NCBI RefSeq assembly: GCF_000497125.1
Contig: NC_090599.1
Span: 496,001-560,000 of the forward strand
Origin: Spironucleus salmonicida
Taxonomy: Eukaryota
Direction: 5' to 3'
DNA length: 64,000 bases
Shown here: piece after piece, positions 1-64,000 of the stretch
Layout of the letters: each line of letters begins with the position of its first letter
Position numbering within the stretch: the stretch's first letter is position 1
Notes under the pieces: model-generated
Database searches by the model: none
Told to the model about the DNA's origin: nothing
What the model saw: the letters and a program-made list of their open reading frames with translations, nothing else
Program-made: the position numbers and the translations under genes

Positions 1-121
1 GAAAAGATAGCTGTGCATAAATGTTCAAATATTATTAATAAAGCAGATTGAAATTTGGTTAAAGTCATATGACATTTAAAAGAGTATGGAGATATAACAA
101 AAACTGTTATGGGGAAAGTGA
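1..121 (+). CDS. 3' end of a hypothetical protein (truncated by window edge)
   Basis: Frame 2 is open from base 2 (KRQLCINV...QQKLLWGK) and ends AAG-TGA, the AGTGA stop context seen at many genes here. Confidence 0.45.
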
Positions 122-754
122 AATTTAAATTAGATGATGAAATAAATTTTATATTAATATAGTAGGGTAAATCAGTTTTAATACCCTATTTTCAGCAATT
201 TTGTTTGTTAAAAGATTTACAAAAATCTTGAAATTGAATGAAGGGTTGAAAATGAAAATACTAAGTAAGAAATTCATTAGATTTTAAATTTTGTGTATTT
301 AGCTTATTATCTTAGAAATTTGATAATCATAAGAAAGTATATTAGGTTGACACAATTTTAAGTCGGGTGGCAAATAAAATATTTTGTTGCTTACATTTAA
401 TTAATTTATAATAATAAAACTCTAAATGAAACAAAATTAATAATTTATCATTCATTATCAGGCCAAGGTTAAACATAAGTTTTATATTTAAAAAGAATCA
501 ATAAATTAACTAATGAAACTGTTTTAATCGTAAATATAAATTTATTGGCAAACGTAGATAAAGATTAGATAATCGTAATTAATTAAGTAGCACAAATAAT
601 TCATTTTTGTGAACATCAATGAATTAATAAGATAAGGAGTTAAAAATAAATACTAATCACTAGATATATAAATAGTGAGGGAAGAATATTCTTCTTATAG
701 TACATGCATGAAAATATTAGGTTAGTAATAAAAATAATATACGTTATAGACTAA

Positions 755-1285
755 TCATTATAACAATGCACAAAAATCAAAATTACCAGTACATAATAGT
801 GACTTAGAATGAATATTAGATGTAATAAAGTGAATCTTAAATCCTTGACTATAAGATTTAATTTAAATAAGATCTAAGACAGCTAATGGTTTTAGCTTAG
901 ATAAATGCTATTTCTATACCGTCGTAATAAAAATAGGCGAAATTGACGATACAAACGTTAAAAAAGATATTTAAATATTAAAGGGGAGGTGAGCCATAAA
1001 TGCTTCTGCTGAAAACATAACTATCATTGATGGATGTTAATGAGACTTTTAATTAAAATAATCTAGCATTATATCTGGAGTTAATTATCTTACATTAGCT
1101 GGTAAATTATTAAGCAAAAATGGCGTTAGTAAAACACAAAAATCATAAAATTCATTATTTAAGAGATTAATTATTGGTAAAGGGCAATCTGATTCTGTTA
1201 AAATAGTGAATTTTGAAGAAGGAGAATTAAACACACAATTTGGAGGAGGATTTGATAATAATGATAATATAGAAATGTGTTTCAT
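755..1285 (-). CDS. hypothetical protein, 176 aa
   Basis: ORF-track 1085..1285 continues through TAA/TAG (Gln) to TGA at 755-757; AT-rich upstream. Confidence 0.5.
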
Positions 1286-2001
1286 TCGAATATATACATA
1301 TATAATTATATGATAATTATTAGTATGGAATTATTAAACTCCATAAATAGTGATTGAAATATATCTAATAATAGGCGAGATATGTAAGTTTGTATATGAT
1401 CACAGTTAACGTTAATAATAGAGAACATTCTGCAACTGTCGATAAATTATATTTAATAAATTAAATAAATGATTATATATTTGTGAACAAGGAATCACTA
1501 TATATCTTTCAGTAGCTAAAGTCCTATCAGTTGTCATATTTAATTCATATATATACACTAATTAATATATAAACTCACTTATTATCATTATACATAAGTT
1601 TTCCACCTATAATATTGATTTATCAATATATTATCGTAAAACATCTAGATACCTAATTATAAAGAATTTTAAGAATTTTAAGTTTGTGATTTTATATAAT
1701 TAATATGAGAGAAACTTTATGTTATTAACGTTAAACTTAGAGTATAATAATACTGGAGTTCAAGTATAAGTCTTCACTATTTTTAATAGCCTAATTATAC
1801 ATGTAATAACCAAACCAGATTTATAATTTAACTGAATAATCACATAATTAAGACAAATTATAAGGTTTAATTATTTAAATTTGTGATTTGTAATAACTAA
1901 TACAACTGTATTAAAAAAATAAATATTATTTGTCATTAAAATTAATAATATATGAATATAGTATTTTATAGAGGCAAATCATACAATCACCACTTCATCT
2001 A

Positions 2002-3972
2002 ATGACCTTTGACAATAAAGATATCTAAGCTGTCAATGAAATCCGTGTATTATGTGCTGATATAGTTCAGGGACCTAATTCTGGACACCCAGGTGCGCCT
2101 ATTGGTATGGCCCCAATGGCCTATGTCTTGTTCAAGAATCACCTTCGTTTAACACCCAAGGATCCATTCTGCCCAGCGCGTGATAGATTCGTTTTATCAA
2201 ACGGACATGCTTCCGCTTTATTATACTCGATGCTCCATTTATCTGGCTTTGACTATTCTATGAATGACTTAAAAGCTTTCAGAACTTTGCATTCTAAGAC
2301 CCCAGGTCACCCCGAAAGATGCGAATTTCACACTGGTAAATTATCTCCTGGTATTGAACTTACCACTGGACCTCTTGGTTAAGGTATTTCTTCCGCTGTT
2401 GGTTTAGCTATCAGCATGGAATCCATGAACGAATATGACAAGGATAAGGTAGTCGTTGATGACGACTCTAGAGTTTACGTATTCTGTGGCGATGGATGCC
2501 TCTAAGAAGGTGTTGCTTCTGAAGCATGCTCCCTTGCCGGAACCAAGAAATTACGCAGATTAATTGTTTTATATGATGATAATGGTATTACCATTGACGG
2601 TAAGACTGAAATCTCCTTTGCTGAAAATGTTTAAGGTCGCTTTGAAGCTTACGGTTGGAACGTTTTAACTGTTTCTCAGGGTAACACTGATCTTGATGCT
2701 ATTAACAAGGCTATCATTGAAGCTAAGAAATCTGATAAGCCTACTCTCATTAAAGTAAAGACAATTATCGGATATGGTGCTCCCAAATAAGACACTCATT
2801 CTGTCCACGGCTCCCCATTAGGCGCTGAAGGCTTAGTTACTTTAAAGGCTTTCTACAACTTGCCAACTGACAAGTCTTACAATATTTCCGAATAGACTAG
2901 AGCCATTTTCGCATCGATCATCAAGCGGTATGACACTTTTGTAGACACTTACAATACCCGCTTAAACGCTTGCTCTTACAAAAACGAAATCGTTGAAAGA
3001 TTCGATTTCGTTAAAAACATTACACCAGAAAAACTCTTAGCTGCAATTCAGCCAAAACTTGCTGAATTTGCCGCCAGCGGAGTCGGAAAATCGACTAGAC
3101 AGACTTCTCAGCTCTCAATTTAACTTCTTTCGGACACAATCCTCAAAAAGTACCTCATTATAGGCTCAGCCGATCTCGCACCATCTTGCCTGACTACCAT
3201 CAGCAACATCCCTAAATCCCAATACATCTTTTTCGGTGTTCGTGAATTTGCGATGGTTGCGATTTCCAACGGAATTGCTTCTTATGGCGCTTTCATCCCC
3301 TTCGACGCGACGTTTTTGGCCTTTTTCAACTACTGCTCTGGAGGAATCCGTTTGGGTGCAATTTCTCGCCTCTAGGCCATCCACATCTTCACGCACGACT
3401 CGATCCAATTGGGCGAAGACGGCGGCACTCACCAGCCCGTCGAAACCGTCGCGCAAATCCGCGCACTTCCAGGTACCTACGACTGGAGACCTGCTGACGC
3501 AACTGAGACGCTCGGCGCATACTGCGGTGCCGCCGGAAGGCACGCACAGCACGTCTTCGCGCTCAGCAGAAGTGGTGTAGGCCAATTCAAGTCTGACGCT
3601 GAAAAAACATCCAAATTCGGCGCTTACGTCGCCGTTGAGGGCTAAAATGCGAAGGTTACGGTTCTGAGCAGTGGTAGCGAGGTCGCAATTGCCGTCAAAG
3701 TCGCTGAAAAGATGGGTAACGTTAGAGTGGTTTCTATGCCTAGTTACAGCTTGTTTATGGAGCAATCTGAGGAGTATATTAAGCAGGTAATGCAGTGTGC
3801 CAGAGAGAAATGTATCAGTTTCGAGCCTTACGTCAAATTCGGTTTAGAGGGACTTTGTGGGAAGCACGTATCAATTGAGACCTATGGTTTGAGTGCGAAT
3901 GCTGCTGATTTGGCTAAACATTTTGGTATCACCGCCGAAAATTTAGAGGAATAAATTAAGAAAATGATGTGA
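2002..3972 (+). CDS. tkt: transketolase, 656 aa
   Basis: Motifs [33 protein letters not shown] (Q=TAA), GDGCLQEG (TPP binding, Q=TAA), [27 protein letters not shown]; single frame under code 6. Confidence 0.97.
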
Positions 3973-4078
3973 TACATTTGTTTATAAAATATGTATTTAT
4001 GACGGAGAAAAATTCTACGAGAACGAATTATTATATATATATATAAACTAGTATATAATAGTTCGTTTGGGTCAACTA

Positions 4079-4531
4079 ATGAATTATGTAAAAAATGACC
4101 CTGACGTGATTCGTTGGCGGAAGCTCATAGATTAGCCAGATTGGTTACCAGAAATACCAACAACTGTGATTCCACTAAAACCTATTCAGTCGAAGCCTCC
4201 TTCCTCCTTCAGGAGGAATGCAAGAAAATCACCGTACTCCTAACATGCATAGCAAGGATCTGCACAAAAATATGATATTATATCATTTAATTATATACCA
4301 GAAACATTACTAGAAGGGTAGAAAATCAGTATCAGAAGTAACTAGAGAAAAATAAATTAAGTTAGAAATTAATATAACAGTTATACCCAGGCACGAGTAA
4401 ATATTAGGGTATAGTCACAGACATAAATTATAATGGCTAAAGAAATAGGAGTTTACACCCGGGAAGTAAAAGTGCAGAACAAGATTAAAAAAATTTATGA
4501 TGAGGTTGAAGAACTGATGGGGTATAATTGA
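4079..4531 (+). CDS. hypothetical protein, 150 aa
   Basis: ATG-TGA frame under code 6 (MNYVKNDPDVIRWRKL...) between short AT-rich spacers. Confidence 0.6.
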
Positions 4532-4610
4532 AATATTAATTAAAATTTATTTTTAATTTATTGAGTTATTTTATCTCAATTATATATTTAGTATTTTCTT
4601 TCCTTTTTTA

Positions 4611-6047
4611 ATGAACGCCAAGCTCCTTTCCTCTGAACAATCTTGGGACGGTTTTGGCCTTCCTTAGAAGCTGGTAGATACATTAATTAAAAATGACTTC
4701 AAAACACCTTCTGTCACTCAAGTTGCTCTTTATGAAAGCCTCAAAGATGATGCTAAGAGATCTGGTATTTTAGAAGCTCCTACTGGCACAGGTAAGACAA
4801 TCGCATTTGTTTCCCACGCCCTTAGATAGGTAGATGCATCACGTAAAATTCCTCAGGTGGTGATCTTTGTTCATACTCAAATTTTAGGATTTTAAATTCT
4901 CCATGAAGTGTAAAAACTTGAAAAGTAGCTTGATATTACTTCTTCTTTATTGTTAGGTTTTAATGCAAACTTAAGTTTTAATCATAATGCACATATAATA
5001 GTTGCAACTCCTGGAGCATTTGTTCAAAATTTCCTTCCTAAAACTTCAAGAGGAAAAACTGAAACAGCTAAATATAAACACGATTTCTCATTAATAGTTT
5101 TAGATGAGGCTGATTATTACTGGAAAGATACGAATCAAAGAGAAGCAATGGTAAGAGTATTTGGTGACTTGAATATGTGTCAAGTTTTACTATTTTCAGC
5201 AACTTTAGATGAACATGTCAGCAAAAAATTAGTTTAAGAGTGGCTTAAAAACCAAAGAAACCCATTCACAGTCAAAAAAGAGGTTACATTAGAGAATACT
5301 TCACATTTCTTCGTTGACTTTAGGTAAAATAACGAATCATAGAAATTAGATTAACTTTAAACAATTTTCGACTTAGATATTTATGAAAGTGGTTTCAAAA
5401 GTATCATATTCTGCAAAACTAGAAAACAAGTGGATTCCACATTTTAAAAAATAGTAGAATTAGGTTATGAGGCTTCAAGATATCATGGTGACATGACTCA
5501 AGAAGAGCGTTAAGTTGAGTATAAGAAATTCCTTGCTGGAGAAACTCGTGTTTTAATCACTACGGATATGCTCGCTCGTGGTATTGATATAGTTACAATT
5601 GCTTTAGTAATCAACTATGAAGTTCCCACAGAAGGACCTTAAGGCAACGAGCAGGTCGCCACTGCCACATATGTTCATAGAATAGGTAGAGGTGGTCGTT
5701 TTGGTCGTATTTCAGTAGCCATCACTTTCGTGTCTAACGATTAAGATATGAGTAACATGAAAGAAATTCAATCGTATGTAGACAAGAGATTTAACAAATC
5801 TGGAATTATATAGGAAATGAAAATAGGACAAATCAGCAAAACAATTTGTGAGGTTTTCGCTAATTAAACTGCTGAAAACGAAGAACATAACGACTTGGCG
5901 ATCTTGATGACTGGTGCTAAGGGCGTATCCACGAATTTTAAGAAGAGAAGCGTGCCTAACAAGTCAGGATCAGATAGTAAAAAAGCAGAAGTTGAAGAAG
6001 CTAAAGCTGAGATTGTTAACGATGACAACGAGATCAGTTTTGAGTGA
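4611..6047 (+). CDS. DEAD-box RNA helicase, Dbp5/DDX19-like, 478 aa
   Basis: Q motif, [34 protein letters not shown]; the insertion in VINYEVP...ATYVHRIGR resembles Dbp5 more than eIF4A. Confidence 0.9.
6043..6047 (+). terminator. AGTGA putative polyadenylation signal overlapping the stop codon (example site)
   Basis: Same pentamer forms the stop of 18 of 49 called gene ends. Confidence 0.6.
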
Positions 6048-6309
6048 TGAGCCTTGTATTTTGTATATTGGGTTGGTCATGAAAATTATTTCATTTTAGG
6101 GTTTAGCGATTTTTAGAACTAATAGTGATTTAAAATTTATTAGAATAATATATAAAATTTAATCCTTTACGATATAAGCAGTTATTGAAGAGATGTTTAT
6201 TCTGTGTAAAATATTGTGAAAGAGATACAAATATTTGATAATTTCAATCTCAAGTGATATTTATTATCATATATAAAAACAAATATATTCAATTTCTTCC
6301 CCCCTCCAA

Positions 6310-7665
6310 ATGAACAACCTGCCATCTGACCCATAGCAACTCAAAAAAATTGTCACAAAGCTTCTAACTGAGAATCATTCCCTGAAATAACATTCATAAA
6401 CTCGGTCTGAGCTCACGAAATCAGTTCAAAATCTTAGTTAAAATCCGCAATTTTCCACTTCCATTTTATTATCAAAAAATCAAGAACTTCAATGCTAGCT
6501 ATAAGAAATGTTAGAAACATAAAAAGCTGCAAAGCGTGAAATAATCACTATTAAAAGCGAGCTTCATAAGCAAAATCTAGAATGGAAAACTTAACTTTAG
6601 CTTAATTCAAACAAGCAGCTAACGGAATATAATGATTTAATTATAGTAAATTAAAATTTACAAAAAAATCTTACACATTACACGTCTTTTCTTACAACTA
6701 TTAAGCAGTTGCTGAATATTTAGTAATAAGATATTGATACCATCGAATTAGAGGCAATTGGCGAAGTTGAAACAATGAAGTAAATAATTTAAAATTAATA
6801 GATCCAAATTAGTGAAAAAGACCATAAGATTGACGATATGTGCGAGACTTAAAATGAACTTTTAGAAGAGATTCAGAAAGTTAAGAATGAAGAATAATTG
6901 GAATGTTTTGAGTTATAAATTTAAGAATTAGCTTCTTTGTTAGAGTTATAATAAGCTTAGATTGCAGGACTTAGAAGCGAAAAATCAATTTTAAATACTG
7001 AAAAGAGTCAGTTAGAAAAAGAAGTGCAATCACTTAGCTCGGATGCCAAAAATATGGGACTTGCAACACATTTATTAGTACCTTTAAATGAAAAAATAGA
7101 AGAACTAACAGCTGAAAACTAACGATTAAAAGATGAAGTTAGTAGGATAATTAATAAAACTAAAAACAACGAACATGTTAATTAAAATTCATTATAGGAA
7201 GAATCTAGTTTAAAGATAAATATTTAAGCTTCCAATCAAAATTAAATCAATAACTTAAACGCAAACTTATAACCAATATAAAGATTAGATAGTTAATAAC
7301 AGTATTATGAAAACTCTAAACCTATATATGCTCATATTCCCGATAATTTGAGTCATTCGTAAATAGAAGGTGTTGAAAGTTAGTTTAGAAGCTAAATTTT
7401 AAAGGAAAATACGACAAAAAGTTAATTACTGGGTTCTGCTGAACATTAAGAAGACCAAGAACATACACTAGATTCATTAGTAGGAAGTTTAATTCAGTCT
7501 TCATAATAAGATGATTTACTTAAACAAAGTTAGTAAAGCAAGAGTGGATAGAGTATTTCTGTAGAAGATATAGACCATATGATCCATACTAAACATAATG
7601 ATCTATATGCCAGAGTTATGTAAAGAAGACTGGAGAAATAGAAGTTAAAAATAGAAATCGAATGA
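6310..7665 (+). CDS. coiled-coil hypothetical protein, 451 aa
   Basis: Long code-6 ORF, Q/E/K/L-rich heptad character, C-rich stretch just before the ATG. Confidence 0.8.
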
Positions 7666-8075
7666 AAAGTTATGTTTTGAAACTAAAGATTTCCGGATGT
7701 TTAATTCTTATTTTTAGATTGATTACGCATTCCTATAATATATAATAATACATTTAGAGGATTACAAATATTCTATACTAGGTTTCTTTAGTAATTCCAT
7801 AATTCTATAAAGTTATCAAAAAATGTTTTTATTAATAATTTTATATATATAATTGTCCAAGAAACTAAAGTAAAGTATAAATTGTATTGAAATCGTAATA
7901 TAATTATCTTATATAATAATAGACACTTATATTTAATTAAATTGTACCAAATTTATGGCGGTAATATAATTCAATTAAATATATATAGCATAAACGAAAA
8001 CTAATATTTTTAACTGCTTCTTAAGATTAATTTTATATCTTAACTTACTAGTTTTTTTAAGGCATTAATTTAGCA

Positions 8076-8252
8076 ATGAAGCCAATACGCAAAAGCAAAA
8101 AATTATCGTTTATTAAAAGTGTTGGTAGTAAAAATACGCTGTCATATTCAACTCAATGCTAGGACGAAGCTTCTGAGTCTTGGTATTTAGATTGGAATGC
8201 TTTTAGAGCCTAAGTAGGTGAGTGCATGTTACTAGATGAGTGTTCGGAGTGA
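8076..8252 (+). CDS. small protein, 58 aa
   Basis: MKPIRKSKKL...ECMLLDECSE; locally higher GC than flanks; ends GAG-TGA. Confidence 0.45.
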
Positions 8253-8446
8253 GTTAGATGAAATAAAATAGCGATAATGGGATTAAGCTGGAAATATATC
8301 TGCTACAGTTTGTAATAAGTTTTTAAAAATATCTATAAAGCACGTAGAAGCTAATTAGGAAAAATTAAATACATTAATATATCCTAATTTAATAAAAACA
8401 GTAAGATAGTAATTTATAATTTAGTATATAATAAATTTATTAATTC

Positions 8447-8454
8447 TTTCCGCA
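8447..8454 (+). promoter_or_regulatory. TTTCCGCA upstream motif (example site)
   Basis: TTCCGC recurs 5-35 nt upstream of ATGs at 8469, 21585, 62959 and (minus) 11562 in otherwise very AT-rich spacers. Confidence 0.4.
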
Positions 8455-8468
8455 ATTTATTTCACAAA

Positions 8469-9608
8469 ATGCTCAACGGACGTTATGAACCAACTTTTGA
8501 CGATAAAAAGATGATATAACTAGCTAACAAACAGGTTATGCGAGAAGCTCGTAGGGATAGAATTTTAGATACAGGTACTAGAAATGCACTAGATAAGGAT
8601 TTTTTGGAATAGTAAATGAAAACTGCTGATCTTACTAAAGCGTATAACAGAATTAAGCAACTCGAAGAAGATGAAAAGCTTTTAATGATCAATAAATATT
8701 TAGCTGAGTAGGAAAGAGAATTTTTACGTTTAAAGTTTTTAAAAGAACGTCAAGATTTACAATTTTCATTAGATAATATGAGAAGAGACTAATCACGTGA
8801 CTGGGATCTTAATGATCCTCAAAGACTTAGAAAGTAAGCTTTCACTCGTGTAGATTAACAACTTGAGGATGGAACCATAAATATTGATCCGAAGCTAGGT
8901 GTTTCATCTGGTTAAGTTTTCCATGGTGAAGATCTTTATTAATAATAGAGAATGCGCGCCTAAGCAGAACAGTTTAGATATGAGATGGAGACAGAAAACG
9001 CTAGAAAGGCCGCTTAGGCTGCTGAAGATGCTAGAAATAAAATGGACGACGATTTAAAGGAAATAGCTGTCGTTAATTATGTAGCAGACTCTGAAAAAGC
9101 ATAAGCATAACAAAGAAGAGATATGGCTATCGCATAAAGACAAGAGAATGAAAGGTTAGCCAAATAAGCTGAAGAAGAGCGTTTAAATTCAATAAAACAA
9201 AACGATTTAGAAGCATAACAAGCCGCTTCAAATTTCTAAAATACTCGTATGATGAGAGAATTCGCTAGACCTGGCATTGTGGACGAATTTAAAGGTTTCG
9301 AAAGAGCTCAAGTGGAATAATTTAACTGCGATTTGGAACAGTAAGTTAAAGATGCATAGTTAAAAAGAAGGAAAGACATGGAAGAGAAAGTTATGCAGGA
9401 AGAGTTAGAGTTAAACGTCAACAGAAAGAGGGCTTTGATGGAGTAAGAATTTACTAGAGATAGAGCCAACATGGCGTATTAACTAGCTTATGAGAACAAG
9501 TTAATGGCGGAGCAGCAGAACACCAAGAAGTTCAACGACACCTATGATTTAGGTAAAAATAAGATAGGCGAAGACTTTTACAAGGGTTTCTAAAAGAGTG
9601 AAAGATGA
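8469..9608 (+). CDS. RIB43A: RIB43A-like flagellar microtubule inner protein, 379 aa
   Basis: Signature RDWDLNDPQRLRK and LGVSSGQVFHGEDL, coiled-coil body, C-terminal EDFYKGFQKSER. Confidence 0.88.
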
Positions 9609-9678
9609 GAGTTTCTACTTTATATGCATTTCTCGCCTCTAAACCACTGAAAATTCAAAAATACCATACCGTTATTTC

Positions 9679-11562
9679 TCACTCAATCCGTTCCACAGTC
9701 AGCTGTTAAATCCTAGTTACCTGATCAACAAAGTCGACCAGCCTGAACTCTTTCAGAAATCCCTCGAACATGCCTGCCAGAACCTGGACGAATACATTAT
9801 GCTGCCCGTCAAAAGGCTGTTTTTCAACTTCTTTTTCTTCTCCTTTTTTAAGCAAAAACTGCAGATTTTCAGACTTGAGGAATGCAACGCCCTCCCCGGA
9901 GTTGCGGACGACGATGTTTTCGCCCCTCGGCTCGCATGTCAGGTCCAGGAGGCCGAAAATACCGAAGAGCGGAACTGTCTGGGCATAGCCCTCGCCTTTG
10001 ATCATTAAGAGCCCGGAAACGAGCGGTTTTAGATCACCTCGCGGGGCAAACTCCACAGTGAGGTCCTGGAACTGTCCCCCCGTGATGGAAATTTACTACT
10101 TGTCCAGTTTGAAGTTTTAACAGTCTTATTATACGCTCTCATGTGCCACAGCGACCGTATCCTGTAGCGAAATAGTCAGATTCAGTGTTTCTTGCGTTGG
10201 GTTTTTGATTCGAACTTTGGCAATTTCGCTGTATAGCTGGTTAGCAGGTGGAAAGAAAAGTTGATTTGGAATTGTAATCAATTGGGCAGTTTCCTGAAGG
10301 TCGCTTTTCGAGGGTACTTGTGTTAAGAGGTACTGCGAGCCGATCGATGGGGTGGAATGGGGTGGTGATGGAGGTGCTTTGGATGGTTCTAATGCCTTTT
10401 AAAGTATTTCTGGAGCCGGTGCTGGGGCCGGTTCAGATGCTTCTACAGTTTGCTGTTGGAGTACTTCTTCCACTGTAGGCTGTTAAATTTGTTAGAATTC
10501 CTCTTCTTCAATGATATCAGAGAGGTTCTCCTGTGGTTCAGAGTCGATAAAAGATTTTTCAAAAGGAACGCAGTCATCCATTTCGTCTAAGTACAAAGGG
10601 GAAATAAATTGCTTAGGAATCGAAGCTTCGGTAAACGTAACCTATTTTTAGTCAGAAATGATCTCGGGCACTTCAAAAGTTGGGACCCAGGTGTCAACTT
10701 AGGGGTGGTCTTATTCTACTGCATCGGATATCTACTATTAAGAAGCAGATATAGACTGACCTCCTACCTAGCTAAAGTTCAAAATACTCATTTTTGCTTC
10801 TTAGATTATACTTTCTGGTATGTCTAACCCCGAATCATAACAGTATTTTGAGTGGTGCTTTTTCCCTGCTGATACTACTGAGGGAGCGTATACTTCTCCC
10901 GGCGGGAAAGAGCTAACAGTAGATCCGCTTGAGAGCTTTGAGTTGAATACCGCGGATTGTGGGAGGTATGTGTTGTTATTGGATTCATTAATGAATGCGT
11001 CTTGAAAGAAAACTGTGTGATTAATGACAGGTGACTGATATGCTTGAACTGGTAATACTTAGGATGCATACTAAGACTAATATAACTAGCTATTATTAAT
11101 AGATTATGATTAGTTCATGCTTTATTATTGACTTAAGGATGAGATATTAAAATCTTTTTAAGTTTCAAAATATAATATAACATACACTATAGACACACCC
11201 CCTAAGCAGATTTCAAGTTAACACATACCAGAACCTATAGCCCCAGATTATACATGTATTTTCGAAACCCATACTTATTCAGTGATATGCTCTAACAAAG
11301 GAGAACAAGAAACTGTAACACCCTCTGATGTTGTTTTTAAAACGTACTAGTGACCATTGGTTGCTAAAAAACTGACTGCTATATCTTTTGGCTAGCCAAC
11401 TGTTAGTTATATTTACTGTTAAGATTTAAATGTTGTTTTAGGAAAACCATTATCTTCATATAAGGCTATACAGTTATCGTAGTTTGGAATAGGTTATATT
11501 GATGCAATCTACGAAGCTTATGAAAATCTTGAAAATGTGAGATTTGATGTTGATAAGTTCAT
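9679..11562 (-). CDS. Ig-like/ASH (SPD-2/CEP192-like) domain protein, 627 aa; paralogue of 13414..15009
   Basis: Open code-6 frame checked base by base; C-terminal beta-sandwich-like region VRIKNPTQ...VEFAP...VPLFG...VVRNSGEGVAF; ends GAG-TGA. Confidence 0.75.
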
Positions 11563-11775
11563 TTTTGGAATAATTGATATTAGAATTGAAGTAGGCGGAA
11601 AAATTATTTAATAAATACAATAAAATAATTGATAATATGAATTTTAATTATATTGTAATGTAGATAAATAATTATTTAGTAAAGTTTGAGATTTAATCTA
11701 AGCTATAACACTATAATATAATAAAATATTAAGTAACTAAATAAAATGTATAAAAAATATCAAAAATCATTTGTT

Positions 11776-13254
11776 ATGGAGAGTAATTCTGCTATTAGTG
11801 AAGGATCAATAATAAGTACATGTGGAAAAATTACTACACTGGGGTTCCCTACACTTCCTGATGCATATAGCCATTTAAGAATAGAAGAGACTTGCTAAAT
11901 GGATCCTTGTGATTGTATTGCTAAGCCTTGCCCACATAATCAAGATGTAGATTTTAATTTATTTGTTAAATACCTTCCTGGCAGATTACGTATGCTAGAG
12001 AAATCTGGAGATACCAAAAGCGTCCACCAGTTATATGAGAAAGTTAAGTTAAGATTATCTTCGCATAAATGCAACTTAGTATCGTCATCAAAAGATCCAT
12101 ACTAAGTCTGTTATGTTAATTTAGATGGTAGCTATAATACTGATTCAACTTCTTTAGAGTCAATATTAGATGCAGAAGAAGTACACCATAAACAATGTCA
12201 TTATTGCAAAGGAATCGACGAACTTTTTGGGTTTACATCATAATTTCCCACAGACATTCCAGTCACAAAGAAGCGCAAGATTTCTTTCGGATCTTTAGTA
12301 ATAAACCTTTCCTTTATAGCGAATATTATTCTCTTAATTTTAAAAATAGTTGCATACATAATTTCGAACTCAATGTCAGTTATGGCATCTATGGTTGATT
12401 CAGCTTTAGATATACTATCAGGATTTGTCCTTTATATAGCAATTCGAATGGCCAAAAAAGGAGTAGAATAGGGAAAATATTAAGAATACATTCATACACA
12501 AGATACTGCGAAGATATTGTATTCGTCTCGTTATGAATCACTTGGTGTACTTGCATTTTCGTGTTTTATGTCTATGCTTTCACTAATACTGGTAAAGGAC
12601 GCAGTTTGCGTTATTATCGACATTGCAAAGGGACATCCTCCGACAGTAGATTTTTCTGCAGCTCCTATAGCCATTATGTGTATCACAATTATTCTCAAAT
12701 TGGTTTTATGCTTAATGGCCTAATTTGCTCAAAAAATGTCGAGAAATTAACGTGATGCCATTATCGCGTATAGAGATGACCACCGAAATGACGTAATTAC
12801 CAATATTGTATCTCTAGCTGGAATGTGGATCTCCAGCATTGGTGGTAACTGGTAGTACGTAGACCCTGTAATTTCAGGACTGTTATGTAGCTTTATTTTT
12901 CTTAATTGGACAAGATCAGGAATTGAACAAATGAAGTCTATGGTAGGATGTGTTATAAAAAATGAAGATGTGGAGTGCTACTATGTGAAGCTTCTCACTA
13001 GCTTCATATGTGCATCGCGTATCGAGCAAGTCTAACACATTTTAGCGTACCAACAGGGCCAGGCAGTGAACCTAGAAATTTCGGTCTAAATTCCAGACGA
13101 TATGGCCGTATGCGAATCTCATGAGATAGCTTAGGTGATCTAGAATGATTTCGAACTCATGGATGGTGTGGAACGCTGCTTTGTGCACTTAGAGAGTAAA
13201 AAATGTCACCATAACTTCACCACGGAGGACGAGATAAAACCACTAGAAGTCTGA
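11776..13254 (+). CDS. cation diffusion facilitator (Mn-CDF/MTP8-11-like) metal transporter
   Basis: TM2 DSALD, RYESLG, TM5 DHRND, DPV, C-terminal SHEIA...VERCFVHLE; alternative in-frame ATG at 11746. Confidence 0.92.
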
Positions 13255-13413
13255 GTTTTGTTTATTTATTACCACAAGATCTATTAATAATATCTACATT
13301 AGCTAACCATTTCGTCGAACTGTAACTTTTCATTTTTTCAAAATTTTTCCATTTTAAAATACTAAAACTATTATTATATTATAATATCTACTTAGTAAGA
13401 TTTGCGCTTCAAA

Positions 13414-15009
13414 ATGTATAATTCGATGAGCGCCTCGCAGTTTATGAGAGCGTCCCAAATACAAGCCATAGAACCTGTAATTAACGGAATCCAAGGCCCA
13501 GCGCTCGTACAGGACCACTCTTTCCCACTTCTGACGTACAAAACCGCCCAGCCAATTACGCTATCCAGCACGTAGCAGTCAGAAATCGTCGTAAAGCTTC
13601 TGGCCCAAAATCCGGGTCCCGTAGCGCTTCAGACGAGCAATTCGAACGTTATCGCCTCCTGCGACCCCTACCTGAGCCAAATCGCTCAGGAGGTCTTCCA
13701 GTGCACCGTGCGCGCCACGGGCGTCATCGCCGGCGTCGGAAGCTGCCAGATTCAGCTCGTCATGAACGGAAAAACGAGCTGTTATATCATACTCAATTTC
13801 GCGACTGAGACCCCTTCGGGGCAGTTCGGGGGGTCTCACTTTTCGCAGAATCAGTCGATTTTGCCCGTTTCGACCTCAATCGCAAACGGCTTTTTCGGAA
13901 GTACTAACCAGCCAAATTCGCCGATGAAAGCGAGCTATTTCGCGCCATCTACGCCGGTTTAGCAGGGTGTGTAGCAGGGTGTGTAGCGCCACCACAGCCC
14001 GTACTGCTACGGCGCCGAGATTCCGGACGGGGTCGTTGAGGGGGTCAGGAGGTCGAATTTGGAGTTCTCGCAGTCGGGTCTGGGCGCTAGCCAGGGAAAA
14101 ATGGGGGGCAGCCAGGTCCGCGTGCAGCCTGAAATTCAGATTTCGCAGCAGCCGCAGGTCGCAAATACGCCGAAAATCGCTAAAAAAGAAGAAATGCAGC
14201 TAGAACGGACCGCTGGGGCTCAGAAAAGCGGTTCAGACAAGTCGGTTGAGGAGGAGATGCAGCAGGTGCGCGGGGAGGTCTAGCAGTCGTAAAAAGAGCA
14301 GTCTGATGAGGTGAAAAAATCTAAGCTGTCTGCATCGGAATTGAACAGCAGCAAAGGGCAGAGGGAGTCTAAAATAAGGGTTATTCCGTCGTGTTTGCTG
14401 CTGCCTCCTGCCTCCACGTAGCTCTCGTCTATCGCTATGGTGCGTGTTAAAAACTGTTAATCTGAGCCGATTGAGCTCAAGTTTAAGGCGGTTCCAAGGT
14501 CGTTTTCGACATCTACATCCAATGCTTAATTTCCGCAACTGAAGGCGGGCTCTGATTCCTTTTCGGTGACGCCTGAGTTCTGTACTTTAGAAAAGAATCA
14601 GCATATCGATTTAAAAGTAGAATTTAAGCCAGAGTCAATTTAGTACATTTTGGAGGGTTGCAAGATACTAATTACGGACAGCACAAAAGCGTGGTAGATT
14701 CCGGTACTAGCGTTGGCTGGTTTACCTGATATTTCGGCTCACTCAGATAGCAAAAAGTAGGAAATTCGGTTAAGAAATGACGGTGACGGTGTTGCTGTTG
14801 TATAAGCTAATGGTGAAAGTGTAATTATTTAGCCTGGGGCGAGTGCAGTCGTGGATTATTAGACAAGTTTTAAGGTATTCCACGATGGCTTGAGAATGAT
14901 TTTAGACTCCGAATGGTCTGATATGATTGGGGTAATGGGTATGAAAGGCATAGAAAATTAGGTAGAGAGGTTGGTAGAATTGACGTGTTCTGTTGTTGAA
15001 GTTGAGTGA
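13414..15009 (+). CDS. Ig-like/ASH (SPD-2/CEP192-like) domain protein, 531 aa; paralogue of 9679..11562
   Basis: Joins ORF-track 13708..13962 and 14059..14283 through TAG; C-terminal VRVKNCQ...VEFKP...IPVLA...LRNDGDGVAV; ends GAG-TGA. Confidence 0.8.
13960..13987 (+). repeat. 12-bp in-frame tandem duplication TAGCAGGGTGTG x2.3 (QQGV repeat)
   Basis: tagcagggtgtg tagcagggtgtg tagc read directly. Confidence 0.85.
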
Positions 15010-15220
15010 AATTATTCGATATTTTTAAATTACAATATGGCTTGTATCATGAGATTTTACTAATTATGTATACTTCAGGAATGGCGAACAAATAAAATCT
15101 TAACTAGGAATACTGGCAAACTTTATAACGCGGATAAACAAATTGAAAGTTTCTATTTTCCAGAATGTATTTTCTAAATTGTATAATTTTTTATTTTATT
15201 ATTGAATATAATAAATATAG

Positions 15221-15835
15221 ATGAGTGCAATGGACTAAGAAATGATTAATTTCGAAAACTCCGATGATCTGTTTTGCTGCGCGAATGGATATTATGCAGA
15301 GTGGGATCATGTGGCAGAGTTTAGTCCTTTTATCCCTTCATCGCATGGAATTGTATTAGAGAATGCTCCTTGCATTAACTCTTTTAAAAATGTAAGTTAT
15401 TAATAAACATAGCAAGCCAATAGTTCATAATCACCAGCAGAGTCAAATGTTGATACGAGAATTACTTTCGACGAGACTTTTTAAACAATCAAAAAATAAA
15501 AGTAGTAATAATGGACTAAATAAGAAGACTATATTTTATCAGTTTTATATGATAAATATGGAAATAAGCAGTGGTTCAAGGTTTGCCAATAGATGAATAT
15601 TGAATTTAACAAGCAAAGGACTCCAAATTAGTGTAATTAACGATTTAATAGGGTTATTAAAAATGGACTATAAAAGGGAAAATGGACTGTAGAAGAGGAT
15701 TATTAGTTGTAAAAGGCGCTTAAGTAGTGTGAAAAGTTTAAATGGAAGTAAATTGCAGATTATGTTGGAGGAAGAACTGATACTTAGGTCCGATATAGAA
15801 TCAAGAAATAATACCCAGAGTATTTTAATTAGTGA
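15221..15835 (+). CDS. R2R3 Myb DNA-binding protein, 204 aa
   Basis: WTKQED...YGNKQW...RTPNQCNQRF and KGKWTVEED...WKQIADYVGGRTDTQVRYR. Confidence 0.93.
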
Positions 15836-15882
15836 ATTATATTAATTAATTTTGTCAGATAATACATATTATTAATTTACAA

Positions 15883-16212
15883 TCAGTCATCTTGTTCTGA
15901 TAAAAGATCTTATAATACTTTTTCTCTACCTCCGTTTTCTTCTATTTCTTCTGCAGGCATTTATTATAATATAGACTAAGCAACTTATTCTCTAATACTT
16001 TTAACACTTTATGATTAAACTGCAACCAGTAAATTCTAGGAATTCATAAAACTTTATCTGCAAATTGGGCATTAAATTGATCCGTTTATAACTAAGTCTT
16101 AAAAGCAGTCTCTATGAATTTTATGTGTACACGGTAATTAATATACATTCTCCTCTAGAAGTTCTAAGCAGATAGGGCAATTATCATCTGAGTTACTAAT
16201 ATCTTATCCCAT
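15883..16212 (-). CDS. small RING-H2 E3 ligase, 109 aa
   Basis: CPICLE...LPCTHKIHRDC...CPIC; N-terminus MGQDIS. Confidence 0.88.
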
Positions 16213-16577
16213 TAAAGTATTATATTAATATTAAATAACACATAAACAATTATAGTTTTCACTTTAATAAAAATGGCTTTTCAAGATCTATTTTCAATCA
16301 GTTTTTGAGACTAAAATTGATTCAAGTAGCCATTTAAAATGCGATATTGGAACTGATGAAGCCCCAATACGAAAGTTTACAATTATTAATTTATATTTTA
16401 AGTTTATATATCTATTTAGTATATAATACTTTATTATTATTTCACACCACTCCTTCGAGAAATGTCAAGCGGTTTTAACTGAGACTAAGTTAAATCTCTA
16501 GATGCATTTCAATATCGATAATTTGTTATAAATTTCTTAATTTGCAACCATATATTCTCAACTATATATATTTCACT

Positions 16578-17276
16578 TCATTTATCTATTTCTTCTAATG
16601 TAAAAATTTCTCCTTAATTATTACTAAAGCTTATTATTTAGTCAGTAATTATCACACTATGTATTTTAAAAACTGGGTAAATACTGAATATTTCTGTCAT
16701 TAATTGATAATCTAATACTACTAATTCATTGCACATCATTCTAACGACTAAATAATTACCATTCAATCGAATTTCAGAAATGGTTGATACATGATTGTAT
16801 ATTTTCATAGAATTTAAAGAATTCAAATCTACCTAGTATAAATTTCCTTATTCAGTACCCAACAATAATATATTTTAGTATATTTCGCAGGAAGTTACTG
16901 TTTCATTTATCTCAAGATCTTTAAATCTAATAAGCTTATTAGTATGAATTTCCCAAATGCCTGTTTCTAAAATCGAAAATATTTATCCTCCAAATAGGTA
17001 AAACGTAAAAAGATAAACAAAATCAGGTATCTTATGCAATAAAGATCCATTTTTATAAATTTTATCTGAATCAGATGTGTATAAATCCTTTTAGTTATAC
17101 ATCCCTGGATAATTACCTATAAAAAATTATCGCTAAAATGTGAATATTTTAGGCCCTGTAATTTTATAATTATTAAAAACGCATGCTTAGTCTTAAAATA
17201 TGATCAATTCGTCTTATTTTTAACCTAAATAGAGAGGACTATTAGAGTTTCCATGACTCACATTAGTTACTTCCAT
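16578..17276 (-). CDS. hypothetical beta-strand-rich (WD40-like) protein, 232 aa
   Basis: Extends ORF-track 16638..16826 under code 6; TGA followed by AGTGA. Confidence 0.65.
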
Positions 17277-17331
17277 TTTAACATTTATATATTACTGTAT
17301 ACTAATATCTATATTATTATGTGTCATTAAA

Positions 17332-18546
17332 ATGTCAGAAATTTCCCAAACCGTCGAAAAAATCCATTTCCTGCTTAAATTTGCAACTGGTGAGAAGCTA
17401 AACCAACTACAGAAGCTTCTTCAGACAATATCAAAATATCAACCTCCATTAACAGATTCACAGCTTAGAACATACCAGAAAATCGTAAAATTCACCAAAC
17501 AGACCGAAATTGACTTATAACATCTCATTACAGACGCAAAATAAGTAAATTTAGAAGATTTAGCGGTCGAGAAAAGCGAGGAAATCTTCAAAAAGTCATT
17601 CGAACGAATAGAGCCAGCTCCGCCTCCGCCACAGCTAGCTTAAGCTATTTAGCCATAAAACCATAAATTTGAAGCAGAAATTCAAAATTAAATTCAAATT
17701 CTAACCACGCAAATTCAGCACCAAACTGCGCAAATTACGTCGCTAACGATTGATTTGCAAAATGCGCAGACGACAATTTTGGCCCAAAACGACGAAATCC
17801 GCACGCTGAACGACGACAATTCCTCTCTAGCCGATCAAGTTTACTCACTCAAAAATGCACTTTAAACGCAGAATTTGCACATCGCGGGACTCGAAAAACA
17901 GGCCAAAAGCGACGAGAAAACGCGCAATTTTCAGACCCAAATCGACTCGATTTGCGGCGATTTGGCGACCGATTTTCACGATTTGAAGCAGGTTTGCCAG
18001 AACCTGAAGGACGCGCAGCCCGCCGTTCTGGGCGAAATCTCGCAGAAAGTGCTCGAAATGGAGCAGCAATTTGTGCTCGAAAACGCGCAAACTAGGCAGC
18101 AAAATCGCGCGATTCTGGCCATCGAGGAGCAAATTCGGCAGTACGAGGGCCTTCTGGGCAGCCAGAAACCGCCCGGAAGCGGGATTTTGAAGAACTCGCA
18201 GGTGAAAAATACGGACGTTCTGATGAGCGAAGTTTTGCGGATTTGCGGCGCGTTCAAGAGCCAAAAAGTCGTCCTGCAGCGTGCCAGCCTGGACGAGTTC
18301 GTCCTAGAGCGCACTGGCGTGATTTTGAGGCTTGAAATGTCGGAAAAGGGCACGCTGTGCGTTGTCAGCGAGGGCGGAAACGCCGTAAAGGCCGTCAGCC
18401 TGAGCCAGTACCTGAAGGGGGTCGTGCAGGGCGTTGGGAGCCCAGGAATCGGGCTCCGGGGGTCCGTGCGCACGCCGAGTTTGGGGCAGAGGACGCCCGA
18501 GAGGAGGCCGCAGAGCGTGCGGGTTGGCGTTTCGATGCGAAAGTGA
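17332..18546 (+). CDS. coiled-coil protein with possible C-terminal GAR/Gas2-like domain, 404 aa
   Basis: Joins ORF-track 17332..17520 and 17875..18546; weak similarity of LCVVSEGG...SLSQYL to GAR VMVRVGGGW.TL.EYL. Confidence 0.8.
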
Positions 18547-18554
18547 CGTTTTTG

Positions 18555-19103
18555 TCAATTTGGGTGCTTTTTGAACCAGGCCAGGACGAGATTTTTGGCG
18601 ATAACAGATTTCGTGCTCTGGACTGCTTGAGGCAGCGGGAGGCTTGTGAATGTCTTAATGTCTATGTGGCTTTGCTGGCATTCGTTTCTTAGCTTCTTTC
18701 GGGTCGAGTAGAAAATATCCTGAAAATCCTTCATTGGAGGCTACGAGTAGATGTTGAGGTCAAATTCTGAGAACTTCTTGTCTAAGTATTTTTTGTATAT
18801 AAGCCCGAAATCTTGATTTTGCTGAGTGCAAATTTATGCCACAGCACCTAGCTGACAGTTATCAAATTTCAGGCTTTAAATAGACTAAAACAGTGAATAA
18901 TATCTACCTGCTTTGTTGAGCATCTATTTTTTAATCTCTGTAATAAATAAAAACTGTGCGTATTGTAAATCTTTATCAGCTTGACTTTCTAAGACAGAAG
19001 ATTATCCTGATTCTAACAAGTCAATAAACTCATATATCTTGGTAAATTTTTCATTATATAGCTTCATTTATATGTGTTTTCTATTGCTTAGCAGCATGTT
19101 CAT
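18555..19103 (-). CDS. hypothetical protein, 182 aa
   Basis: ATG-TGA code-6 frame filling the gap between flanking genes. Confidence 0.7.
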
Positions 19104-19157
19104 TTACTTCATACTATATTATTTTATATAATAATCCATGGTTTTTCACTTCACATA

Positions 19158-20393
19158 ATGAGACATGTTTCCTTATCAAGGTAAATGTAATAGCAAATAG
19201 ATTTTGAATCATCTGATGAGGTTCCATTAGTACCTTAAAATTTTAACGACTCTGATATTCAAGTTTTAATTTAAACAGAGAATTTCGGCTAACTAAATTT
19301 ATTTTTAAAACAAAATTCCTAGCACGCGTAATATATTTTAAATTATTACCAAGAATCTTTAAACTCTCTAATATACAATGTAGATTTTTTGAGGCTGTTA
19401 ACCAATATTACGTGCTTCCTTGACTGCAACTAAATTGAAAATTAAATAGACATTCCATTCCTTATCTCATAAACTTATAATTTTACGAATTAACATCTAG
19501 AACTGGCCCTTACTGTGTTAAATAATGTTATTTTTGACACAACAAAAGTTGTTTTTGGAAATGTATCTACCGTAAGTTTACTGTTTTTGATTTCAGAGAC
19601 GGACTCGAAAAACCTTCTTATCACGTTCATTCGATTCGCCATTAATATTGCGTAAAACTCCAAAATTTCTCTAGAAGAAATCTCTCCACTACTTGATATT
19701 ATATTGCATTCTCCACACTTCGACGACTCTAAAACGGTTATTTGTTACACACTATCACTTTTTGAGGTTCTAATGTGGTAGAAAAGCTCTGAATTTGCAA
19801 AAATCTTCGTTTAAATATTACCAAAATTTACTGATATAATGAGCAAAAATATCAATATCAAACTAAAGCGACAGTTTCTCCAGACGTTAGATGAGGTATT
19901 TTTCAGGAAATTCAAATAGATTCAGAAATAGATTAAACCCTAAATTGAGCGCTTGGCTGACGTGCTCTTAACCCTTAACTGCAACTCCGAGCTAATTTTT
20001 GCATGTTTTTCGTATATTTACACTTACTTAGGGTAGTACTAAATCGAGCAACTATATAGCCTGATATTGAGTTAACTTAATAGTGTAAATCTTAACATTT
20101 AGGCGAAGGCACTCGATTGCCTGATAGATTTGATTGATAATGGGGTTGACATCGACGAGAATATGGTTGATGTGGTGAATAATATTTAGTGTACTGACTC
20201 AACAATTTTGGCTAAAATCTGTGGGTTCTGGATATCGTGTTCCGATCGAGAAGATGCGATACTATAGTGCGTTTCATTACAATTTTTAGAACGTATTGAG
20301 GACACTGCTTTCGGAGATTAAAATATGGTGATAGTTCGTGAGTTTCTCAAGTATGTGCAACAGTATATAGAAAACGAGAGTGATTCAGTGTGA
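19158..20393 (+). CDS. alpha-solenoid (ARM/HEAT-like) hypothetical protein, 411 aa
   Basis: Long code-6 ORF, L/I-rich amphipathic helical repeats; AGTGA just before the stop. Confidence 0.75.
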
Positions 20394-21584
20394 TTTGATT
20401 AAAGTGGTATTATTATAGAAAATTAGTATGCGGTGATAAAAATAGATTAGATATGGGATTTGATAATATTTGTTAACATTTTGTGGTAAAAAATAGCACA
20501 GCAATATAAAAATTGCAATTTGACTCAGAAAAATATGGGAAGGTTTAGAAATCAATATTAACATTTCCCTATCGTTATTATATTATAAATAATATAAGAC
20601 TTATGACTATCCACTTCATATTAATGAATAAAACTATTCAACAATTAGTATAAAGAAGTAAAATTTTAGGTGTTCACATTAACTGTGCTATTTAATGCGC
20701 TCCAATGAAGTCATAACTAGAAATTCCTTAAATAATCAGTCATTTCGGTAGTGTGTAATTTTTACCTTAGGATTTAATTGAGATTTTTAATTACTCAGCC
20801 AAGGAAAGCCGAAAATAAGTATTTTTATTCTCTGAAATTTAATACATTCCTTTATATGACTAGGATGATTTAATTCTAGTCGATTTATCAGGAGAAGTGG
20901 GTATTTTTATTAAATGGTTTTAGAGTAAAATTATTTTTGGTCAATATAGACATTGTGATATCGGAATTATAAGATTATTGCTCAGCTAGTGTGATTGATG
21001 ATATTCATATTTTTAGTAGTATTATATTTGCAATACTTAAACACAAATAATTGATCAAGTATCAATGTAGAAATAAATTAGTTAATAAATTAAATAATCC
21101 ATTTGATATATTATTTTTACTGCTTATAAACCAAAAATTACAATATGTCATATTTATTAGATATAAAACAGATTGTATTAGTAACTCTTAAAATAGAATA
21201 TATTATAATAAATTTGATGACAATTTTATAAACTGAGAACATTACTAAGTAAATTTCTTGATTTTTAACTAGACAAAATTATAGATTCTTTTAGCTATGA
21301 AGATACTTCACTAAAATACGTTAATTTATATCCAAATCTGTTAGCTTCATTTTTCTACGAATTAATAATAATATATATATTACTATGAATTAAAAATAGA
21401 TTATACTACATATTTATCTGTTCACTATAATAATAATCTTTTCAAAGTATTACAATAAATAAAAAGTGTTATTAAATAAATCATATAAATAAGTGTAAAT
21501 CTAACAGATTTTTTAAATATAAACTTCAATTTTATATATCCGTATATCATATTATATCAATTATTAGATCCCATTCCGCAAAAT

Positions 21585-24500
21585 ATGGAGAACAACCCAC
21601 CATAATTATAGTAAAGTATTGGTTCACATTCTGATGATGCACCAGCTAAAAACCAGATTATTACAGAAGATAACTTCAAATTGATAGTTAAAGAATCATT
21701 ATTGCCAGATGTTAATTAGCTGTCATCTTATATGAAAACGTCTATTTTAGAAGGATTATCATAACAGTAAGTCGTTACAAACTAAAAATGGGGTTAAAAT
21801 AAAATACCAGATCGGCCACCTGAACCATTCTGGAAAATTTTTCTCGGAACGTTTAAGGATCCAACCTTGATCATATTGATAATTGCTGCGATTGTATCAA
21901 TTATTATCGGATCAGCTATTCCAGCACAGAGAAAGCATGGTGGCTACATTGATGGAATTGCTATTTTGGTAGCCGTCGCAGTAGTTTCTCTCGTTGGATC
22001 AGTAAATGACTATCAAAAAGAAAGATAATTTAGAAAGTTGAATGCAGTTAAGGAAGCCAGAGACATTACTGTTCTTCGAGAGGGGAAACTCATTTCACTA
22101 TCAGTATATAGTCTCGTTGTGGGAGATATTTACGTCTTCGAAATGGGCGACTAGCTTGCAGCAGACGGTATTTTAGTCTCGCACCAGCTGCTTAAAATGG
22201 ACCAGTCTCAAATCACTGGTGAATCAATGGCAATATCGAAAAATGCACAAAAACCATGGCTTGTAGGAGGTGCGCTTGTATCCGAGGGATCAGGCAAAAT
22301 GATCGTCACCGCGGTCGGCATTGACACGATCAACGGCGAGGCGATGTTGGCTCTATAAGACGATAATGATCTTGAAACCCCACTGCAGACGAAGCTCAAT
22401 GCACTGGTAAAAATAGTCGGTTACATAGGCCTCATTTCGGCTGTTCTGACGTTTATCGTGCTCATAGCTAAATTTTTTATAGCGAACTTGCACCAGGACA
22501 CCCAAAACTACGCTATCTGGGTCAATTATCTCATCCTGGCAATAACAATCGTAGTCGTCGCGATTCCGGAAGGCCTGCCGCTCGCTGTTACTATATCCCT
22601 GGCATTTTCTATGAAGAAAATGCTCAAAGACCAGTGTCTAGTGCGCAAATTGCAATCCTGCGAGACTTGTGGCTCGATTTCGATAATTTGTTCAGATAAA
22701 ACCGGCACGTTGACGATGAATCAGATGCGTGTCGTTAGAATCTTCACTCCTAACACATCAAACGACTAAATCAAGCAGATAATGTCAGCGAAAAAGGGAG
22801 TTCCTGCGGACATCTATTCCGCACTATGCCAGTTCAACACGTCCTTCAATAAGGTGAGGCTGAACGGTGACACCGTTCTGGGCTCAAAAACTGGCGGCGC
22901 ATTCATGCTAATGTCCAGAGATGTCTACGGCTGCGATTACGAGCAGTTCGTAGCGGGTCTCGTCTATAACAATGATCCAGAAGGCGCTGTAGTACACCAG
23001 ATCGACTTCACGTCTGACCGAAAGCGCAGCACAATGCTTATTGATTTGGCCAAATTCTCGCCTCCCGGCAGCGTGAAAGAGCAAATTCAGCAAATTTAGT
23101 CTAGCGGGCAGTATATTTCGGTCTGCCGCGGTGCCTCGGAGATCATTTTGAACCGCTGCGTTTCGTACATTGATCCAGATTCAGGTGCCATTTTACCGCT
23201 CACGGAGGAACTTAAAAACATCATGCTAGCGAAGATCTAAGAGTATGCGAAGCAGTCGTATCGGACTCTCATAATGGGTTACAAGTAGATGGAGAACATT
23301 ACGAGCGATTTAGACGAATTGGAGTAGGATATGGAGTCTGAGCTGATTTTCCAGCTTTTGGTCGGAATTCAGGATCCGTTGCGCCCTGGAGTTCCAGAGG
23401 CGATAAATCAGCTCAAAATGGGAGGTATTAAGACGGTTATGGTCACAGGTGATAATTATATTACTGCAATCTCTATCGCAAAAGAGGCAAATATCATCGA
23501 TTAGCACGTTGAGGACGACCGTATTTCTAATTTTGCAGTTACTGGTGAACAGGTTCGCAAGATGTCGGACGAAGAATTGGATTCGATTTTGCCAACTTTG
23601 GCTGTCGTTGCTCGCTGCCAGCCAAAGGACAAATATCGCGTAGTTTAGAGGTTTTAGATCGCAGGTCACGTTGTTGCAGCTACTGGGGACGGTAGTAATG
23701 ATGCTCCCCAACTGAAGGAGGCGGACGTCGGTTTGGCGATGGGAATTGCCGGTACCGAAGTCGCCAAAGAGGCTTCAGATATTGTCATCATGGACGACAA
23801 TTTTTGCTCAATTTTGCATGCCGTTGAGTGGGGAAGGACAGTTTTGGCGAGTGTGCGTAAATTTATATAGTTTTAGCTTACTGTTAACGTGGTCGCTCTG
23901 GTGATTGCTTTTTTGGGGGCGGCGTTTCTTTCTGAGTCTCCCTTGACTGCGATTCAGCTGCTCTATGTTAATCTTATTATGGACTCATTGGGATCTTTGG
24001 CGTTGGCCACTGAAGGGCCTACACCAAATATTCTTTAAGCGCCTCCTGTTAAGCGTTCCGCATCGATTATTACACCTGGAATGCTTAGAAATATCATCAT
24101 TTAGTCGGTTTATTAACTTCTGGTGTTGCTTATAATGTTATTTGAATTTCCTGGAAATCTTATTTGCTTTACACCTACACAAGTAACTGGTGAGAAAGCT
24201 ATTTAGTACAGGTACACATCAATTTATAACTTCTTCATTTTTGCTTAAATATTCAACGAATTTAATTCCCGACGATTGAATAACGAATTAAACGTATTTG
24301 ATGGGTTGTTTAAGAACATTCTTTTTATTATTATCATTGTTGTTACGGTTGCTTTGCAGATACTTATTATGTTTACCCCTGGTCTTAGAGATATTTTTAA
24401 TGTTTATTCTTGCAAGTAAGGCGCTACTAATTGTGGAGGTTTAATCTAATATGGAATAAGATGGGAGACTTGGCTTATAAATTTAGGACTCGCTGCAGCC

Positions 24501-24743
24501 TCTTTAGTTTTCCATTTCTTTGGACGGTTAATTAGGCTACCAAAAGAGTTTAAACATTAAGAAAAGGCGCTGAAAAACAAGAAAGTTAAGCATATACCTG
24601 AGCCGAGTACACCAATAAAAGAATCAAAAGAGCTGATCCAGGTTCATTCAGAAAAATACTTAGTTACCGCCAGCATTGCAGATTCGTTGATTAGCAACAA
24701 TCAAGTCGTTTTGCAACCAATAGGTATTAATAAATATTAGTGA
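21585..24743 (+). CDS. plasma-membrane-type Ca2+-transporting P-type ATPase (P2B/PMCA), 1052 aa
   Basis: [60 protein letters not shown] (both Q=TAG), [21 protein letters not shown]. Confidence 0.97.
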
Positions 24744-24786
24744 GATTTATTGATTATTATATATATTATTATTATATATACATAAA

Positions 24787-25152
24787 ATGTCAAAATTTAC
24801 TTCCACCTTCTAATTCGACACCGAGCTGCCACTAGCATCCATTTTAGCTCAATTAAAGGCCAACCAACAAGAAGTAATCACTGACAAGTTCTCAACGCTC
24901 TCGAACGAAATCCTTAACAACTGCCTTTTGTCGACCAACGAGCGCATGCAACTGAACAAAATTTTTCACCAGCTGACGCAGACGATGCTTTTTGACGGTA
25001 AAGCGGTCAAAAACAACAAAATCCCAAATCTAACCAAAAAGATCGAGTTCAGCTCTTCCACGCCCGCTTTCGCCGACCTGACCGAGACGCTGAAAAACCT
25101 GCTAGTCACCAAATCACTCCTCGAGGCCTACCTCGCAATCATCTCCCAATGA
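24787..25152 (+). CDS. hypothetical protein, 121 aa
   Basis: Extends ORF-track 24928..25152 to AAAATG at 24787; 3' end overlaps the convergent TBC gene. Confidence 0.65.
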
Positions 25153-26223
25153 CACCAAAAACACGTCGATTCCGTCGATTTCGAGCAAATATCTCTCGAC
25201 ATCTTCGGCACTCGAAAATCCGAAGCAGTTCGGGGCCTTAAAAAGGACAATTTTGGCCGCGACGGCGCTCAAAATTTCAAGTTTCTGGGATTGAACCATG
25301 CGGTCCCACACCGCGAAAACTTGCTTCAGGGACAGCATTTGGCTGAAAGCGGAAAGGAAAAATTTCACGAGAACGCCAGAAACTTGAAAATTGATCGATT
25401 TGAAGTGGTGATATAAGGCTGGGTTAGATTGGGTTATGAGCGCAATCGCGTGCTAGACGAGAAATAAGAGGGTTTCAATGTCGTGGAGTTTGTGGAAAAT
25501 CAGTCTGTAAAATTTGCTGAAAATATTGATTATATCAGTTGTAGAATCGTATAAGAATAGGAAAGGAGCTATAAGAACGGAAATTTTCTGATATGGGAAT
25601 TGGATGGGGAAATTTGTCAGTTTTGGGGCCCCTTAGAAGTTTACGAGGACATCTACAATTTAGGATTTGAAGAGTTGGAATTCAACTGAAAGATTCTCAT
25701 GAACCTCTTTGAGAAACAGCATAGTATACTATGATGTTGTTTGTGGTAGAATGAGGTCTAAGTGGTTCAGATTTGCTGTGAAGTCTTTATATTTTTGTGG
25801 TCTTTCGACATCGTTAAACCCGTGAAATGTATTTTCTTAGAATGATTTTTGGTAAACTTAGGTATCATATTAATCGTGAAATGATATTTAGAACTAGTCA
25901 GTAAACAGTTTATAAAGAGATTCTGACTGCTCTTGAGTAGTTAAATTTGTGTAAAAATACGAATCTGATACTCGGATAATCGAGTCAATAATGTCTTATT
26001 CAGAAATAAAATATTTTGTCTTCTCGATAGTATCTGGTTATGTGTTAATATAATTTTAGTAATTGGTATCGAAAATTCTCTAAAGGTGAATATTTTCTCG
26101 CTTAATAACATCATACTCCTGATGAATCTATATATGCTATTTATTTTCATACAAATTTTCTGGTGTATATCCCTTAACTCCTAGGTTTTTCTATATTTCA
26201 TTAAAATACTTAAAAACTGACAT
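25114..26223 (-). CDS. TBC-domain (Rab-GAP family, TBC1D19-like) protein, 369 aa
   Basis: PALYHHF...FFLSAFSQML...QVFAVWDRM...LEILSAVAAKIV typical of the TBC C-lobe; ends GAG-TGA. Confidence 0.8.
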
Positions 26224-26566
26224 TTTTAATATAGTTATACTATAAAATATAATAAAAACAACTGGAAAAATCCTTCGGAATCTAGTTTTGTATAAATTCT
26301 TCTATCATTGTCTACAAATCATCATTAGTTTGCATAAGCGATGCGTTAATATTCTCTTATTCAATATATTTACCTTAGAATTCGTCTGATTTTTGTTACT
26401 CCTGAAACAGTGCATTCTCTAGTTTCTTAATTTTTTCGTCTCTAGTACTAATAGCATCTTTCAGAGACTAGATTTCCTTAATTTTATTATTTGCTTCTTT
26501 TTTGACCTCATCAGCTTCCTACCGCAGCTACTTTGATAACTGTAGTAGTTTTTGTGTGCTTTCCAT
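26198..26566 (-). CDS. small coiled-coil protein; first TGA lies inside the next gene
   Basis: MESTQKLLQLSKQLRQEADEVKK...; frame stays open through the AT-rich spacer until 26198-26200. Confidence 0.65.
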
Positions 26567-26639
26567 TTTTGAAATTTCAAACCCAAATAGTTCTTTATAT
26601 ATTTTATGATTATTATATAAATTACACTATTTATTGAAA

Positions 26640-27788
26640 ATGTACGCCCGTATGCTCCCGAAGGCTTTTCCAAGAGACACACCTAATGTAAAAATATCAT
26701 CATCTTAAGACCAAAAAACACTTATTCTTTCCACATAAACCCCACAGACTACATTTTCTCTTCCTCTTTTTCGCGCTTTCCCTCCAACTTTCACATCTGA
26801 CGACGTTTTCAACGAAATCGGAGCAGTTTAGAGCTTTTTAAGCGGTAAAACTTCTATTTTAGTTGTTTTGGGGTTCGAAAAGTCAGGAAAATCGTTTAAT
26901 TTCCTCGCGATTCTAACGCGATTTTTACAGATTCTGTCAAACTTTTCACTTACTTTTGGTGACAAATTCTATCAATTTGCAGAGGTTGTGACACCGAACG
27001 AAATAGATAACTTAATTGAACTAATAAGCAAAGAATTGCATGTTGGAATTACCGTAAAACTAACATATAATAATGCCGAGTTCTTTCTGATCAGAGGGAT
27101 GTCGTACAGTTAAAAAAATCTACAGTTCTATCAGGCCATTTCACACCCTAAAATTTACCTCAGAACGTCCAAATTGCTATAGAATTTGCCCATACAACAT
27201 GTGATTTTATAGGGTAAATATGCACCAGATTTCAACGTTTTGGTGTGTCTAGATTATGATGAAATGGCTAGTTTACGGGTCTTAGAGAAACCATGCTCAG
27301 TTTATCAATTTTTGAAATTTTTAAATGAAAATGTGACACCAAAATTTATAGTTAACGAATTCCAACCTGACAGAATTTATGCTCAGACTGCCACAATTTA
27401 GAAGGAAATGAGGCGGCGTATGGAGGGTTTTAGAGATGAAATGCTGAATGTATAAGCGGTTTTGGATTCTGAGCGAGTCAAGTTCAGGACAGAGATTTAG
27501 ACTCTGAATGGAAAATTGCAAGCTGAAATGATGAAAAATGAGGTATTGGGAGTCAGAAGTTATGCATTGGAGTAAGAAAATGAACTTTTGAGGGAGGAGG
27601 TAGAGCGACTATAGGAAGCTGGGGCGTTTGCTTTCTAAAAACTTCAGGATAATGGTTCGACGTAAGGTAGCTTGAGGTAAAAGGCCAGCTTGATGAAAAA
27701 GGCTGTAGATATCGATGATTTAGAGATGCGGGAGACTAATTTTGGAAAGACCAGAAAAATTCAATACAAAAAGGTTGAAGAATGGTGA
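26640..27788 (+). CDS. highly divergent kinesin-like P-loop protein with coiled-coil tail, 382 aa
   Basis: N-terminal YARMLP, FLSGKTSILVVLGFEKSGKS (kinesin P-loop context), LRTSKLL (cf. YRDSKLT), C-terminal coiled coil. Confidence 0.65.
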
Positions 27789-27798
27789 GACATAATTA

Positions 27799-29433
27799 TC
27801 ACTTGTATCTATTCATGACACGTTCGTAGGCTGATGAAACTATTTTTCCTAAAAAGGCCCCATGAGTTGCATCCACTTCTCTGGATTAAAAATCCTTGTC
27901 TTTAAATGATGGGTTTTTAGCCTCATTAACTGTCATTATATCTAAATACTTGTATATCTTAGTTTAGTATTCTTGATCATAAAGACCGGATCTCGTGATT
28001 TTTTCATTTTATGTTAAACAATCACAAACTTACACTGAGTATTTCTATATGCATTAAGTGATATCTATCTCTTTTTTCTTAGCTTAAATTGGATATTATG
28101 GAGACTTGATAAGTTTTGGAGATTAGCTCTATTTTAAAACATTTTTAACAACATTATTATCGTTAGAAATTTTTCTTCCAACTAATATTGCTTTTTATGG
28201 TGTAACTTTAGGTTTTTAAAGATTACTTTGAGGTTTTTAAACTAATAAAGATGAACCAGAATTTGGAGTCTTCGATTTTTACTCAGGGGTTCTTTTTAAA
28301 GGTTGGTCTACTTTTATTGGTAATTCTGGTTTTTTGGTAATTGCGATTTACTACTCCTTCTTTAGTTCTTCTTGAAAAACTTTATCTTCTACTTTTTGTA
28401 ATTTTTTGTAATATTCTTCAATAAATCCACAACCAACACATTTGAGCTCAATATATTCTCCATTTTAAAGATTAATTCTTAAATTAACTATACTTTATGT
28501 TTTAAAACTCTATATAAGTTAAAATAAAACTTGTGCTACAGGAACACTACCAGAACTTAATAAACTTATACCCTCAAATACATCACAATATAAAAATCTT
28601 TTATTCTCAGAATTTGTAGATTTTAATTATAAACTTGCAATTTAGCTTTAAACCGATGATCTTAATGGTGCTTAGTTTGCAGGTAATAAATTGAGAACCT
28701 ATAGCGAATCTTCAAACGGCTTTATTTGAGTTTCTAGTGAAAACTGTCGATTTTCTGGGTCATCAACTAGTTGCAACTGAATAGTTTTGTTTGAATTTTG
28801 AGATTAAAAAATACAAATAATTCCATTTTCTAAAAATTCCGTCGTACTATATTTTTTGGAAGCATCCAGTAAAGTTTTAATTAAATAAGGCTAATTAACA
28901 TTAAAATTTGGAGTTATTGATATCTAAAAATGACATTTTACTGTATTTATTAAATATGAGTTATAAGCTTCTTTAATAAACGGTACTTTACTTTCCAAAG
29001 CCTTAAATTCGGAACTTTAGAGAATATGGTCAAGTTTAGTAGCCTGTAACTGTAAATTAGGTAAAGATGCAAACAAATATAGTGATTTATATTCATCAAA
29101 AGTCAGTGATATTGGTGCTTAAACTCCAGAAAATACAGGTACTAAAGGTGATGTATTCAATGATTAAAAAGACTAAATAGCGATATCTAAAATCTTAATT
29201 CGAATATTTGTCGCACCCAATAGTGTATAAACTTCAATAGAAATTTAAACTGCTTATGGATCATAGTTAAATTAAAAAATTGGGAAGTATTTTGATTCTG
29301 TACTCACTGTACTCTTATAAAATGAATGTTAATAATCAAGTTGAAAATGGTTTAATATCTGCAAATTATCAAGGAGATTTGTATCTGGGACAAGAACTAT
29401 AAGATCTGAAATCTATACTTACTTGTTTTGCAT
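27799..29433 (-). CDS. C2-like domain protein, possibly nephrocystin-4-related, 544 aa
   Basis: Open frame checked base by base; FLYCDVFEGISLLSSGSVPVAQVL resembles NPHP4 LQ.DVWDGDSLLLIGS..V. Confidence 0.7.
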
Positions 29434-29499
29434 TTTTATTCTATAATTCTATAATTATTATAGCGGCTATATATTAATTTTTTTCCACTCCATTGGTAA

Positions 29500-30075
29500 A
29501 TGTCAAAATTAATCTTTTTTAAATTTATCACTGTAACATGTATTACACAGATATTCTTTACATTATTATCTAATTTTTATCTGTCTTCTCGTAAAAACTT
29601 TAAAAAAACTGTTTAAGAAATGAGAGAGTTAAATTCTAAGCTTGACCATTATAATTCTTAATTCGCCTTATCTCAAGAACAGATCTAGTAATTGCAATAT
29701 GTTTAGAAATAACTTGAGCAAGCTTCGATGACTTTATCTCGTGTTTAAATGACTACTCGTGTCCTGATGTTTATTGCTAGCTTCATTGTTGGTAAAGTTG
29801 TTAGTTCGCAGTTCAAATTTGAGATGACATTTAAAGCTCCATTTAGCCTATTCCCTCCTTTAAGCTTAGTTATGTAGAGAGGTGCAGATAGAGGTACCGA
29901 TGTATTAACTTTTTAGGGTATTTCATTTTTGGTTAATTAAAGTATCAGAAAAATAATTTCCCATTTTTTAGCAGTCAAACTTCCTAAAGCAAAAATGCCA
30001 GTTACTGGCTTATCTAAAAAATTAGCTGGTGACGATGCCAAATAACTGTAAGATATGATGTCTTGGTTTTTCTGA
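29500..30075 (+). CDS. TMCO1: TMCO1/EMC3 (Oxa1 superfamily) ER membrane protein, 191 aa
   Basis: N-terminal TM, coiled coil, second TM, KAPFSLFPPLSLVMQRG, then LVNQSIRKIISHFL matching TMCO1 layout. Confidence 0.72.
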
Positions 30076-30085
30076 AATAATGAAT

Positions 30086-31705
30086 TCACTCAATAATAAT
30101 CTAACTATCATTTTTATTATGATATGTTGATCTACCAGTTAATCTAACAATTTCTTTACAAATCCCTTTCAAATAAGAATCTACCTTTTATTATGTTAAT
30201 TGTTAAGGAAATTTTTCTAAATTTAAGTATTATTAAATTTTTGGATATTTAAACGAATTTAGGTAGCTTATACTTGCCGATGGCACGTTCTTATATTCTA
30301 AAATGATTTAGTTTATGAATCTATCCAATGGCGGTATCATATTGGTTTTTTAAAGGTTTATTTTAGGTTAAGTATTTTTCTACCATGTCTTAAGATCAAT
30401 TGAAAGACCAGATTTTAAATCAGCATCTACTACTTTATTTCTTACATCGTCTTTAGCATGCGAATTTACTGTCTATAGACTTAATGGTAAATCAATTGAG
30501 GCCATATCCTTATCGTATTTAATATGTTTTCTTTACTGTCTTTTCTTCTAAGTTTCTTTTTATTATATTAAATTTTCTGTTTCATCAATACTATCATCAA
30601 GTTTTGAATTCTCCGACTATACATCTGATTCTTCCCCTTCATATTCAAAAATAGGAGGAATAATTTCCTCTAGGTGTATATTCTATGCGTTTAAGTTTAG
30701 TTAATATTAGTCTTTAAAGAAAGAGGTTAAAGTTGCTACCATTTTCTTTATTCTAGTTCCTTCCTCCGCATAAGCATCTACTTATTAGATTTAAAGCGAG
30801 ATCACTTTGACACCAAATATATCTTTTTATTTAATTACTATTAAATATTAAGATTGGTTGATAATTAAAAAACTATTTATAAAGCTTTCGATAAAAGGTA
30901 AAGAAGATGGAAATAAATTAATCTGGGTTGGAATAGTATATGTATTAGCTGATTTTGTAGATTTTTCTTAAATATCTGTGATTAAGTTTTGTAGCAAGGT
31001 ACCAGCCAATTCTCCAATATGTTTAAATTCAATATTTTAATATTAAAATAGGACAAAATAATTATATTGCTCTACATATCTTTATATGACACAGTTAGTG
31101 TGTTTATCATAAATTTTGTTTAGGCTTTAACTTATTTACGGTAAATTTCCAAAAACTTCTGTACAAATATCCCAAGTAAGAATCCGAGAATCAAAATGTA
31201 AGGCAATAAATTAATCTTCTTTTTAGCTTAATAATCCCATTAATATTCCAGAAAGTTACTATGCGTTAATCCCTTTGAGGCAGCCTATTTCGCTTGCAAT
31301 TCGTGCACCTAAGAAGAAAACAGAATTGAAATTTTCAATGAAAGTTACTAATATTTCTTGAATATAGTGATCTTCTGAAATGATAATTGAGTCTATACCA
31401 ATTAACGCCCCATTCGTATACATTTTCACAAAAGCTAGAAGCAAAATCTGATAATCTGATATAACTTTAGCACGTATCGGCTGATAGCATAATATTTTAA
31501 ATTATGTATTGTGCCCTGGTTATTTTTATTTAAATTTATCTGAAAATCTTAGTAACGCAATTGCCTTTGCAATTAAATCAATGAGGTCACTGATTGATAA
31601 ATTACTAAGTTAAGGATAAATTTCTATTTACTCGTTAGTAATTATATCGGTAGGTTCAAAATTTTGATCCAAATCATCATCAAAAAATGAATCGGTTGCA
31701 CCCAT
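30086..31705 (-). CDS. hypothetical protein, 539 aa; tandem paralogue of 31931..33499
   Basis: Code-6 ORF; shared blocks AKAIALLRF, VKMYTNGALI, HFDSRILTW, RYVEQYNYFVLF. Confidence 0.85.
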
Positions 31706-31930
31706 TCTTAATTTTTATTGATAGTATATTGTTTTTATTATATTATAATATACTTAAATATTTATTAAAGATTAATATTTACTTCTCTAGATTAGAATTT
31801 AATAAATACTGCGAAAGTGTATATAAAACATAATAATGCGCGCAAGTTCTATTTTAGTAATAATTGAACTTTTAAAAATTAATTTATTTTAAAGACTGAA
31901 AATTAAAAATTATTAGTCATTAAAATATAT

Positions 31931-33499
31931 TCATCCTCCAATAATTAATACACCTCTTGATTCATCGCAATAACAGTTCCTCTGAGTTAGCTTAATAACT
32001 TAGTTGCATACAGCATTTAAATTGGTTAAAACTTAACTCGAATTAATCTTAGGATTAATATTAAGGTTAACAAATTTTTAAATTTTTGGATATTTTTATG
32101 CATCTAAAAAACAAATTTCAGCATCTTAATTATCAATAAGTGATGATAGAATTCCTTATAAAAACTCATCTAATTCCGGTATAAGAACTGCAACATTATC
32201 CATTTTTTATTATATCTTGGGTTAAATTTAGATGTTAGGAAGTTTATCTAGTTAAATTTTAAAATTTTCTTTCTCATTAGGCAAAATATTTAGTAACTAC
32301 TCTGATATAGTCTATTTTTTAGCAGTCTGTAAATTAATAGGAACATCCAATGAAGTCATTGACATATCGTACTTAAACTTTGCAATCTTCTTTGGCTTTT
32401 CAACTACTGGTATATCAAAATTATCAAGATCGTCTGATTTTTCGACATTTTAATGTTAATAATCAAATGTTGGAGGTGCAATTTCGTTGATATTAATTTT
32501 TTACGCAACATTTCTTAATTTATTTTAATCTTAGAAAAATTAAATTAACTAATCTACGTACTTAATAGCTTTATGCCCATCTACTGAATCTATTTCAAAC
32601 TTAATTAAATTCAATTTCATAATTCTCATATCATTAACTTCAGTTTCTTGTAGTTTAATTACATATGATTTATTTTATTTGATAAGTGAATCATTACAAA
32701 ATGCTTCTAAAAACTAAAGAGATGAAGGAAGTATTTAAAATTCAACTGGAACATCAATAATATACTAGGCAGAATTTTCGCAATTATCTAAAATAAAATT
32801 AACTATTTCTAAAACGTTTCCCTCTACTAGATCTAATAAAGTAAAAAATTCCTAAACTTTGTATACAAAAAGTACAAAGTAATTGTATTAGGTAACATAC
32901 CTTGAACATATTATGTTATACTCCTCCCCAAGTTCAAGAGCAATGTTTGGAAGTAATTTAAAAAATTCAAAAACTTATTCCCAGCTGAGAACTCTAGTAT
33001 CGAAATGAAAAGGTATAAAACATTGCCCTTATTTATTTTTAACTAGCCCAACTACAACTCCAAGTAATCCATCTTTTCCAACTTCTTCAGCAATTTTTGC
33101 CCCAAAATAGTAAAATTAATTAAAATTTTCATAAAAGTCAAAATCTACATAATCAGCTTGGTTTTATCCATACATTAAAACTTTTCGCTAACAACTCCGC
33201 AATGCTATAAGAGCCCCATTTGTGTACATTTTTACAAGCGCCAAAATTGCATCATTATATCTAATAATTATATCTCCTGAAAAGGGATGGACACAAATCA
33301 CGGTGATTTTTGTTGATTTTCCAGGTTATATTTTTTTGAAATTAGGGTCGAAACGTAGGAGAGAAATTGACTTTGCTAATAAGTCTAGAAGATTTTGAAG
33401 AGAAAATTATAGATAATCCGCATTTAAATAAATAGTATTGTTTTTAATCATCTCTGACGGATCTGGATTAGGTATTGTGAACTATGGTGCAATTCCCAT
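31931..33499 (-). CDS. hypothetical protein, 522 aa; tandem paralogue of 30086..31705
   Basis: Code-6 ORF; shared blocks AKSISLLRF, VKMYTNGALI, HFDTRVLSW, RYVTQYNYFVLF. Confidence 0.85.
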
Positions 33500-33829
33500 T
33501 TATTCTGGTATATAATATTATATCTGAAGTTATATTAAGTATCTTCTTTTCTATTTATATATGATATATAATAAAAAGTATTTATTAGTGGATTTTAGAA
33601 TACTAGAGACTAATAATGTTGAACATAAAATTTATATATAGGACGTATTATTATGCACATTAAATTCTAATAAATGAATGATATAAAATTAAGAAGCTGT
33701 ATAAATTTTCTTTATCAGATAAAAAGTAAAAATAGTCTAACAATATAAACTAGTTCTTCAATATAAAATTTATATTTTACATAATTCGGTATTATATATT
33801 ATATTTTTTCAGTTAATACTATATTGAAA

Positions 33830-34708
33830 ATGTAATAATTGCCATAAAATTCTCTTAATTAATTGAGAGATTAATTACACCTATCATAATTATAAAATTC
33901 TAAGTTAGTAGCAGAAAATAAATCTTTACGATTTGATTCACATTTAAACAATTCGCTCTTATAAACAAATATGACCAAAAGTTATATCCCTGAAGATAAG
34001 AAATTATTTAATAAATTATTTAAAGGAGTATATAGCGTTATTGGTGATTTATAAGTGTGTAAATTAAGCTAACAAGATTTTTAATAATTGAAATAGATTT
34101 AGTGTGAACTATAAAACACAATGAAAAATGAAGATTTTTCGGCATTGGTTGAAGTTAATACTTAACTATTATAATTACAGACTTAGTTTTTGAAGAAATA
34201 ACAAATATAGCCTATGCCATAAATTAATGAAGTATAATAAAAAGAGTATTAAAAATTTAAATAATTTGTTGAATAAAATAAGCTTCAACCTTAAAATACC
34301 TACTCTGACAAACATTTAATGAAATAAGCATTATAGTCATTATCTAGTAATATTTAAACCCTTTATGATGCAAATAAATTTGATAGACCATAAATTAATT
34401 TTTCTGTAGGTTCTTCATTTGTGGTAAACGAGCTTTCTAAGCATTTATCAGATTTAATTTAGACTCTATAAAAAACCCATATGTCTAATAAATCATTATA
34501 AACAGTTGAAACCTAAGAAGATAAACAACTTAATTATCTTAAAGTTTAATCTCAATAGAAAGATATGTAAATCTAATTTTATCAAGATATGTTTGAAAGT
34601 TAAAAGCAAGACTTGGAATAAGTAGTATCCTACGTTAAAAATGCAGCGGAAAGTACACAGGAGAACAGTTCCATTCGATAGTCCAGTTAAATTCATTTAA
34701 TTTAGTGA
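33830..34708 (+). CDS. Q-rich coiled-coil hypothetical protein, 292 aa
   Basis: Open code-6 frame, ends TAG-TGA; alternative ATG at 33971. Confidence 0.7.
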
Positions 34709-34768
34709 CTAATTTTGCTTTAAATATACATTCTATACTTATAATTACAATATATAATAATAAAAAGC

Positions 34769-36160
34769 TCAGCACTGTAAAACGCATCTAATACACCAAG
34801 CACTCAAAAAGAAGACAAAAATACCACAGAATACTATTTTAACTCTATTTTCTAACATCTTTTGCTCGATTTACCATTTAACACCTACATCAGAGTTGGC
34901 AATATTTTCATCAACAAATGATGCGGTTGTACATTTTCCATTTCTGTTCTAAAAATCAAAATCGTATTACTAATATAAATTCTCATCAAATGCAAGCGGA
35001 AATTATGATACAAATTAAACTTCAGATGAAGTTGAAGGTGGTAGAATACAAGTTTTTATATTTTAGAAAAATGCTTTAGGTGAAATTTTGGGAGCTGCAG
35101 AAATTGTGAATCCAAAGTCTTAGTATGTTTGTTATGTCAGTTGTGTATCATATTCAATGAAAATAGATCCTGTATCTTATCCAAATAAAAGGTGTCTAGG
35201 TGTCACAATGATAATAGTGTGATCCTATTTTTAAAGGATTTTTCTAGTTGCTACTTTTCCAATTCTGTCAAAGATTTTTATGTTACTGGCTTTTGGAATC
35301 GTAATTGTGATTTCAGAAATAACACGAAATTAGCCTTGTTTTAGCTTTGCAATATCCACACGACTTCTGCGAATACCTTTAGGTGAAGGATCTAAATTTT
35401 TGAAATAGAGTTTGTCTATAACATGAACAAGACCAACCTAGGATTCATCAAAGCCAATTCTAATAGGAAAACCAGATGGAATAACCGTACGAGTAGAGTT
35501 CACCTCTAGGGTGGGTAATACTGCATAAAATACCATATCAATGTGCTCTACCTCAAGAATTGGTTGATATTGAATAGGGCCAATAGTAATTATTGAACTC
35601 GAGTTCTCTCTAGGTGCAGAGTCAGTCTTGTAGGAAACAAGTTTACCAAGAGGATGTTTAATCTTTAAAATTTACGTAGAAACATCATACGGTACAGGTA
35701 GTGTTGTGGCAAATCTAACCTTCAGAGTTCTATCTTAATAAATACGATCTGATTCTCTAAAATCTGCTTACTAATCTGGTGAAAATAATGAAGAATATTT
35801 ATTTACAAATTAATCAATTTTAACAGTGTAAGTGAAAGTAAGAATAAAAGAAGTTGCTTCACCGAAGTCTTCACTAAATTTAATTCTATAGAAAAATACA
35901 GGTAATATAACGTCATTTCTAAGAATTCTTTCTGTAAACATTATTTTATCATTTATTTTAGCTTATACAAAGGATACTTTATCTAAAAGTTCATATGGTA
36001 CACCATAGTCAAAATAACCAGGATGATCATTTATTTTAACTTATACATACAGCTAAGAAAATTCAGTGTAAAACATTCCTTTTGATACATCAACGTTTCT
36101 AGTGACATTTTTAATATGGAAATACTCTGCTTCTTCGAAAAATAATGTAAGAAATAGCAT
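34769..36160 (-). CDS. RPN1: ribophorin I (OST subunit Ost1/RPN1)-like, 463 aa
   Basis: Short hydrophobic N-terminus, KNVTRNVDV, RSRVD, FDRIGKVAT...PRHLLFGQD..IFIEYD (cf. RDEIGNVST...PRFPLFGGW..Y..GYN), single C-terminal TM. Confidence 0.78.
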
Positions 36161-36225
36161 TATAGGGAAAGGTGATCGATTGAATAAATTAGTAATCTAT
36201 ATAATATTATAGTAACTCTTGCTAA

Positions 36226-36633
36226 ATGAATGTCGAGAGTTAAATGATCTTTCCAAGTAAATATGATAGAAGCAAGGACTTAGTAAAAATGCTATCTCCA
36301 TTTAAAGATGCATCATTTAGTATTTTTTAATCATAATGTATTTCTAAAAAAGATTTTAAATAAATATAAATATACTAGCTTAACAATTACATTACATAAA
36401 ATCCAAATATTAATTTATATGACTAAAGGGTTGTGTTTGATCCTAAATACTCAGTTTAATAGGATACTCACTAAAACTGTCCTTAAATAGAAAGATAAAA
36501 ACCGTTAGTAAAATATAAACTAGAATAACTTTCAATTGTTAAATCAGTTCCTAAATTACCTAATTCACCTCCTTAATTTTTATATGATAGAAAACTACGT
36601 AAATTAGTATAAAACAATAATTATAAAGATTGA
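36226..36633 (+). CDS. hypothetical protein, 135 aa
   Basis: ATG-TGA code-6 frame; stop abuts the convergent gene stop. Confidence 0.5.
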
Positions 36634-36634
36634 C

Positions 36635-37120
36635 TCACACATCAACTAATAATTTAATTATTTGTCCAAAATTTTTCATATCAGAATGGGTATGGTCTAA
36701 AAACTGATGAACCTAGACATCATTTAATAATTTTATTCCATACCTACAAAGCCTTACCTTTAAGAGTTTTATCTTATTTTCTTTTTTATAATTGTAAACA
36801 TTGATAATAGCTTTTACATCATCATTCATTTCGATATTATCACCACATAAGTCAATTAAAAATTATTCAAAGGATCCAGTAAAATTATAAATCTATTAAC
36901 CCGTAGATTATAATTTTTATACTAATAAATAGAATTCAAGAAAATAATTTTATGATTATTTAAAACCAAATAAAATATCAAAAAATTCATTTTATAAGTA
37001 AATGTTTTCAAGGCATATAAGAGGAATTTCTTATTTCATATTGCTGAGTACTAAAATTGGCTGAATAATATTTATTAATATAAGCCTAACTTGCTAAATG
37101 TCTATTTTAAAACTATTCAT
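36635..37120 (-). CDS. hypothetical protein, 161 aa
   Basis: ATG-TGA code-6 frame checked base by base. Confidence 0.55.
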
Positions 37121-37332
37121 AATTAATTAATTTCTTAATGTACCAAAAGGCTAACTAACACAAATAATGGTATATACATTATCCTAATAAGCTTATCTAA
37201 TAACTGGTAAGGTAAAAATATTAATAATTGGACTATTTTTTTGAGTGAATTTCAATTTGCTCATTTATGCTCAAGACATAACAAATAATATTTGTTTACT
37301 ATTTAGTGTATTATATTATATATTAATGAAAA

Positions 37333-37794
37333 TCAATCATAAAGCTCATTCAAAACTTTTTTAAACATCCCAAAACTCAAACCACCTTCTTCATCTTGTA
37401 AAGCATCATATATAAAATCTATTTCTTCTTCTAAAATTTCAAATCCTAGTTGAATTAAAATTTTTAGCATCTCTTCCTTGTCAATAGAGTATGAAAAATC
37501 ATCATCAGCTGCCATAAAAAGTAATTATTATAGTTCATTTACATCAGCTGTTTCGCAGATATAGAAAACTCGCGGAAATTCTTCTTTTTCAATAGTATCT
37601 ACTTCTTTGTTTAGAATAAACGAAATTGCCCTGAGAAGAATTGTTGACGTATAATTACACCCCTTCTTTTCTAATGCTGCCTATAACTCACTGACATTAA
37701 CAGTACCATCACAATCTACATCAGTTTCTACAAAAATCTCATAATACAGTTTTTCATCAGGTGGATCACGAGGAATAAGAGGTCGGTATGTCAT
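37333..37794 (-). CDS. EF-hand calcium-binding protein (calmodulin/centrin-like), 153 aa
   Basis: EF loops DVDCDGTVNVSE and DDDFSYSIDKEE; four-EF spacing. Confidence 0.88.
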
Positions 37795-37888
37795 TTTAGT
37801 CAAAAGTATTAATATAAATAAATAATATGGTAAGATAATGTGTTATCAAAATTATTTGCTATATTACTATTATATAAAATTATCATAA

Positions 37889-38329
37889 TCATTCTTTTAT
37901 AATAGTATCAACTAACCAGCCTATTACAGGATACGATTCTACTAAACATTTACAATCATCAGGGTTTCTAAGAGCCATATCTCTAAGACTCGCCATAAAG
38001 TCAGATTTTTCTTGTTCTGATAGTTCGGCGAAGATTTTTTATAATTAAGCCAGCTATGTTTTTTATTTTTCTTGGTTTTTAGATTCTAATACCTTTACCG
38101 TCAAATTAACGCTTACATTCTCATCTGAAAACCTACTATTATTTTCATAGTATGTCTTTGCAGATTCAGCTGCTTCAGCTGAAGTATAGTGGACATCAAT
38201 GAAAAATAACTCGTAAGATTAGAATAACCCTTTTACAGTACCAAAATCGCGCAATTTCTACTACAATGAATCTGTTATAGACTGAGTCTTCTAGTCCCAG
38301 CCTGAGATACGCAACGAGTTTGACTCCAT
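37889..38329 (-). CDS. RRM + hinge protein, CstF-64/Rna15-like, 146 aa
   Basis: RRM (LRISGW...LRDFGTV...FFIDVHYTSAEAAESA) followed by LSEQEKSDFMASLRDMALRNPDDCKCLVESYPVIGWLV, resembling the CSTF2 hinge. Confidence 0.7.
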
Positions 38330-38451
38330 TAATTAATAGTAAAGTAATATTATTATTATATAGGTATATATCTATTATTTTTCCCACCCCATTTTCATAA
38401 TATCTGTATTATTATATAATAAAAACTATAATACTCTGCCATTTCACCCAA

Positions 38452-39288
38452 ATGAGCAAAAAACCCAGATCCACCAAAATCTACCAATCGACCGAAAAAC
38501 CCACACAATCGTCAGAACAGCTTGTAGCAAACCTCTATATATAGCTGGAGCTCGCTGAGACGCAGTCCAAAACCTTCAAAAAAGCGAAGGAAACAGTTCA
38601 AACCCTCGCCCAAATCGGCGCTGCAGAGCAGGCGGTCCCGCACGACATCCTACCAGGCGAAACGGTGATGGATACGGACGATTTCGTCGTCAAAGTTGCG
38701 ATCCAATAGGACAAGCTGCAGATCGTGCTGAAGTTTTTGTGCTTGCAGCTCATGACGAGCCCAGACGAGGAGCTGATCTGTAGCCTTCTGCTACTCCTGA
38801 AGTGCTATACAGACGCATCCGAGACAATCGCGCAATTTGATCTTTCGAGCCTCATTTACGGCCTTGCGGAAACGCTCAAAATCGCAGTTTCGTGCCACAA
38901 CGAGAAGCTTCTGACCATTTCCAGCTACGTCATCTACAACGTTTTCCGCTACGTCGACATGCTGCCAATCGGAAAGGACGACGTTGTTTTCAAAGCACTG
39001 ATATAACAAAAATTATTTGAAACCCTGATATAATACAGTTTGGAAGGCTGCTTCAACCAGGACGCGCAGGTCACGATAATCGAAGCGCTAGCCGCGCTAA
39101 GCGATTGCGAATGTTTCATGGATTATGTGGGGGAGCTGCTCGAAGGCAACATAGCGAAGATTTTCATCAATTTCTACGATGCATTCATCGTTTAGCTGCT
39201 TGAGGAACCCGAAGAAAGGGGTAAAATGCTTTGCTACGACGATGTTTTGAGCTGGATCAGGTGTGAAAGGCCAGAAGTCGAAGAGTGA
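38452..39288 (+). CDS. ARM-like helical hypothetical protein, 278 aa
   Basis: Extends ORF-track 38725..39006; ends GAG-TGA. Confidence 0.8.
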
Positions 39289-39294
39289 GGATTA

Positions 39295-39338
39295 GGGTGG
39301 GTTGGGATGAATTTGGATGGCTAGATTTGGGTTTGGGG
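39295..39338 (+). other. G-run cluster, potential G-quadruplex
   Basis: GGG-T-GGG-TT-GGG-(22 nt)-GGG-TTT-GGGG just 3' of a stop codon. Confidence 0.4.
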
Positions 39339-39579
39339 TTTTTGGATTATGGATTTAGTAGATTCATAGAAAGTAATAAATGTTGTTTGCTTTGGTTTTT
39401 GATGTTGATAGTTATTGGTATGCTATTGTTGATCTGAAGATAATCAAATTAATATAATATAAAATTTAAAAATACATTCTACACAAAATTAATATTATAT
39501 TAAATATTATTTTAAAAAGATTTTCTAAATATGGAGTAAGTAATATCATATTATTTACGTTATATACATTAATTTAATA

Positions 39580-39999
39580 ATGTAACATTATTTGGTACGC
39601 CTCGAAACTCCATCGATAGACGCTCCATAATAATTTATGTCATCGCTATACGATTAATTTCACAACCATAATGATAAATATAAACTAAAATTACTACATT
39701 TACATTTTAATGTTAAGAATTTTGAACTAATGGAATTTAACCTTTCAGACTCATAGATTGTTTTCAAACTAACAGGAGAAAATATTTTGTATAAGAAAAC
39801 ACAAGAAAATTTACTTATTGATGCAATAATATTAGGAACACGAGATTATTTAGATGAGGATTGGGAAATCTTACCTCATATTAGTTGTGAAATTATACAA
39901 TCATTTGGAAAATGTGGGGCTGCCAGAACTAAAATCAATCACAATGTTATTATTAAAGACTAGAATGTAATTAAATAATATCCAAAAATTCTGTAGTGA
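39580..39999 (+). CDS. hypothetical protein, 139 aa
   Basis: ATG-TGA code-6 frame ending TAG-TGA. Confidence 0.65.
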
Positions 40000-40117
40000 T
40001 TTCTATCTATGTGATCTTAATTTGTAATTATCAATTTTAAGTATTCCTTGTATTTCAAAATTTGCTAAACCAATATGGCTAAATTATATTCTTTACCTCT
40101 CCCGTTAAATAATTCAC

Positions 40118-40795
40118 TCACAATCCAGGAATACTTAAAGAACTTGATTCCTCAATATTACTTTATTAAATTTATACGACTATTCGATTCTTCTCTAATT
40201 TCTAAACTGGCTCTACCTTGACTGAGTCATCAATTTTTGCTATATTAAGGCAATCATAATAAAAATCCAAAGCCTGACAATGTTCTCGATTTTATCTATC
40301 TTTTTAACTCTGTATCCAATCAATAACCATTTTTTCTGTAGGTAATTAATTTTTAAATTTAAATTTCTTCAAATCATCACTAGTTGGTTATTTTTGCTTC
40401 ATTTATTTAAACTATAATTATTTATAAGCATTATCATTATCATTTTGCCCCAATTTCTCATTGAAATCAGCAAATACTAAACTGGTTAAATATACTGAAA
40501 AGTCTGTGCCATAAACTGTAACAATATCATTTCTAATTGTTATTGTACAATTTAATTGAGATTAAATTGCTTATAAGGTACTTCCTCTTGGCCCTAAAAT
40601 TGCCGTTATAAAAGCCTTTGATTGCTTTTGTAATATAAGTTTATTTGGTGATTCCAAATAAGGAGGTTAGTGATTTGAAATAGTAAAATTAGAGACATTT
40701 TCTGGTTTTGTAGTTAAAGAAATTTAAGTAACGGTCTACATAATATTTTTGTCGTATTTATTTAATAAGTCTGTAGCAATTTCGAGAAAGTTCAT
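40118..40795 (-). CDS. KH-QUA2 (STAR family; SF1/branchpoint-binding protein-like) protein, 225 aa
   Basis: FITAILGPRGSTLQAIQSQLNCTITIR (STAR-type KH GxxG loop) and DNAYKQLQFKQM (QUA2-like). Confidence 0.72.
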
Positions 40796-40868
40796 TCTTC
40801 AATAATTAATATTATACTAAATTGTCAACTTATTAATACCGCGTTCCTTTTAATTTATTTTTGTAAAA

Positions 40869-41912
40869 ATGAGTTTGACAGAATATGAGGAAAAGCGCAA
40901 AATGTATCAAAATGAATTAGAATAATATAGAAATTATAAGAATACTATATGTATTATTAACCCAAAATTACGTTATATATAAGAAAATGAAATTGAACCA
41001 GCTTCCCAGCATATTTCATCATTTACGTCTTAAGATGAGATTTCAATTTTAAATATATCTTAGAAGGATTAGTTTGAGTTAGAATAAGAACGGTAGTAGT
41101 AATTTTTAAGCGAATAAATTGAGACTGTTAAAAGAGCTTAAAATTATTTAAATAGCAAGGATACCTTGAAAACTAAGGTTGTGCCAAAAATAGAACATAA
41201 TTAGCATATTTTTATTGATATAAAGAGATAAAATTAGGATATATCAAAGAACTTTGAGGAGTAACCATACATGACTCAGTAACCTGTTCTGGTTAGAGAA
41301 TAAACACATAAGCCTTATGTTAAATAAGTGTAAGAAAACATAGTTTAGTAGAAAAAAATCAGCGAAAGTATTAAATAGTAGCCAGATAATGTCCAAAATA
41401 CTAAAATTTAGCATTATTAGAATATTCTGTCTTCAACATAGGATTTTATTCAATAAAATAAAGTAGTATCACCAGATCGTTAAATTACATTAAAATAGAT
41501 TGAACTATAGGGAAGCCTTAAGAAAACCATTTCTGAATTAACTGAAATGGAAAAGTAGAACGCGTCACACAAAGAAACCTTTTATAACACAGATGCAGCC
41601 TTGATGGTAGAAAGGCAGTCAAGAATTCTTAATAATTTTGCAATGAGCAATCTATCAGAGCCGGGTAAATTATCACTATCTAGAACCGAAATCAACAATG
41701 TCCTAGACTAGCATGACCAACCACACCTTGGTGATGACTAGTAGCAAAAGTCAGCCTCGATTGCCATCTAAAGTTAGGCATTCAAAAAATCCAGGAAGCC
41801 CCAATTGTAAAGCCAGCTTTTCATGGCGCGAGTCTCAACTTTCGGCGAGAGCTTCGGAACACTAAGTTAGACTAGCTAAGATTATCTCAAATGGCGCAGA
41901 GGTGGCGAGTGA
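40869..41912 (+). CDS. Q/E-rich hypothetical protein, 347 aa
   Basis: Open code-6 frame, ends GAG-TGA. Confidence 0.75.
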
Positions 41913-41992
41913 CTATATTTGAATACATATTTGCCGCCTAAACTGCACTTCAATTTCAATGTCTCTATCGAAAATTCACTCCAAATTCGAAA

Positions 41993-42925
41993 ATGGACGA
42001 TCTGACTCAGGACTTGTACGCCGAAAACCTGAAACTCAAGAACATCATCGAGGAACAGAACTTGCAAATGAAAGACCTAGACGCCCTACAGCTTATCTCC
42101 TCGGGTTTAGAGCGGCAGAACGACTTCCTGCGCTAGTAAATTCCGCTTCAAAACGCCGAGGAAATCATGAAATCGGAAGCTTAGTTACAGCTCATGAAGA
42201 ACTAGTTCGCGGCGCTGCAGCAAACGCACGCTACGCTGGACACGAAGTTCTCGCAAATCTCGAAATCGGACCAGATTTCGGCCCAGGCGCTCAAGAAGGA
42301 GAACGAGGGCCTCAAGAGCCAAATTCAGCAGATCCAAAGCTTCCTCCAGAACAACGAAAACTACACCGGAAACCTCGTGCAGAAGTACTCCGCAATCGCG
42401 CAGAAAACGAAGCTGACGGAGCAGTTCGTGCTAGCTAACGCGCAGCAAGCACCAAGCTACGACAACTGCTTGCGCGACTTCAGAGAGCATTTCAAGTTCT
42501 TCAAGCAGATTTTTGCGGTGTTTCCGGTGCTCAGCGACGTGCAGAGCCAGTTCAAAATCGCGCAGCTCCAGACGCTGGCGAGCCCCGACTTCCTGGCGAA
42601 ATTCGGCGTCCCGTTCGAGATTGCGGTCAGCGCAGCCTCGTTCCAGCCCGAAATCCAGAACCACTTCGCTAGCAACTGGAACGACATCTTCGAGTCTCAT
42701 CTTCTTGAGTTCGTCCGCGAAAAATTCTAGGAAATTGGTGCTTTGCGAGGGGCGAATCGTCCGGTCGATAAGCGCCTTTTCGAACTCGACGAGCGAGAGT
42801 TCGACTCCGGCTTCGTGTGCAATTTCCTCGCGGTCTGCCTCGTGCTGCAAGGCTTCGAGCTGGCCCTAGACGGCGCTGGGGTGTGCTTCCGGCGCGGCTC
42901 AGGCGTGTGGTATTTGGACGTTTGA
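41993..42925 (+). CDS. coiled-coil hypothetical protein, 310 aa
   Basis: Joins ORF-track 42377..42730 and 42743..42925 in one frame; AGTGA shortly after the stop. Confidence 0.8.
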
Positions 42926-42947
42926 GGCGGGTTAGTGAAGGTTTTGC

Positions 42948-45905
42948 TCAGTTTCCGCCCAGCGCGTCGCCCAGCGAAAGCTGGTTCTTCTGCGGCGTGC
43001 CCGATGCCGCCGAGAGCTTCATTTGCGGTGTTTTCGCCTTCGGCTCCAGCGCTACTTTCTTCGGTGCGTGCCCCAGGCTGCTCAGGAACTTCCTGTTGCC
43101 CTGCGGGTCCGCAGGCGGCAGATTCTCGTAGTTCTAGGGCGAAATTCTACCCATCTGCGACGCATCTGGCGCGAATTGCACGTTCTGGGGCGTGCTAGGC
43201 ACCGCAGAGGCCTTGCGGTTGTAAGCGCCGCTTTTGGCGTCCTTTTCGACCCGCTTAATGAGCTCGTCCACCTCGAAGCGCACGTCCTTCACGACCTCCT
43301 GGAACTTCTGCTTCGCGCCGCCGCTGGCGAACGAGAAGCCCAAAACGTCCAATTTCCGGCCCGTAATACCACCGCCGCTGGGCCGCGCACCGGGAAGAAT
43401 ATCGCCGTCGCGGGCGAAGTTTTCGGTCTCCTGGAAGCGCCCCTCGATGATGTCCAGGCACAGCTTCGCGGCCTCCGAGGAGCCGCTGGATAGGCAGACC
43501 GCGCGGAAGCCTTCCAGCCCTCGCCGCGTCCTGAAGAGGTTGCAAAGTGCCTGTACGCGCGACGCCAACTTGGCCTTGCAGAGCAGCTGCCCCAGCCCCA
43601 AGAGCTACAGGTCGAACTCCATGTCGCACCTGTTGAGCTGGCTCTCCTGGAACTGGAAAACGTATCGCGAGCGCAGCAGAGCGAATTCGATGAAGATTTT
43701 GCGCTCCAACGCGTCAATTTCGTCTTGGTTGGAGTTGATGGGTGGCGACGGGGCCAGTGCGACCATGGTGGGCGTCTGTAGCAACGGCACAGAGGGCTCG
43801 TAAATGACAGGAAAATGCTGCTTGAGATATCGCAAATCCTGGTCAAATTTAGCCGCAAAATCGACCTTCTAGGCCTTCTGGTTGTCTGCGATTTTCATCA
43901 GCGCGTTGAACGAGCCCAGCAGAACGCTGTCGTCCTGCTCGATTTTGATGGCCTGAATTTGGAAGGACTGGCCCACCTGCTCTATATAAACTGGGTGGAA
44001 ATACGTGCTTCGCAACTCGTTTAGGTCGCCACGCGTCAGGGCGTCTTTCACCTGGCCGTTGATAATCTTGAGCAGGCGGTCCTGCATCCTCTGAATTCGA
44101 GCATATTCAGCCTCTAAATAGCTGTGCACCATAGTCACAGATACGCTATTTTGGCCAAAAAGATCCTGAAAATCGACAATGTACAGCCCTTAGACGTCGC
44201 CCAAAACGACGAAATCTTCAGTGCAGGAAAGGAAGTTTATCGTGTTCAAGCCAAGCTGGCACTGATACACAGCGGTGAGGCTGAACGGATCAAACGCGTG
44301 GAATCGCTTGCCGTCTTCGATGAAAAATATCATCTGAGAGTTCGCGGTCAGGTGCGTAATTCGGCCGTACGTCTACGCGCTTAGGCACATTCCTCCGCTC
44401 AGGATGTGCAAATAAGAGCAATTTCTCCCCTCAAGAGTGATGCACGTTGTGCTTAGGTCGACCAGCGCAACGAGGTCTGGTGACTAGTAGGATGGAAGAA
44501 CACCTTTATAAAGAGGCTACGCATCAGCGTAGCTATGCATTTGGAATGCGTGTTCTGTTAAAATCGCAAAACCCTCTGCAGCAAGAAATGCGGAAACTAC
44601 AATATTTGGGAACTAAAAGCTTCGTGGCTGATAGTTCACATCTGCTGGTATAACAGAAAGTTGAAAACTATGTCCTTAGTTTTGACCAGATATCTGTCCA
44701 AATTAGTTTAATTAAAATATTGTCCTGGACGAAGATTTGATTGCTTTCGACCGTTGTGCTAGAGAGCTGAAGTATGTTTATGTATCGCCAGGTTGGATAG
44801 CATAAAACTAAGAATTGCATGTTGTTAATACAGATTAAACTTTAGATGACACAATAATATCCGACTATAAAGAATCATTAGATTAATTAGAACACATTGA
44901 GGCATCTTAAATATCATCAACAAATAGCTTTTCTGATTTTTATTTTTAAGCCGATTGTTAAGATTTAAAATCATCAGAATCATCTAAATAATCTAATTTT
45001 TCTTCTGTTTTATTGATAGTAAGAATAATTTCTTACTTTGGAGATTTAGGGGTTTATATTTTTGATTCAGAAAATTTTTGTTTTTAATGTTAAATTTCCT
45101 CTGGAATTGATTTTACTATATCCAAAGAAATTTGATAGAATTCTGCATACTTAAATCCATCATCTAAATCTTCATACACGCAATAAATAAGACAATGTTC
45201 ACCTTTATCTACAGCATATGCATCTATTAAATTTTTATGTTCTAGTGCTAATTTGCCAATTATTTTTATATCGCTATTAATTAATTAACAAACCTCTATT
45301 AGTTAATTTGTAACTCCGATAAATTTATTGCTTGTAAATGCTCTTGTAAATTAATAATTTAATTAAGTAACAATCTATTTAATATCAGTTACCTATCTAA
45401 TACCACATGGAGTAACTAAGTATGGTGATAAAAACCCACACATCGGAGGTAAAATACTCCAAGGCAACTGACCTCTTGTTTTAGAAGCAAATTTCGTCTG
45501 CTGTATTACTTTATTATTTTCCATTAGTACTATTTCTCCATTGATAGAAACAACAAGTAGCAAATTACCTTATGATAAAATGCTAAATACAACATCCGAT
45601 AGTTTATGAATAATAGAGTCATTAAAAAAAATTTATCCATCTGATGTTCCTGCATATCCAGGAGCATATGATGTTATCAATGATTCAACCTCTAAAATTG
45701 TCTCTTAATTCTTAATTACCTTTTTATCTGTGACCATATAATCGTTATCAAAATATATGATATTTTCTACAGACTCTTATACGTCATTAATAATTTATTT
45801 TTTGATAAGTTAACTTATTTTATTATCACCAACACTAAATATACCATTTTATAAAGAGCACATATGAAAATCCGTATTATCACCTAAAAGTAAACGCTTT
45901 GTCAT
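42948..45905 (-). CDS. Ctf4/And-1 (WDHD1)-like replisome hub, 985 aa
   Basis: N-terminal WD40-like region, acidic linker, SepB-like AIQPGDT...RTIFQLNQFGQI, helical C-terminal bundle (LERKIF...DLQLL...LCKAKLASRVQALC); joins three ORF-track fragments. Confidence 0.72.
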
Positions 45906-46083
45906 TTAGTCCGGAACCGTTATTCTTATATTATTTTATGATTATAATTATATATTTTATTTTACTAATATAATTTATATATAATTTAAACAAATATTAC
46001 ATAGTTATAGGATTCACTTATCTACTATTATCTTATATGTATTTTATAGAATATTTTAAAATAAAAATACTTGAAATTGTCAA

Positions 46084-46341
46084 TCAAACTCTATCTTTAG
46101 TTTTTAATTCATCATTTTTTGCTACATATTCTCTTTTAGCTATTCTAGCTTCACCTAGTTAAACAATCTTCGACTCAAAAACTGCAATTTTTTCAACATC
46201 TTTCTCTTTTTTGGCTTTTTCTAAAAGCTGCTCTCTAATAGCTATTTCCTTATCAAAATAGCTCTCCCATTGTTCTTTTGTCCACTTATTTTTCTTGTCA
46301 GCCTTTGCATGCTTAGTCGGAGCTTTTTTGAAACGAGCCAT
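46084..46341 (-). CDS. small basic protein, 85 aa
   Basis: Extends ORF-track 46159..46341 through TAA to TGA; K/E-rich. Confidence 0.75.
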
Positions 46342-47315
46342 TTGTGGAATGGATACCGGAAAGGTTATAATATTCTTATTTAATATCCTTTATTGAAGAG
46401 ATATCTCAAATCAGAATGGGTAGTCGTATTAATTGATAATGCTGAATAACAGTATTAATAGAACACTATTTTTGATTAACTTTTGTCATATATTATTGAT
46501 AGGATAACCAGATTCTCTATGATTACTATATTTTATGAAATAAAATTAGTATTTAAAAATATAATAAAATTTATCTAATTAAGCGTGAAAGCTACACCAG
46601 CTATTTTAAGGTAATATTATTGTTTGAATATTACATTTATATTTTAACTGAAGCACATAGTTTTGATACATCTATAGAATTAGGTTCTTATTTATCTTAT
46701 ACTGAGTATATTTAGTATATACCACTATTCTAATAATATCTATGGACTGCTGATAATTATTTAATTATTCTACTTTAATTATTATAAGTATGAATTTGTA
46801 AATAGTACTCCTATCAGTGATATTATAGTGCCAAATAGTGTTAAAGTGTGTATATTTAAATAAAATTGAGTACTAATTGAGTGCTTTATCTTAAATAATA
46901 ATGAAAAAGTACGATTTTCATACTTTTAATTAAATAAAATACTAATTTATTTATTAAAGACTAGTTAAATATATTTTAGTTATGATAAATACTATAATAT
47001 TAATTAGAAGGATAAAGCGTATTCAATACATTTATTTTACTAAATTAGCTAGTAGTTGTATCATAATCATGTTGCTTTGAAGTAAATAATATATAACTTA
47101 AATAAATATAAAAAATAGTTTAAAATGCTAATGGATTTTCTTCAATAAGTAAAATGGGTTAAAGTGATTAAAATTTATGAACACCATTATTCATACAACA
47201 AGGTTATAATAATAAGATAGTAATCTTAAATTTGATAAATATAACATACTTTAGTTTAGAATATTGCAAATAACCTATTATAAATTTATAGTAATTTATT
47301 AAAGTAGCATATAGT

Positions 47316-47600
47316 ATGGATGCACAGCCTACAATCCATGATATCCATTCCAGACCAAATAATACATCGCTCCCACAAACAGAGCGTCAAATGCCACCAC
47401 CATTGATGCAATCGTCATCTGTGGAATCACCCTTAACGCTGTCATCGACGTTGAGGCATTCAGATTCTTCAGCAGGAACTAGCTAGAAAACATCGCACTT
47501 CATCTCATCCAGAAGCTGTACAGCTGATTGAATTTAGCTGATTTCATTGAACTTGTCCCACCCCGGCCTGCAGAAGGAGATCCAATTTATAACTATAAAT
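47316..47600 (+). pseudogene. possible decayed coding fragment or insertion
   Basis: Sharply bounded GC-richer block in AT-rich DNA; the most codon-like frame is broken by two TGA (47339, 47525). Confidence 0.3.
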
Positions 47601-47638
47601 AATATTATATATGTGATAATTAAAAAAATATTTTGTTA

Positions 47639-48775
47639 ATGAATGTTCATTATTTTAAAAATCCATTTTAAACATTGCAAAATTAAGAATCAGTATCTCC
47701 TGATCTTTAATAGTGCTTAATTATTCCATTACTACCAAAAATTTATCCAGCATATAAGTCAAGTATAATTTAATCATCTTATTTCACTATAGCGTTTTCA
47801 AGATAAAAAGCAATAATTTATAATAAATAGACATTTTTACTTAAAGAATTGAGATTTTAGTCATCAATTATAACAAATATATCTGTTTGTTAGGATTTTT
47901 ATGGAATAAATCTAGATACAAAAGACAAAGGTAAATTATTTATTATATTTAATTACAACTCTACATAAATCAGATCATTTCCTTGTATTAAAGGTTAATT
48001 ATCTCAAATAGGAAAATTTAATTAACTTTACAACATCGAAATAGTATTATAACTATAATTATAAATTTAAGTTATTGATCTTACAATTTAAGGAACCAAA
48101 ATATCAACAACAATTAGGTATCTGTGTTAAAAATAAACTTTTAGAATATTTTAAGTTATGAATGGTATGGTATTATCTGATGAACTGTTATATAGAATAT
48201 AAGCTCATAATCTCTAAATTATATTACAAGATCCAAGAAATTTTTTAATAACATCTTATCAATCAAAATTTGGACCTTAATTATCATGGAAAATATTTAA
48301 CTATGTAAATGATATTATACTCTTAGGAAATGAAGTCATTTCCGAGATTCATTATAAATCTCTTAGAGCTAATTTTCTCCACCTTTTATCAAGTCCTATT
48401 GAGTTTATAGTGTCTCTAAAATAAGATTAAAATATTATAGTATTTGTTTCATCTAAATTTTATATTCATTATTGCATATTTAATGAGTAGCTTGAACTCT
48501 AAGAACGTATAAATAGAGTTAATTTAAAAATATTTCCAGGGGAGTAAATTAAATCTGTATAAGTAATAAATAACCAACTGAATGTGTTTACCAATTTGCA
48601 GAGATAAACATTTTATTCTTAGGAAATTGATATGGTAACTTAGCCATTTCGTTTTAAAGATAGAAGAATAAAAATAAATAAGAAAAGTTAGAAAAAAATT
48701 AATTTCTCTTTTAAAGAGTTTTAATAAAAATTAGAATAGTAAGATACAGGAAATCTCGATTTCTTATTGGGATGA
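47639..48775 (+). CDS. hypothetical protein, 378 aa
   Basis: Long code-6 ORF with in-frame ATG and TGA. Confidence 0.65.
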
Positions 48776-48828
48776 GTTTAATTTCAATTTTTAATATATA
48801 AAATAGTTCAATTTATATATGTAAACAA

Positions 48829-49116
48829 TCATTTCAAAAAACGTAGGATATAATGATTATCTTCAAATTAACAACGATAAGCTATAGTCTCTGAGTCATC
48901 TATCTCTACAAAACCAACATTGCATAACACGTTTTATTATAGCCCTGTTAGGTCAATACTAAACTATGTTTCAGAAATTTTTAACGCTTGTAAAAATTCT
49001 GTTGTAATGGCCGGGTCGTAATAAAATTTGATAATTGATGCAGGTTTATTTAGTGTAAATTCTAATTTATTCTAATCAGGTTTTTCAAATACATCAGGAC
49101 AAATCCAAACTGTCAT
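48829..49116 (-). CDS. small beta-rich protein, 95 aa; paralogue of 49154..49477
   Basis: MTVWICPDVF...IKFYYDP...ALKISETQFSIDL. Confidence 0.7.
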
Positions 49117-49153
49117 TTGAGGAGTAGAAAAACTAAAAATATATTAAATCATA

Positions 49154-49477
49154 TCATAATGCCACTTTAATTTCGCCGTCTATAAGTCTGCACATAACTA
49201 TCTGCTCAATTTCAGCTGTTTTTACCATCATTATAATTTGTTTTAACTCATTTGCTTCATAAATTGAGAAATCTACCCTAAATTTACCTTATGAAATCTT
49301 CTTTGCTCTAATAACTGCTTCACACTACATAGGATCAAGTAAAAACTCAATCTTCTCAGGGTCAGGCGTAATTTCGAATAGAACCGCCTCATCTATAGCT
49401 AACAAATTGGGCGTCATCTTATAAATTGCCCCAGGAGTAGTCTCTGCAAGTAACCCGTTTACCAAATGTCCTTCCAT
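49154..49477 (-). CDS. small beta-rich protein, 107 aa; paralogue of 48829..49116
   Basis: MEGHLVNG...IEFLLDP...AKKISQGKFRVDF. Confidence 0.7.
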
Positions 49478-49634
49478 TAAATAAGAATCATAAATCTTAT
49501 AATTAAGATATAATAAAGTTATTACCTACTTTCCTAATAAGTATACAATTTATTTTATTATATATTTCACAAAATTTTCACTCTATAAAATTATATAAAA
49601 TACTTATAATCATATATTATTCGTATTATAAAGT

Positions 49635-50933
49635 TCACTTTGATTTCTTTCCCACGGACTCAACGAACTCTCCAAAACTGGCCCTATAGCTCGAAATCGG
49701 CTGAATTTTCTTCGCAATGCAGAAAACAGCATCCTCGCAGTACTTCTTGTAAATCATCGTATTCGTCCCATTTTTCACAATTTCGTTCCACTCCCGAACG
49801 ATGAATTCGCTGCATTTTTCGTTCGAGCTGTCCACCAAAAGCACCATCATCTGGCTCTGGATATCGTCGTATTTCACGCCGATACCGTCGCTTTTCTGGA
49901 GCGAAATAACCGCGATTTCGATCGCCGAAAGCGCGATTTCGTAGTGCCGGAACGCCAAAAACCGCGGGTTCAGGAGCGTTATTTCGGCAAGAAATGTCGC
50001 CAGGAGGCACGTCTGCTGGCCGATTCCGAGGTCCCGGAAGAGTGACCGCTGGTACGAGCGCGCGTTCAGCGACGAGATGCCCAGGCGCCAGTCTATGGCG
50101 TCCAGGAGCTTTAGCTCACCGATTAGCATGTCCTGCACCGTGAACAAATCCGAGAAGTACGTGCAGAGCGCAGAGGTGCCCAGGGCCTCCCCGTAGTTCT
50201 CCTCGTGCTTGGTGGCCAGAAACACGCAAAGCGCCGACAGGAGCTTGATTTCCTGCTTCCGGAGCTGCAGATGCGACAGTACGCGGTGGTAGAGCGTGCA
50301 GGCAAAAAATTGGGTCTCTAGCGAGTAACACTCCTTGAACGTGACTTACGTGATGTAGTCGATGCCTTTCTGGACGTCTCTGGGCTGAATTTGGTCCTAT
50401 TGGGGGATTTTAGGAAGCTGCTCTTGCGGGGGCTGATTTGGGATCTTCCTGCTCGAATTAGCGCGCTAGAAGCTCGATGCAGAGCGGTTTTAGGTGCGTG
50501 CGGCTTAGAAATTCAGAAAAACCGGGTGCTTAAACTTATTTTGAATCTGAACCTCATTTATATAGTTGGGGTTGCCATATTCTTGCAATTTTGAGTAGTG
50601 GAGATCTTGCATGACCATCTCTTTCATGATTACTTCAGAATAGCTAGCTATGATCGTTGCGTTGTTAGAAGTCTAGTCCATATGTTATGCTGGTGCAAAT
50701 TTTGTCATAGATGCTCCAATCAGGCATGGTTTGTTCTGCTTTCGTTATGGGGTGATCAGTGACTCTGCTATTTTTTGATATTAGCTAAAATGGGCATTTT
50801 TTGGAGTCTTAGGATTTGCCATTTAACTGTTTATTATAGTCGTCTAGTTTACTAAAGATCCTGTCATTCCGGCGAATATTTGAGTGTTAACTGGCTGCAG
50901 AAGATCATGAACGTTTAAAATTGAATTATTCAT
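49635..50933 (-). CDS. cyclin (A/B-type cyclin box), 432 aa
   Basis: IDYITQV...LETQFFACTLYHRVL...LCVFLATKHEE...ELKLLDAIDWRL, second cyclin fold FLAEITLL; ends AAG-TGA. Confidence 0.9.
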
Positions 50934-51817
50934 TTTAGACAGAAATTTGGAAGAATAATATTATATATAAAATAAATAGTAAAGATATGAATATGAAGGT
51001 TATTTAATAATATAATACCAGATATTGTTAAATTTAATGATTAAATTGTTAATCTTGTGAAGAAATAATATTTGTGCGATTACTTATTCATAATGATATT
51101 GCCTTTCTAAATATTTTGTTAATTTTTAGTAAAAAGAATAACTATGATTAATAAACAAATTTATAATTAGTAAATAGTATCTCTACCATATTAATTATAT
51201 GTACACGTATATTGAAGTACATATCAAGTGGTGTCTTGCTGAACTCTGCATAAGATATTTTTTCTATTAATACTTATTTGCTATATTTAACTACAATTTA
51301 TATATTGATACGTTGAAAAGTATATAATGATAAATACATAATAGGTGAGGCGTAATATGTGTGAACAAATATTAAAGCTTTGCAAATATAAATTTTAGAA
51401 ACTGATTTACGTCAGTTTATACATTTAGCATACACATAAAGCATTCTTAATTATTATTTAAGATTATAATTAATTCATAAATCCATACTTCTATAGCATA
51501 TTTTATCATAATAATTTATTTACTGAAAAAATTAAACTAATTATCATAAATATTTTTTATTATACAGATATTTTAAATCCTAGAATTAAGCCTTAGAATA
51601 GACTTATATGTATATATGAGATAATAATATAAAAATTTGTATATATTAAATAAAAATTATATCACTAAAATTTACAATTTATAGATATTATTATTTATTT
51701 CCATGATATTCACTTTTATAATATAATCTGAAATAAATAAGTTTAAATGTGGTTTTTATTATTTATAATTTATATTAATTATATAAATAATTTAATAATT
51801 AAAAATCACTTTTCAAA

Positions 51818-53020
51818 ATGGATTTGAAAGAAACTTTCATTACCAATCTTGTTACTTATGCAAAAATAGACACTGGAGGTGACTCATCATCAAATACGGT
51901 ACCAACTACGTAATGCTAATTTGATTTGGCATATTTTCTTCGTGACTAGCTGATATCATTAGGTCTTAAGCCTGAAATTGATGAACACTGTTTCTTATAT
52001 TGTCTTATGAATGAGGGGAGTCAAAAGAGAATTTGTTTAAATGCCCATTTAGATACCGCTGAAGATGCACCCAATAAAAATGTAAAACCTCGCATTCATT
52101 AATATGAAGGAAAGGATATATCTTTGGAAAATAACATTACATTATTAGCAACTGATCTTGAAACATAGAACGTTTAAAAAGGTGATACCATAGTATCATC
52201 CGATGGTACTACTTTGTTAGGTGGAGATGACAAGGCTGGAATCTCAATCATTATGACTCTGATCTAGTATTTACTTGAAGATAAAACCAGACTTGCAGGA
52301 CTCCCAGAGATTATGGTTTGCTTCTCCCCTGATGAAGAAAATGGTAAAGGGGGTCCTTACTTCAACTTATAAAAGCTACGTAAAAATGACTAAACAATTG
52401 CCCTTACAATTGATGGTTCAAATCATCATAAAATTTGTCTTAAATCCATTGGTGCTCGTAACTTCAACGTTGAAGTCACTGGTTATAGTACTCACCCAGG
52501 ATATGCTTACCACAAGCTTATTAATGCAGCAACTGCCGCCTCTGACATAATATCTGAGCTTAAAAAATAGTTAAAATCTGCCGAAGAGTCAAAAGACGAA
52601 GAAGGCTATCTTTTAGTAAGAAATATTAAAGCAGATATCAGCTAAGCTTCATTTAACGGTTTTATAAGAGGATACACAGATGAGTAACTTGACTACTTCA
52701 GCAATGGACTTAGACGTATCTGCAAAGAACACAAAGGTGCAGCTAAAGTAACTGTGGAAATTGTGAAGGCGTATGAAAATCTTGAAAAGTACATTCCAGA
52801 GGACTTCAAAAACAAGCTCAGAAAGCATGGAGAGAAATATAACTGTAAATACAACCCAGCAAGAGGTGGAACAGATGGCGCTAAATTGAGCGTTTTAGGC
52901 CTCCCAACTCCAGATCTCTGGTATGGAGGCCATGCTTATCATAGCGTGCGTGAAGTCGTAAATGTATCCGAAAGCATCGATTGCATCAAGTTTTTAATTG
53001 ATTTTATTGGCGATTTGTGA
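51818..53020 (+). CDS. pepT: peptidase T (M20B tripeptide aminopeptidase), 400 aa
   Basis: YAKIDT, AHLDTA, DGTTLLGGDDKAGI, PDEENG, IDG, HPGYA, RGGTDGAKLS, GLPTPDL, HSVRE. Confidence 0.95.
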
Positions 53021-53026
53021 CCGTTA

Positions 53027-55045
53027 TCATTTCATTTTTTCAAGTTTGTGACGGACGATTTCCTCAAACTCATTGGGCCCGAGAGCGTTCTGCAGGACAG
53101 AAATACTACGCCAATCCGTGAGTATTTTTCGCACTATTCGTGTTGCTTTATTACGTTTTTTGGCATATTTTAGTAGTAAGTGAAAGATAGTTTCTATGAT
53201 CTTACGAAGATATTTCTAATACTAATAATTAGCTATTTTAACGTATTTAGCATTCAATTTAATCGCTTTGAAGGCTTTCAGCAGAAGTAAATTTTACTTA
53301 AAGAGGAATACAAACTTGAATTATTACTGGATAGAAATTAGATGTACGAATGAAAGTTTTTATAATCTTAGAAAATTATGGGAAATAGCCAACTTTTAGG
53401 AAGAAAGAGCCATGAATTGTAATTTTAAGAGGGTTTTATAGGTTTTATTGAGGAGCTGCTAAGTTTTCTGGGTAATTGCTTTCATTTATAGAAATTATAA
53501 ATGGGTGGAATATGTTTAAACTGCTTTAAAATATGGCTGGATGAATATTGTTTCGATTGATTATCGGACTAACTTTAAGCTGTAGATTTTATGAATTAAA
53601 GCTGAAAATGATGTTTTTGCAGTGTAAAACTAGTGTATTTCTTGTGCTTAAAGGTTCTATTTTTAAAGCTTATAAAACCTCAACTTAAATATTAAGTATG
53701 TGTTGGATAAAAATTTTGCGTTACTCAGGCGTATCGCAAATATAAAAAGTTATAAATTGTTTACAAGCTACTATTATAAAAAGCTAAAAAGATACTTCTA
53801 CTACCGTTATTTATTGTTTAACTAAAGGCTATCAAAAATTATTGATTTCCCCAATTAAGTTACAGTTTATACTTTATTTAAGAGTTAAAAAAGGACAGAT
53901 CTTTGTAGCAACAAATTTGATGTGACTTTAATTAAAATTTCAGCATTTTGAAGTTTATGAAAATAATTTTTAAGATAGTGAAACAGTGACTTAGCAAGCC
54001 GTTAATTTATTTTATCTATAATTTAATACTCTGTCTGCTAATTATTATTATAACGATCTATAAATATATAAAATGATTTTTTCAATATTTTATTAAAATA
54101 ATTTTAGTTCTAAGCGTTCAACATTCGCCAATTTACTAATCCATAACGTTTAATATTTCCATAAATTAATTTTTATATAATAACTTCCTTATAGAAATGT
54201 CTGAGTTACTTATAACAAAAACCGATTTTTTTCTATTACATCTGCACCTAAAAGATATAAGCAGTATACTATTGTTGTTTTATTGTATTAAAATTTGTAA
54301 TAAATTTATAAAATGTAGATTTCATTAATTCATAACCAATATTCCTACGTATAATTCCTAGGCATTAAAATTTTATCATCAGTTTCAAATAATATGATTA
54401 AATCTATTTCATTTTTGTTATTTTTAGCTAATATTCTTACATTTACAGTAATTAAAATTTGGTTTTAATTTGAATAAATAATTTTTAAATTAATAGTTTT
54501 TATTTCTAAATAATAAATCGTTATTTTCTATGGATAACTACAATTTAAAGAAAGTAAGACCTTTTAGATTAAATAATATTATTTTATAATAAAACTTTCC
54601 CTTTTAACTCAACAAAGGCGTATTTTTTATATTTCCTTTCATAAAAATACCGAATAATTGGCTATAAACTCTTGATATAAGTATAATAATTCTTAATAAC
54701 GTAAAAAATCTGTATAAGTAAAATCCTTTTACCATTACATTTAATTTTACTAATAATAGTTGCGTAGTTTCTCCATTCATAGAACGAACGTGCCAAGATC
54801 AGAGGATGAAGGGGATTTATCTAAGTTTATTGAAAAATTTAACTTGTACTTTTTTTCAGCAGGTAATTAATCTTTTAAGGAGAAAACTAAACTGATAAGT
54901 TCACATCTGGGGCTGAACCTATTGAAAAAGATAGCAATGAATCAGTTAAAGGAATTTTATTTTCAGGTTGTGGTGCTTATTAGCGAGAGGTATTTAATTT
55001 AGCTAGAAAGGAATCAACATCAAAATTAGAATCTAACAATTCCAT
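53027..55045 (-). CDS. basic helical-repeat protein, Sfi1-like (tentative), 672 aa
   Basis: Open frame checked base by base; recurring basic F/L..W repeats (RSFYEWRNY, GLVNWRM, ILTDWRS). Confidence 0.7.
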
Positions 55046-55100
55046 AAATTTTTAAATATATTATAAATATATAAGAATATTAGTTTAATCATTTTTGTAT

Positions 55101-55379
55101 ATGCACATGAAGTCTGAAGTTATTGTGTAGTTACCATCATAGTTGTTCCTTCATTAATCCGCGAAGCCTTAGTCTTAAATATTGTATGATTATTTATAGT
55201 ATGAGAAAATATTTGAAGTTGAGTCAAATATTTATAACAAGAATTAGTCAATTACTGGAACATTGCTTTAACATTTTTCTGAAAATATATTAATATAATC
55301 CATGATTAAGAGACCATATTAAAAAACTTAGCTTCTCATTGCTAGCATAGGGAGTCTTTTTCAATTTAAATTAAAGTGA
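55101..55379 (+). CDS. hypothetical protein, 92 aa
   Basis: ATG-TGA code-6 frame ending AAG-TGA. Confidence 0.5.
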
Positions 55380-55551
55380 ATCATTATTAATTGATTTAAA
55401 GATATATTTATTCTATCAAGTACAAAATTAGCAATATCTTTATTTATCAATTATATTTATCATACTTTCGCAATTATTTTAATTTACTATGTATGTTGTT
55501 ATATAAATAAAATTTTAATAATATATAATAAACTTAAACAAAGTTTCTAAT

Positions 55552-58500
55552 TCATTCATTATTTAGTACACTCTAAACAGATTTAACATTGAATTTTTCT
55601 ATTTGTTATTCAACAAAAAGAGAATAAAATGTTTTTGTTTCAAAACTACTAATTTACCATATTTATTAGTTAGCATGTATAAATCTTGTAATACCATTAA
55701 CTACAATTTTATTATATGTTGTACCTATTTCAACCAAGATGCCGACACCAATAGAAGGAACAAATATAGTATCAAGCAATTTTATTTACTATGCATTTTA
55801 TTAAACTTCAAATATATTTAATATAAAGTCTGCTTTTTCGCATGAAATATTTAACTTTTTAACTTCAGTAATCTACTAAATATTCAAATTTAAGGAATCT
55901 TTTAATGTATAGTGATGTCTATTAATAAGCTGTTTCTGCAAATAATAAGATGATTGCGTAATCAAATACAAGAACTAGTCAGTAGATTAAATTTAACCCG
56001 TAGAAAATGGATAATCATCACCAAATATAATTTCTGATGGTTTAATACAATAACAAGGTTTATCATTTAAAATAATATGAAAATCTTTAATATCAATTTT
56101 AGTTTTTGATAAAAGCGGTAATAATTATTTAAACAAATCAGGAAATGCTTTTGAAAATGCTATAATAATAACAGCACCTTTATAAGTTATTTTATGATCT
56201 ATAGATATTAATGATAAATCGATAATATCATCAAAATTTGCACACATTCCAAGTTCTCGGGTCGCATTATCAGGACATGATATTAAAATAGACCCCATAA
56301 GTTTATTGATTTATTGTTCAGTAATATTAAAACCAATCTAGTTCTACAAATATTCTAAAGTTACTGTTTATGCTTGATTATTCATAACTTAATTTAAAAT
56401 TGTATCCTAAATAGGATAATATTTAATTTAATTGATAACATCAACGTTATTTTAATTGATAAGACATTAATTAATATTATCAATTGGAATTAAATATTTA
56501 AAACATTCGAATAGTTATTTGGAGATTTATTAAATCATATTTTCAGCTAACTATAATGTTAAGATTTCTTAATTTTTGTTCATAATTTCAATTTAATAAA
56601 ATTAAAAAAACTACGATAAGTGTCCAATATCTCGTACGCAAATACTATTTCCAGATAAAATAGCGTTTATACTCAATTTATGCGTTAATGATTAATCTCT
56701 ATCAATTAGAGACATAGGGATAACACTATATGGTTGATCATCGAAAATAGATAAGGAAGACACAAATGGCTCGTTCTTCATATGAACTTACTATTTCAAG
56801 ACTTCGTTAATATCACATACACAATCAGAAACTATAAAATGGATGTTGTCATTATAAATATAGCCTTTATTGGCATAAAAATATTATTTGGCTAGCTTAA
56901 GTAGGCCTTTAACATCATGTTATTTCAATACTTAATTATTTTTAAGATCAAATATTTGGTCACCATATATTATGCCAATTATATTTCCTACTATATCTCC
57001 ACCAGAAATTTATTGAGTAAATATATTAAGTATATCATCTCCGAAATAGTATACTAGATTGTTAGTTAATTCTTCAGGGAAAATTTCAAATTTATTATCT
57101 GTTTCACTTATTGTATCGATTTCATCTGATAGGGAATTTACAGAAGTAGTAAGTAATATAGAAGTTGATTAGTAATCATGAGAAATAATGCTAAATTTTG
57201 AGTTGAGCTTTGAAATTTATTAAATATTCTCTGTTAATATCTATAAATTTTAATTAAATTATAATCCTGATTAACTAAAGTATTATTAAATAGGAGGCTG
57301 TTAGTTATTAGCACCTTACAAAAAGATATGAGGTTATTTACAATAAAGAAAAACATTATCATCTAGCTTAAAAGATTCTTATGGTAAATAACTTTATTTT
57401 AAAACTTTTTCTTAACAACTAATTAATTAATAGTTTTTAAATTCAGCTTTATTTTTTATATATGATGTTAATACAAATTATAAAGGTTGGAAAAGTAAAT
57501 CAAGGGCTTCATTATCCTCTTTTAAAAATAAAGTTTCTTTGTCTGTAATAACAACTACGCTTCTTTCATCAAACTAAAAGTTTTAAAATCCTAAATTTTC
57601 GTATTAATAAGAGCTTAAACCTAAAGTTGATAAGTTAGGATACTTACCATTAAGTTTCATATTTCTAACTAAAAATGGAGATATAGTATGTTTCAATTAA
57701 AAATTTTCTAATTTTATTTCAGTCCATTTTTAGGTTTACTCAGTTGGTACAAACTTAAAAAGAAGTGATTTGGGGATTTGCTTATAAAACGAATTATTCG
57801 CTTATTTTTCGAATAAAAATGACGGGCCTTAATAATCCCACAACAAATTTGCATTCTTTATATTAGCTGATTATACTATAAATGCTTCGCAATATTATGA
57901 TATTAACGATGAGAATAAAGCAAATTTATATGGATAAACAATATACTGGTTAGAATTATTAAAAATTGAAAATAAAATAGACTGAAATGATTTAAAATAG
58001 TCTCTAATCATATTTACTGTAAATTAATATTATCCAATCCATTGGTTTGCCTCTAAAATTTTGTTTACTTCATCTGAAGGTTATTAGTTCAAAGCCAAGT
58101 TTAAGGATAGATCATAAAGAGCGATTATATCATAATTTTTATGCTAAATTTAATCTAAATTTAATATTCTTTCCTCAATTAATTCTACAGCACATACTTT
58201 TTTGTAGTATTAAGTTTTATAAAACCGTAAAACCTAATTGCTCAATTAATAATCAGACAATACTTTCCCCAGTGGTAATGTAGTAATTTTATTTAAAGAT
58301 TCTTATGTAATTGCATTAGTAATGGTTTGCAAATCATATTTTAATGCTCCTTTGTATTCTTGATCAATATTTAATTAATTTAACTTATTAACTTCCTTGA
58401 TATCATTAATTACCCACAGTAATTCATTTTTAGACATAATTTTAAAAATTTATTAAATTGTAAAATAATTTATTTTTTAATTTTCCTATTAAACAATATT

Positions 58501-59481
58501 GAAAAATGGATACGAAAGTAAATTATTTTTTTAATAGTATTCAATTAATTAATCTAATAAACCATTTTTAAATGTCTATCCAGGCATTTCTGGCAAATAG
58601 CTACAACCAGAAAACAATACTAAGGCTATAAAATCAGAAATGAGTGCTTTCGTAAATGAATGTTCGAAAATTTTCTATCTAATGTTTTGTGAATCCTTAA
58701 TATTTGCAACATTAACAATTTCATCATATAATGACTAATATAGATTTACCATATTAGATTAAGAATTTAGATAATCTTATAAAAGATCACAAATTATTAA
58801 CTCTCTTAGTGACTTAAAATCCTATATCCATATTCCATATTCGCAAAAGGTAATATTTGATTCAACTACATCTTATAGAGGTTTTTCATAAATAGGTTAC
58901 TAGACAACAATAACTTTTACTGGTAAATTTTAGTATAAAAACTTCAATCTTTAAGATGTATCGACTCCATAAACATATGAATTACTCTTATTTTAAAGTA
59001 TGATATCATTTACCAAATTGTAATCTTCTTAAAAGCTGATTCTGACTTAGTTTTTAATTAAAAATTATAACTATTCAGTTAAAAATACAATTAAGGTTCT
59101 CATAAATTAGCTTTTTGGAACAAAATCTAAAAATGAAATTTTATCTTCAGGTTATCTATTATAGGCTTCCTATTAATAAAATAATTTATATTATGACTCT
59201 AGTTCACATTTTATTATAGATTACTCATTAAAAATAGGGTTTAAATACAAGACTAAATTTATAGGATTAAATTTATCAACTAGTTGCAGCAATGATTCGA
59301 GAATAATTGACATTGATTCTGTTTATGTGTATATATTACAGTAAGAATTTACACTGACACTATCAAAAGCCAACTGTTATAAGTTAACATAAAGATTTGA
59401 GTTTTTAACATTATTCTTATAACTCTATAATGCCTGAGGATATCTAAATTATAAAAATTTAACAAATCTCGGAACCTCCAT
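55552..59481 (-). CDS. Xrn1-like protein with degenerate active site, 1309 aa
   Basis: Open frame checked base by base; MEVPRFVKFLQFRYP, NLYVNL, YGVD, SDFIALVLFSGCSYLP, YPYKFA, YPNLSTL map in order onto Xrn1 blocks. Confidence 0.8.
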
Positions 59482-59531
59482 TTGAAAAGAAGCGAAAAAT
59501 AAAAATATTATATTTAAATATAAGTTATATT

Positions 59532-60101
59532 TCATTATTTCATAATAAACTTTTTCAATAATTATTTCATTTTCGAATTACATTTTATTTTCATTTTAAC
59601 TCTTCCATTACTAATACTTATTGATTAAAAATACAATAAACTTAATGAAGTAAATTAATCTTTTTATAAAGGTGATATTGAAAGGATTTAACTAGTTCCT
59701 AGATGCATAAGTTCCTGGGGTTCACTCTTATTTAAATTGTATTAAGCTTTAAGTGATTTTCCTGTTTAATCGCTAATACAATATATAAATATTTAATGAA
59801 AACTTTATGTGAAACTCATATTAAGGTAGCTTTATCTTACTCTAATTAAATCTGCAAAATTACTATCATCAATTGGAATACTATTTTCTATTTTATCTCT
59901 TGACTTTAATCTAAAATAAAATTATGTCCTAATTTTTACATTATTAAGTAATTCCCCCTCAATTTATATTAATTAGACTAATTACGAATATTTAAAATTA
60001 AATTCTACATTCTTATTCACATGTTTAAATATTGTTCTTTTATTTAGCAAAAATGTTAGTTTTAATTTTATTTCAATAACCGGTTTATTAATTTTTAACA
60101 T
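59532..60101 (-). CDS. hypothetical protein, 189 aa
   Basis: ATG-TGA code-6 frame filling the gap between two larger genes. Confidence 0.55.
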
Positions 60102-60179
60102 TTATAAATTTAATCTTATTTAATATATAAATTACTAACTTGTTAAGAATTAAAGTAAAATAATACTAAAACTTTAATT

Positions 60180-62738
60180 TCACTTTAAATCAAAATTGAA
60201 ATCAAACTTCATCTGAGGCATGTCCTCTGGAATATTCTCCTTCTCTGCTGGTTAAATCTCTATACTAGGTATATTAAAATTCAAATCATCTTTAATTTTA
60301 GGAATCATTAAATTAACATTTGGATGAGTCTTTCTATCTATTGTGATATCAGGAACATAATTTTAACCATATTATTACTTAACTATTCCCCTGTTTCCTA
60401 TTCTTGCTTTATAACGTTCCATTTCAACTCGTTATCGTTCCTAAATCTCTTTCAATTTTTCATATTTGTTTACATCATTTTGATTTACTATATATCTTCT
60501 CCCGTATTATTTATTTTTCTCTGGTCGGCTTCCAGATTTTAACTTTTGAGCCGATTGCTTAATTTACGCTTTCCTATTTCTTTCTTCTTTTCTCAGTTCC
60601 TTCTCGTGAATACTACGTAATTTTCTTACTAAAAATGGAACCGTAAAGTCACGAAATTCTGTAACTTCATTTTCAAATGGTGCAGTAACATACTTTATTT
60701 CTGACTTAGTACCATCTGGAAAAATTGTATACTCTATGTACTCAGAATTAGATGAGCTGGGATCAGAGTATTAACTAGGTTCAGAAGTAGATTCTAAATT
60801 GTAAGCAGAATGAGATGAGTCAGAAAAATCATATCCTCGTTTTTCGTTTCTTTTGATAATATTATCTTATACTACTTCGGAAGATTCAGAAGATTATGAT
60901 ATCTCGGGTGTTTTTACACGAGGAGGAGCCTCATATCCCAAATAAATCCTTAACTAACTAAGTTCTTATGATTTAGGGATAAACTATTTATTCTTTAAGA
61001 AATCCGGCATTGAATTTACAATATCTGTGAAAACTCTGGCCATCGCAGATAGTTCTCTTGTTCTTTAATAACACGTTACTACTACCTATGTTTCTTCCGT
61101 TTTTACATTTTTAACTTCCCATTATCCAAATTCGCCTTCAGCTGCGATATCTTCGACAAAATTACTGGAAACATCACGTATATCCTCTAGGCATGCTTAA
61201 TTTGCTATACCGTAATCGTAATAAAATTAACTGAGACCTTAAATAACCGAAAACACTTCATCTAATAGATTAACAAAATTATCTCGATAACTGTGGAAGT
61301 TTTTAGCTGAAAGGGTAGGTTTTGTTTGTAGAATAAGATTCATTGGATATTTATTTTTTAATAAATTAAGCACTATATGGATAGCTTAAAATTATAACTA
61401 CTAAATAATAGTATTTAAAAATTTATGATTCTTATTTAAATGTATTATGGAAATTGGGAGTGATTTATCAATTTTGAAAGTAGATAATTATTTTTGTGTA
61501 ATAAGAGGTAAAAATTTGATAAAATTATTATTAATAAGTGAAAGTACAGGTACTTATGTTTGAATTAAGAAATTTGTACGTGAAATTGATTGTTTTAACG
61601 TATCTTAGTCTAATTTATAATGTTTAGAAAATTCAATAAATTCATCATGCAAAACCTATTATTGAGAAATTCTAAACTTTTTCAAAATTGAAGCAAATCT
61701 TTTCTCTTCTTCTGTTGGTTTTATGATTACTGATTAGTGTGAACTATAAGAATGACCAGAATAAGATTCCTAAGAAGCTTCAGATACTTCCCCTGAATTA
61801 TTTTCTTCAGACTATTAACTAGATTATTCATAGTCTTTTGAATTAGAATGTGATTCTTCAGATTTTTTTTAATTTTTGGTTGATTACTTTTTCGGTACAT
61901 AATTATGAGTAAATAGATCATCAATGACTAACTAGCCATCAACCTCTGTTATTGATTCAATAACAGCTTTGTATGTAGATTTTTATAAAAGTTTCACAAA
62001 ATGATCTATTGGGAATGTATTCTTACAAAATTACAAATTTGAGAGCTCAGGAGGAGCATCATCTTCTGGTTCTAGCTATTAAAATGTAACATTGTCACAA
62101 TTCATATAAAAATAACTTTCTCTTGATTTTTAAAAGTTTTCTTCAATATCAATAGGTAAACCTACTGAATTTGAAACATATGACATAAACGCATTTTCTA
62201 CCATCCAATCTCTTAATGAGTTAGTTTCTGGTCGTTCTTCATCCAAAATTAAGTCAAATTTCTTTCCTCCTAAGTTTTTCCCTACGCATACTATAAAATC
62301 GGGATATACAAGGTACCATTCATTCCCTTCAAAATCTATTCCTAAACTGAAGTAATGATCAATATCTACCCCATCACGTTCATTATCTCCGAATTTCTAT
62401 GTTGCATCACAATAAAATGTGTTAAGTAGCTGGGCAAAAACTTAATTTCTACCTGACAATGGCAATTCAGAAAATTCCTTGAAGTTCTGTAGATACACTA
62501 ACTTTTTACATCGAGAATTCGGATTTTAATAAAACTATAGAGCTGCATTACAAGAATTCATAAATGGTGGTCTAACTCCCAATTTTAAAAGACAATAATG
62601 AGCTATTATTGTACACAACAACCTATCTTCCGGTTACCTTAAAGTTAATGCTGCCATATATTCCTTGAAAGAAAAATGTGGCATATTAAGTAAATGCCTA
62701 TTTTAATTTAGTGAAGAATAAGTGGAAAGAAAGTCCAT
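60180..62738 (-). CDS. DDT/WHIM-motif chromatin protein (ISWI accessory subunit-like) with possible degenerate bromodomain, 852 aa
   Basis: LLNMPHFSFKEYMAAL (DDT), FSELPLSGRNQVFAQLL (WHIM1), LGIDFEGNEWY (WHIM2/WSD), KYPMNL...NFHSY..NFV (bromo-like); ends AAG-TGA. Confidence 0.7.
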
Positions 62739-62958
62739 TATATTAAAATTGGAGAGGGAAAATGGAACGATTTATATCATCATATTATTATATAGTTATA
62801 AATACATAATTAAATGTATAAAACTAATGTAATTTAAATATAATAGAAAATCTTAAACATAGTGAATATAAAACAATTATAATATCATTATTAATTATAT
62901 ATTATAAAATACAAAAATAATATTATATAATTATATAAACTTATTTTTCCGCATTAGA

Positions 62959-64000
62959 ATGCATTAAGAACTTATATCTGTACTGAACGAATCATTTGAC
63001 AATATCATCTAATAAGGGTTTTCCCAAATTAAGGACTATTTTAACCAACGCTAACTCCATGTCATGTTCGAAACTTCATTGAACTGCAACCCTAAAACCG
63101 ACCATTTAATGCCAAAAAATGTTTTTCCTATTTTCAAAGACCTACTTGAGTAGACATTCAAATAGACGTAAATACGGCTGATCCAGAGCGCATCTGATTC
63201 GATTAGAGAAATTGTCACACTGGATCAGGTTCTCCTCCCACCCCTTCCAGACAATGAGTTTTTGCTGACATTGTTGACCCAGAGCAAGAGGGCGCACCAG
63301 GATGCAATCAAGCAGTTCAGCGACGAAAAGGGAAAGCTGCTCGTCCAAGTATCGGACCTCAAACAGCAAATCTACTCGATGTGGAAGTCAGGAATGTGCT
63401 ATGCGCCGGATTTCATGGAAGACTTTTTCCAGAAAAGCGATAAGGACGACAAGCTGCAGCTCAAGGTCAAGAACCTCCTCAGCCAGCAGCACACGAAGGA
63501 GAAGAGCAGAATGGCCAAGCTCAGGAAGCACGTTATTTAGCAGGAGCAGGAGTTCGTGGGAAACATTTCTGATTTGGGCGTTTTGGAGATTATCTAGGTA
63601 CAGGCGAGCCTTAATGAGTCGAACAAAGTGCTTGATGACGCCGAGCAGTAAGTGGACACTTTCAATGTCAATTTTGTCAAAGATTTCAAAGATTTAGAGA
63701 GCAAGGAGTAGAAGTTACAGCGAGAAATAGCATAAATTTAAGCTAGAGCTAGAGATCTGCAGATTGATTTAACGTAGTCGCAATAGCTGATTGCATTCCT
63801 TAAGAGCAAGGTGCCTAGTGAGGATTGGGATAATCTAATCAGAGAGCAAAAGGATCTTATTGATAATGCTGATAAGCAGAGAAAGGCGTTAGATAGTTTG
63901 TATAGTCAAGATAGTAAGTTATCATTTGAATTATAAGATATATACTTTAAAAAGAAAGACATGATTAACTAGGATTTTGCAGAATAAAAAAACAACCTGC
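62959..64000 (+). CDS. coiled-coil protein (3' truncated by window edge)
   Basis: Code-6 frame open from ATG 62959 through ORF-track 63262..63540 to the window end. Confidence 0.8.

Follow-up and report, generated by a model that had tools for sequence, protein, structure and literature searches.

The window analysed here is a stretch of 64,000 nucleotides from Spironucleus salmonicida, a protist that parasitises fish and has an AT-rich genome (NC_090599.1, positions 496,001 to 560,000), whose genes are read with TAA and TAG as glutamine (table 6), the code of hexamitid diplomonads; the standard code, under which just 6 open reading frames of at least 100 amino acids are found, was rejected. 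No tRNA genes were found in the window. GC-rich islands recur along it, and nine of the eleven centres put forward in the original prediction were recovered as peaks called from GC alone. The first (2800..3950, edges approximate; peak 3458; GC skew −0.20 on the left and +0.24 on the right) covers the 3′ half of a transketolase gene (2002-3972, plus strand), within which the third-position skew also flips. The second (9400..10900; peak 10056; −0.01, +0.26) lies at the 3′ end of a minus-strand gene (9679-11562) convergent with a RIB43A gene (8469-9608, plus), and the third (13300..14900; peak 13969; −0.17, +0.16) in the 5′ part of a plus-strand gene (13414-15009). These two island genes are paralogues with islands at opposite ends, GC3 falling from 0.61-0.70 to 0.39 in one and rising from 0.22 to 0.58 in the other.

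Further along, an island at 17500..18800 (peak 18305; −0.07, +0.19) sits on the convergent junction of genes 17332-18546 (plus) and 18555-19139 (minus), and a broad one at 21900..24100 (peak 22974; −0.04, +0.16) occupies the middle of a P-type Ca-ATPase gene (21585-24743, plus), where third-position skew flips from −0.26 to +0.95. The island at 24800..25700 (peak 25185; −0.17, +0.33) falls at the 3′ end of a TBC gene (25114-26223, minus), and that at 38300..39300 (peak 38826; −0.17, +0.26) spans the plus-strand gene 38452-39288, beside which a contig of run X5 has a loose poly(A) end at 39300. A composite island (41700..44600; peak 43283) overlies the convergent genes 41993-42925 (plus) and 42948-45905 (minus), the latter earlier labelled Ctf4-like and matched by no Pfam family; it lacks a net flip at the peak (+0.01 and 0.00), and is probably two or three centres merged. 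The last called island (49500..50800; peak 50145; −0.17, +0.19) covers the 3′ half of a cyclin gene (49635-50933, minus). Two predicted centres went uncalled: the weak rise near 53.0 kb (52600..53200; GC 0.36), at the convergent junction of a peptidase M20 gene (51818-53020, plus) and gene 53027-55045 (minus), is under the peak threshold, and the rise near 63.4 kb (63000..63900; GC 0.43), over a predicted plus-strand gene from 63109, lies at the window edge.

As predicted, islands in the window begin and end mid-gene. They are single-copy with intact reading frames, and the two stretches that hold most of them have no close second copy; repeats or mobile DNA were rejected as their cause, the repeats shown here being short, AT-rich and at the level of chance. 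Contigs from all four runs, two of them from a second study, agree with the island DNA between 36 and 56 kb at every base they match, so that it is not an assembly chimera; over these 20 kb no substitutions are listed, a statement that concerns contigs and not reads.

The compositional contrast far exceeds chance. GC3 in blocks of 100 codons has a standard deviation of 0.19 (141 window blocks), whereas none of 1000 shuffles exceeded 0.058, and the highest block reaches 0.87, against a shuffled maximum of 0.55. GC3s declines from 0.75 at island centres to 0.28 by 1.7-2.2 kb, a local excess of GC at neutral sites on the scale of conversion tracts. Fourfold-site GC rises from 0.17 to 0.75-0.9, a shift of 2.7-4 logit units, and codon positions 1 and 2 are also GC-higher in 25 of 26 genes. 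The arginine pair AGR/CGR, which differs by a transversion, shifts by +1.7, against +2.6 to +3.1 for transition pairs, and amino-acid changes may contribute to this figure. In the ATPase island, comparison with 13 homologues revealed no shift towards GC-rich amino acids (19 up, 47 down). The islands had also been described as CpG-rich, which holds for 8 of the 11 centres (CpG observed/expected 1.13-1.30, background 0.74) and fails at 10.0, 53.0 and 63.4 kb (0.87, 1.0 and 0.75). Sequence context does not support CpG-specific repair, since TpA-to-CpA is raised as much as TpG-to-CpG; an effect of a 5′ G is marginal (+0.23, interval 0.03-0.45) and seen in one of two contrasts. Nor are these vertebrate-type CpG islands, which escape methylation at promoters: gene starts are avoided, and a search of the genome with PF00145 (cytosine methyltransferase) returned no match, which does not prove absence.

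The islands carry a strand asymmetry that is anchored at their centres and genome-wide. In all five pairs of flanks quoted as clearest, GC skew is negative on the left (−0.24 to −0.41) and positive on the right (+0.25 to +0.62), whereas the accompanying claim of an A-rich left and T-rich right fared less well (left A-rich in 4 of 5 pairs, right T-rich in just 3 of 5). When islands were picked by GC alone, all 8 in the window showed the C-left/G-right flip, as did 40 of the 48 examined elsewhere in the genome. At synonymous sites the asymmetry is 0.48 logit (32 single-copy islands), and it follows the side of the centre and not the strand of the gene (0.47 for plus-strand genes, 0.51 for minus-strand genes), as had been proposed; something therefore acts outward from the centre. 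It measures 0.44 at fourfold sites. With distance, asymmetry is +0.03 at 0-150 bp, strongest at 300-800 bp (+0.24 to +0.34) and gone beyond about 1.7 kb (−0.08 to +0.03 in four bins), fading together with the GC excess. The signal sits in isolated single-copy islands: it is 0.09 (interval −0.05 to 0.23) in 30 merged islands and −0.05, without a flip, at seven GC peaks within repeats, and a first fourfold profile, for which all 95 peaks outside the window were pooled, gave a weak and noisy signal. Asymmetry in the window is above average (0.67 inside, 0.40 outside). Intergenic sites near centres were too few for a skew estimate, and no consistent 5-8-mer motif was found among 77 single-copy cores.

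The suggestion that the islands are independent of genes was overstated: although the synonymous flip is centre-anchored, gene starts, gene orientation and skew at codon positions 1-2 all matter. All 56 island centres lie at least 273 bp from any start codon, genes point toward the centre in 37 islands and otherwise in 17 (p=0.009), and GC3 is lowest beside divergent gene pairs, at 0.32, compared with 0.43 beside convergent ones. At the scale of chromosomes, islands are concentrated mid-chromosome in two of three well-sampled chromosomes, the gradient not being significant on C2 (p=0.56), and the low-GC DNA of left and right arms has no long-range skew (−0.002 and +0.014). High GC is frequent among near-identical repeats (arm GC 0.42-0.68 in L003, L015, L029, L064, L066, L068 and L074), and five pairs lack it (L007, L020, L021, L030 and L044; 0.29-0.39); duplicated regions have been reported at 44.7% GC versus 30.7% (PMC9509377). 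Paralogous repeats diverge as a patchwork, with 0.4-1.2% adjoining 5-16% in neighbouring 250-bp bins. Since duplicate copies are equal in GC, their substitution spectra were uninformative, save for one paralogue pair that shows both transitions and transversions.

A GC mosaic in this species was published in 2007 without an explanation, and was called very difficult to explain (PMC1805757; PMC2874811). The accessible text of those papers describes, as here, sharp GC shifts unrelated to the presence of genes that involve third positions and non-coding DNA; it proposes regional mutation bias, not conversion. The word 'skew' is absent from the available texts, and the asymmetry about island centres, with its reach of 1-2 kb, and the lean towards 3′ ends are features of the present analysis and not of theirs in that portion. 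We found no description of the centre-anchored flip in print. A mid-chromosome GC maximum in a compact parasite genome recalls the bell-shaped GC curve of Encephalitozoon cuniculi chromosome cores, as the accessible part of that paper presents it (PMC4704409), although here the gradient is made of kilobase islands (GC3 0.51 versus 0.28) and is not seen on C2.

The reading we favour, tentatively and at somewhat under even probability, is that islands are stable sites of break repair with strong GC-biased gene conversion. DNA breaks or nicks would recur at each site, made by Spo11 or formed while cells grow mitotically, for instance where 3′ ends converge, and would be repaired by homologous recombination off another chromosome copy, with heteroduplex extending about 0.5-1.5 kb on either side; mismatch resolution strongly favouring G/C could then carry fourfold-site GC from 0.17 to 0.75-0.9. 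The mirror-image skew would follow from the opposite strand polarity of the two sides of the break together with one repair step that treats the bases unequally, A-to-G being favoured over T-to-C on the strand leading away from the centre. The range of the asymmetry and its fading with the GC excess count for conversion, because human meiotic break hotspots are similar, with 1-2 kb resection, a symmetric centre, strand-asymmetric flanks and GC-biased conversion of transitions and transversions, in the accessible parts of the sources (PMC7615360, PMC11922761). So do the lack of leading/lagging-type skew in low-GC arm DNA, the large GC shift, which includes arginine AGR/CGR and codon positions 1 and 2, and the GC-rich near-identical repeats with patchwork paralogue divergence. 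In a profile search of the genome, a TP6A_N (Spo11) domain and one Rad51/Dmc1-family gene scored over the cut-off; Msh2, an Msh6-like protein and Mlh1 are listed for the species, Msh4/5 and Mbd4 are not, and end-joining is reported absent from parasitic diplomonads (PMC8516963). High-GC3 regions are weaker in S. barkhanus and hence evolutionarily labile, to go by the available text (PMC2874811).

Human hotspots differ from the islands in their PRDM9 motif, the islands having none, and in their rapid turnover, and their asymmetry is ascribed to single-stranded DNA damage (PMC7615360, PMC11922761), which by our reasoning would give the opposite sign. Several observations count against conversion. 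Simple deamination on resected 3′ overhangs should give a G-rich top strand on the left, the reverse of the skew found, so that conversion needs an extra strand-unequal step and origins need none; we found no report of inverted skew at DMC1 hotspots in the literature. Recombination hotspots of yeast and birds are located at promoters, and the low GC3 at divergent-pair flanks makes the context here different. The five repeat pairs that are not GC-rich, the flip-less repeat peaks and the unshifted amino acids of the ATPase island weigh in the same direction, as does the lack of any observed sexual or parasexual process among metamonads (PMC8516963).

A possible but less probable explanation is that islands are fixed replication origins, where mutagenesis tied to initiation or breaks tied to origins would raise local GC and the flip would come from leading/lagging asymmetry. 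The sign of the skew favours this view: C on the left and G on the right, with A-to-G on the outward strand, is found at yeast Mcm-loading sites and human origin S-jumps, and a mutagenesis model for human origins yields both a local GC rise and skews, according to the accessible sections (PMC10945306; bioRxiv 10.1101/2021.12.16.472898). The negative-to-positive flip itself, the two Orc1/Cdc6 genes listed for S. salmonicida and the mid-chromosome crowding, which could be an early-replicating domain, are compatible with origins, and the outward strands are richer in G2-quadruplex-like runs (202 versus 119), an excess that skew by itself partly predicts. Yeast Mcm sites likewise number thousands in a small genome, but as the available text describes them they are intergenic, nucleosome-free and ACS-flanked, with a subtle skew visible in averages only (PMC10945306), unlike our intragenic, GC-rich islands with flips visible singly. 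Human CpG islands share the GC and CpG richness, the sign on each side and a GC drive inside; however, in the accessible part of the source they lie at promoters and their asymmetry, about 9%, is constant over hundreds of kilobases (PMC2817419), whereas the islands here are intra-coding, in a genome whose search for a cytosine methyltransferase gave no match, and their asymmetry, about 0.5 logit, is over by 1.7 kb. Fork asymmetry should reach termini, and here it is lost at that distance and absent in the arms. If mutation were the cause, the AT/GC mutation ratio would have to change by a factor of about 10 to 50, genes facing the centres would be head-on to outgoing forks, and the GC-rich homogenised repeats would be left without explanation; the missing centre motif is a weak point, since many eukaryotic origins have none. 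In short, the range, the magnitude of the GC shift and the homogenised repeats with their high GC point towards conversion, and the sign of the skew towards origins.

It is doubtful that the flip is merely gene-polar skew within GC-rich genes, with coding strands C-rich at the 5′ end and G-rich at the 3′ end and centres that start nothing. Of 187 complete genes, 145 indeed have a greater all-position GC skew in their 3′ half, whatever the GC class, and because such polarity at codon positions 1-2 alone yields the raw C-left/G-right picture on genes of either strand, the earlier argument that equal polarity on plus- and minus-strand genes excludes codon or transcription bias was insufficient by itself. 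In GC-rich DNA a position-in-gene term also persists for third positions (z=4.3), minus-strand genes are weak in a paired within-gene test (7 of 14), and weak GC peaks flip too, as expected of genes between AT-rich spacers. It is the third-position tests that speak against a gene effect. Low-GC genes are polar at positions 1-2 only, their third positions showing no anchoring to gene ends (32 of 66, mean −0.009; halves 0.26 and 0.22); this differs from unicellular fungi, where gene-polar skew reaches fourfold sites of ordinary genes, in the available text (McLean and Tirosh; PMC3315797), and it adds to the raw flip here at positions 1-2. Skew in 3′ halves is −0.16 before a centre and +0.35 after it (5′ halves −0.25 and +0.09), and in the middle third of genes −0.37 where GC3 rises and +0.43 where it falls. 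Where a peak sits on a convergent junction (seven cases), the 3′ ends shift towards C, with a mean of −0.36 and 7 of 14 negative, compared with +0.24 for the 19 junctions of low GC, and the slope term stands with position in the model (z=−5.5). Gene polarity would also leave the GC rise without a cause.

We consider it unlikely that transcription starts cryptically in both directions from the centres, or that R-loops form there, so that exposed non-template strands gain G over C and T over A on each side. The sign agrees with the A-to-G excess on non-template strands in the accessible part of the human study (PMC2817419). Yet known promoters of this species are AT-rich or have a C-rich motif directly upstream of the start codon, and its transcripts are clearly bordered (PMC3916229); the centres keep away from gene starts, and the GC rise is again unaccounted for. 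G-rich strands favour R-loops, and the outward strands, being G-rich, should be prone to them. There is a similarly small chance that break repair and replication initiation are a single event at some 1,800 fixed sites. Dmc1-dependent recombination, proposed in a model for Carpediemonas to start forks (PMC8516963), would then give the GC excess by conversion and the origin-like skew by outward synthesis. Selection (on codon use in highly expressed genes or for a GC-rich functional element) or foreign DNA is very improbable: RNA-like contigs are deeper over four island genes than over several AT-rich genes, depths that cannot rank genes, but the islands cut through genes, at opposite ends in two paralogues, are single-copy and in-frame in the window, and the available text places the GC3s of highly expressed genes near 0.4 and describes genes of high GC3 as weakly expressed and for the most part not transferred (PMC1805757).

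The proposal of a bidirectional process at island centres stands as to outward action, and the sequence is compatible with both of the causes that it offered, a fixed origin and a break hotspot. The kilobase islands mark a process working outward from fixed points, most likely biased repair of DNA breaks, and the centre, mirror-image strands and 1-2 kb reach of isolated patches restrict the likely causes to the repair of breaks or the initiation of replication; by estimate, the islands supply 1,800 genomic coordinates. GC3 in this genome should not be taken as a sign of expression level or of gene transfer. If conversion is the cause, a two-nucleus protist without observed sex would harbour conversion hotspots within its genes that are stable and unusually strong, with implications for its very low heterozygosity. 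If the islands are origins, a lineage whose ORC is reduced would have origins readable from its sequence, and if repair and initiation are one event, sequence alone would locate diplomonad origins and breaks, as a fossil map.

The window (C4:496001-560000 of this genome, G000) has a layout of 32% GC that is almost without introns. Under the standard code it holds only six open reading frames of at least 100 amino acids, whereas table 6 (TAA/TAG=Gln) gave full-length transketolase, DEAD helicase, Ca-ATPase, cyclin and others (68/97 ORFs scanned). The closest named relatives of the P-type Ca-ATPase (window 21585-24743, plus strand), which carries an island in its middle, are from Hexamita inflata (58%), Trepomonas and Giardia muris, together with an S. 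salmonicida paralogue. Code, relatives and layout taken together indicate Spironucleus salmonicida as the source. Beyond the window we sampled 79 of an intended 160 dispersed 10-kb stretches (C1 22, C2 22, C3 21, C4-C9 14), one of which consisted of N alone and was removed; the sample is thus weighted to three chromosomes. Genes were called with a purpose-built model that reads the third base solely as strong or weak, and is therefore unable to create a skew. It was seeded with 29 window genes, so that recovering Pfam-supported frames there is no independent check; it overlooked at least three curated ORFs, and its calls were sparse in repeat-rich loci. Peaks, defined by smoothed GC only, numbered 104 per 844 kb with a median width of 1.4 kb, which extrapolates to ~1,800 islands genome-wide.

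The GC-rich islands noted by eye in an AT-rich background are real: GC at fourfold sites rises from 0.17 in the background to 0.75-0.91 wherever local GC is at least 0.5. The predicted flip from C-rich on the left to G-rich on the right was likewise borne out, as, among 56 isolated islands, GC skew was greater on the right side in 8/8 within the window and in 40/48 elsewhere (p=3e-6 for the latter), and T-over-A skew in 35/48 of those outside the window; at low-GC control positions (n=225) the right-higher share was 47%. The C excess is centred 90 bp to the left of the peak and the G excess 104 bp to its right (51/56 islands). The raw flip was seen with plus genes flanking both sides (11/13), with minus genes (6/8), between convergent genes (3/3, vs 0/6 controls flipping that way) and where the gene model called none (20/21).

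These raw counts are, however, partly confounded by a gene-polar bias that the original prediction overlooked. Across the whole sample, the coding strand begins C-richer and ends G-richer in 145/187 complete genes, which yields C-left/G-right on the top strand for either gene orientation; a like start-to-end polarity is described for unicellular fungi (PMC3315797). This bias resides in codon positions 1-2 in every GC class and is absent at third positions of low-GC genes. We therefore measured w at synonymous third positions, obtained by subtracting the log-odds of C over T from that of G over A, for genes reading toward versus away from the centre. The asymmetry was 0.48 (0.33-0.61) in 32 isolated single-copy islands, 0.40 in the 24 beyond the window and 0.44 at fourfold sites, against a maximum of 0.37 among 1000 label flips. 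It was 0.34 after trimming 250 bp at gene ends, and was found inside each gene half and within single genes (23/33, p=0.001; plus 16/19, minus 7/14; control genes 39/83). Merged islands (0.09) and peaks inside repeats (-0.05) showed hardly any flip. At synonymous sites the asymmetry was alike on the two gene strands (plus 0.47, minus 0.51), and the gene-polar bias is not enough to account for it there. In GC-rich DNA a residual position-in-gene term (z=4.3) does persist beside the slope term (z=-5.5), so that gene-polar and centre-anchored effects are both at work.

At the island centre there is no asymmetry; it is maximal at 300-800 bp, still positive in the 1.3-1.7 kb bin and lost past ~1.7 kb. 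Along the strand leaving the centre, G gain equals A loss and C gain equals T loss, the G/A change being the stronger; extra A-to-G and extra C-to-T on this strand are indistinguishable from composition. A search for a centre motif found none. Centres lie in gene bodies, with a start codon within 273 bp in 0/56 islands and 34/56 centres in the 3' half of the gene, although smoothed peaks may be displaced inward by AT-rich promoters. Two paralogues (window 13414-15009, plus, and 9679-11562, minus) bear islands at opposite ends, so the protein does not fix island position; the pair is divergent (24% identity, E 3e-35), with a weak Cep192-domain match in one. Pooled GARP content was twofold higher in cores (0.24 vs 0.12); the within-gene shift was modest (0.19 vs 0.16, in 18/26), and the ATPase showed no amino-acid shift to GARP relative to its homologues. 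Of the RNA-like contigs in the stretch examined, the deepest lie over the peptidase M20 family gene at window 51818-53020 (plus), which has only a weak GC rise, although depth of this kind cannot rank genes. Two neighbouring AT-rich genes (window 30086-31705 and 31931-33499, both minus), whose N-termini look alike and which belong to no Pfam family, are by eye probably tandem paralogues.

At the chromosome scale, GC3 of gene-rich stretches was 0.51 in the middle third (n=19) vs 0.28 in the arms (n=39; p=3e-5). On C1 (rho -0.69) and C3 (-0.84), though not on C2 (-0.19), it declines as distance from the middle grows, and island density follows the same course in the C1 and C3 samples (L021-L039, L059-L077), not in C2. 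On C4-C7, the one stretch sampled at 700 kb of each (L014-L017) is GC-rich too, and low-GC arm DNA showed no left/right skew. A subtelomeric tandem repeat (~345 bp, 87-95% identical) is common to L021 and L059, which lie 30 kb into C1 and C3, respectively.

Any cause of this pattern must provide a fixed centre, strands that mirror each other, a range of 1-2 kb and a very large drive toward G/C. Repair of breaks with GC-biased gene conversion, which we tentatively favour at slightly below an even chance, would supply the reach and the drive, with a bias parameter of ~2.7-4 if the fourfold-site GC shift is at equilibrium. Further signs of conversion are that many homogenised repeats are GC-rich and that divergence between paralogous repeats is patchy. 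A tandem array of 1193-bp units (L015:1-10000; C5, 700 kb) is 99.96% identical, with GC 68% and GC3 0.88, and inverted repeats at L003:6313-7204 and 8474-9365 (arms 57% GC, spacer ~22%) and at L029:493-3751 and 5138-8397 are each >99.5% identical. Copies at L047:4070-8945 and L049:1-4907 form a patchwork of 0.4% to 26% divergence across 250-bp bins, as patchy conversion would produce, and include near-identical stretches that are AT-rich. Inverted paralogues at L028:5379-6128 and 8747-9514 have similar GC in one part and 0.47 vs 0.62 in another, by transitions and transversions. Five near-identical AT-rich repeat pairs do not fit, but may simply be young. The weak point of the conversion reading is the skew sign: resected single-strand damage predicts the opposite, and the reading has to invoke either unequal resolution of mismatches or an error-prone fill-in. 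The genome has one polymerase of the Y family and one gene of the uracil-DNA glycosylase family, the sole match to that family found (C4:490482-491009, minus, ~5 kb ahead of the window). Replication origins would give the correct sign directly, but their skew ought to extend past the island and they do not easily produce the GC drive; we rate them less likely than conversion. The proposed bidirectional process is partly supported, in that the synonymous asymmetry is anchored on the centre, while the choice between conversion and origins leans tentatively to the former.

PMC1805757 and PMC2874811 report the Spironucleus GC mosaic without explanation; the chromosome-scale PMC9509377 relates GC to regions that are duplicated and proposes conversion in the case of surface-protein arrays, and the GC track in its Figure 2 may already display the middle-rich pattern. 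The word 'skew' is absent from PMC1805757, PMC2874811 and PMC3916229, and 'GC skew' carries a different sense in PMC7403616. We found no account of the flip in literature on Spironucleus GC skew, origins, recombination or G+C, diplomonad GC-biased gene conversion or Giardia origins, where coverage of subscription journals and theses is thin. The islands are akin to known hotspot- or origin-type footprints, in a new form, and their pattern opens a long-standing question in diplomonad genomics to testing.

Follow-up and report, generated by a model that had tools for sequence, protein, structure and literature searches.

A gene on the minus strand of the window (the whole stretch of DNA analysed, 64,000 nucleotides) encodes a protein, P0001, that is probably a pseudo-exoribonuclease, that is, a diverged XRN1-type protein that is maintained and non-catalytic. 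As judged from its parts, P0001 appears to be full-length and extremely diverged; a PIN/FEN-like core is followed by the helical XRN_M region and, towards the C-terminus, by a D3-like block (Table 1). A dismantled active site had been proposed for it in an earlier reading made from the letters of the DNA (the sequence-only reading), and a column-by-column comparison with 31 canonical XRNs supports that proposal.

Table 1. Features of the P0001 gene and its upstream neighbour, with window coordinates
Feature	Residues	Coordinates	Strand	Basis or content
XRN1-like coding sequence (P0001)		55552..59481	-	1309 codons plus TGA stop at 55552-55554; TAA/TAG = Gln
Upstream neighbour ORF, 189 aa		59532..60101	-	ORF list and sequence; stop 50 nt ahead of the 59481 ATG
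Degenerate XRN_N-like (PIN/FEN-like) core	1-230	58792..59481	-	Pfam, hhalign; AF2 pLDDT mostly 73-92
XRN_M-like helical region	260-540	57862..58704	-	HMM, hhalign; AF2 helical, pLDDT up to 95
Middle part, without recognisable domain	541-1037	56371..57861	-	pLDDT < 50 in both models
Conserved C-terminal block	1029-1145	56047..56397	-	Common to long XRN1-type proteins
N33 at the D35 position (NLYVNLQQ vs NLYxDxNG)	33	59383..59385	-	Column D in 31/31 XRNs
Strand and helix of D86/pocket (K93/Q97/R100/R101)	76-97	59191..59256	-	Reads P82, I89, E93, S96, Q97
ISFQEDYNL replacing PGEGEHK	147-155	59017..59043	-	E152/D153 possible E176/E178 remnant
YGVDTSQ replacing YGLDADL	171-177	58951..58971	-	D174 kept (D206 position), S176 at D208
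SDFIALVLFSGCSYLPE replacing DDF...GNDFLPH	282-298	58588..58638	-	C293/S294 for N/D of GND

Reading frame and transcription

The gene is seen only when the minus strand is read with genetic code 6 (table 6), two particulars that the sequence-only reading did not state; at the same locus the table 11 ORF list contained no open frame of at least 100 aa, and the plus-strand translation was riddled with stops. Read in this way, the intact frame of 1309 codons that had been claimed is borne out, with 110 TAA or TAG codons translated as Q, a TGA at its end and no internal TGA where 24 were expected from composition (P about 4e-11). The other five frames of the locus contain 12-66 TGA codons, and in 500 shuffles the TGA-free run never exceeded 540 codons. 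All of the strings quoted in that reading (MEVPRFVKFLQFRYP, NLYVNLQQ, LYLNPIFNEQSIIK, DFVPKSQFM, YGVDTSQ, SDFIALVLFSGCSYLPEMP, YPYKFA and YPNLSTL) were found in this translation. An in-frame ATG is also present at 59583 and would lengthen the protein to 1343 aa; the XRN N-terminal motif begins at the ATG at 59481, and the upstream start is disfavoured because the stop of the neighbouring ORF lies shortly ahead of that codon. A poly(T) loose end of 8 letters, seen once at 59521 in run X2 (n=1), points weakly against the 59583 start as well.

The GC content of the gene (0.236) was the lowest among the genes compared (0.283-0.413 in the others), and 110 of its 131 glutamine codons are TAA or TAG. 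Several features of the window are consistent with a diplomonad, including the use of code 6, long unbroken frames that match Pfam families over their whole length, and contigs that stop 12-13 nt beyond stop codons; other diverged local paralogue pairs were also present in the 64 kb.

Contigs identical to the window covered the gene piecewise, from 55540 to 59518, in four runs of one study that are not on record as RNA and whose RNA nature is a guess; the gene is likely transcribed. Contig depth cannot be used to rank genes, and the parts that have no contigs (for example about 53600-54900) provide no evidence. Poly(T)-plus-adapter loose ends were seen to adjoin the 3' end of a neighbouring minus-strand gene, and in one run the depths of adjacent contigs ranged from about 4-12 to 680-1817, which does not look like even genomic DNA. 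At 59518, the 30-letter loose-end consensus was absent from the window and the junction showed no canonical splice acceptor.

XRN ancestry and predicted fold

P0001 is no more than 21% identical to any canonical XRN. The XRN_N check that had been suggested fell short of the curated Pfam threshold, as the model (PF03159) matched residues 1-77 only, with an E of 0.0082 and 16 bits against a gathering cut-off of 22.9 bits, and XRN_M (PF17846) was not reported by the same search. In a local hhalign comparison residues 1-367 were aligned to positions 1-370 of a profile of 31 canonical XRNs (E 2.4e-10), and a global comparison of residues 1-720 with this profile gave a probability of 98.6%. A custom HMM built from the 31 XRNs matched P0001 at E 5.9e-12, including residues 260-434, and P0001 was its sole match among 605 six-frame segments of the window.

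When P0001 was used in a phmmer search of 1.84 billion representatives, six other proteins were recovered at E <= 0.001, four of which reach the curated Pfam cut-off for XRN_N or XRN_M; of the remaining two, P0004 carries XRN_N below the cut-off and P0003 has no family. One of the six, P0006 (2376 aa), has an XRN_N match of 3e-55 and every catalytic motif, and was aligned to P0001 by BLASTP in two collinear blocks (E 6e-14 and 2e-7). A phmmer search of P0001 against the PDB gave no matches, and a profile of P0001 and its two closest fragments matched only Xrn1 (E 0.037) and XRN2 (E 0.15) there. Word-indexed protein searches with P0001 and with alignment A1 returned only P0001 itself among 8000 scored candidates; these searches were probably swamped by low-complexity words. 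For metagenome scans alignment A1 offered no conserved stretch, and a scan with P0001 and P0003 (alignment A5) gave 135 pattern matches and none that was confirmed. The 54 loci found in another scan, made with active-type fragments (A6), were set aside as generic XRNs (~27-71 residues, 29-48% identity).

In a tree of 32 XRNs P0001 is placed within no supported clade, with an end branch of 9.23 compared with a median of 0.57; its affinity to XRN1 as opposed to XRN2 therefore rests solely on the C-terminal block. On sequence comparison P0001 is a member of the XRN family by descent, and the XRN1-type ancestry proposed earlier finds support in the profile searches, the predicted fold and the comparison of single columns.

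The AF2 model of residues 1-720 (pTM 0.71) is confident over residues 1-540, and P0001 is predicted to keep the XRN fold, consisting of a FEN/PIN-like core and the XRN-specific helical region, within which YPYKFA is the counterpart of YPYHYAP. In a Foldseek search with this model all 20 matches listed at E <= 2e-7 were Xrn1, Xrn2 or Rat1, and FEN1 and EXO1 first appeared at rank 28. Likewise, the best 17 entries by VIA-align were all XRN (Z 17.6-13.8), with FEN1 at Z <= 12.6; human XRN1 had a Z of 17.6 with 409 residues aligned at an rmsd of 4.6. The AlphaFold comparison with Xrn1 proposed earlier thus put Xrn1/Xrn2 structures on top, a match tied to the homology call, since an alignment of XRNs went into the AF2 model.

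The middle part of the protein (residues 541-1037) had no Pfam matches and no usable protein-atlas match. The C-terminal block was aligned by BLASTP to residues 1684-1798 of P0006 (E 2e-7), and its core, about residues 1050-1121, resembles the D2/D3 (winged-helix) region of Xrn1. A four-sequence profile of the block matched the fungal Xrn1 C-terminal MSA in hhalign with an E of 1.4e-4 and a probability of 52%, and the corresponding match in P0010 falls inside PF18334 (residues 932-1156); the C-terminal part of P0001 alone was not significant against fungal Xrn1 (hhalign, E 0.076). In an AF2 model of residues 1-1200 the block had a pLDDT of 51-77, residues 541-1037 were below 50 and residues 1131-1200 had a no-confidence fold; a fold search with this model found again only the N-terminal match, and a protein-atlas search with residues 600-1309 gave no usable match. 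An alignment of the C-terminal part with whole XRNs (A4) was visibly misaligned onto N-terminal motifs and was discarded. Pfam, hhalign, the models to residue 1200 and the protein-atlas search did not find D1 (PAZ/Tudor), D2 (KOW) or an SH3-like domain in P0001; of the Xrn1-type C-terminal domains that the sequence-only reading had described, the one detected is a D3/winged-helix-like block.

Catalytic and 5'-phosphate-pocket residues

According to a review, in XRNs the metals are held by seven conserved acids, and the 5' phosphate is read by a strictly conserved basic pocket, with a His and a Trp that stack the bases (PMC10590902). The seven acids (D35, D86, E176, E178, D206, D208 and the GND Asp) and the four pocket residues were invariant in all 31 canonical XRNs of alignment A3. 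The pocket residues are K93, Q97, R100 and R101, and their columns were identified in A3.

Four of the invariant acids, at the D35, D86, D208 and GND Asp positions, are N, P, S and S in P0001, and at three of these positions (D35, D86 and GND Asp) the two residues on either side include no acid. None of the four pocket residues is kept, the columns holding I89, E93, S96 and Q97, and K91 is the only basic residue on the pocket helix. The absence of PGEGEHK reported earlier was confirmed, ISFQEDYN being aligned in its place; there MAFFT pairs Q151 with E176 and D153 with E178, whereas hhalign pairs E152 with E176 and Y154 with E178, and Y154 and N155 stand where GEHK has its H and K. At the GND block S294 takes the seventh-acid (D291) position, where N and D are invariant in 31/31 canonical XRNs; the structural D283 is kept, and residues 282-298 form the block best conserved with relatives (BLASTP against P0006, E 6e-14). 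F39 is found at the stacking His41 column, where the canonical XRNs have H or Y, and I514 takes the place of the invariant Trp (residue W570 of P0010), around which the alignment is of lower confidence.

In total, four or more of the seven metal ligands have been replaced (D35, D86, D208 and D291 positions). It had been claimed that one of the seven is retained: D174 is certain, and the number would rise to at most three if E152 and D153 were counted, which depends on the aligner. Among the 48 near-invariant columns (the same residue in 30 or all 31 of the canonical XRNs) P0001 keeps 12, made up of 1/11 catalytic or pocket columns and 11/37 others. The losses are not concentrated at the catalytic sites, and the picture is one of general extreme divergence.

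Relatives and known systems

Two short fragments resemble P0001 in its losses. P0004, an N-terminus fragment, has 36% identity to P0001 (E 1.6e-8) and P0003 has 41-51% (E 3.9e-10). In both, D86 and the pocket are lost as in P0001 (the P0004 columns reading T82, N89, Y93, D96 and Q97), while D33 and the Asp of G-T-D are still there. Their source is another organism, which likely reads TAA/TAG as glutamine too, and as the D86 and pocket loss is shared with it the dead form looks conserved.

The closest full-length relatives are the long XRN1-type proteins P0006, P0008 (1956 aa) and P0009 (1960 aa), which had the top identity to P0001 among the full-length proteins compared. Like P0001 they have the C-terminal block and the signature PE-x-PG...K-N-G-x-LD after the GND helix. 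Unlike P0001, they keep all of the catalytic and pocket residues (XRN_N 3e-55 and 4e-53), and they exceed it in length by 650-1070 residues. P0001 follows XRN1/Pacman/Kem1, the 5'-3' exoribonuclease of the cytoplasm (2Y35, 3PIE, 6Q8Y, 9E70), in the order of its blocks from the first residue. It resembles this enzyme in its XRN_N-like core and its XRN_M-like helical region (Z 17.6-16.6), it has the D283/G292/P297 motif skeleton too, and its C-terminal block can be aligned to the D2/D3 region; it differs in the replacement of at least four of seven metal acids and four of four pocket residues.

Lineage-specific, highly diverged additional XRNs have also been described in a protist, namely XRNB, XRNC, XRNE and XRNF of Trypanosoma brucei (PMC3854532). 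Of the 13 residues on which Xrn1p depends, even the highly diverged XRNE is reported to retain 12, and it has a reported role in rRNA 5' processing (PMC3854532); in P0001, by contrast, most of the catalytic and pocket residues have gone.

Discussion

With at least four of the seven acids, all four pocket residues and both base-stacking residues gone, P0001 would be incapable of 5'-monophosphate-dependent, two-metal exoribonuclease action. Since its frame has stayed open and fragments from another organism show the same degeneration, P0001 seems to have been maintained as a protein, probably under selection. Its present role might be RNA- or RNP-binding or scaffolding without catalysis, in a protein descended from XRN1. 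The sequence-only reading had also put forward ribosome binding or the regulation of a putative active paralogue, roles that P0001 may have. Catalytically dead forms of Xrn1, such as E178Q (title of 3PIE) and D208A, have been engineered and retain RNA and partner binding, on which the non-catalytic reading of P0001 is based. Like these forms, P0001 would have the XRN1 fold without nuclease activity; they are single laboratory substitutions in an otherwise intact site and pocket, whereas the loss in P0001 is natural and broad.

The same losses weigh against the proposal that P0001 is still an active nuclease with a rebuilt, non-canonical site made of E152, D153, D174 and other acids, perhaps acting on another substrate end. 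The adjacent E152 and D153 do occupy the GEGE position, D174 is kept, a FEN-like core is predicted with confidence, and D40, E86, E93 and D158 are nearby in the sequence as candidate compensating acids. However, three of the four lost acid positions have no acid within 2 residues, and the pocket, the His and Lys of GEHK and the invariant Trp have all been replaced together with the four invariant acids, and we regard an active P0001 as very unlikely. We give even less credence, indeed almost none, to the suggestion that P0001 is unrelated to XRN and owes its likeness to chance or composition in an A+T-rich, Q/N/I/K-rich frame. The sub-threshold Pfam match over residues 1-77, the empty phmmer search of the PDB and a protein-atlas score of 0.80, a level that one in three shuffled proteins attains, speak for such an origin; they are set against significant matches to P0006, to the XRN profile and to the XRN HMM, matches that are collinear from the first residue (M-x-V/I-P-R/K-F) through the YPYxFA block to the C-terminal block, and against a clade profile whose only PDB matches are Xrn1 and XRN2.

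It is somewhat less improbable, though still unlikely, that P0001 is a functionless, decaying duplicate in a duplicate-rich genome, a young pseudogene-in-waiting whose frame is open by luck. The very long branch, the lowest GC together with the abundance of TAA and TAG among its Gln codons, the 12 of 48 near-invariant columns kept and the other diverged paralogue pairs in the window would all fit such decay. Luck of this kind is opposed by 1309 codons without TGA despite the divergence (P about 4e-11 from composition alone), by an XRN fold predicted with confidence over residues 1-540, by fragments from another organism that have lost the same sites at 34-51% identity, and by the contigs of four runs that cover the gene. 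A pseudo-exoribonuclease that is kept as a protein is thus the reading we prefer.

We see a small chance that P0001, or its clade, is not a spare copy and may be the only XRN1-type gene of the lineage. Among full-length relatives phmmer with P0001 found one G+C-rich-looking protein of 2376 aa, in a search that is blind to a canonical-looking XRN in the same genome. If P0001 were the sole gene, canonical cytoplasmic 5'-3' mRNA decay would have been abandoned or shifted to another nuclease, and the XRN1 body would have been retained for a non-catalytic job such as binding of the ribosome or of mRNA 5' ends.

Few RNA-decay enzymes of eukaryotes are as conserved as XRN1 and XRN2. A natural XRN pseudoenzyme was described, by title or abstract, in none of three out of five papers that name both XRN and pseudoenzymes, nor did one appear among the 12 best matches of a wider literature search. 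In Giardia, one Xrn1-like and one Rat1-like gene have been reported (PMC3282835), and several other decay factors have been reported missing (PMC5862402). A naturally dead XRN1 would be relevant to the organisation of 5'-3' decay in a lineage whose mRNA-decay machinery is reportedly reduced. If it is indeed dead and conserved, XRN would join the nucleases that have pseudoenzyme relatives, and P0001 would be a natural separation-of-function allele for the proposed non-catalytic roles of Xrn1.

The reading frame and its setting

The XRN1-like protein (P0001) is read from the minus strand of 55552-59481, where translation with table 6 (TAA and TAG as Gln) gives 1309 residues, ending at a TGA and including 110 reassigned codons. 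No ORF of at least 100 aa was found in this region with table 11, and its plus strand is closed. The sequence-only reading had named neither strand nor code, and all of the strings quoted in it were found in this translation. The intact 1309-codon frame that it described was confirmed, as there is no internal TGA against 24 predicted by composition (P about 4e-11) and 12-66 in the other five frames, and in 500 shuffles the longest TGA-free run was 540 codons. Although an alternative in-frame ATG is located upstream at 59583, the start originally given, 59481, was kept because a 189-aa minus-strand ORF ends between the two ATGs, at 59532, and because the ATG at 59481 coincides with the start of the XRN N-terminal motif.

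The other large frames of the window, uninterrupted in the same code, encode a transketolase, DEAD-box helicase, RIB43A, P-type ATPase, cyclin and ribophorin I. Ordinary eukaryotic proteins in this form would fit a code-6 flagellate with few introns, and the label "diplomonad" is plausible for the source organism. Two pairs of paralogues were also seen, one in tandem (30086-31831 and 31931-33499, both minus; 33% identity over 536 residues, E 3e-80; no Pfam family) and one divergently oriented (9679-11562, minus, and 13414-15009, plus; 25% identity, E 1e-40), the plus-strand member of the latter having a weak, sub-threshold Cep192_D3 match. A 693-aa frame at 53027-55108 (minus), rich in K, Q and I, contains 63 reassigned codons and matches no Pfam family. 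Rather than a gene, it may be a chance product of a code that has just one stop codon. At 40001-44000 local G+C reaches 0.43, compared with 0.23-0.39 elsewhere in the window, and long frames overlap on opposite strands (41450-42700, minus, without a Pfam family on scan, and 41891-42925, plus).

Probable transcription

Contigs identical to the window, from four sequencing runs of one study whose kind is not on record, span the XRN1-like gene in pieces from 55540 to 59518. Loose ends of poly(T) plus adapter, which match the product of poly(A)-primed cDNA, were present in two runs at 60167. Transcription of the XRN1-like gene is likely, if unproven. The ends at 60167 and 55540 lie 13 and 12 nt past the stops of the neighbouring minus-strand gene and of the XRN1-like gene, respectively. 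The 3' untranslated regions of both genes would thus seem to be very short. In three runs (X2-X4), contigs over the 5' end of the gene diverge at 59518 and run on for 138-255 letters; the first 30 of these, taken as a consensus, are absent from the window, and the coding-strand dinucleotide preceding the junction is TA, not AG. A similar loose end is present at 51023. Such ends could come from contig chimerism, from structural variation upstream or from a genuine 5' extension.

Homology to XRN proteins

The Pfam XRN_N search, a check named in the sequence-only reading, left the protein under the cut-off (16 bits against 22.9; E 0.0082, residues 1-77 only), and Pfam alone would not make it an XRN. 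A phmmer search of the PDB gave no matches, and a protein-atlas lead to XRN clusters stood at 0.80, a level often reached by shuffled proteins. Exhaustive phmmer against 1.84 billion representatives returned six other proteins at E <= 0.001, five of them short fragments and the sixth a protein of 2376 aa (P0006) with XRN_N at E 3e-55 and every catalytic motif present. BLASTP aligned P0001 with it in two collinear blocks, residues 159-321 with 226-414 (E 6e-14) and 1029-1145 with 1684-1798 (E 2e-7). A profile search from P0006 and three fragments yielded 33 proteins. The canonical alignment was made from 31 of them over their N-terminal 950 residues, P0019 and P0039 having been omitted by choice beforehand. 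With hhalign, residues 1-720 matched this alignment locally (1-367 against 1-370, probability 96.8%, E 2.4e-10) and in global mode (98.6%). When the window was scanned as 605 six-frame segments, the ORF alone matched the HMM built from this alignment (E 5.9e-12). The only PDB sequences matched at E <= 1 by a profile of P0001 and its two nearest fragments were Xrn1 from yeast (E 0.037) and XRN2 from C. elegans (E 0.15).

An AF2 model of residues 1-720, built on a 37-row alignment, reached pTM 0.71 and was mostly confident over 1-540 but not over 543-720. All 20 Foldseek matches listed at E <= 2e-7 were Xrn1, Xrn2 or Rat1, with FEN1 and EXO1 from rank 28 on (E 1.9e-3). The best 17 VIA-align entries were likewise all XRNs (human XRN1: Z 17.6, 409 aligned residues, rmsd 4.6), with FEN1-type nucleases below them (Z <= 12.6). 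These predicted-fold matches support XRN homology, but as the model was itself built from aligned XRNs they are not independent of it.

The C-terminal part holds only one recognisable block, residues 1029-1145. A four-sequence profile of it matched a fungal Xrn1 C-terminal alignment (E 1.4e-4, probability 52%) in a region within PF18334 (XRN1_D2_D3) of the canonical protein P0010, and in a model of 1-1200 it was the only C-terminal stretch with pLDDT > 50. The block supports an XRN1-type over an XRN2-type origin. Of the "Xrn1-type C-terminal domains" proposed earlier, this XRN1_D2_D3-like block was recovered; D1, D2 and the SH3-like domain went undetected, the modelled span being 1-1200.

Loss of active-site and phosphate-pocket residues

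When P0001 and its relatives were aligned with the 31 canonical XRNs, 11 columns were invariant in all 31: D35, D86, E176, E178, D206, D208, the GND Asp, K93, Q97, R100 and R101. The columns were picked via motifs and are numbered as in the Xrn1 literature.

Conserved XRN positions and the corresponding residues of the XRN1-like protein
Canonical position	Residue in P0001	Remark
D35	N33	
D86	P82	
E176 / E178	Q151 + D153; E152 + Y154	MAFFT; hhalign
D206	D174	kept
D208	S176	
GND	C293-S294	
K93, Q97, R100, R101	I89, E93, S96, Q97	phosphate pocket
His41	F39	
Invariant Trp (W570 in P0010)	I514	

Since the D35, D86 and GND positions have no acidic neighbour up to two residues away on either side, the column comparison leaves one acid certainly kept and three at most, and nothing of the phosphate pocket. 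The claim that one of seven acids is retained thus held for D174, and up to three are possible, depending on how E176 and E178 are aligned. According to one review (PMC10590902), the metals of XRNs are held by seven conserved acids, the 5' phosphate is read by a strictly conserved basic pocket, and bases are stacked by an invariant His and Trp. The highly diverged trypanosome XRNE is reported to keep 12 of the 13 residues essential in Xrn1p (PMC3854532).

The site losses should not be over-interpreted: where 30 or more of the 31 canonical XRNs share a residue, which is the case at 48 columns, P0001 keeps only 12 (1/11 catalytic or pocket columns versus 11/37 others). Divergence is extreme across the whole protein, not confined to the active site. 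A tree gave it an end branch of 9.23 against a median of 0.57 and did not resolve its placement.

Among the fragments, P0004 (100 aa) is an N-terminus with 36% identity to P0001, in which D33 is kept, D86 is replaced by T82 and the pocket reads N89, Y93, D96 and Q97. P0003 (89 aa; 41-51% identity over residues 219-310) reads SGTDLLPEMPG, with the Asp kept. From these residue states, a partly degenerate version is present in a second organism; D86 and the pocket are lost in both, and D35 and GND were lost further in the P0001 lineage. The end of P0003 coincides with a Gln of P0001 and that of P0004 is close to a Gln run, presumably the expected effect of standard-code gene calling on a code-6 gene. 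GND is kept in the fragments P0002, P0005 and P0007, which have the signature PE-x-PGQ..-N-G in common with P0001 and the long XRN1-type proteins P0006, P0008 and P0009.

The original observation stands, and its reading as a dead XRN1 is well supported by sequence. No described natural XRN pseudoenzyme surfaced in literature searches. P0001 would best be classed as a putative, naturally occurring and conserved pseudo-exoribonuclease of the XRN1 type.
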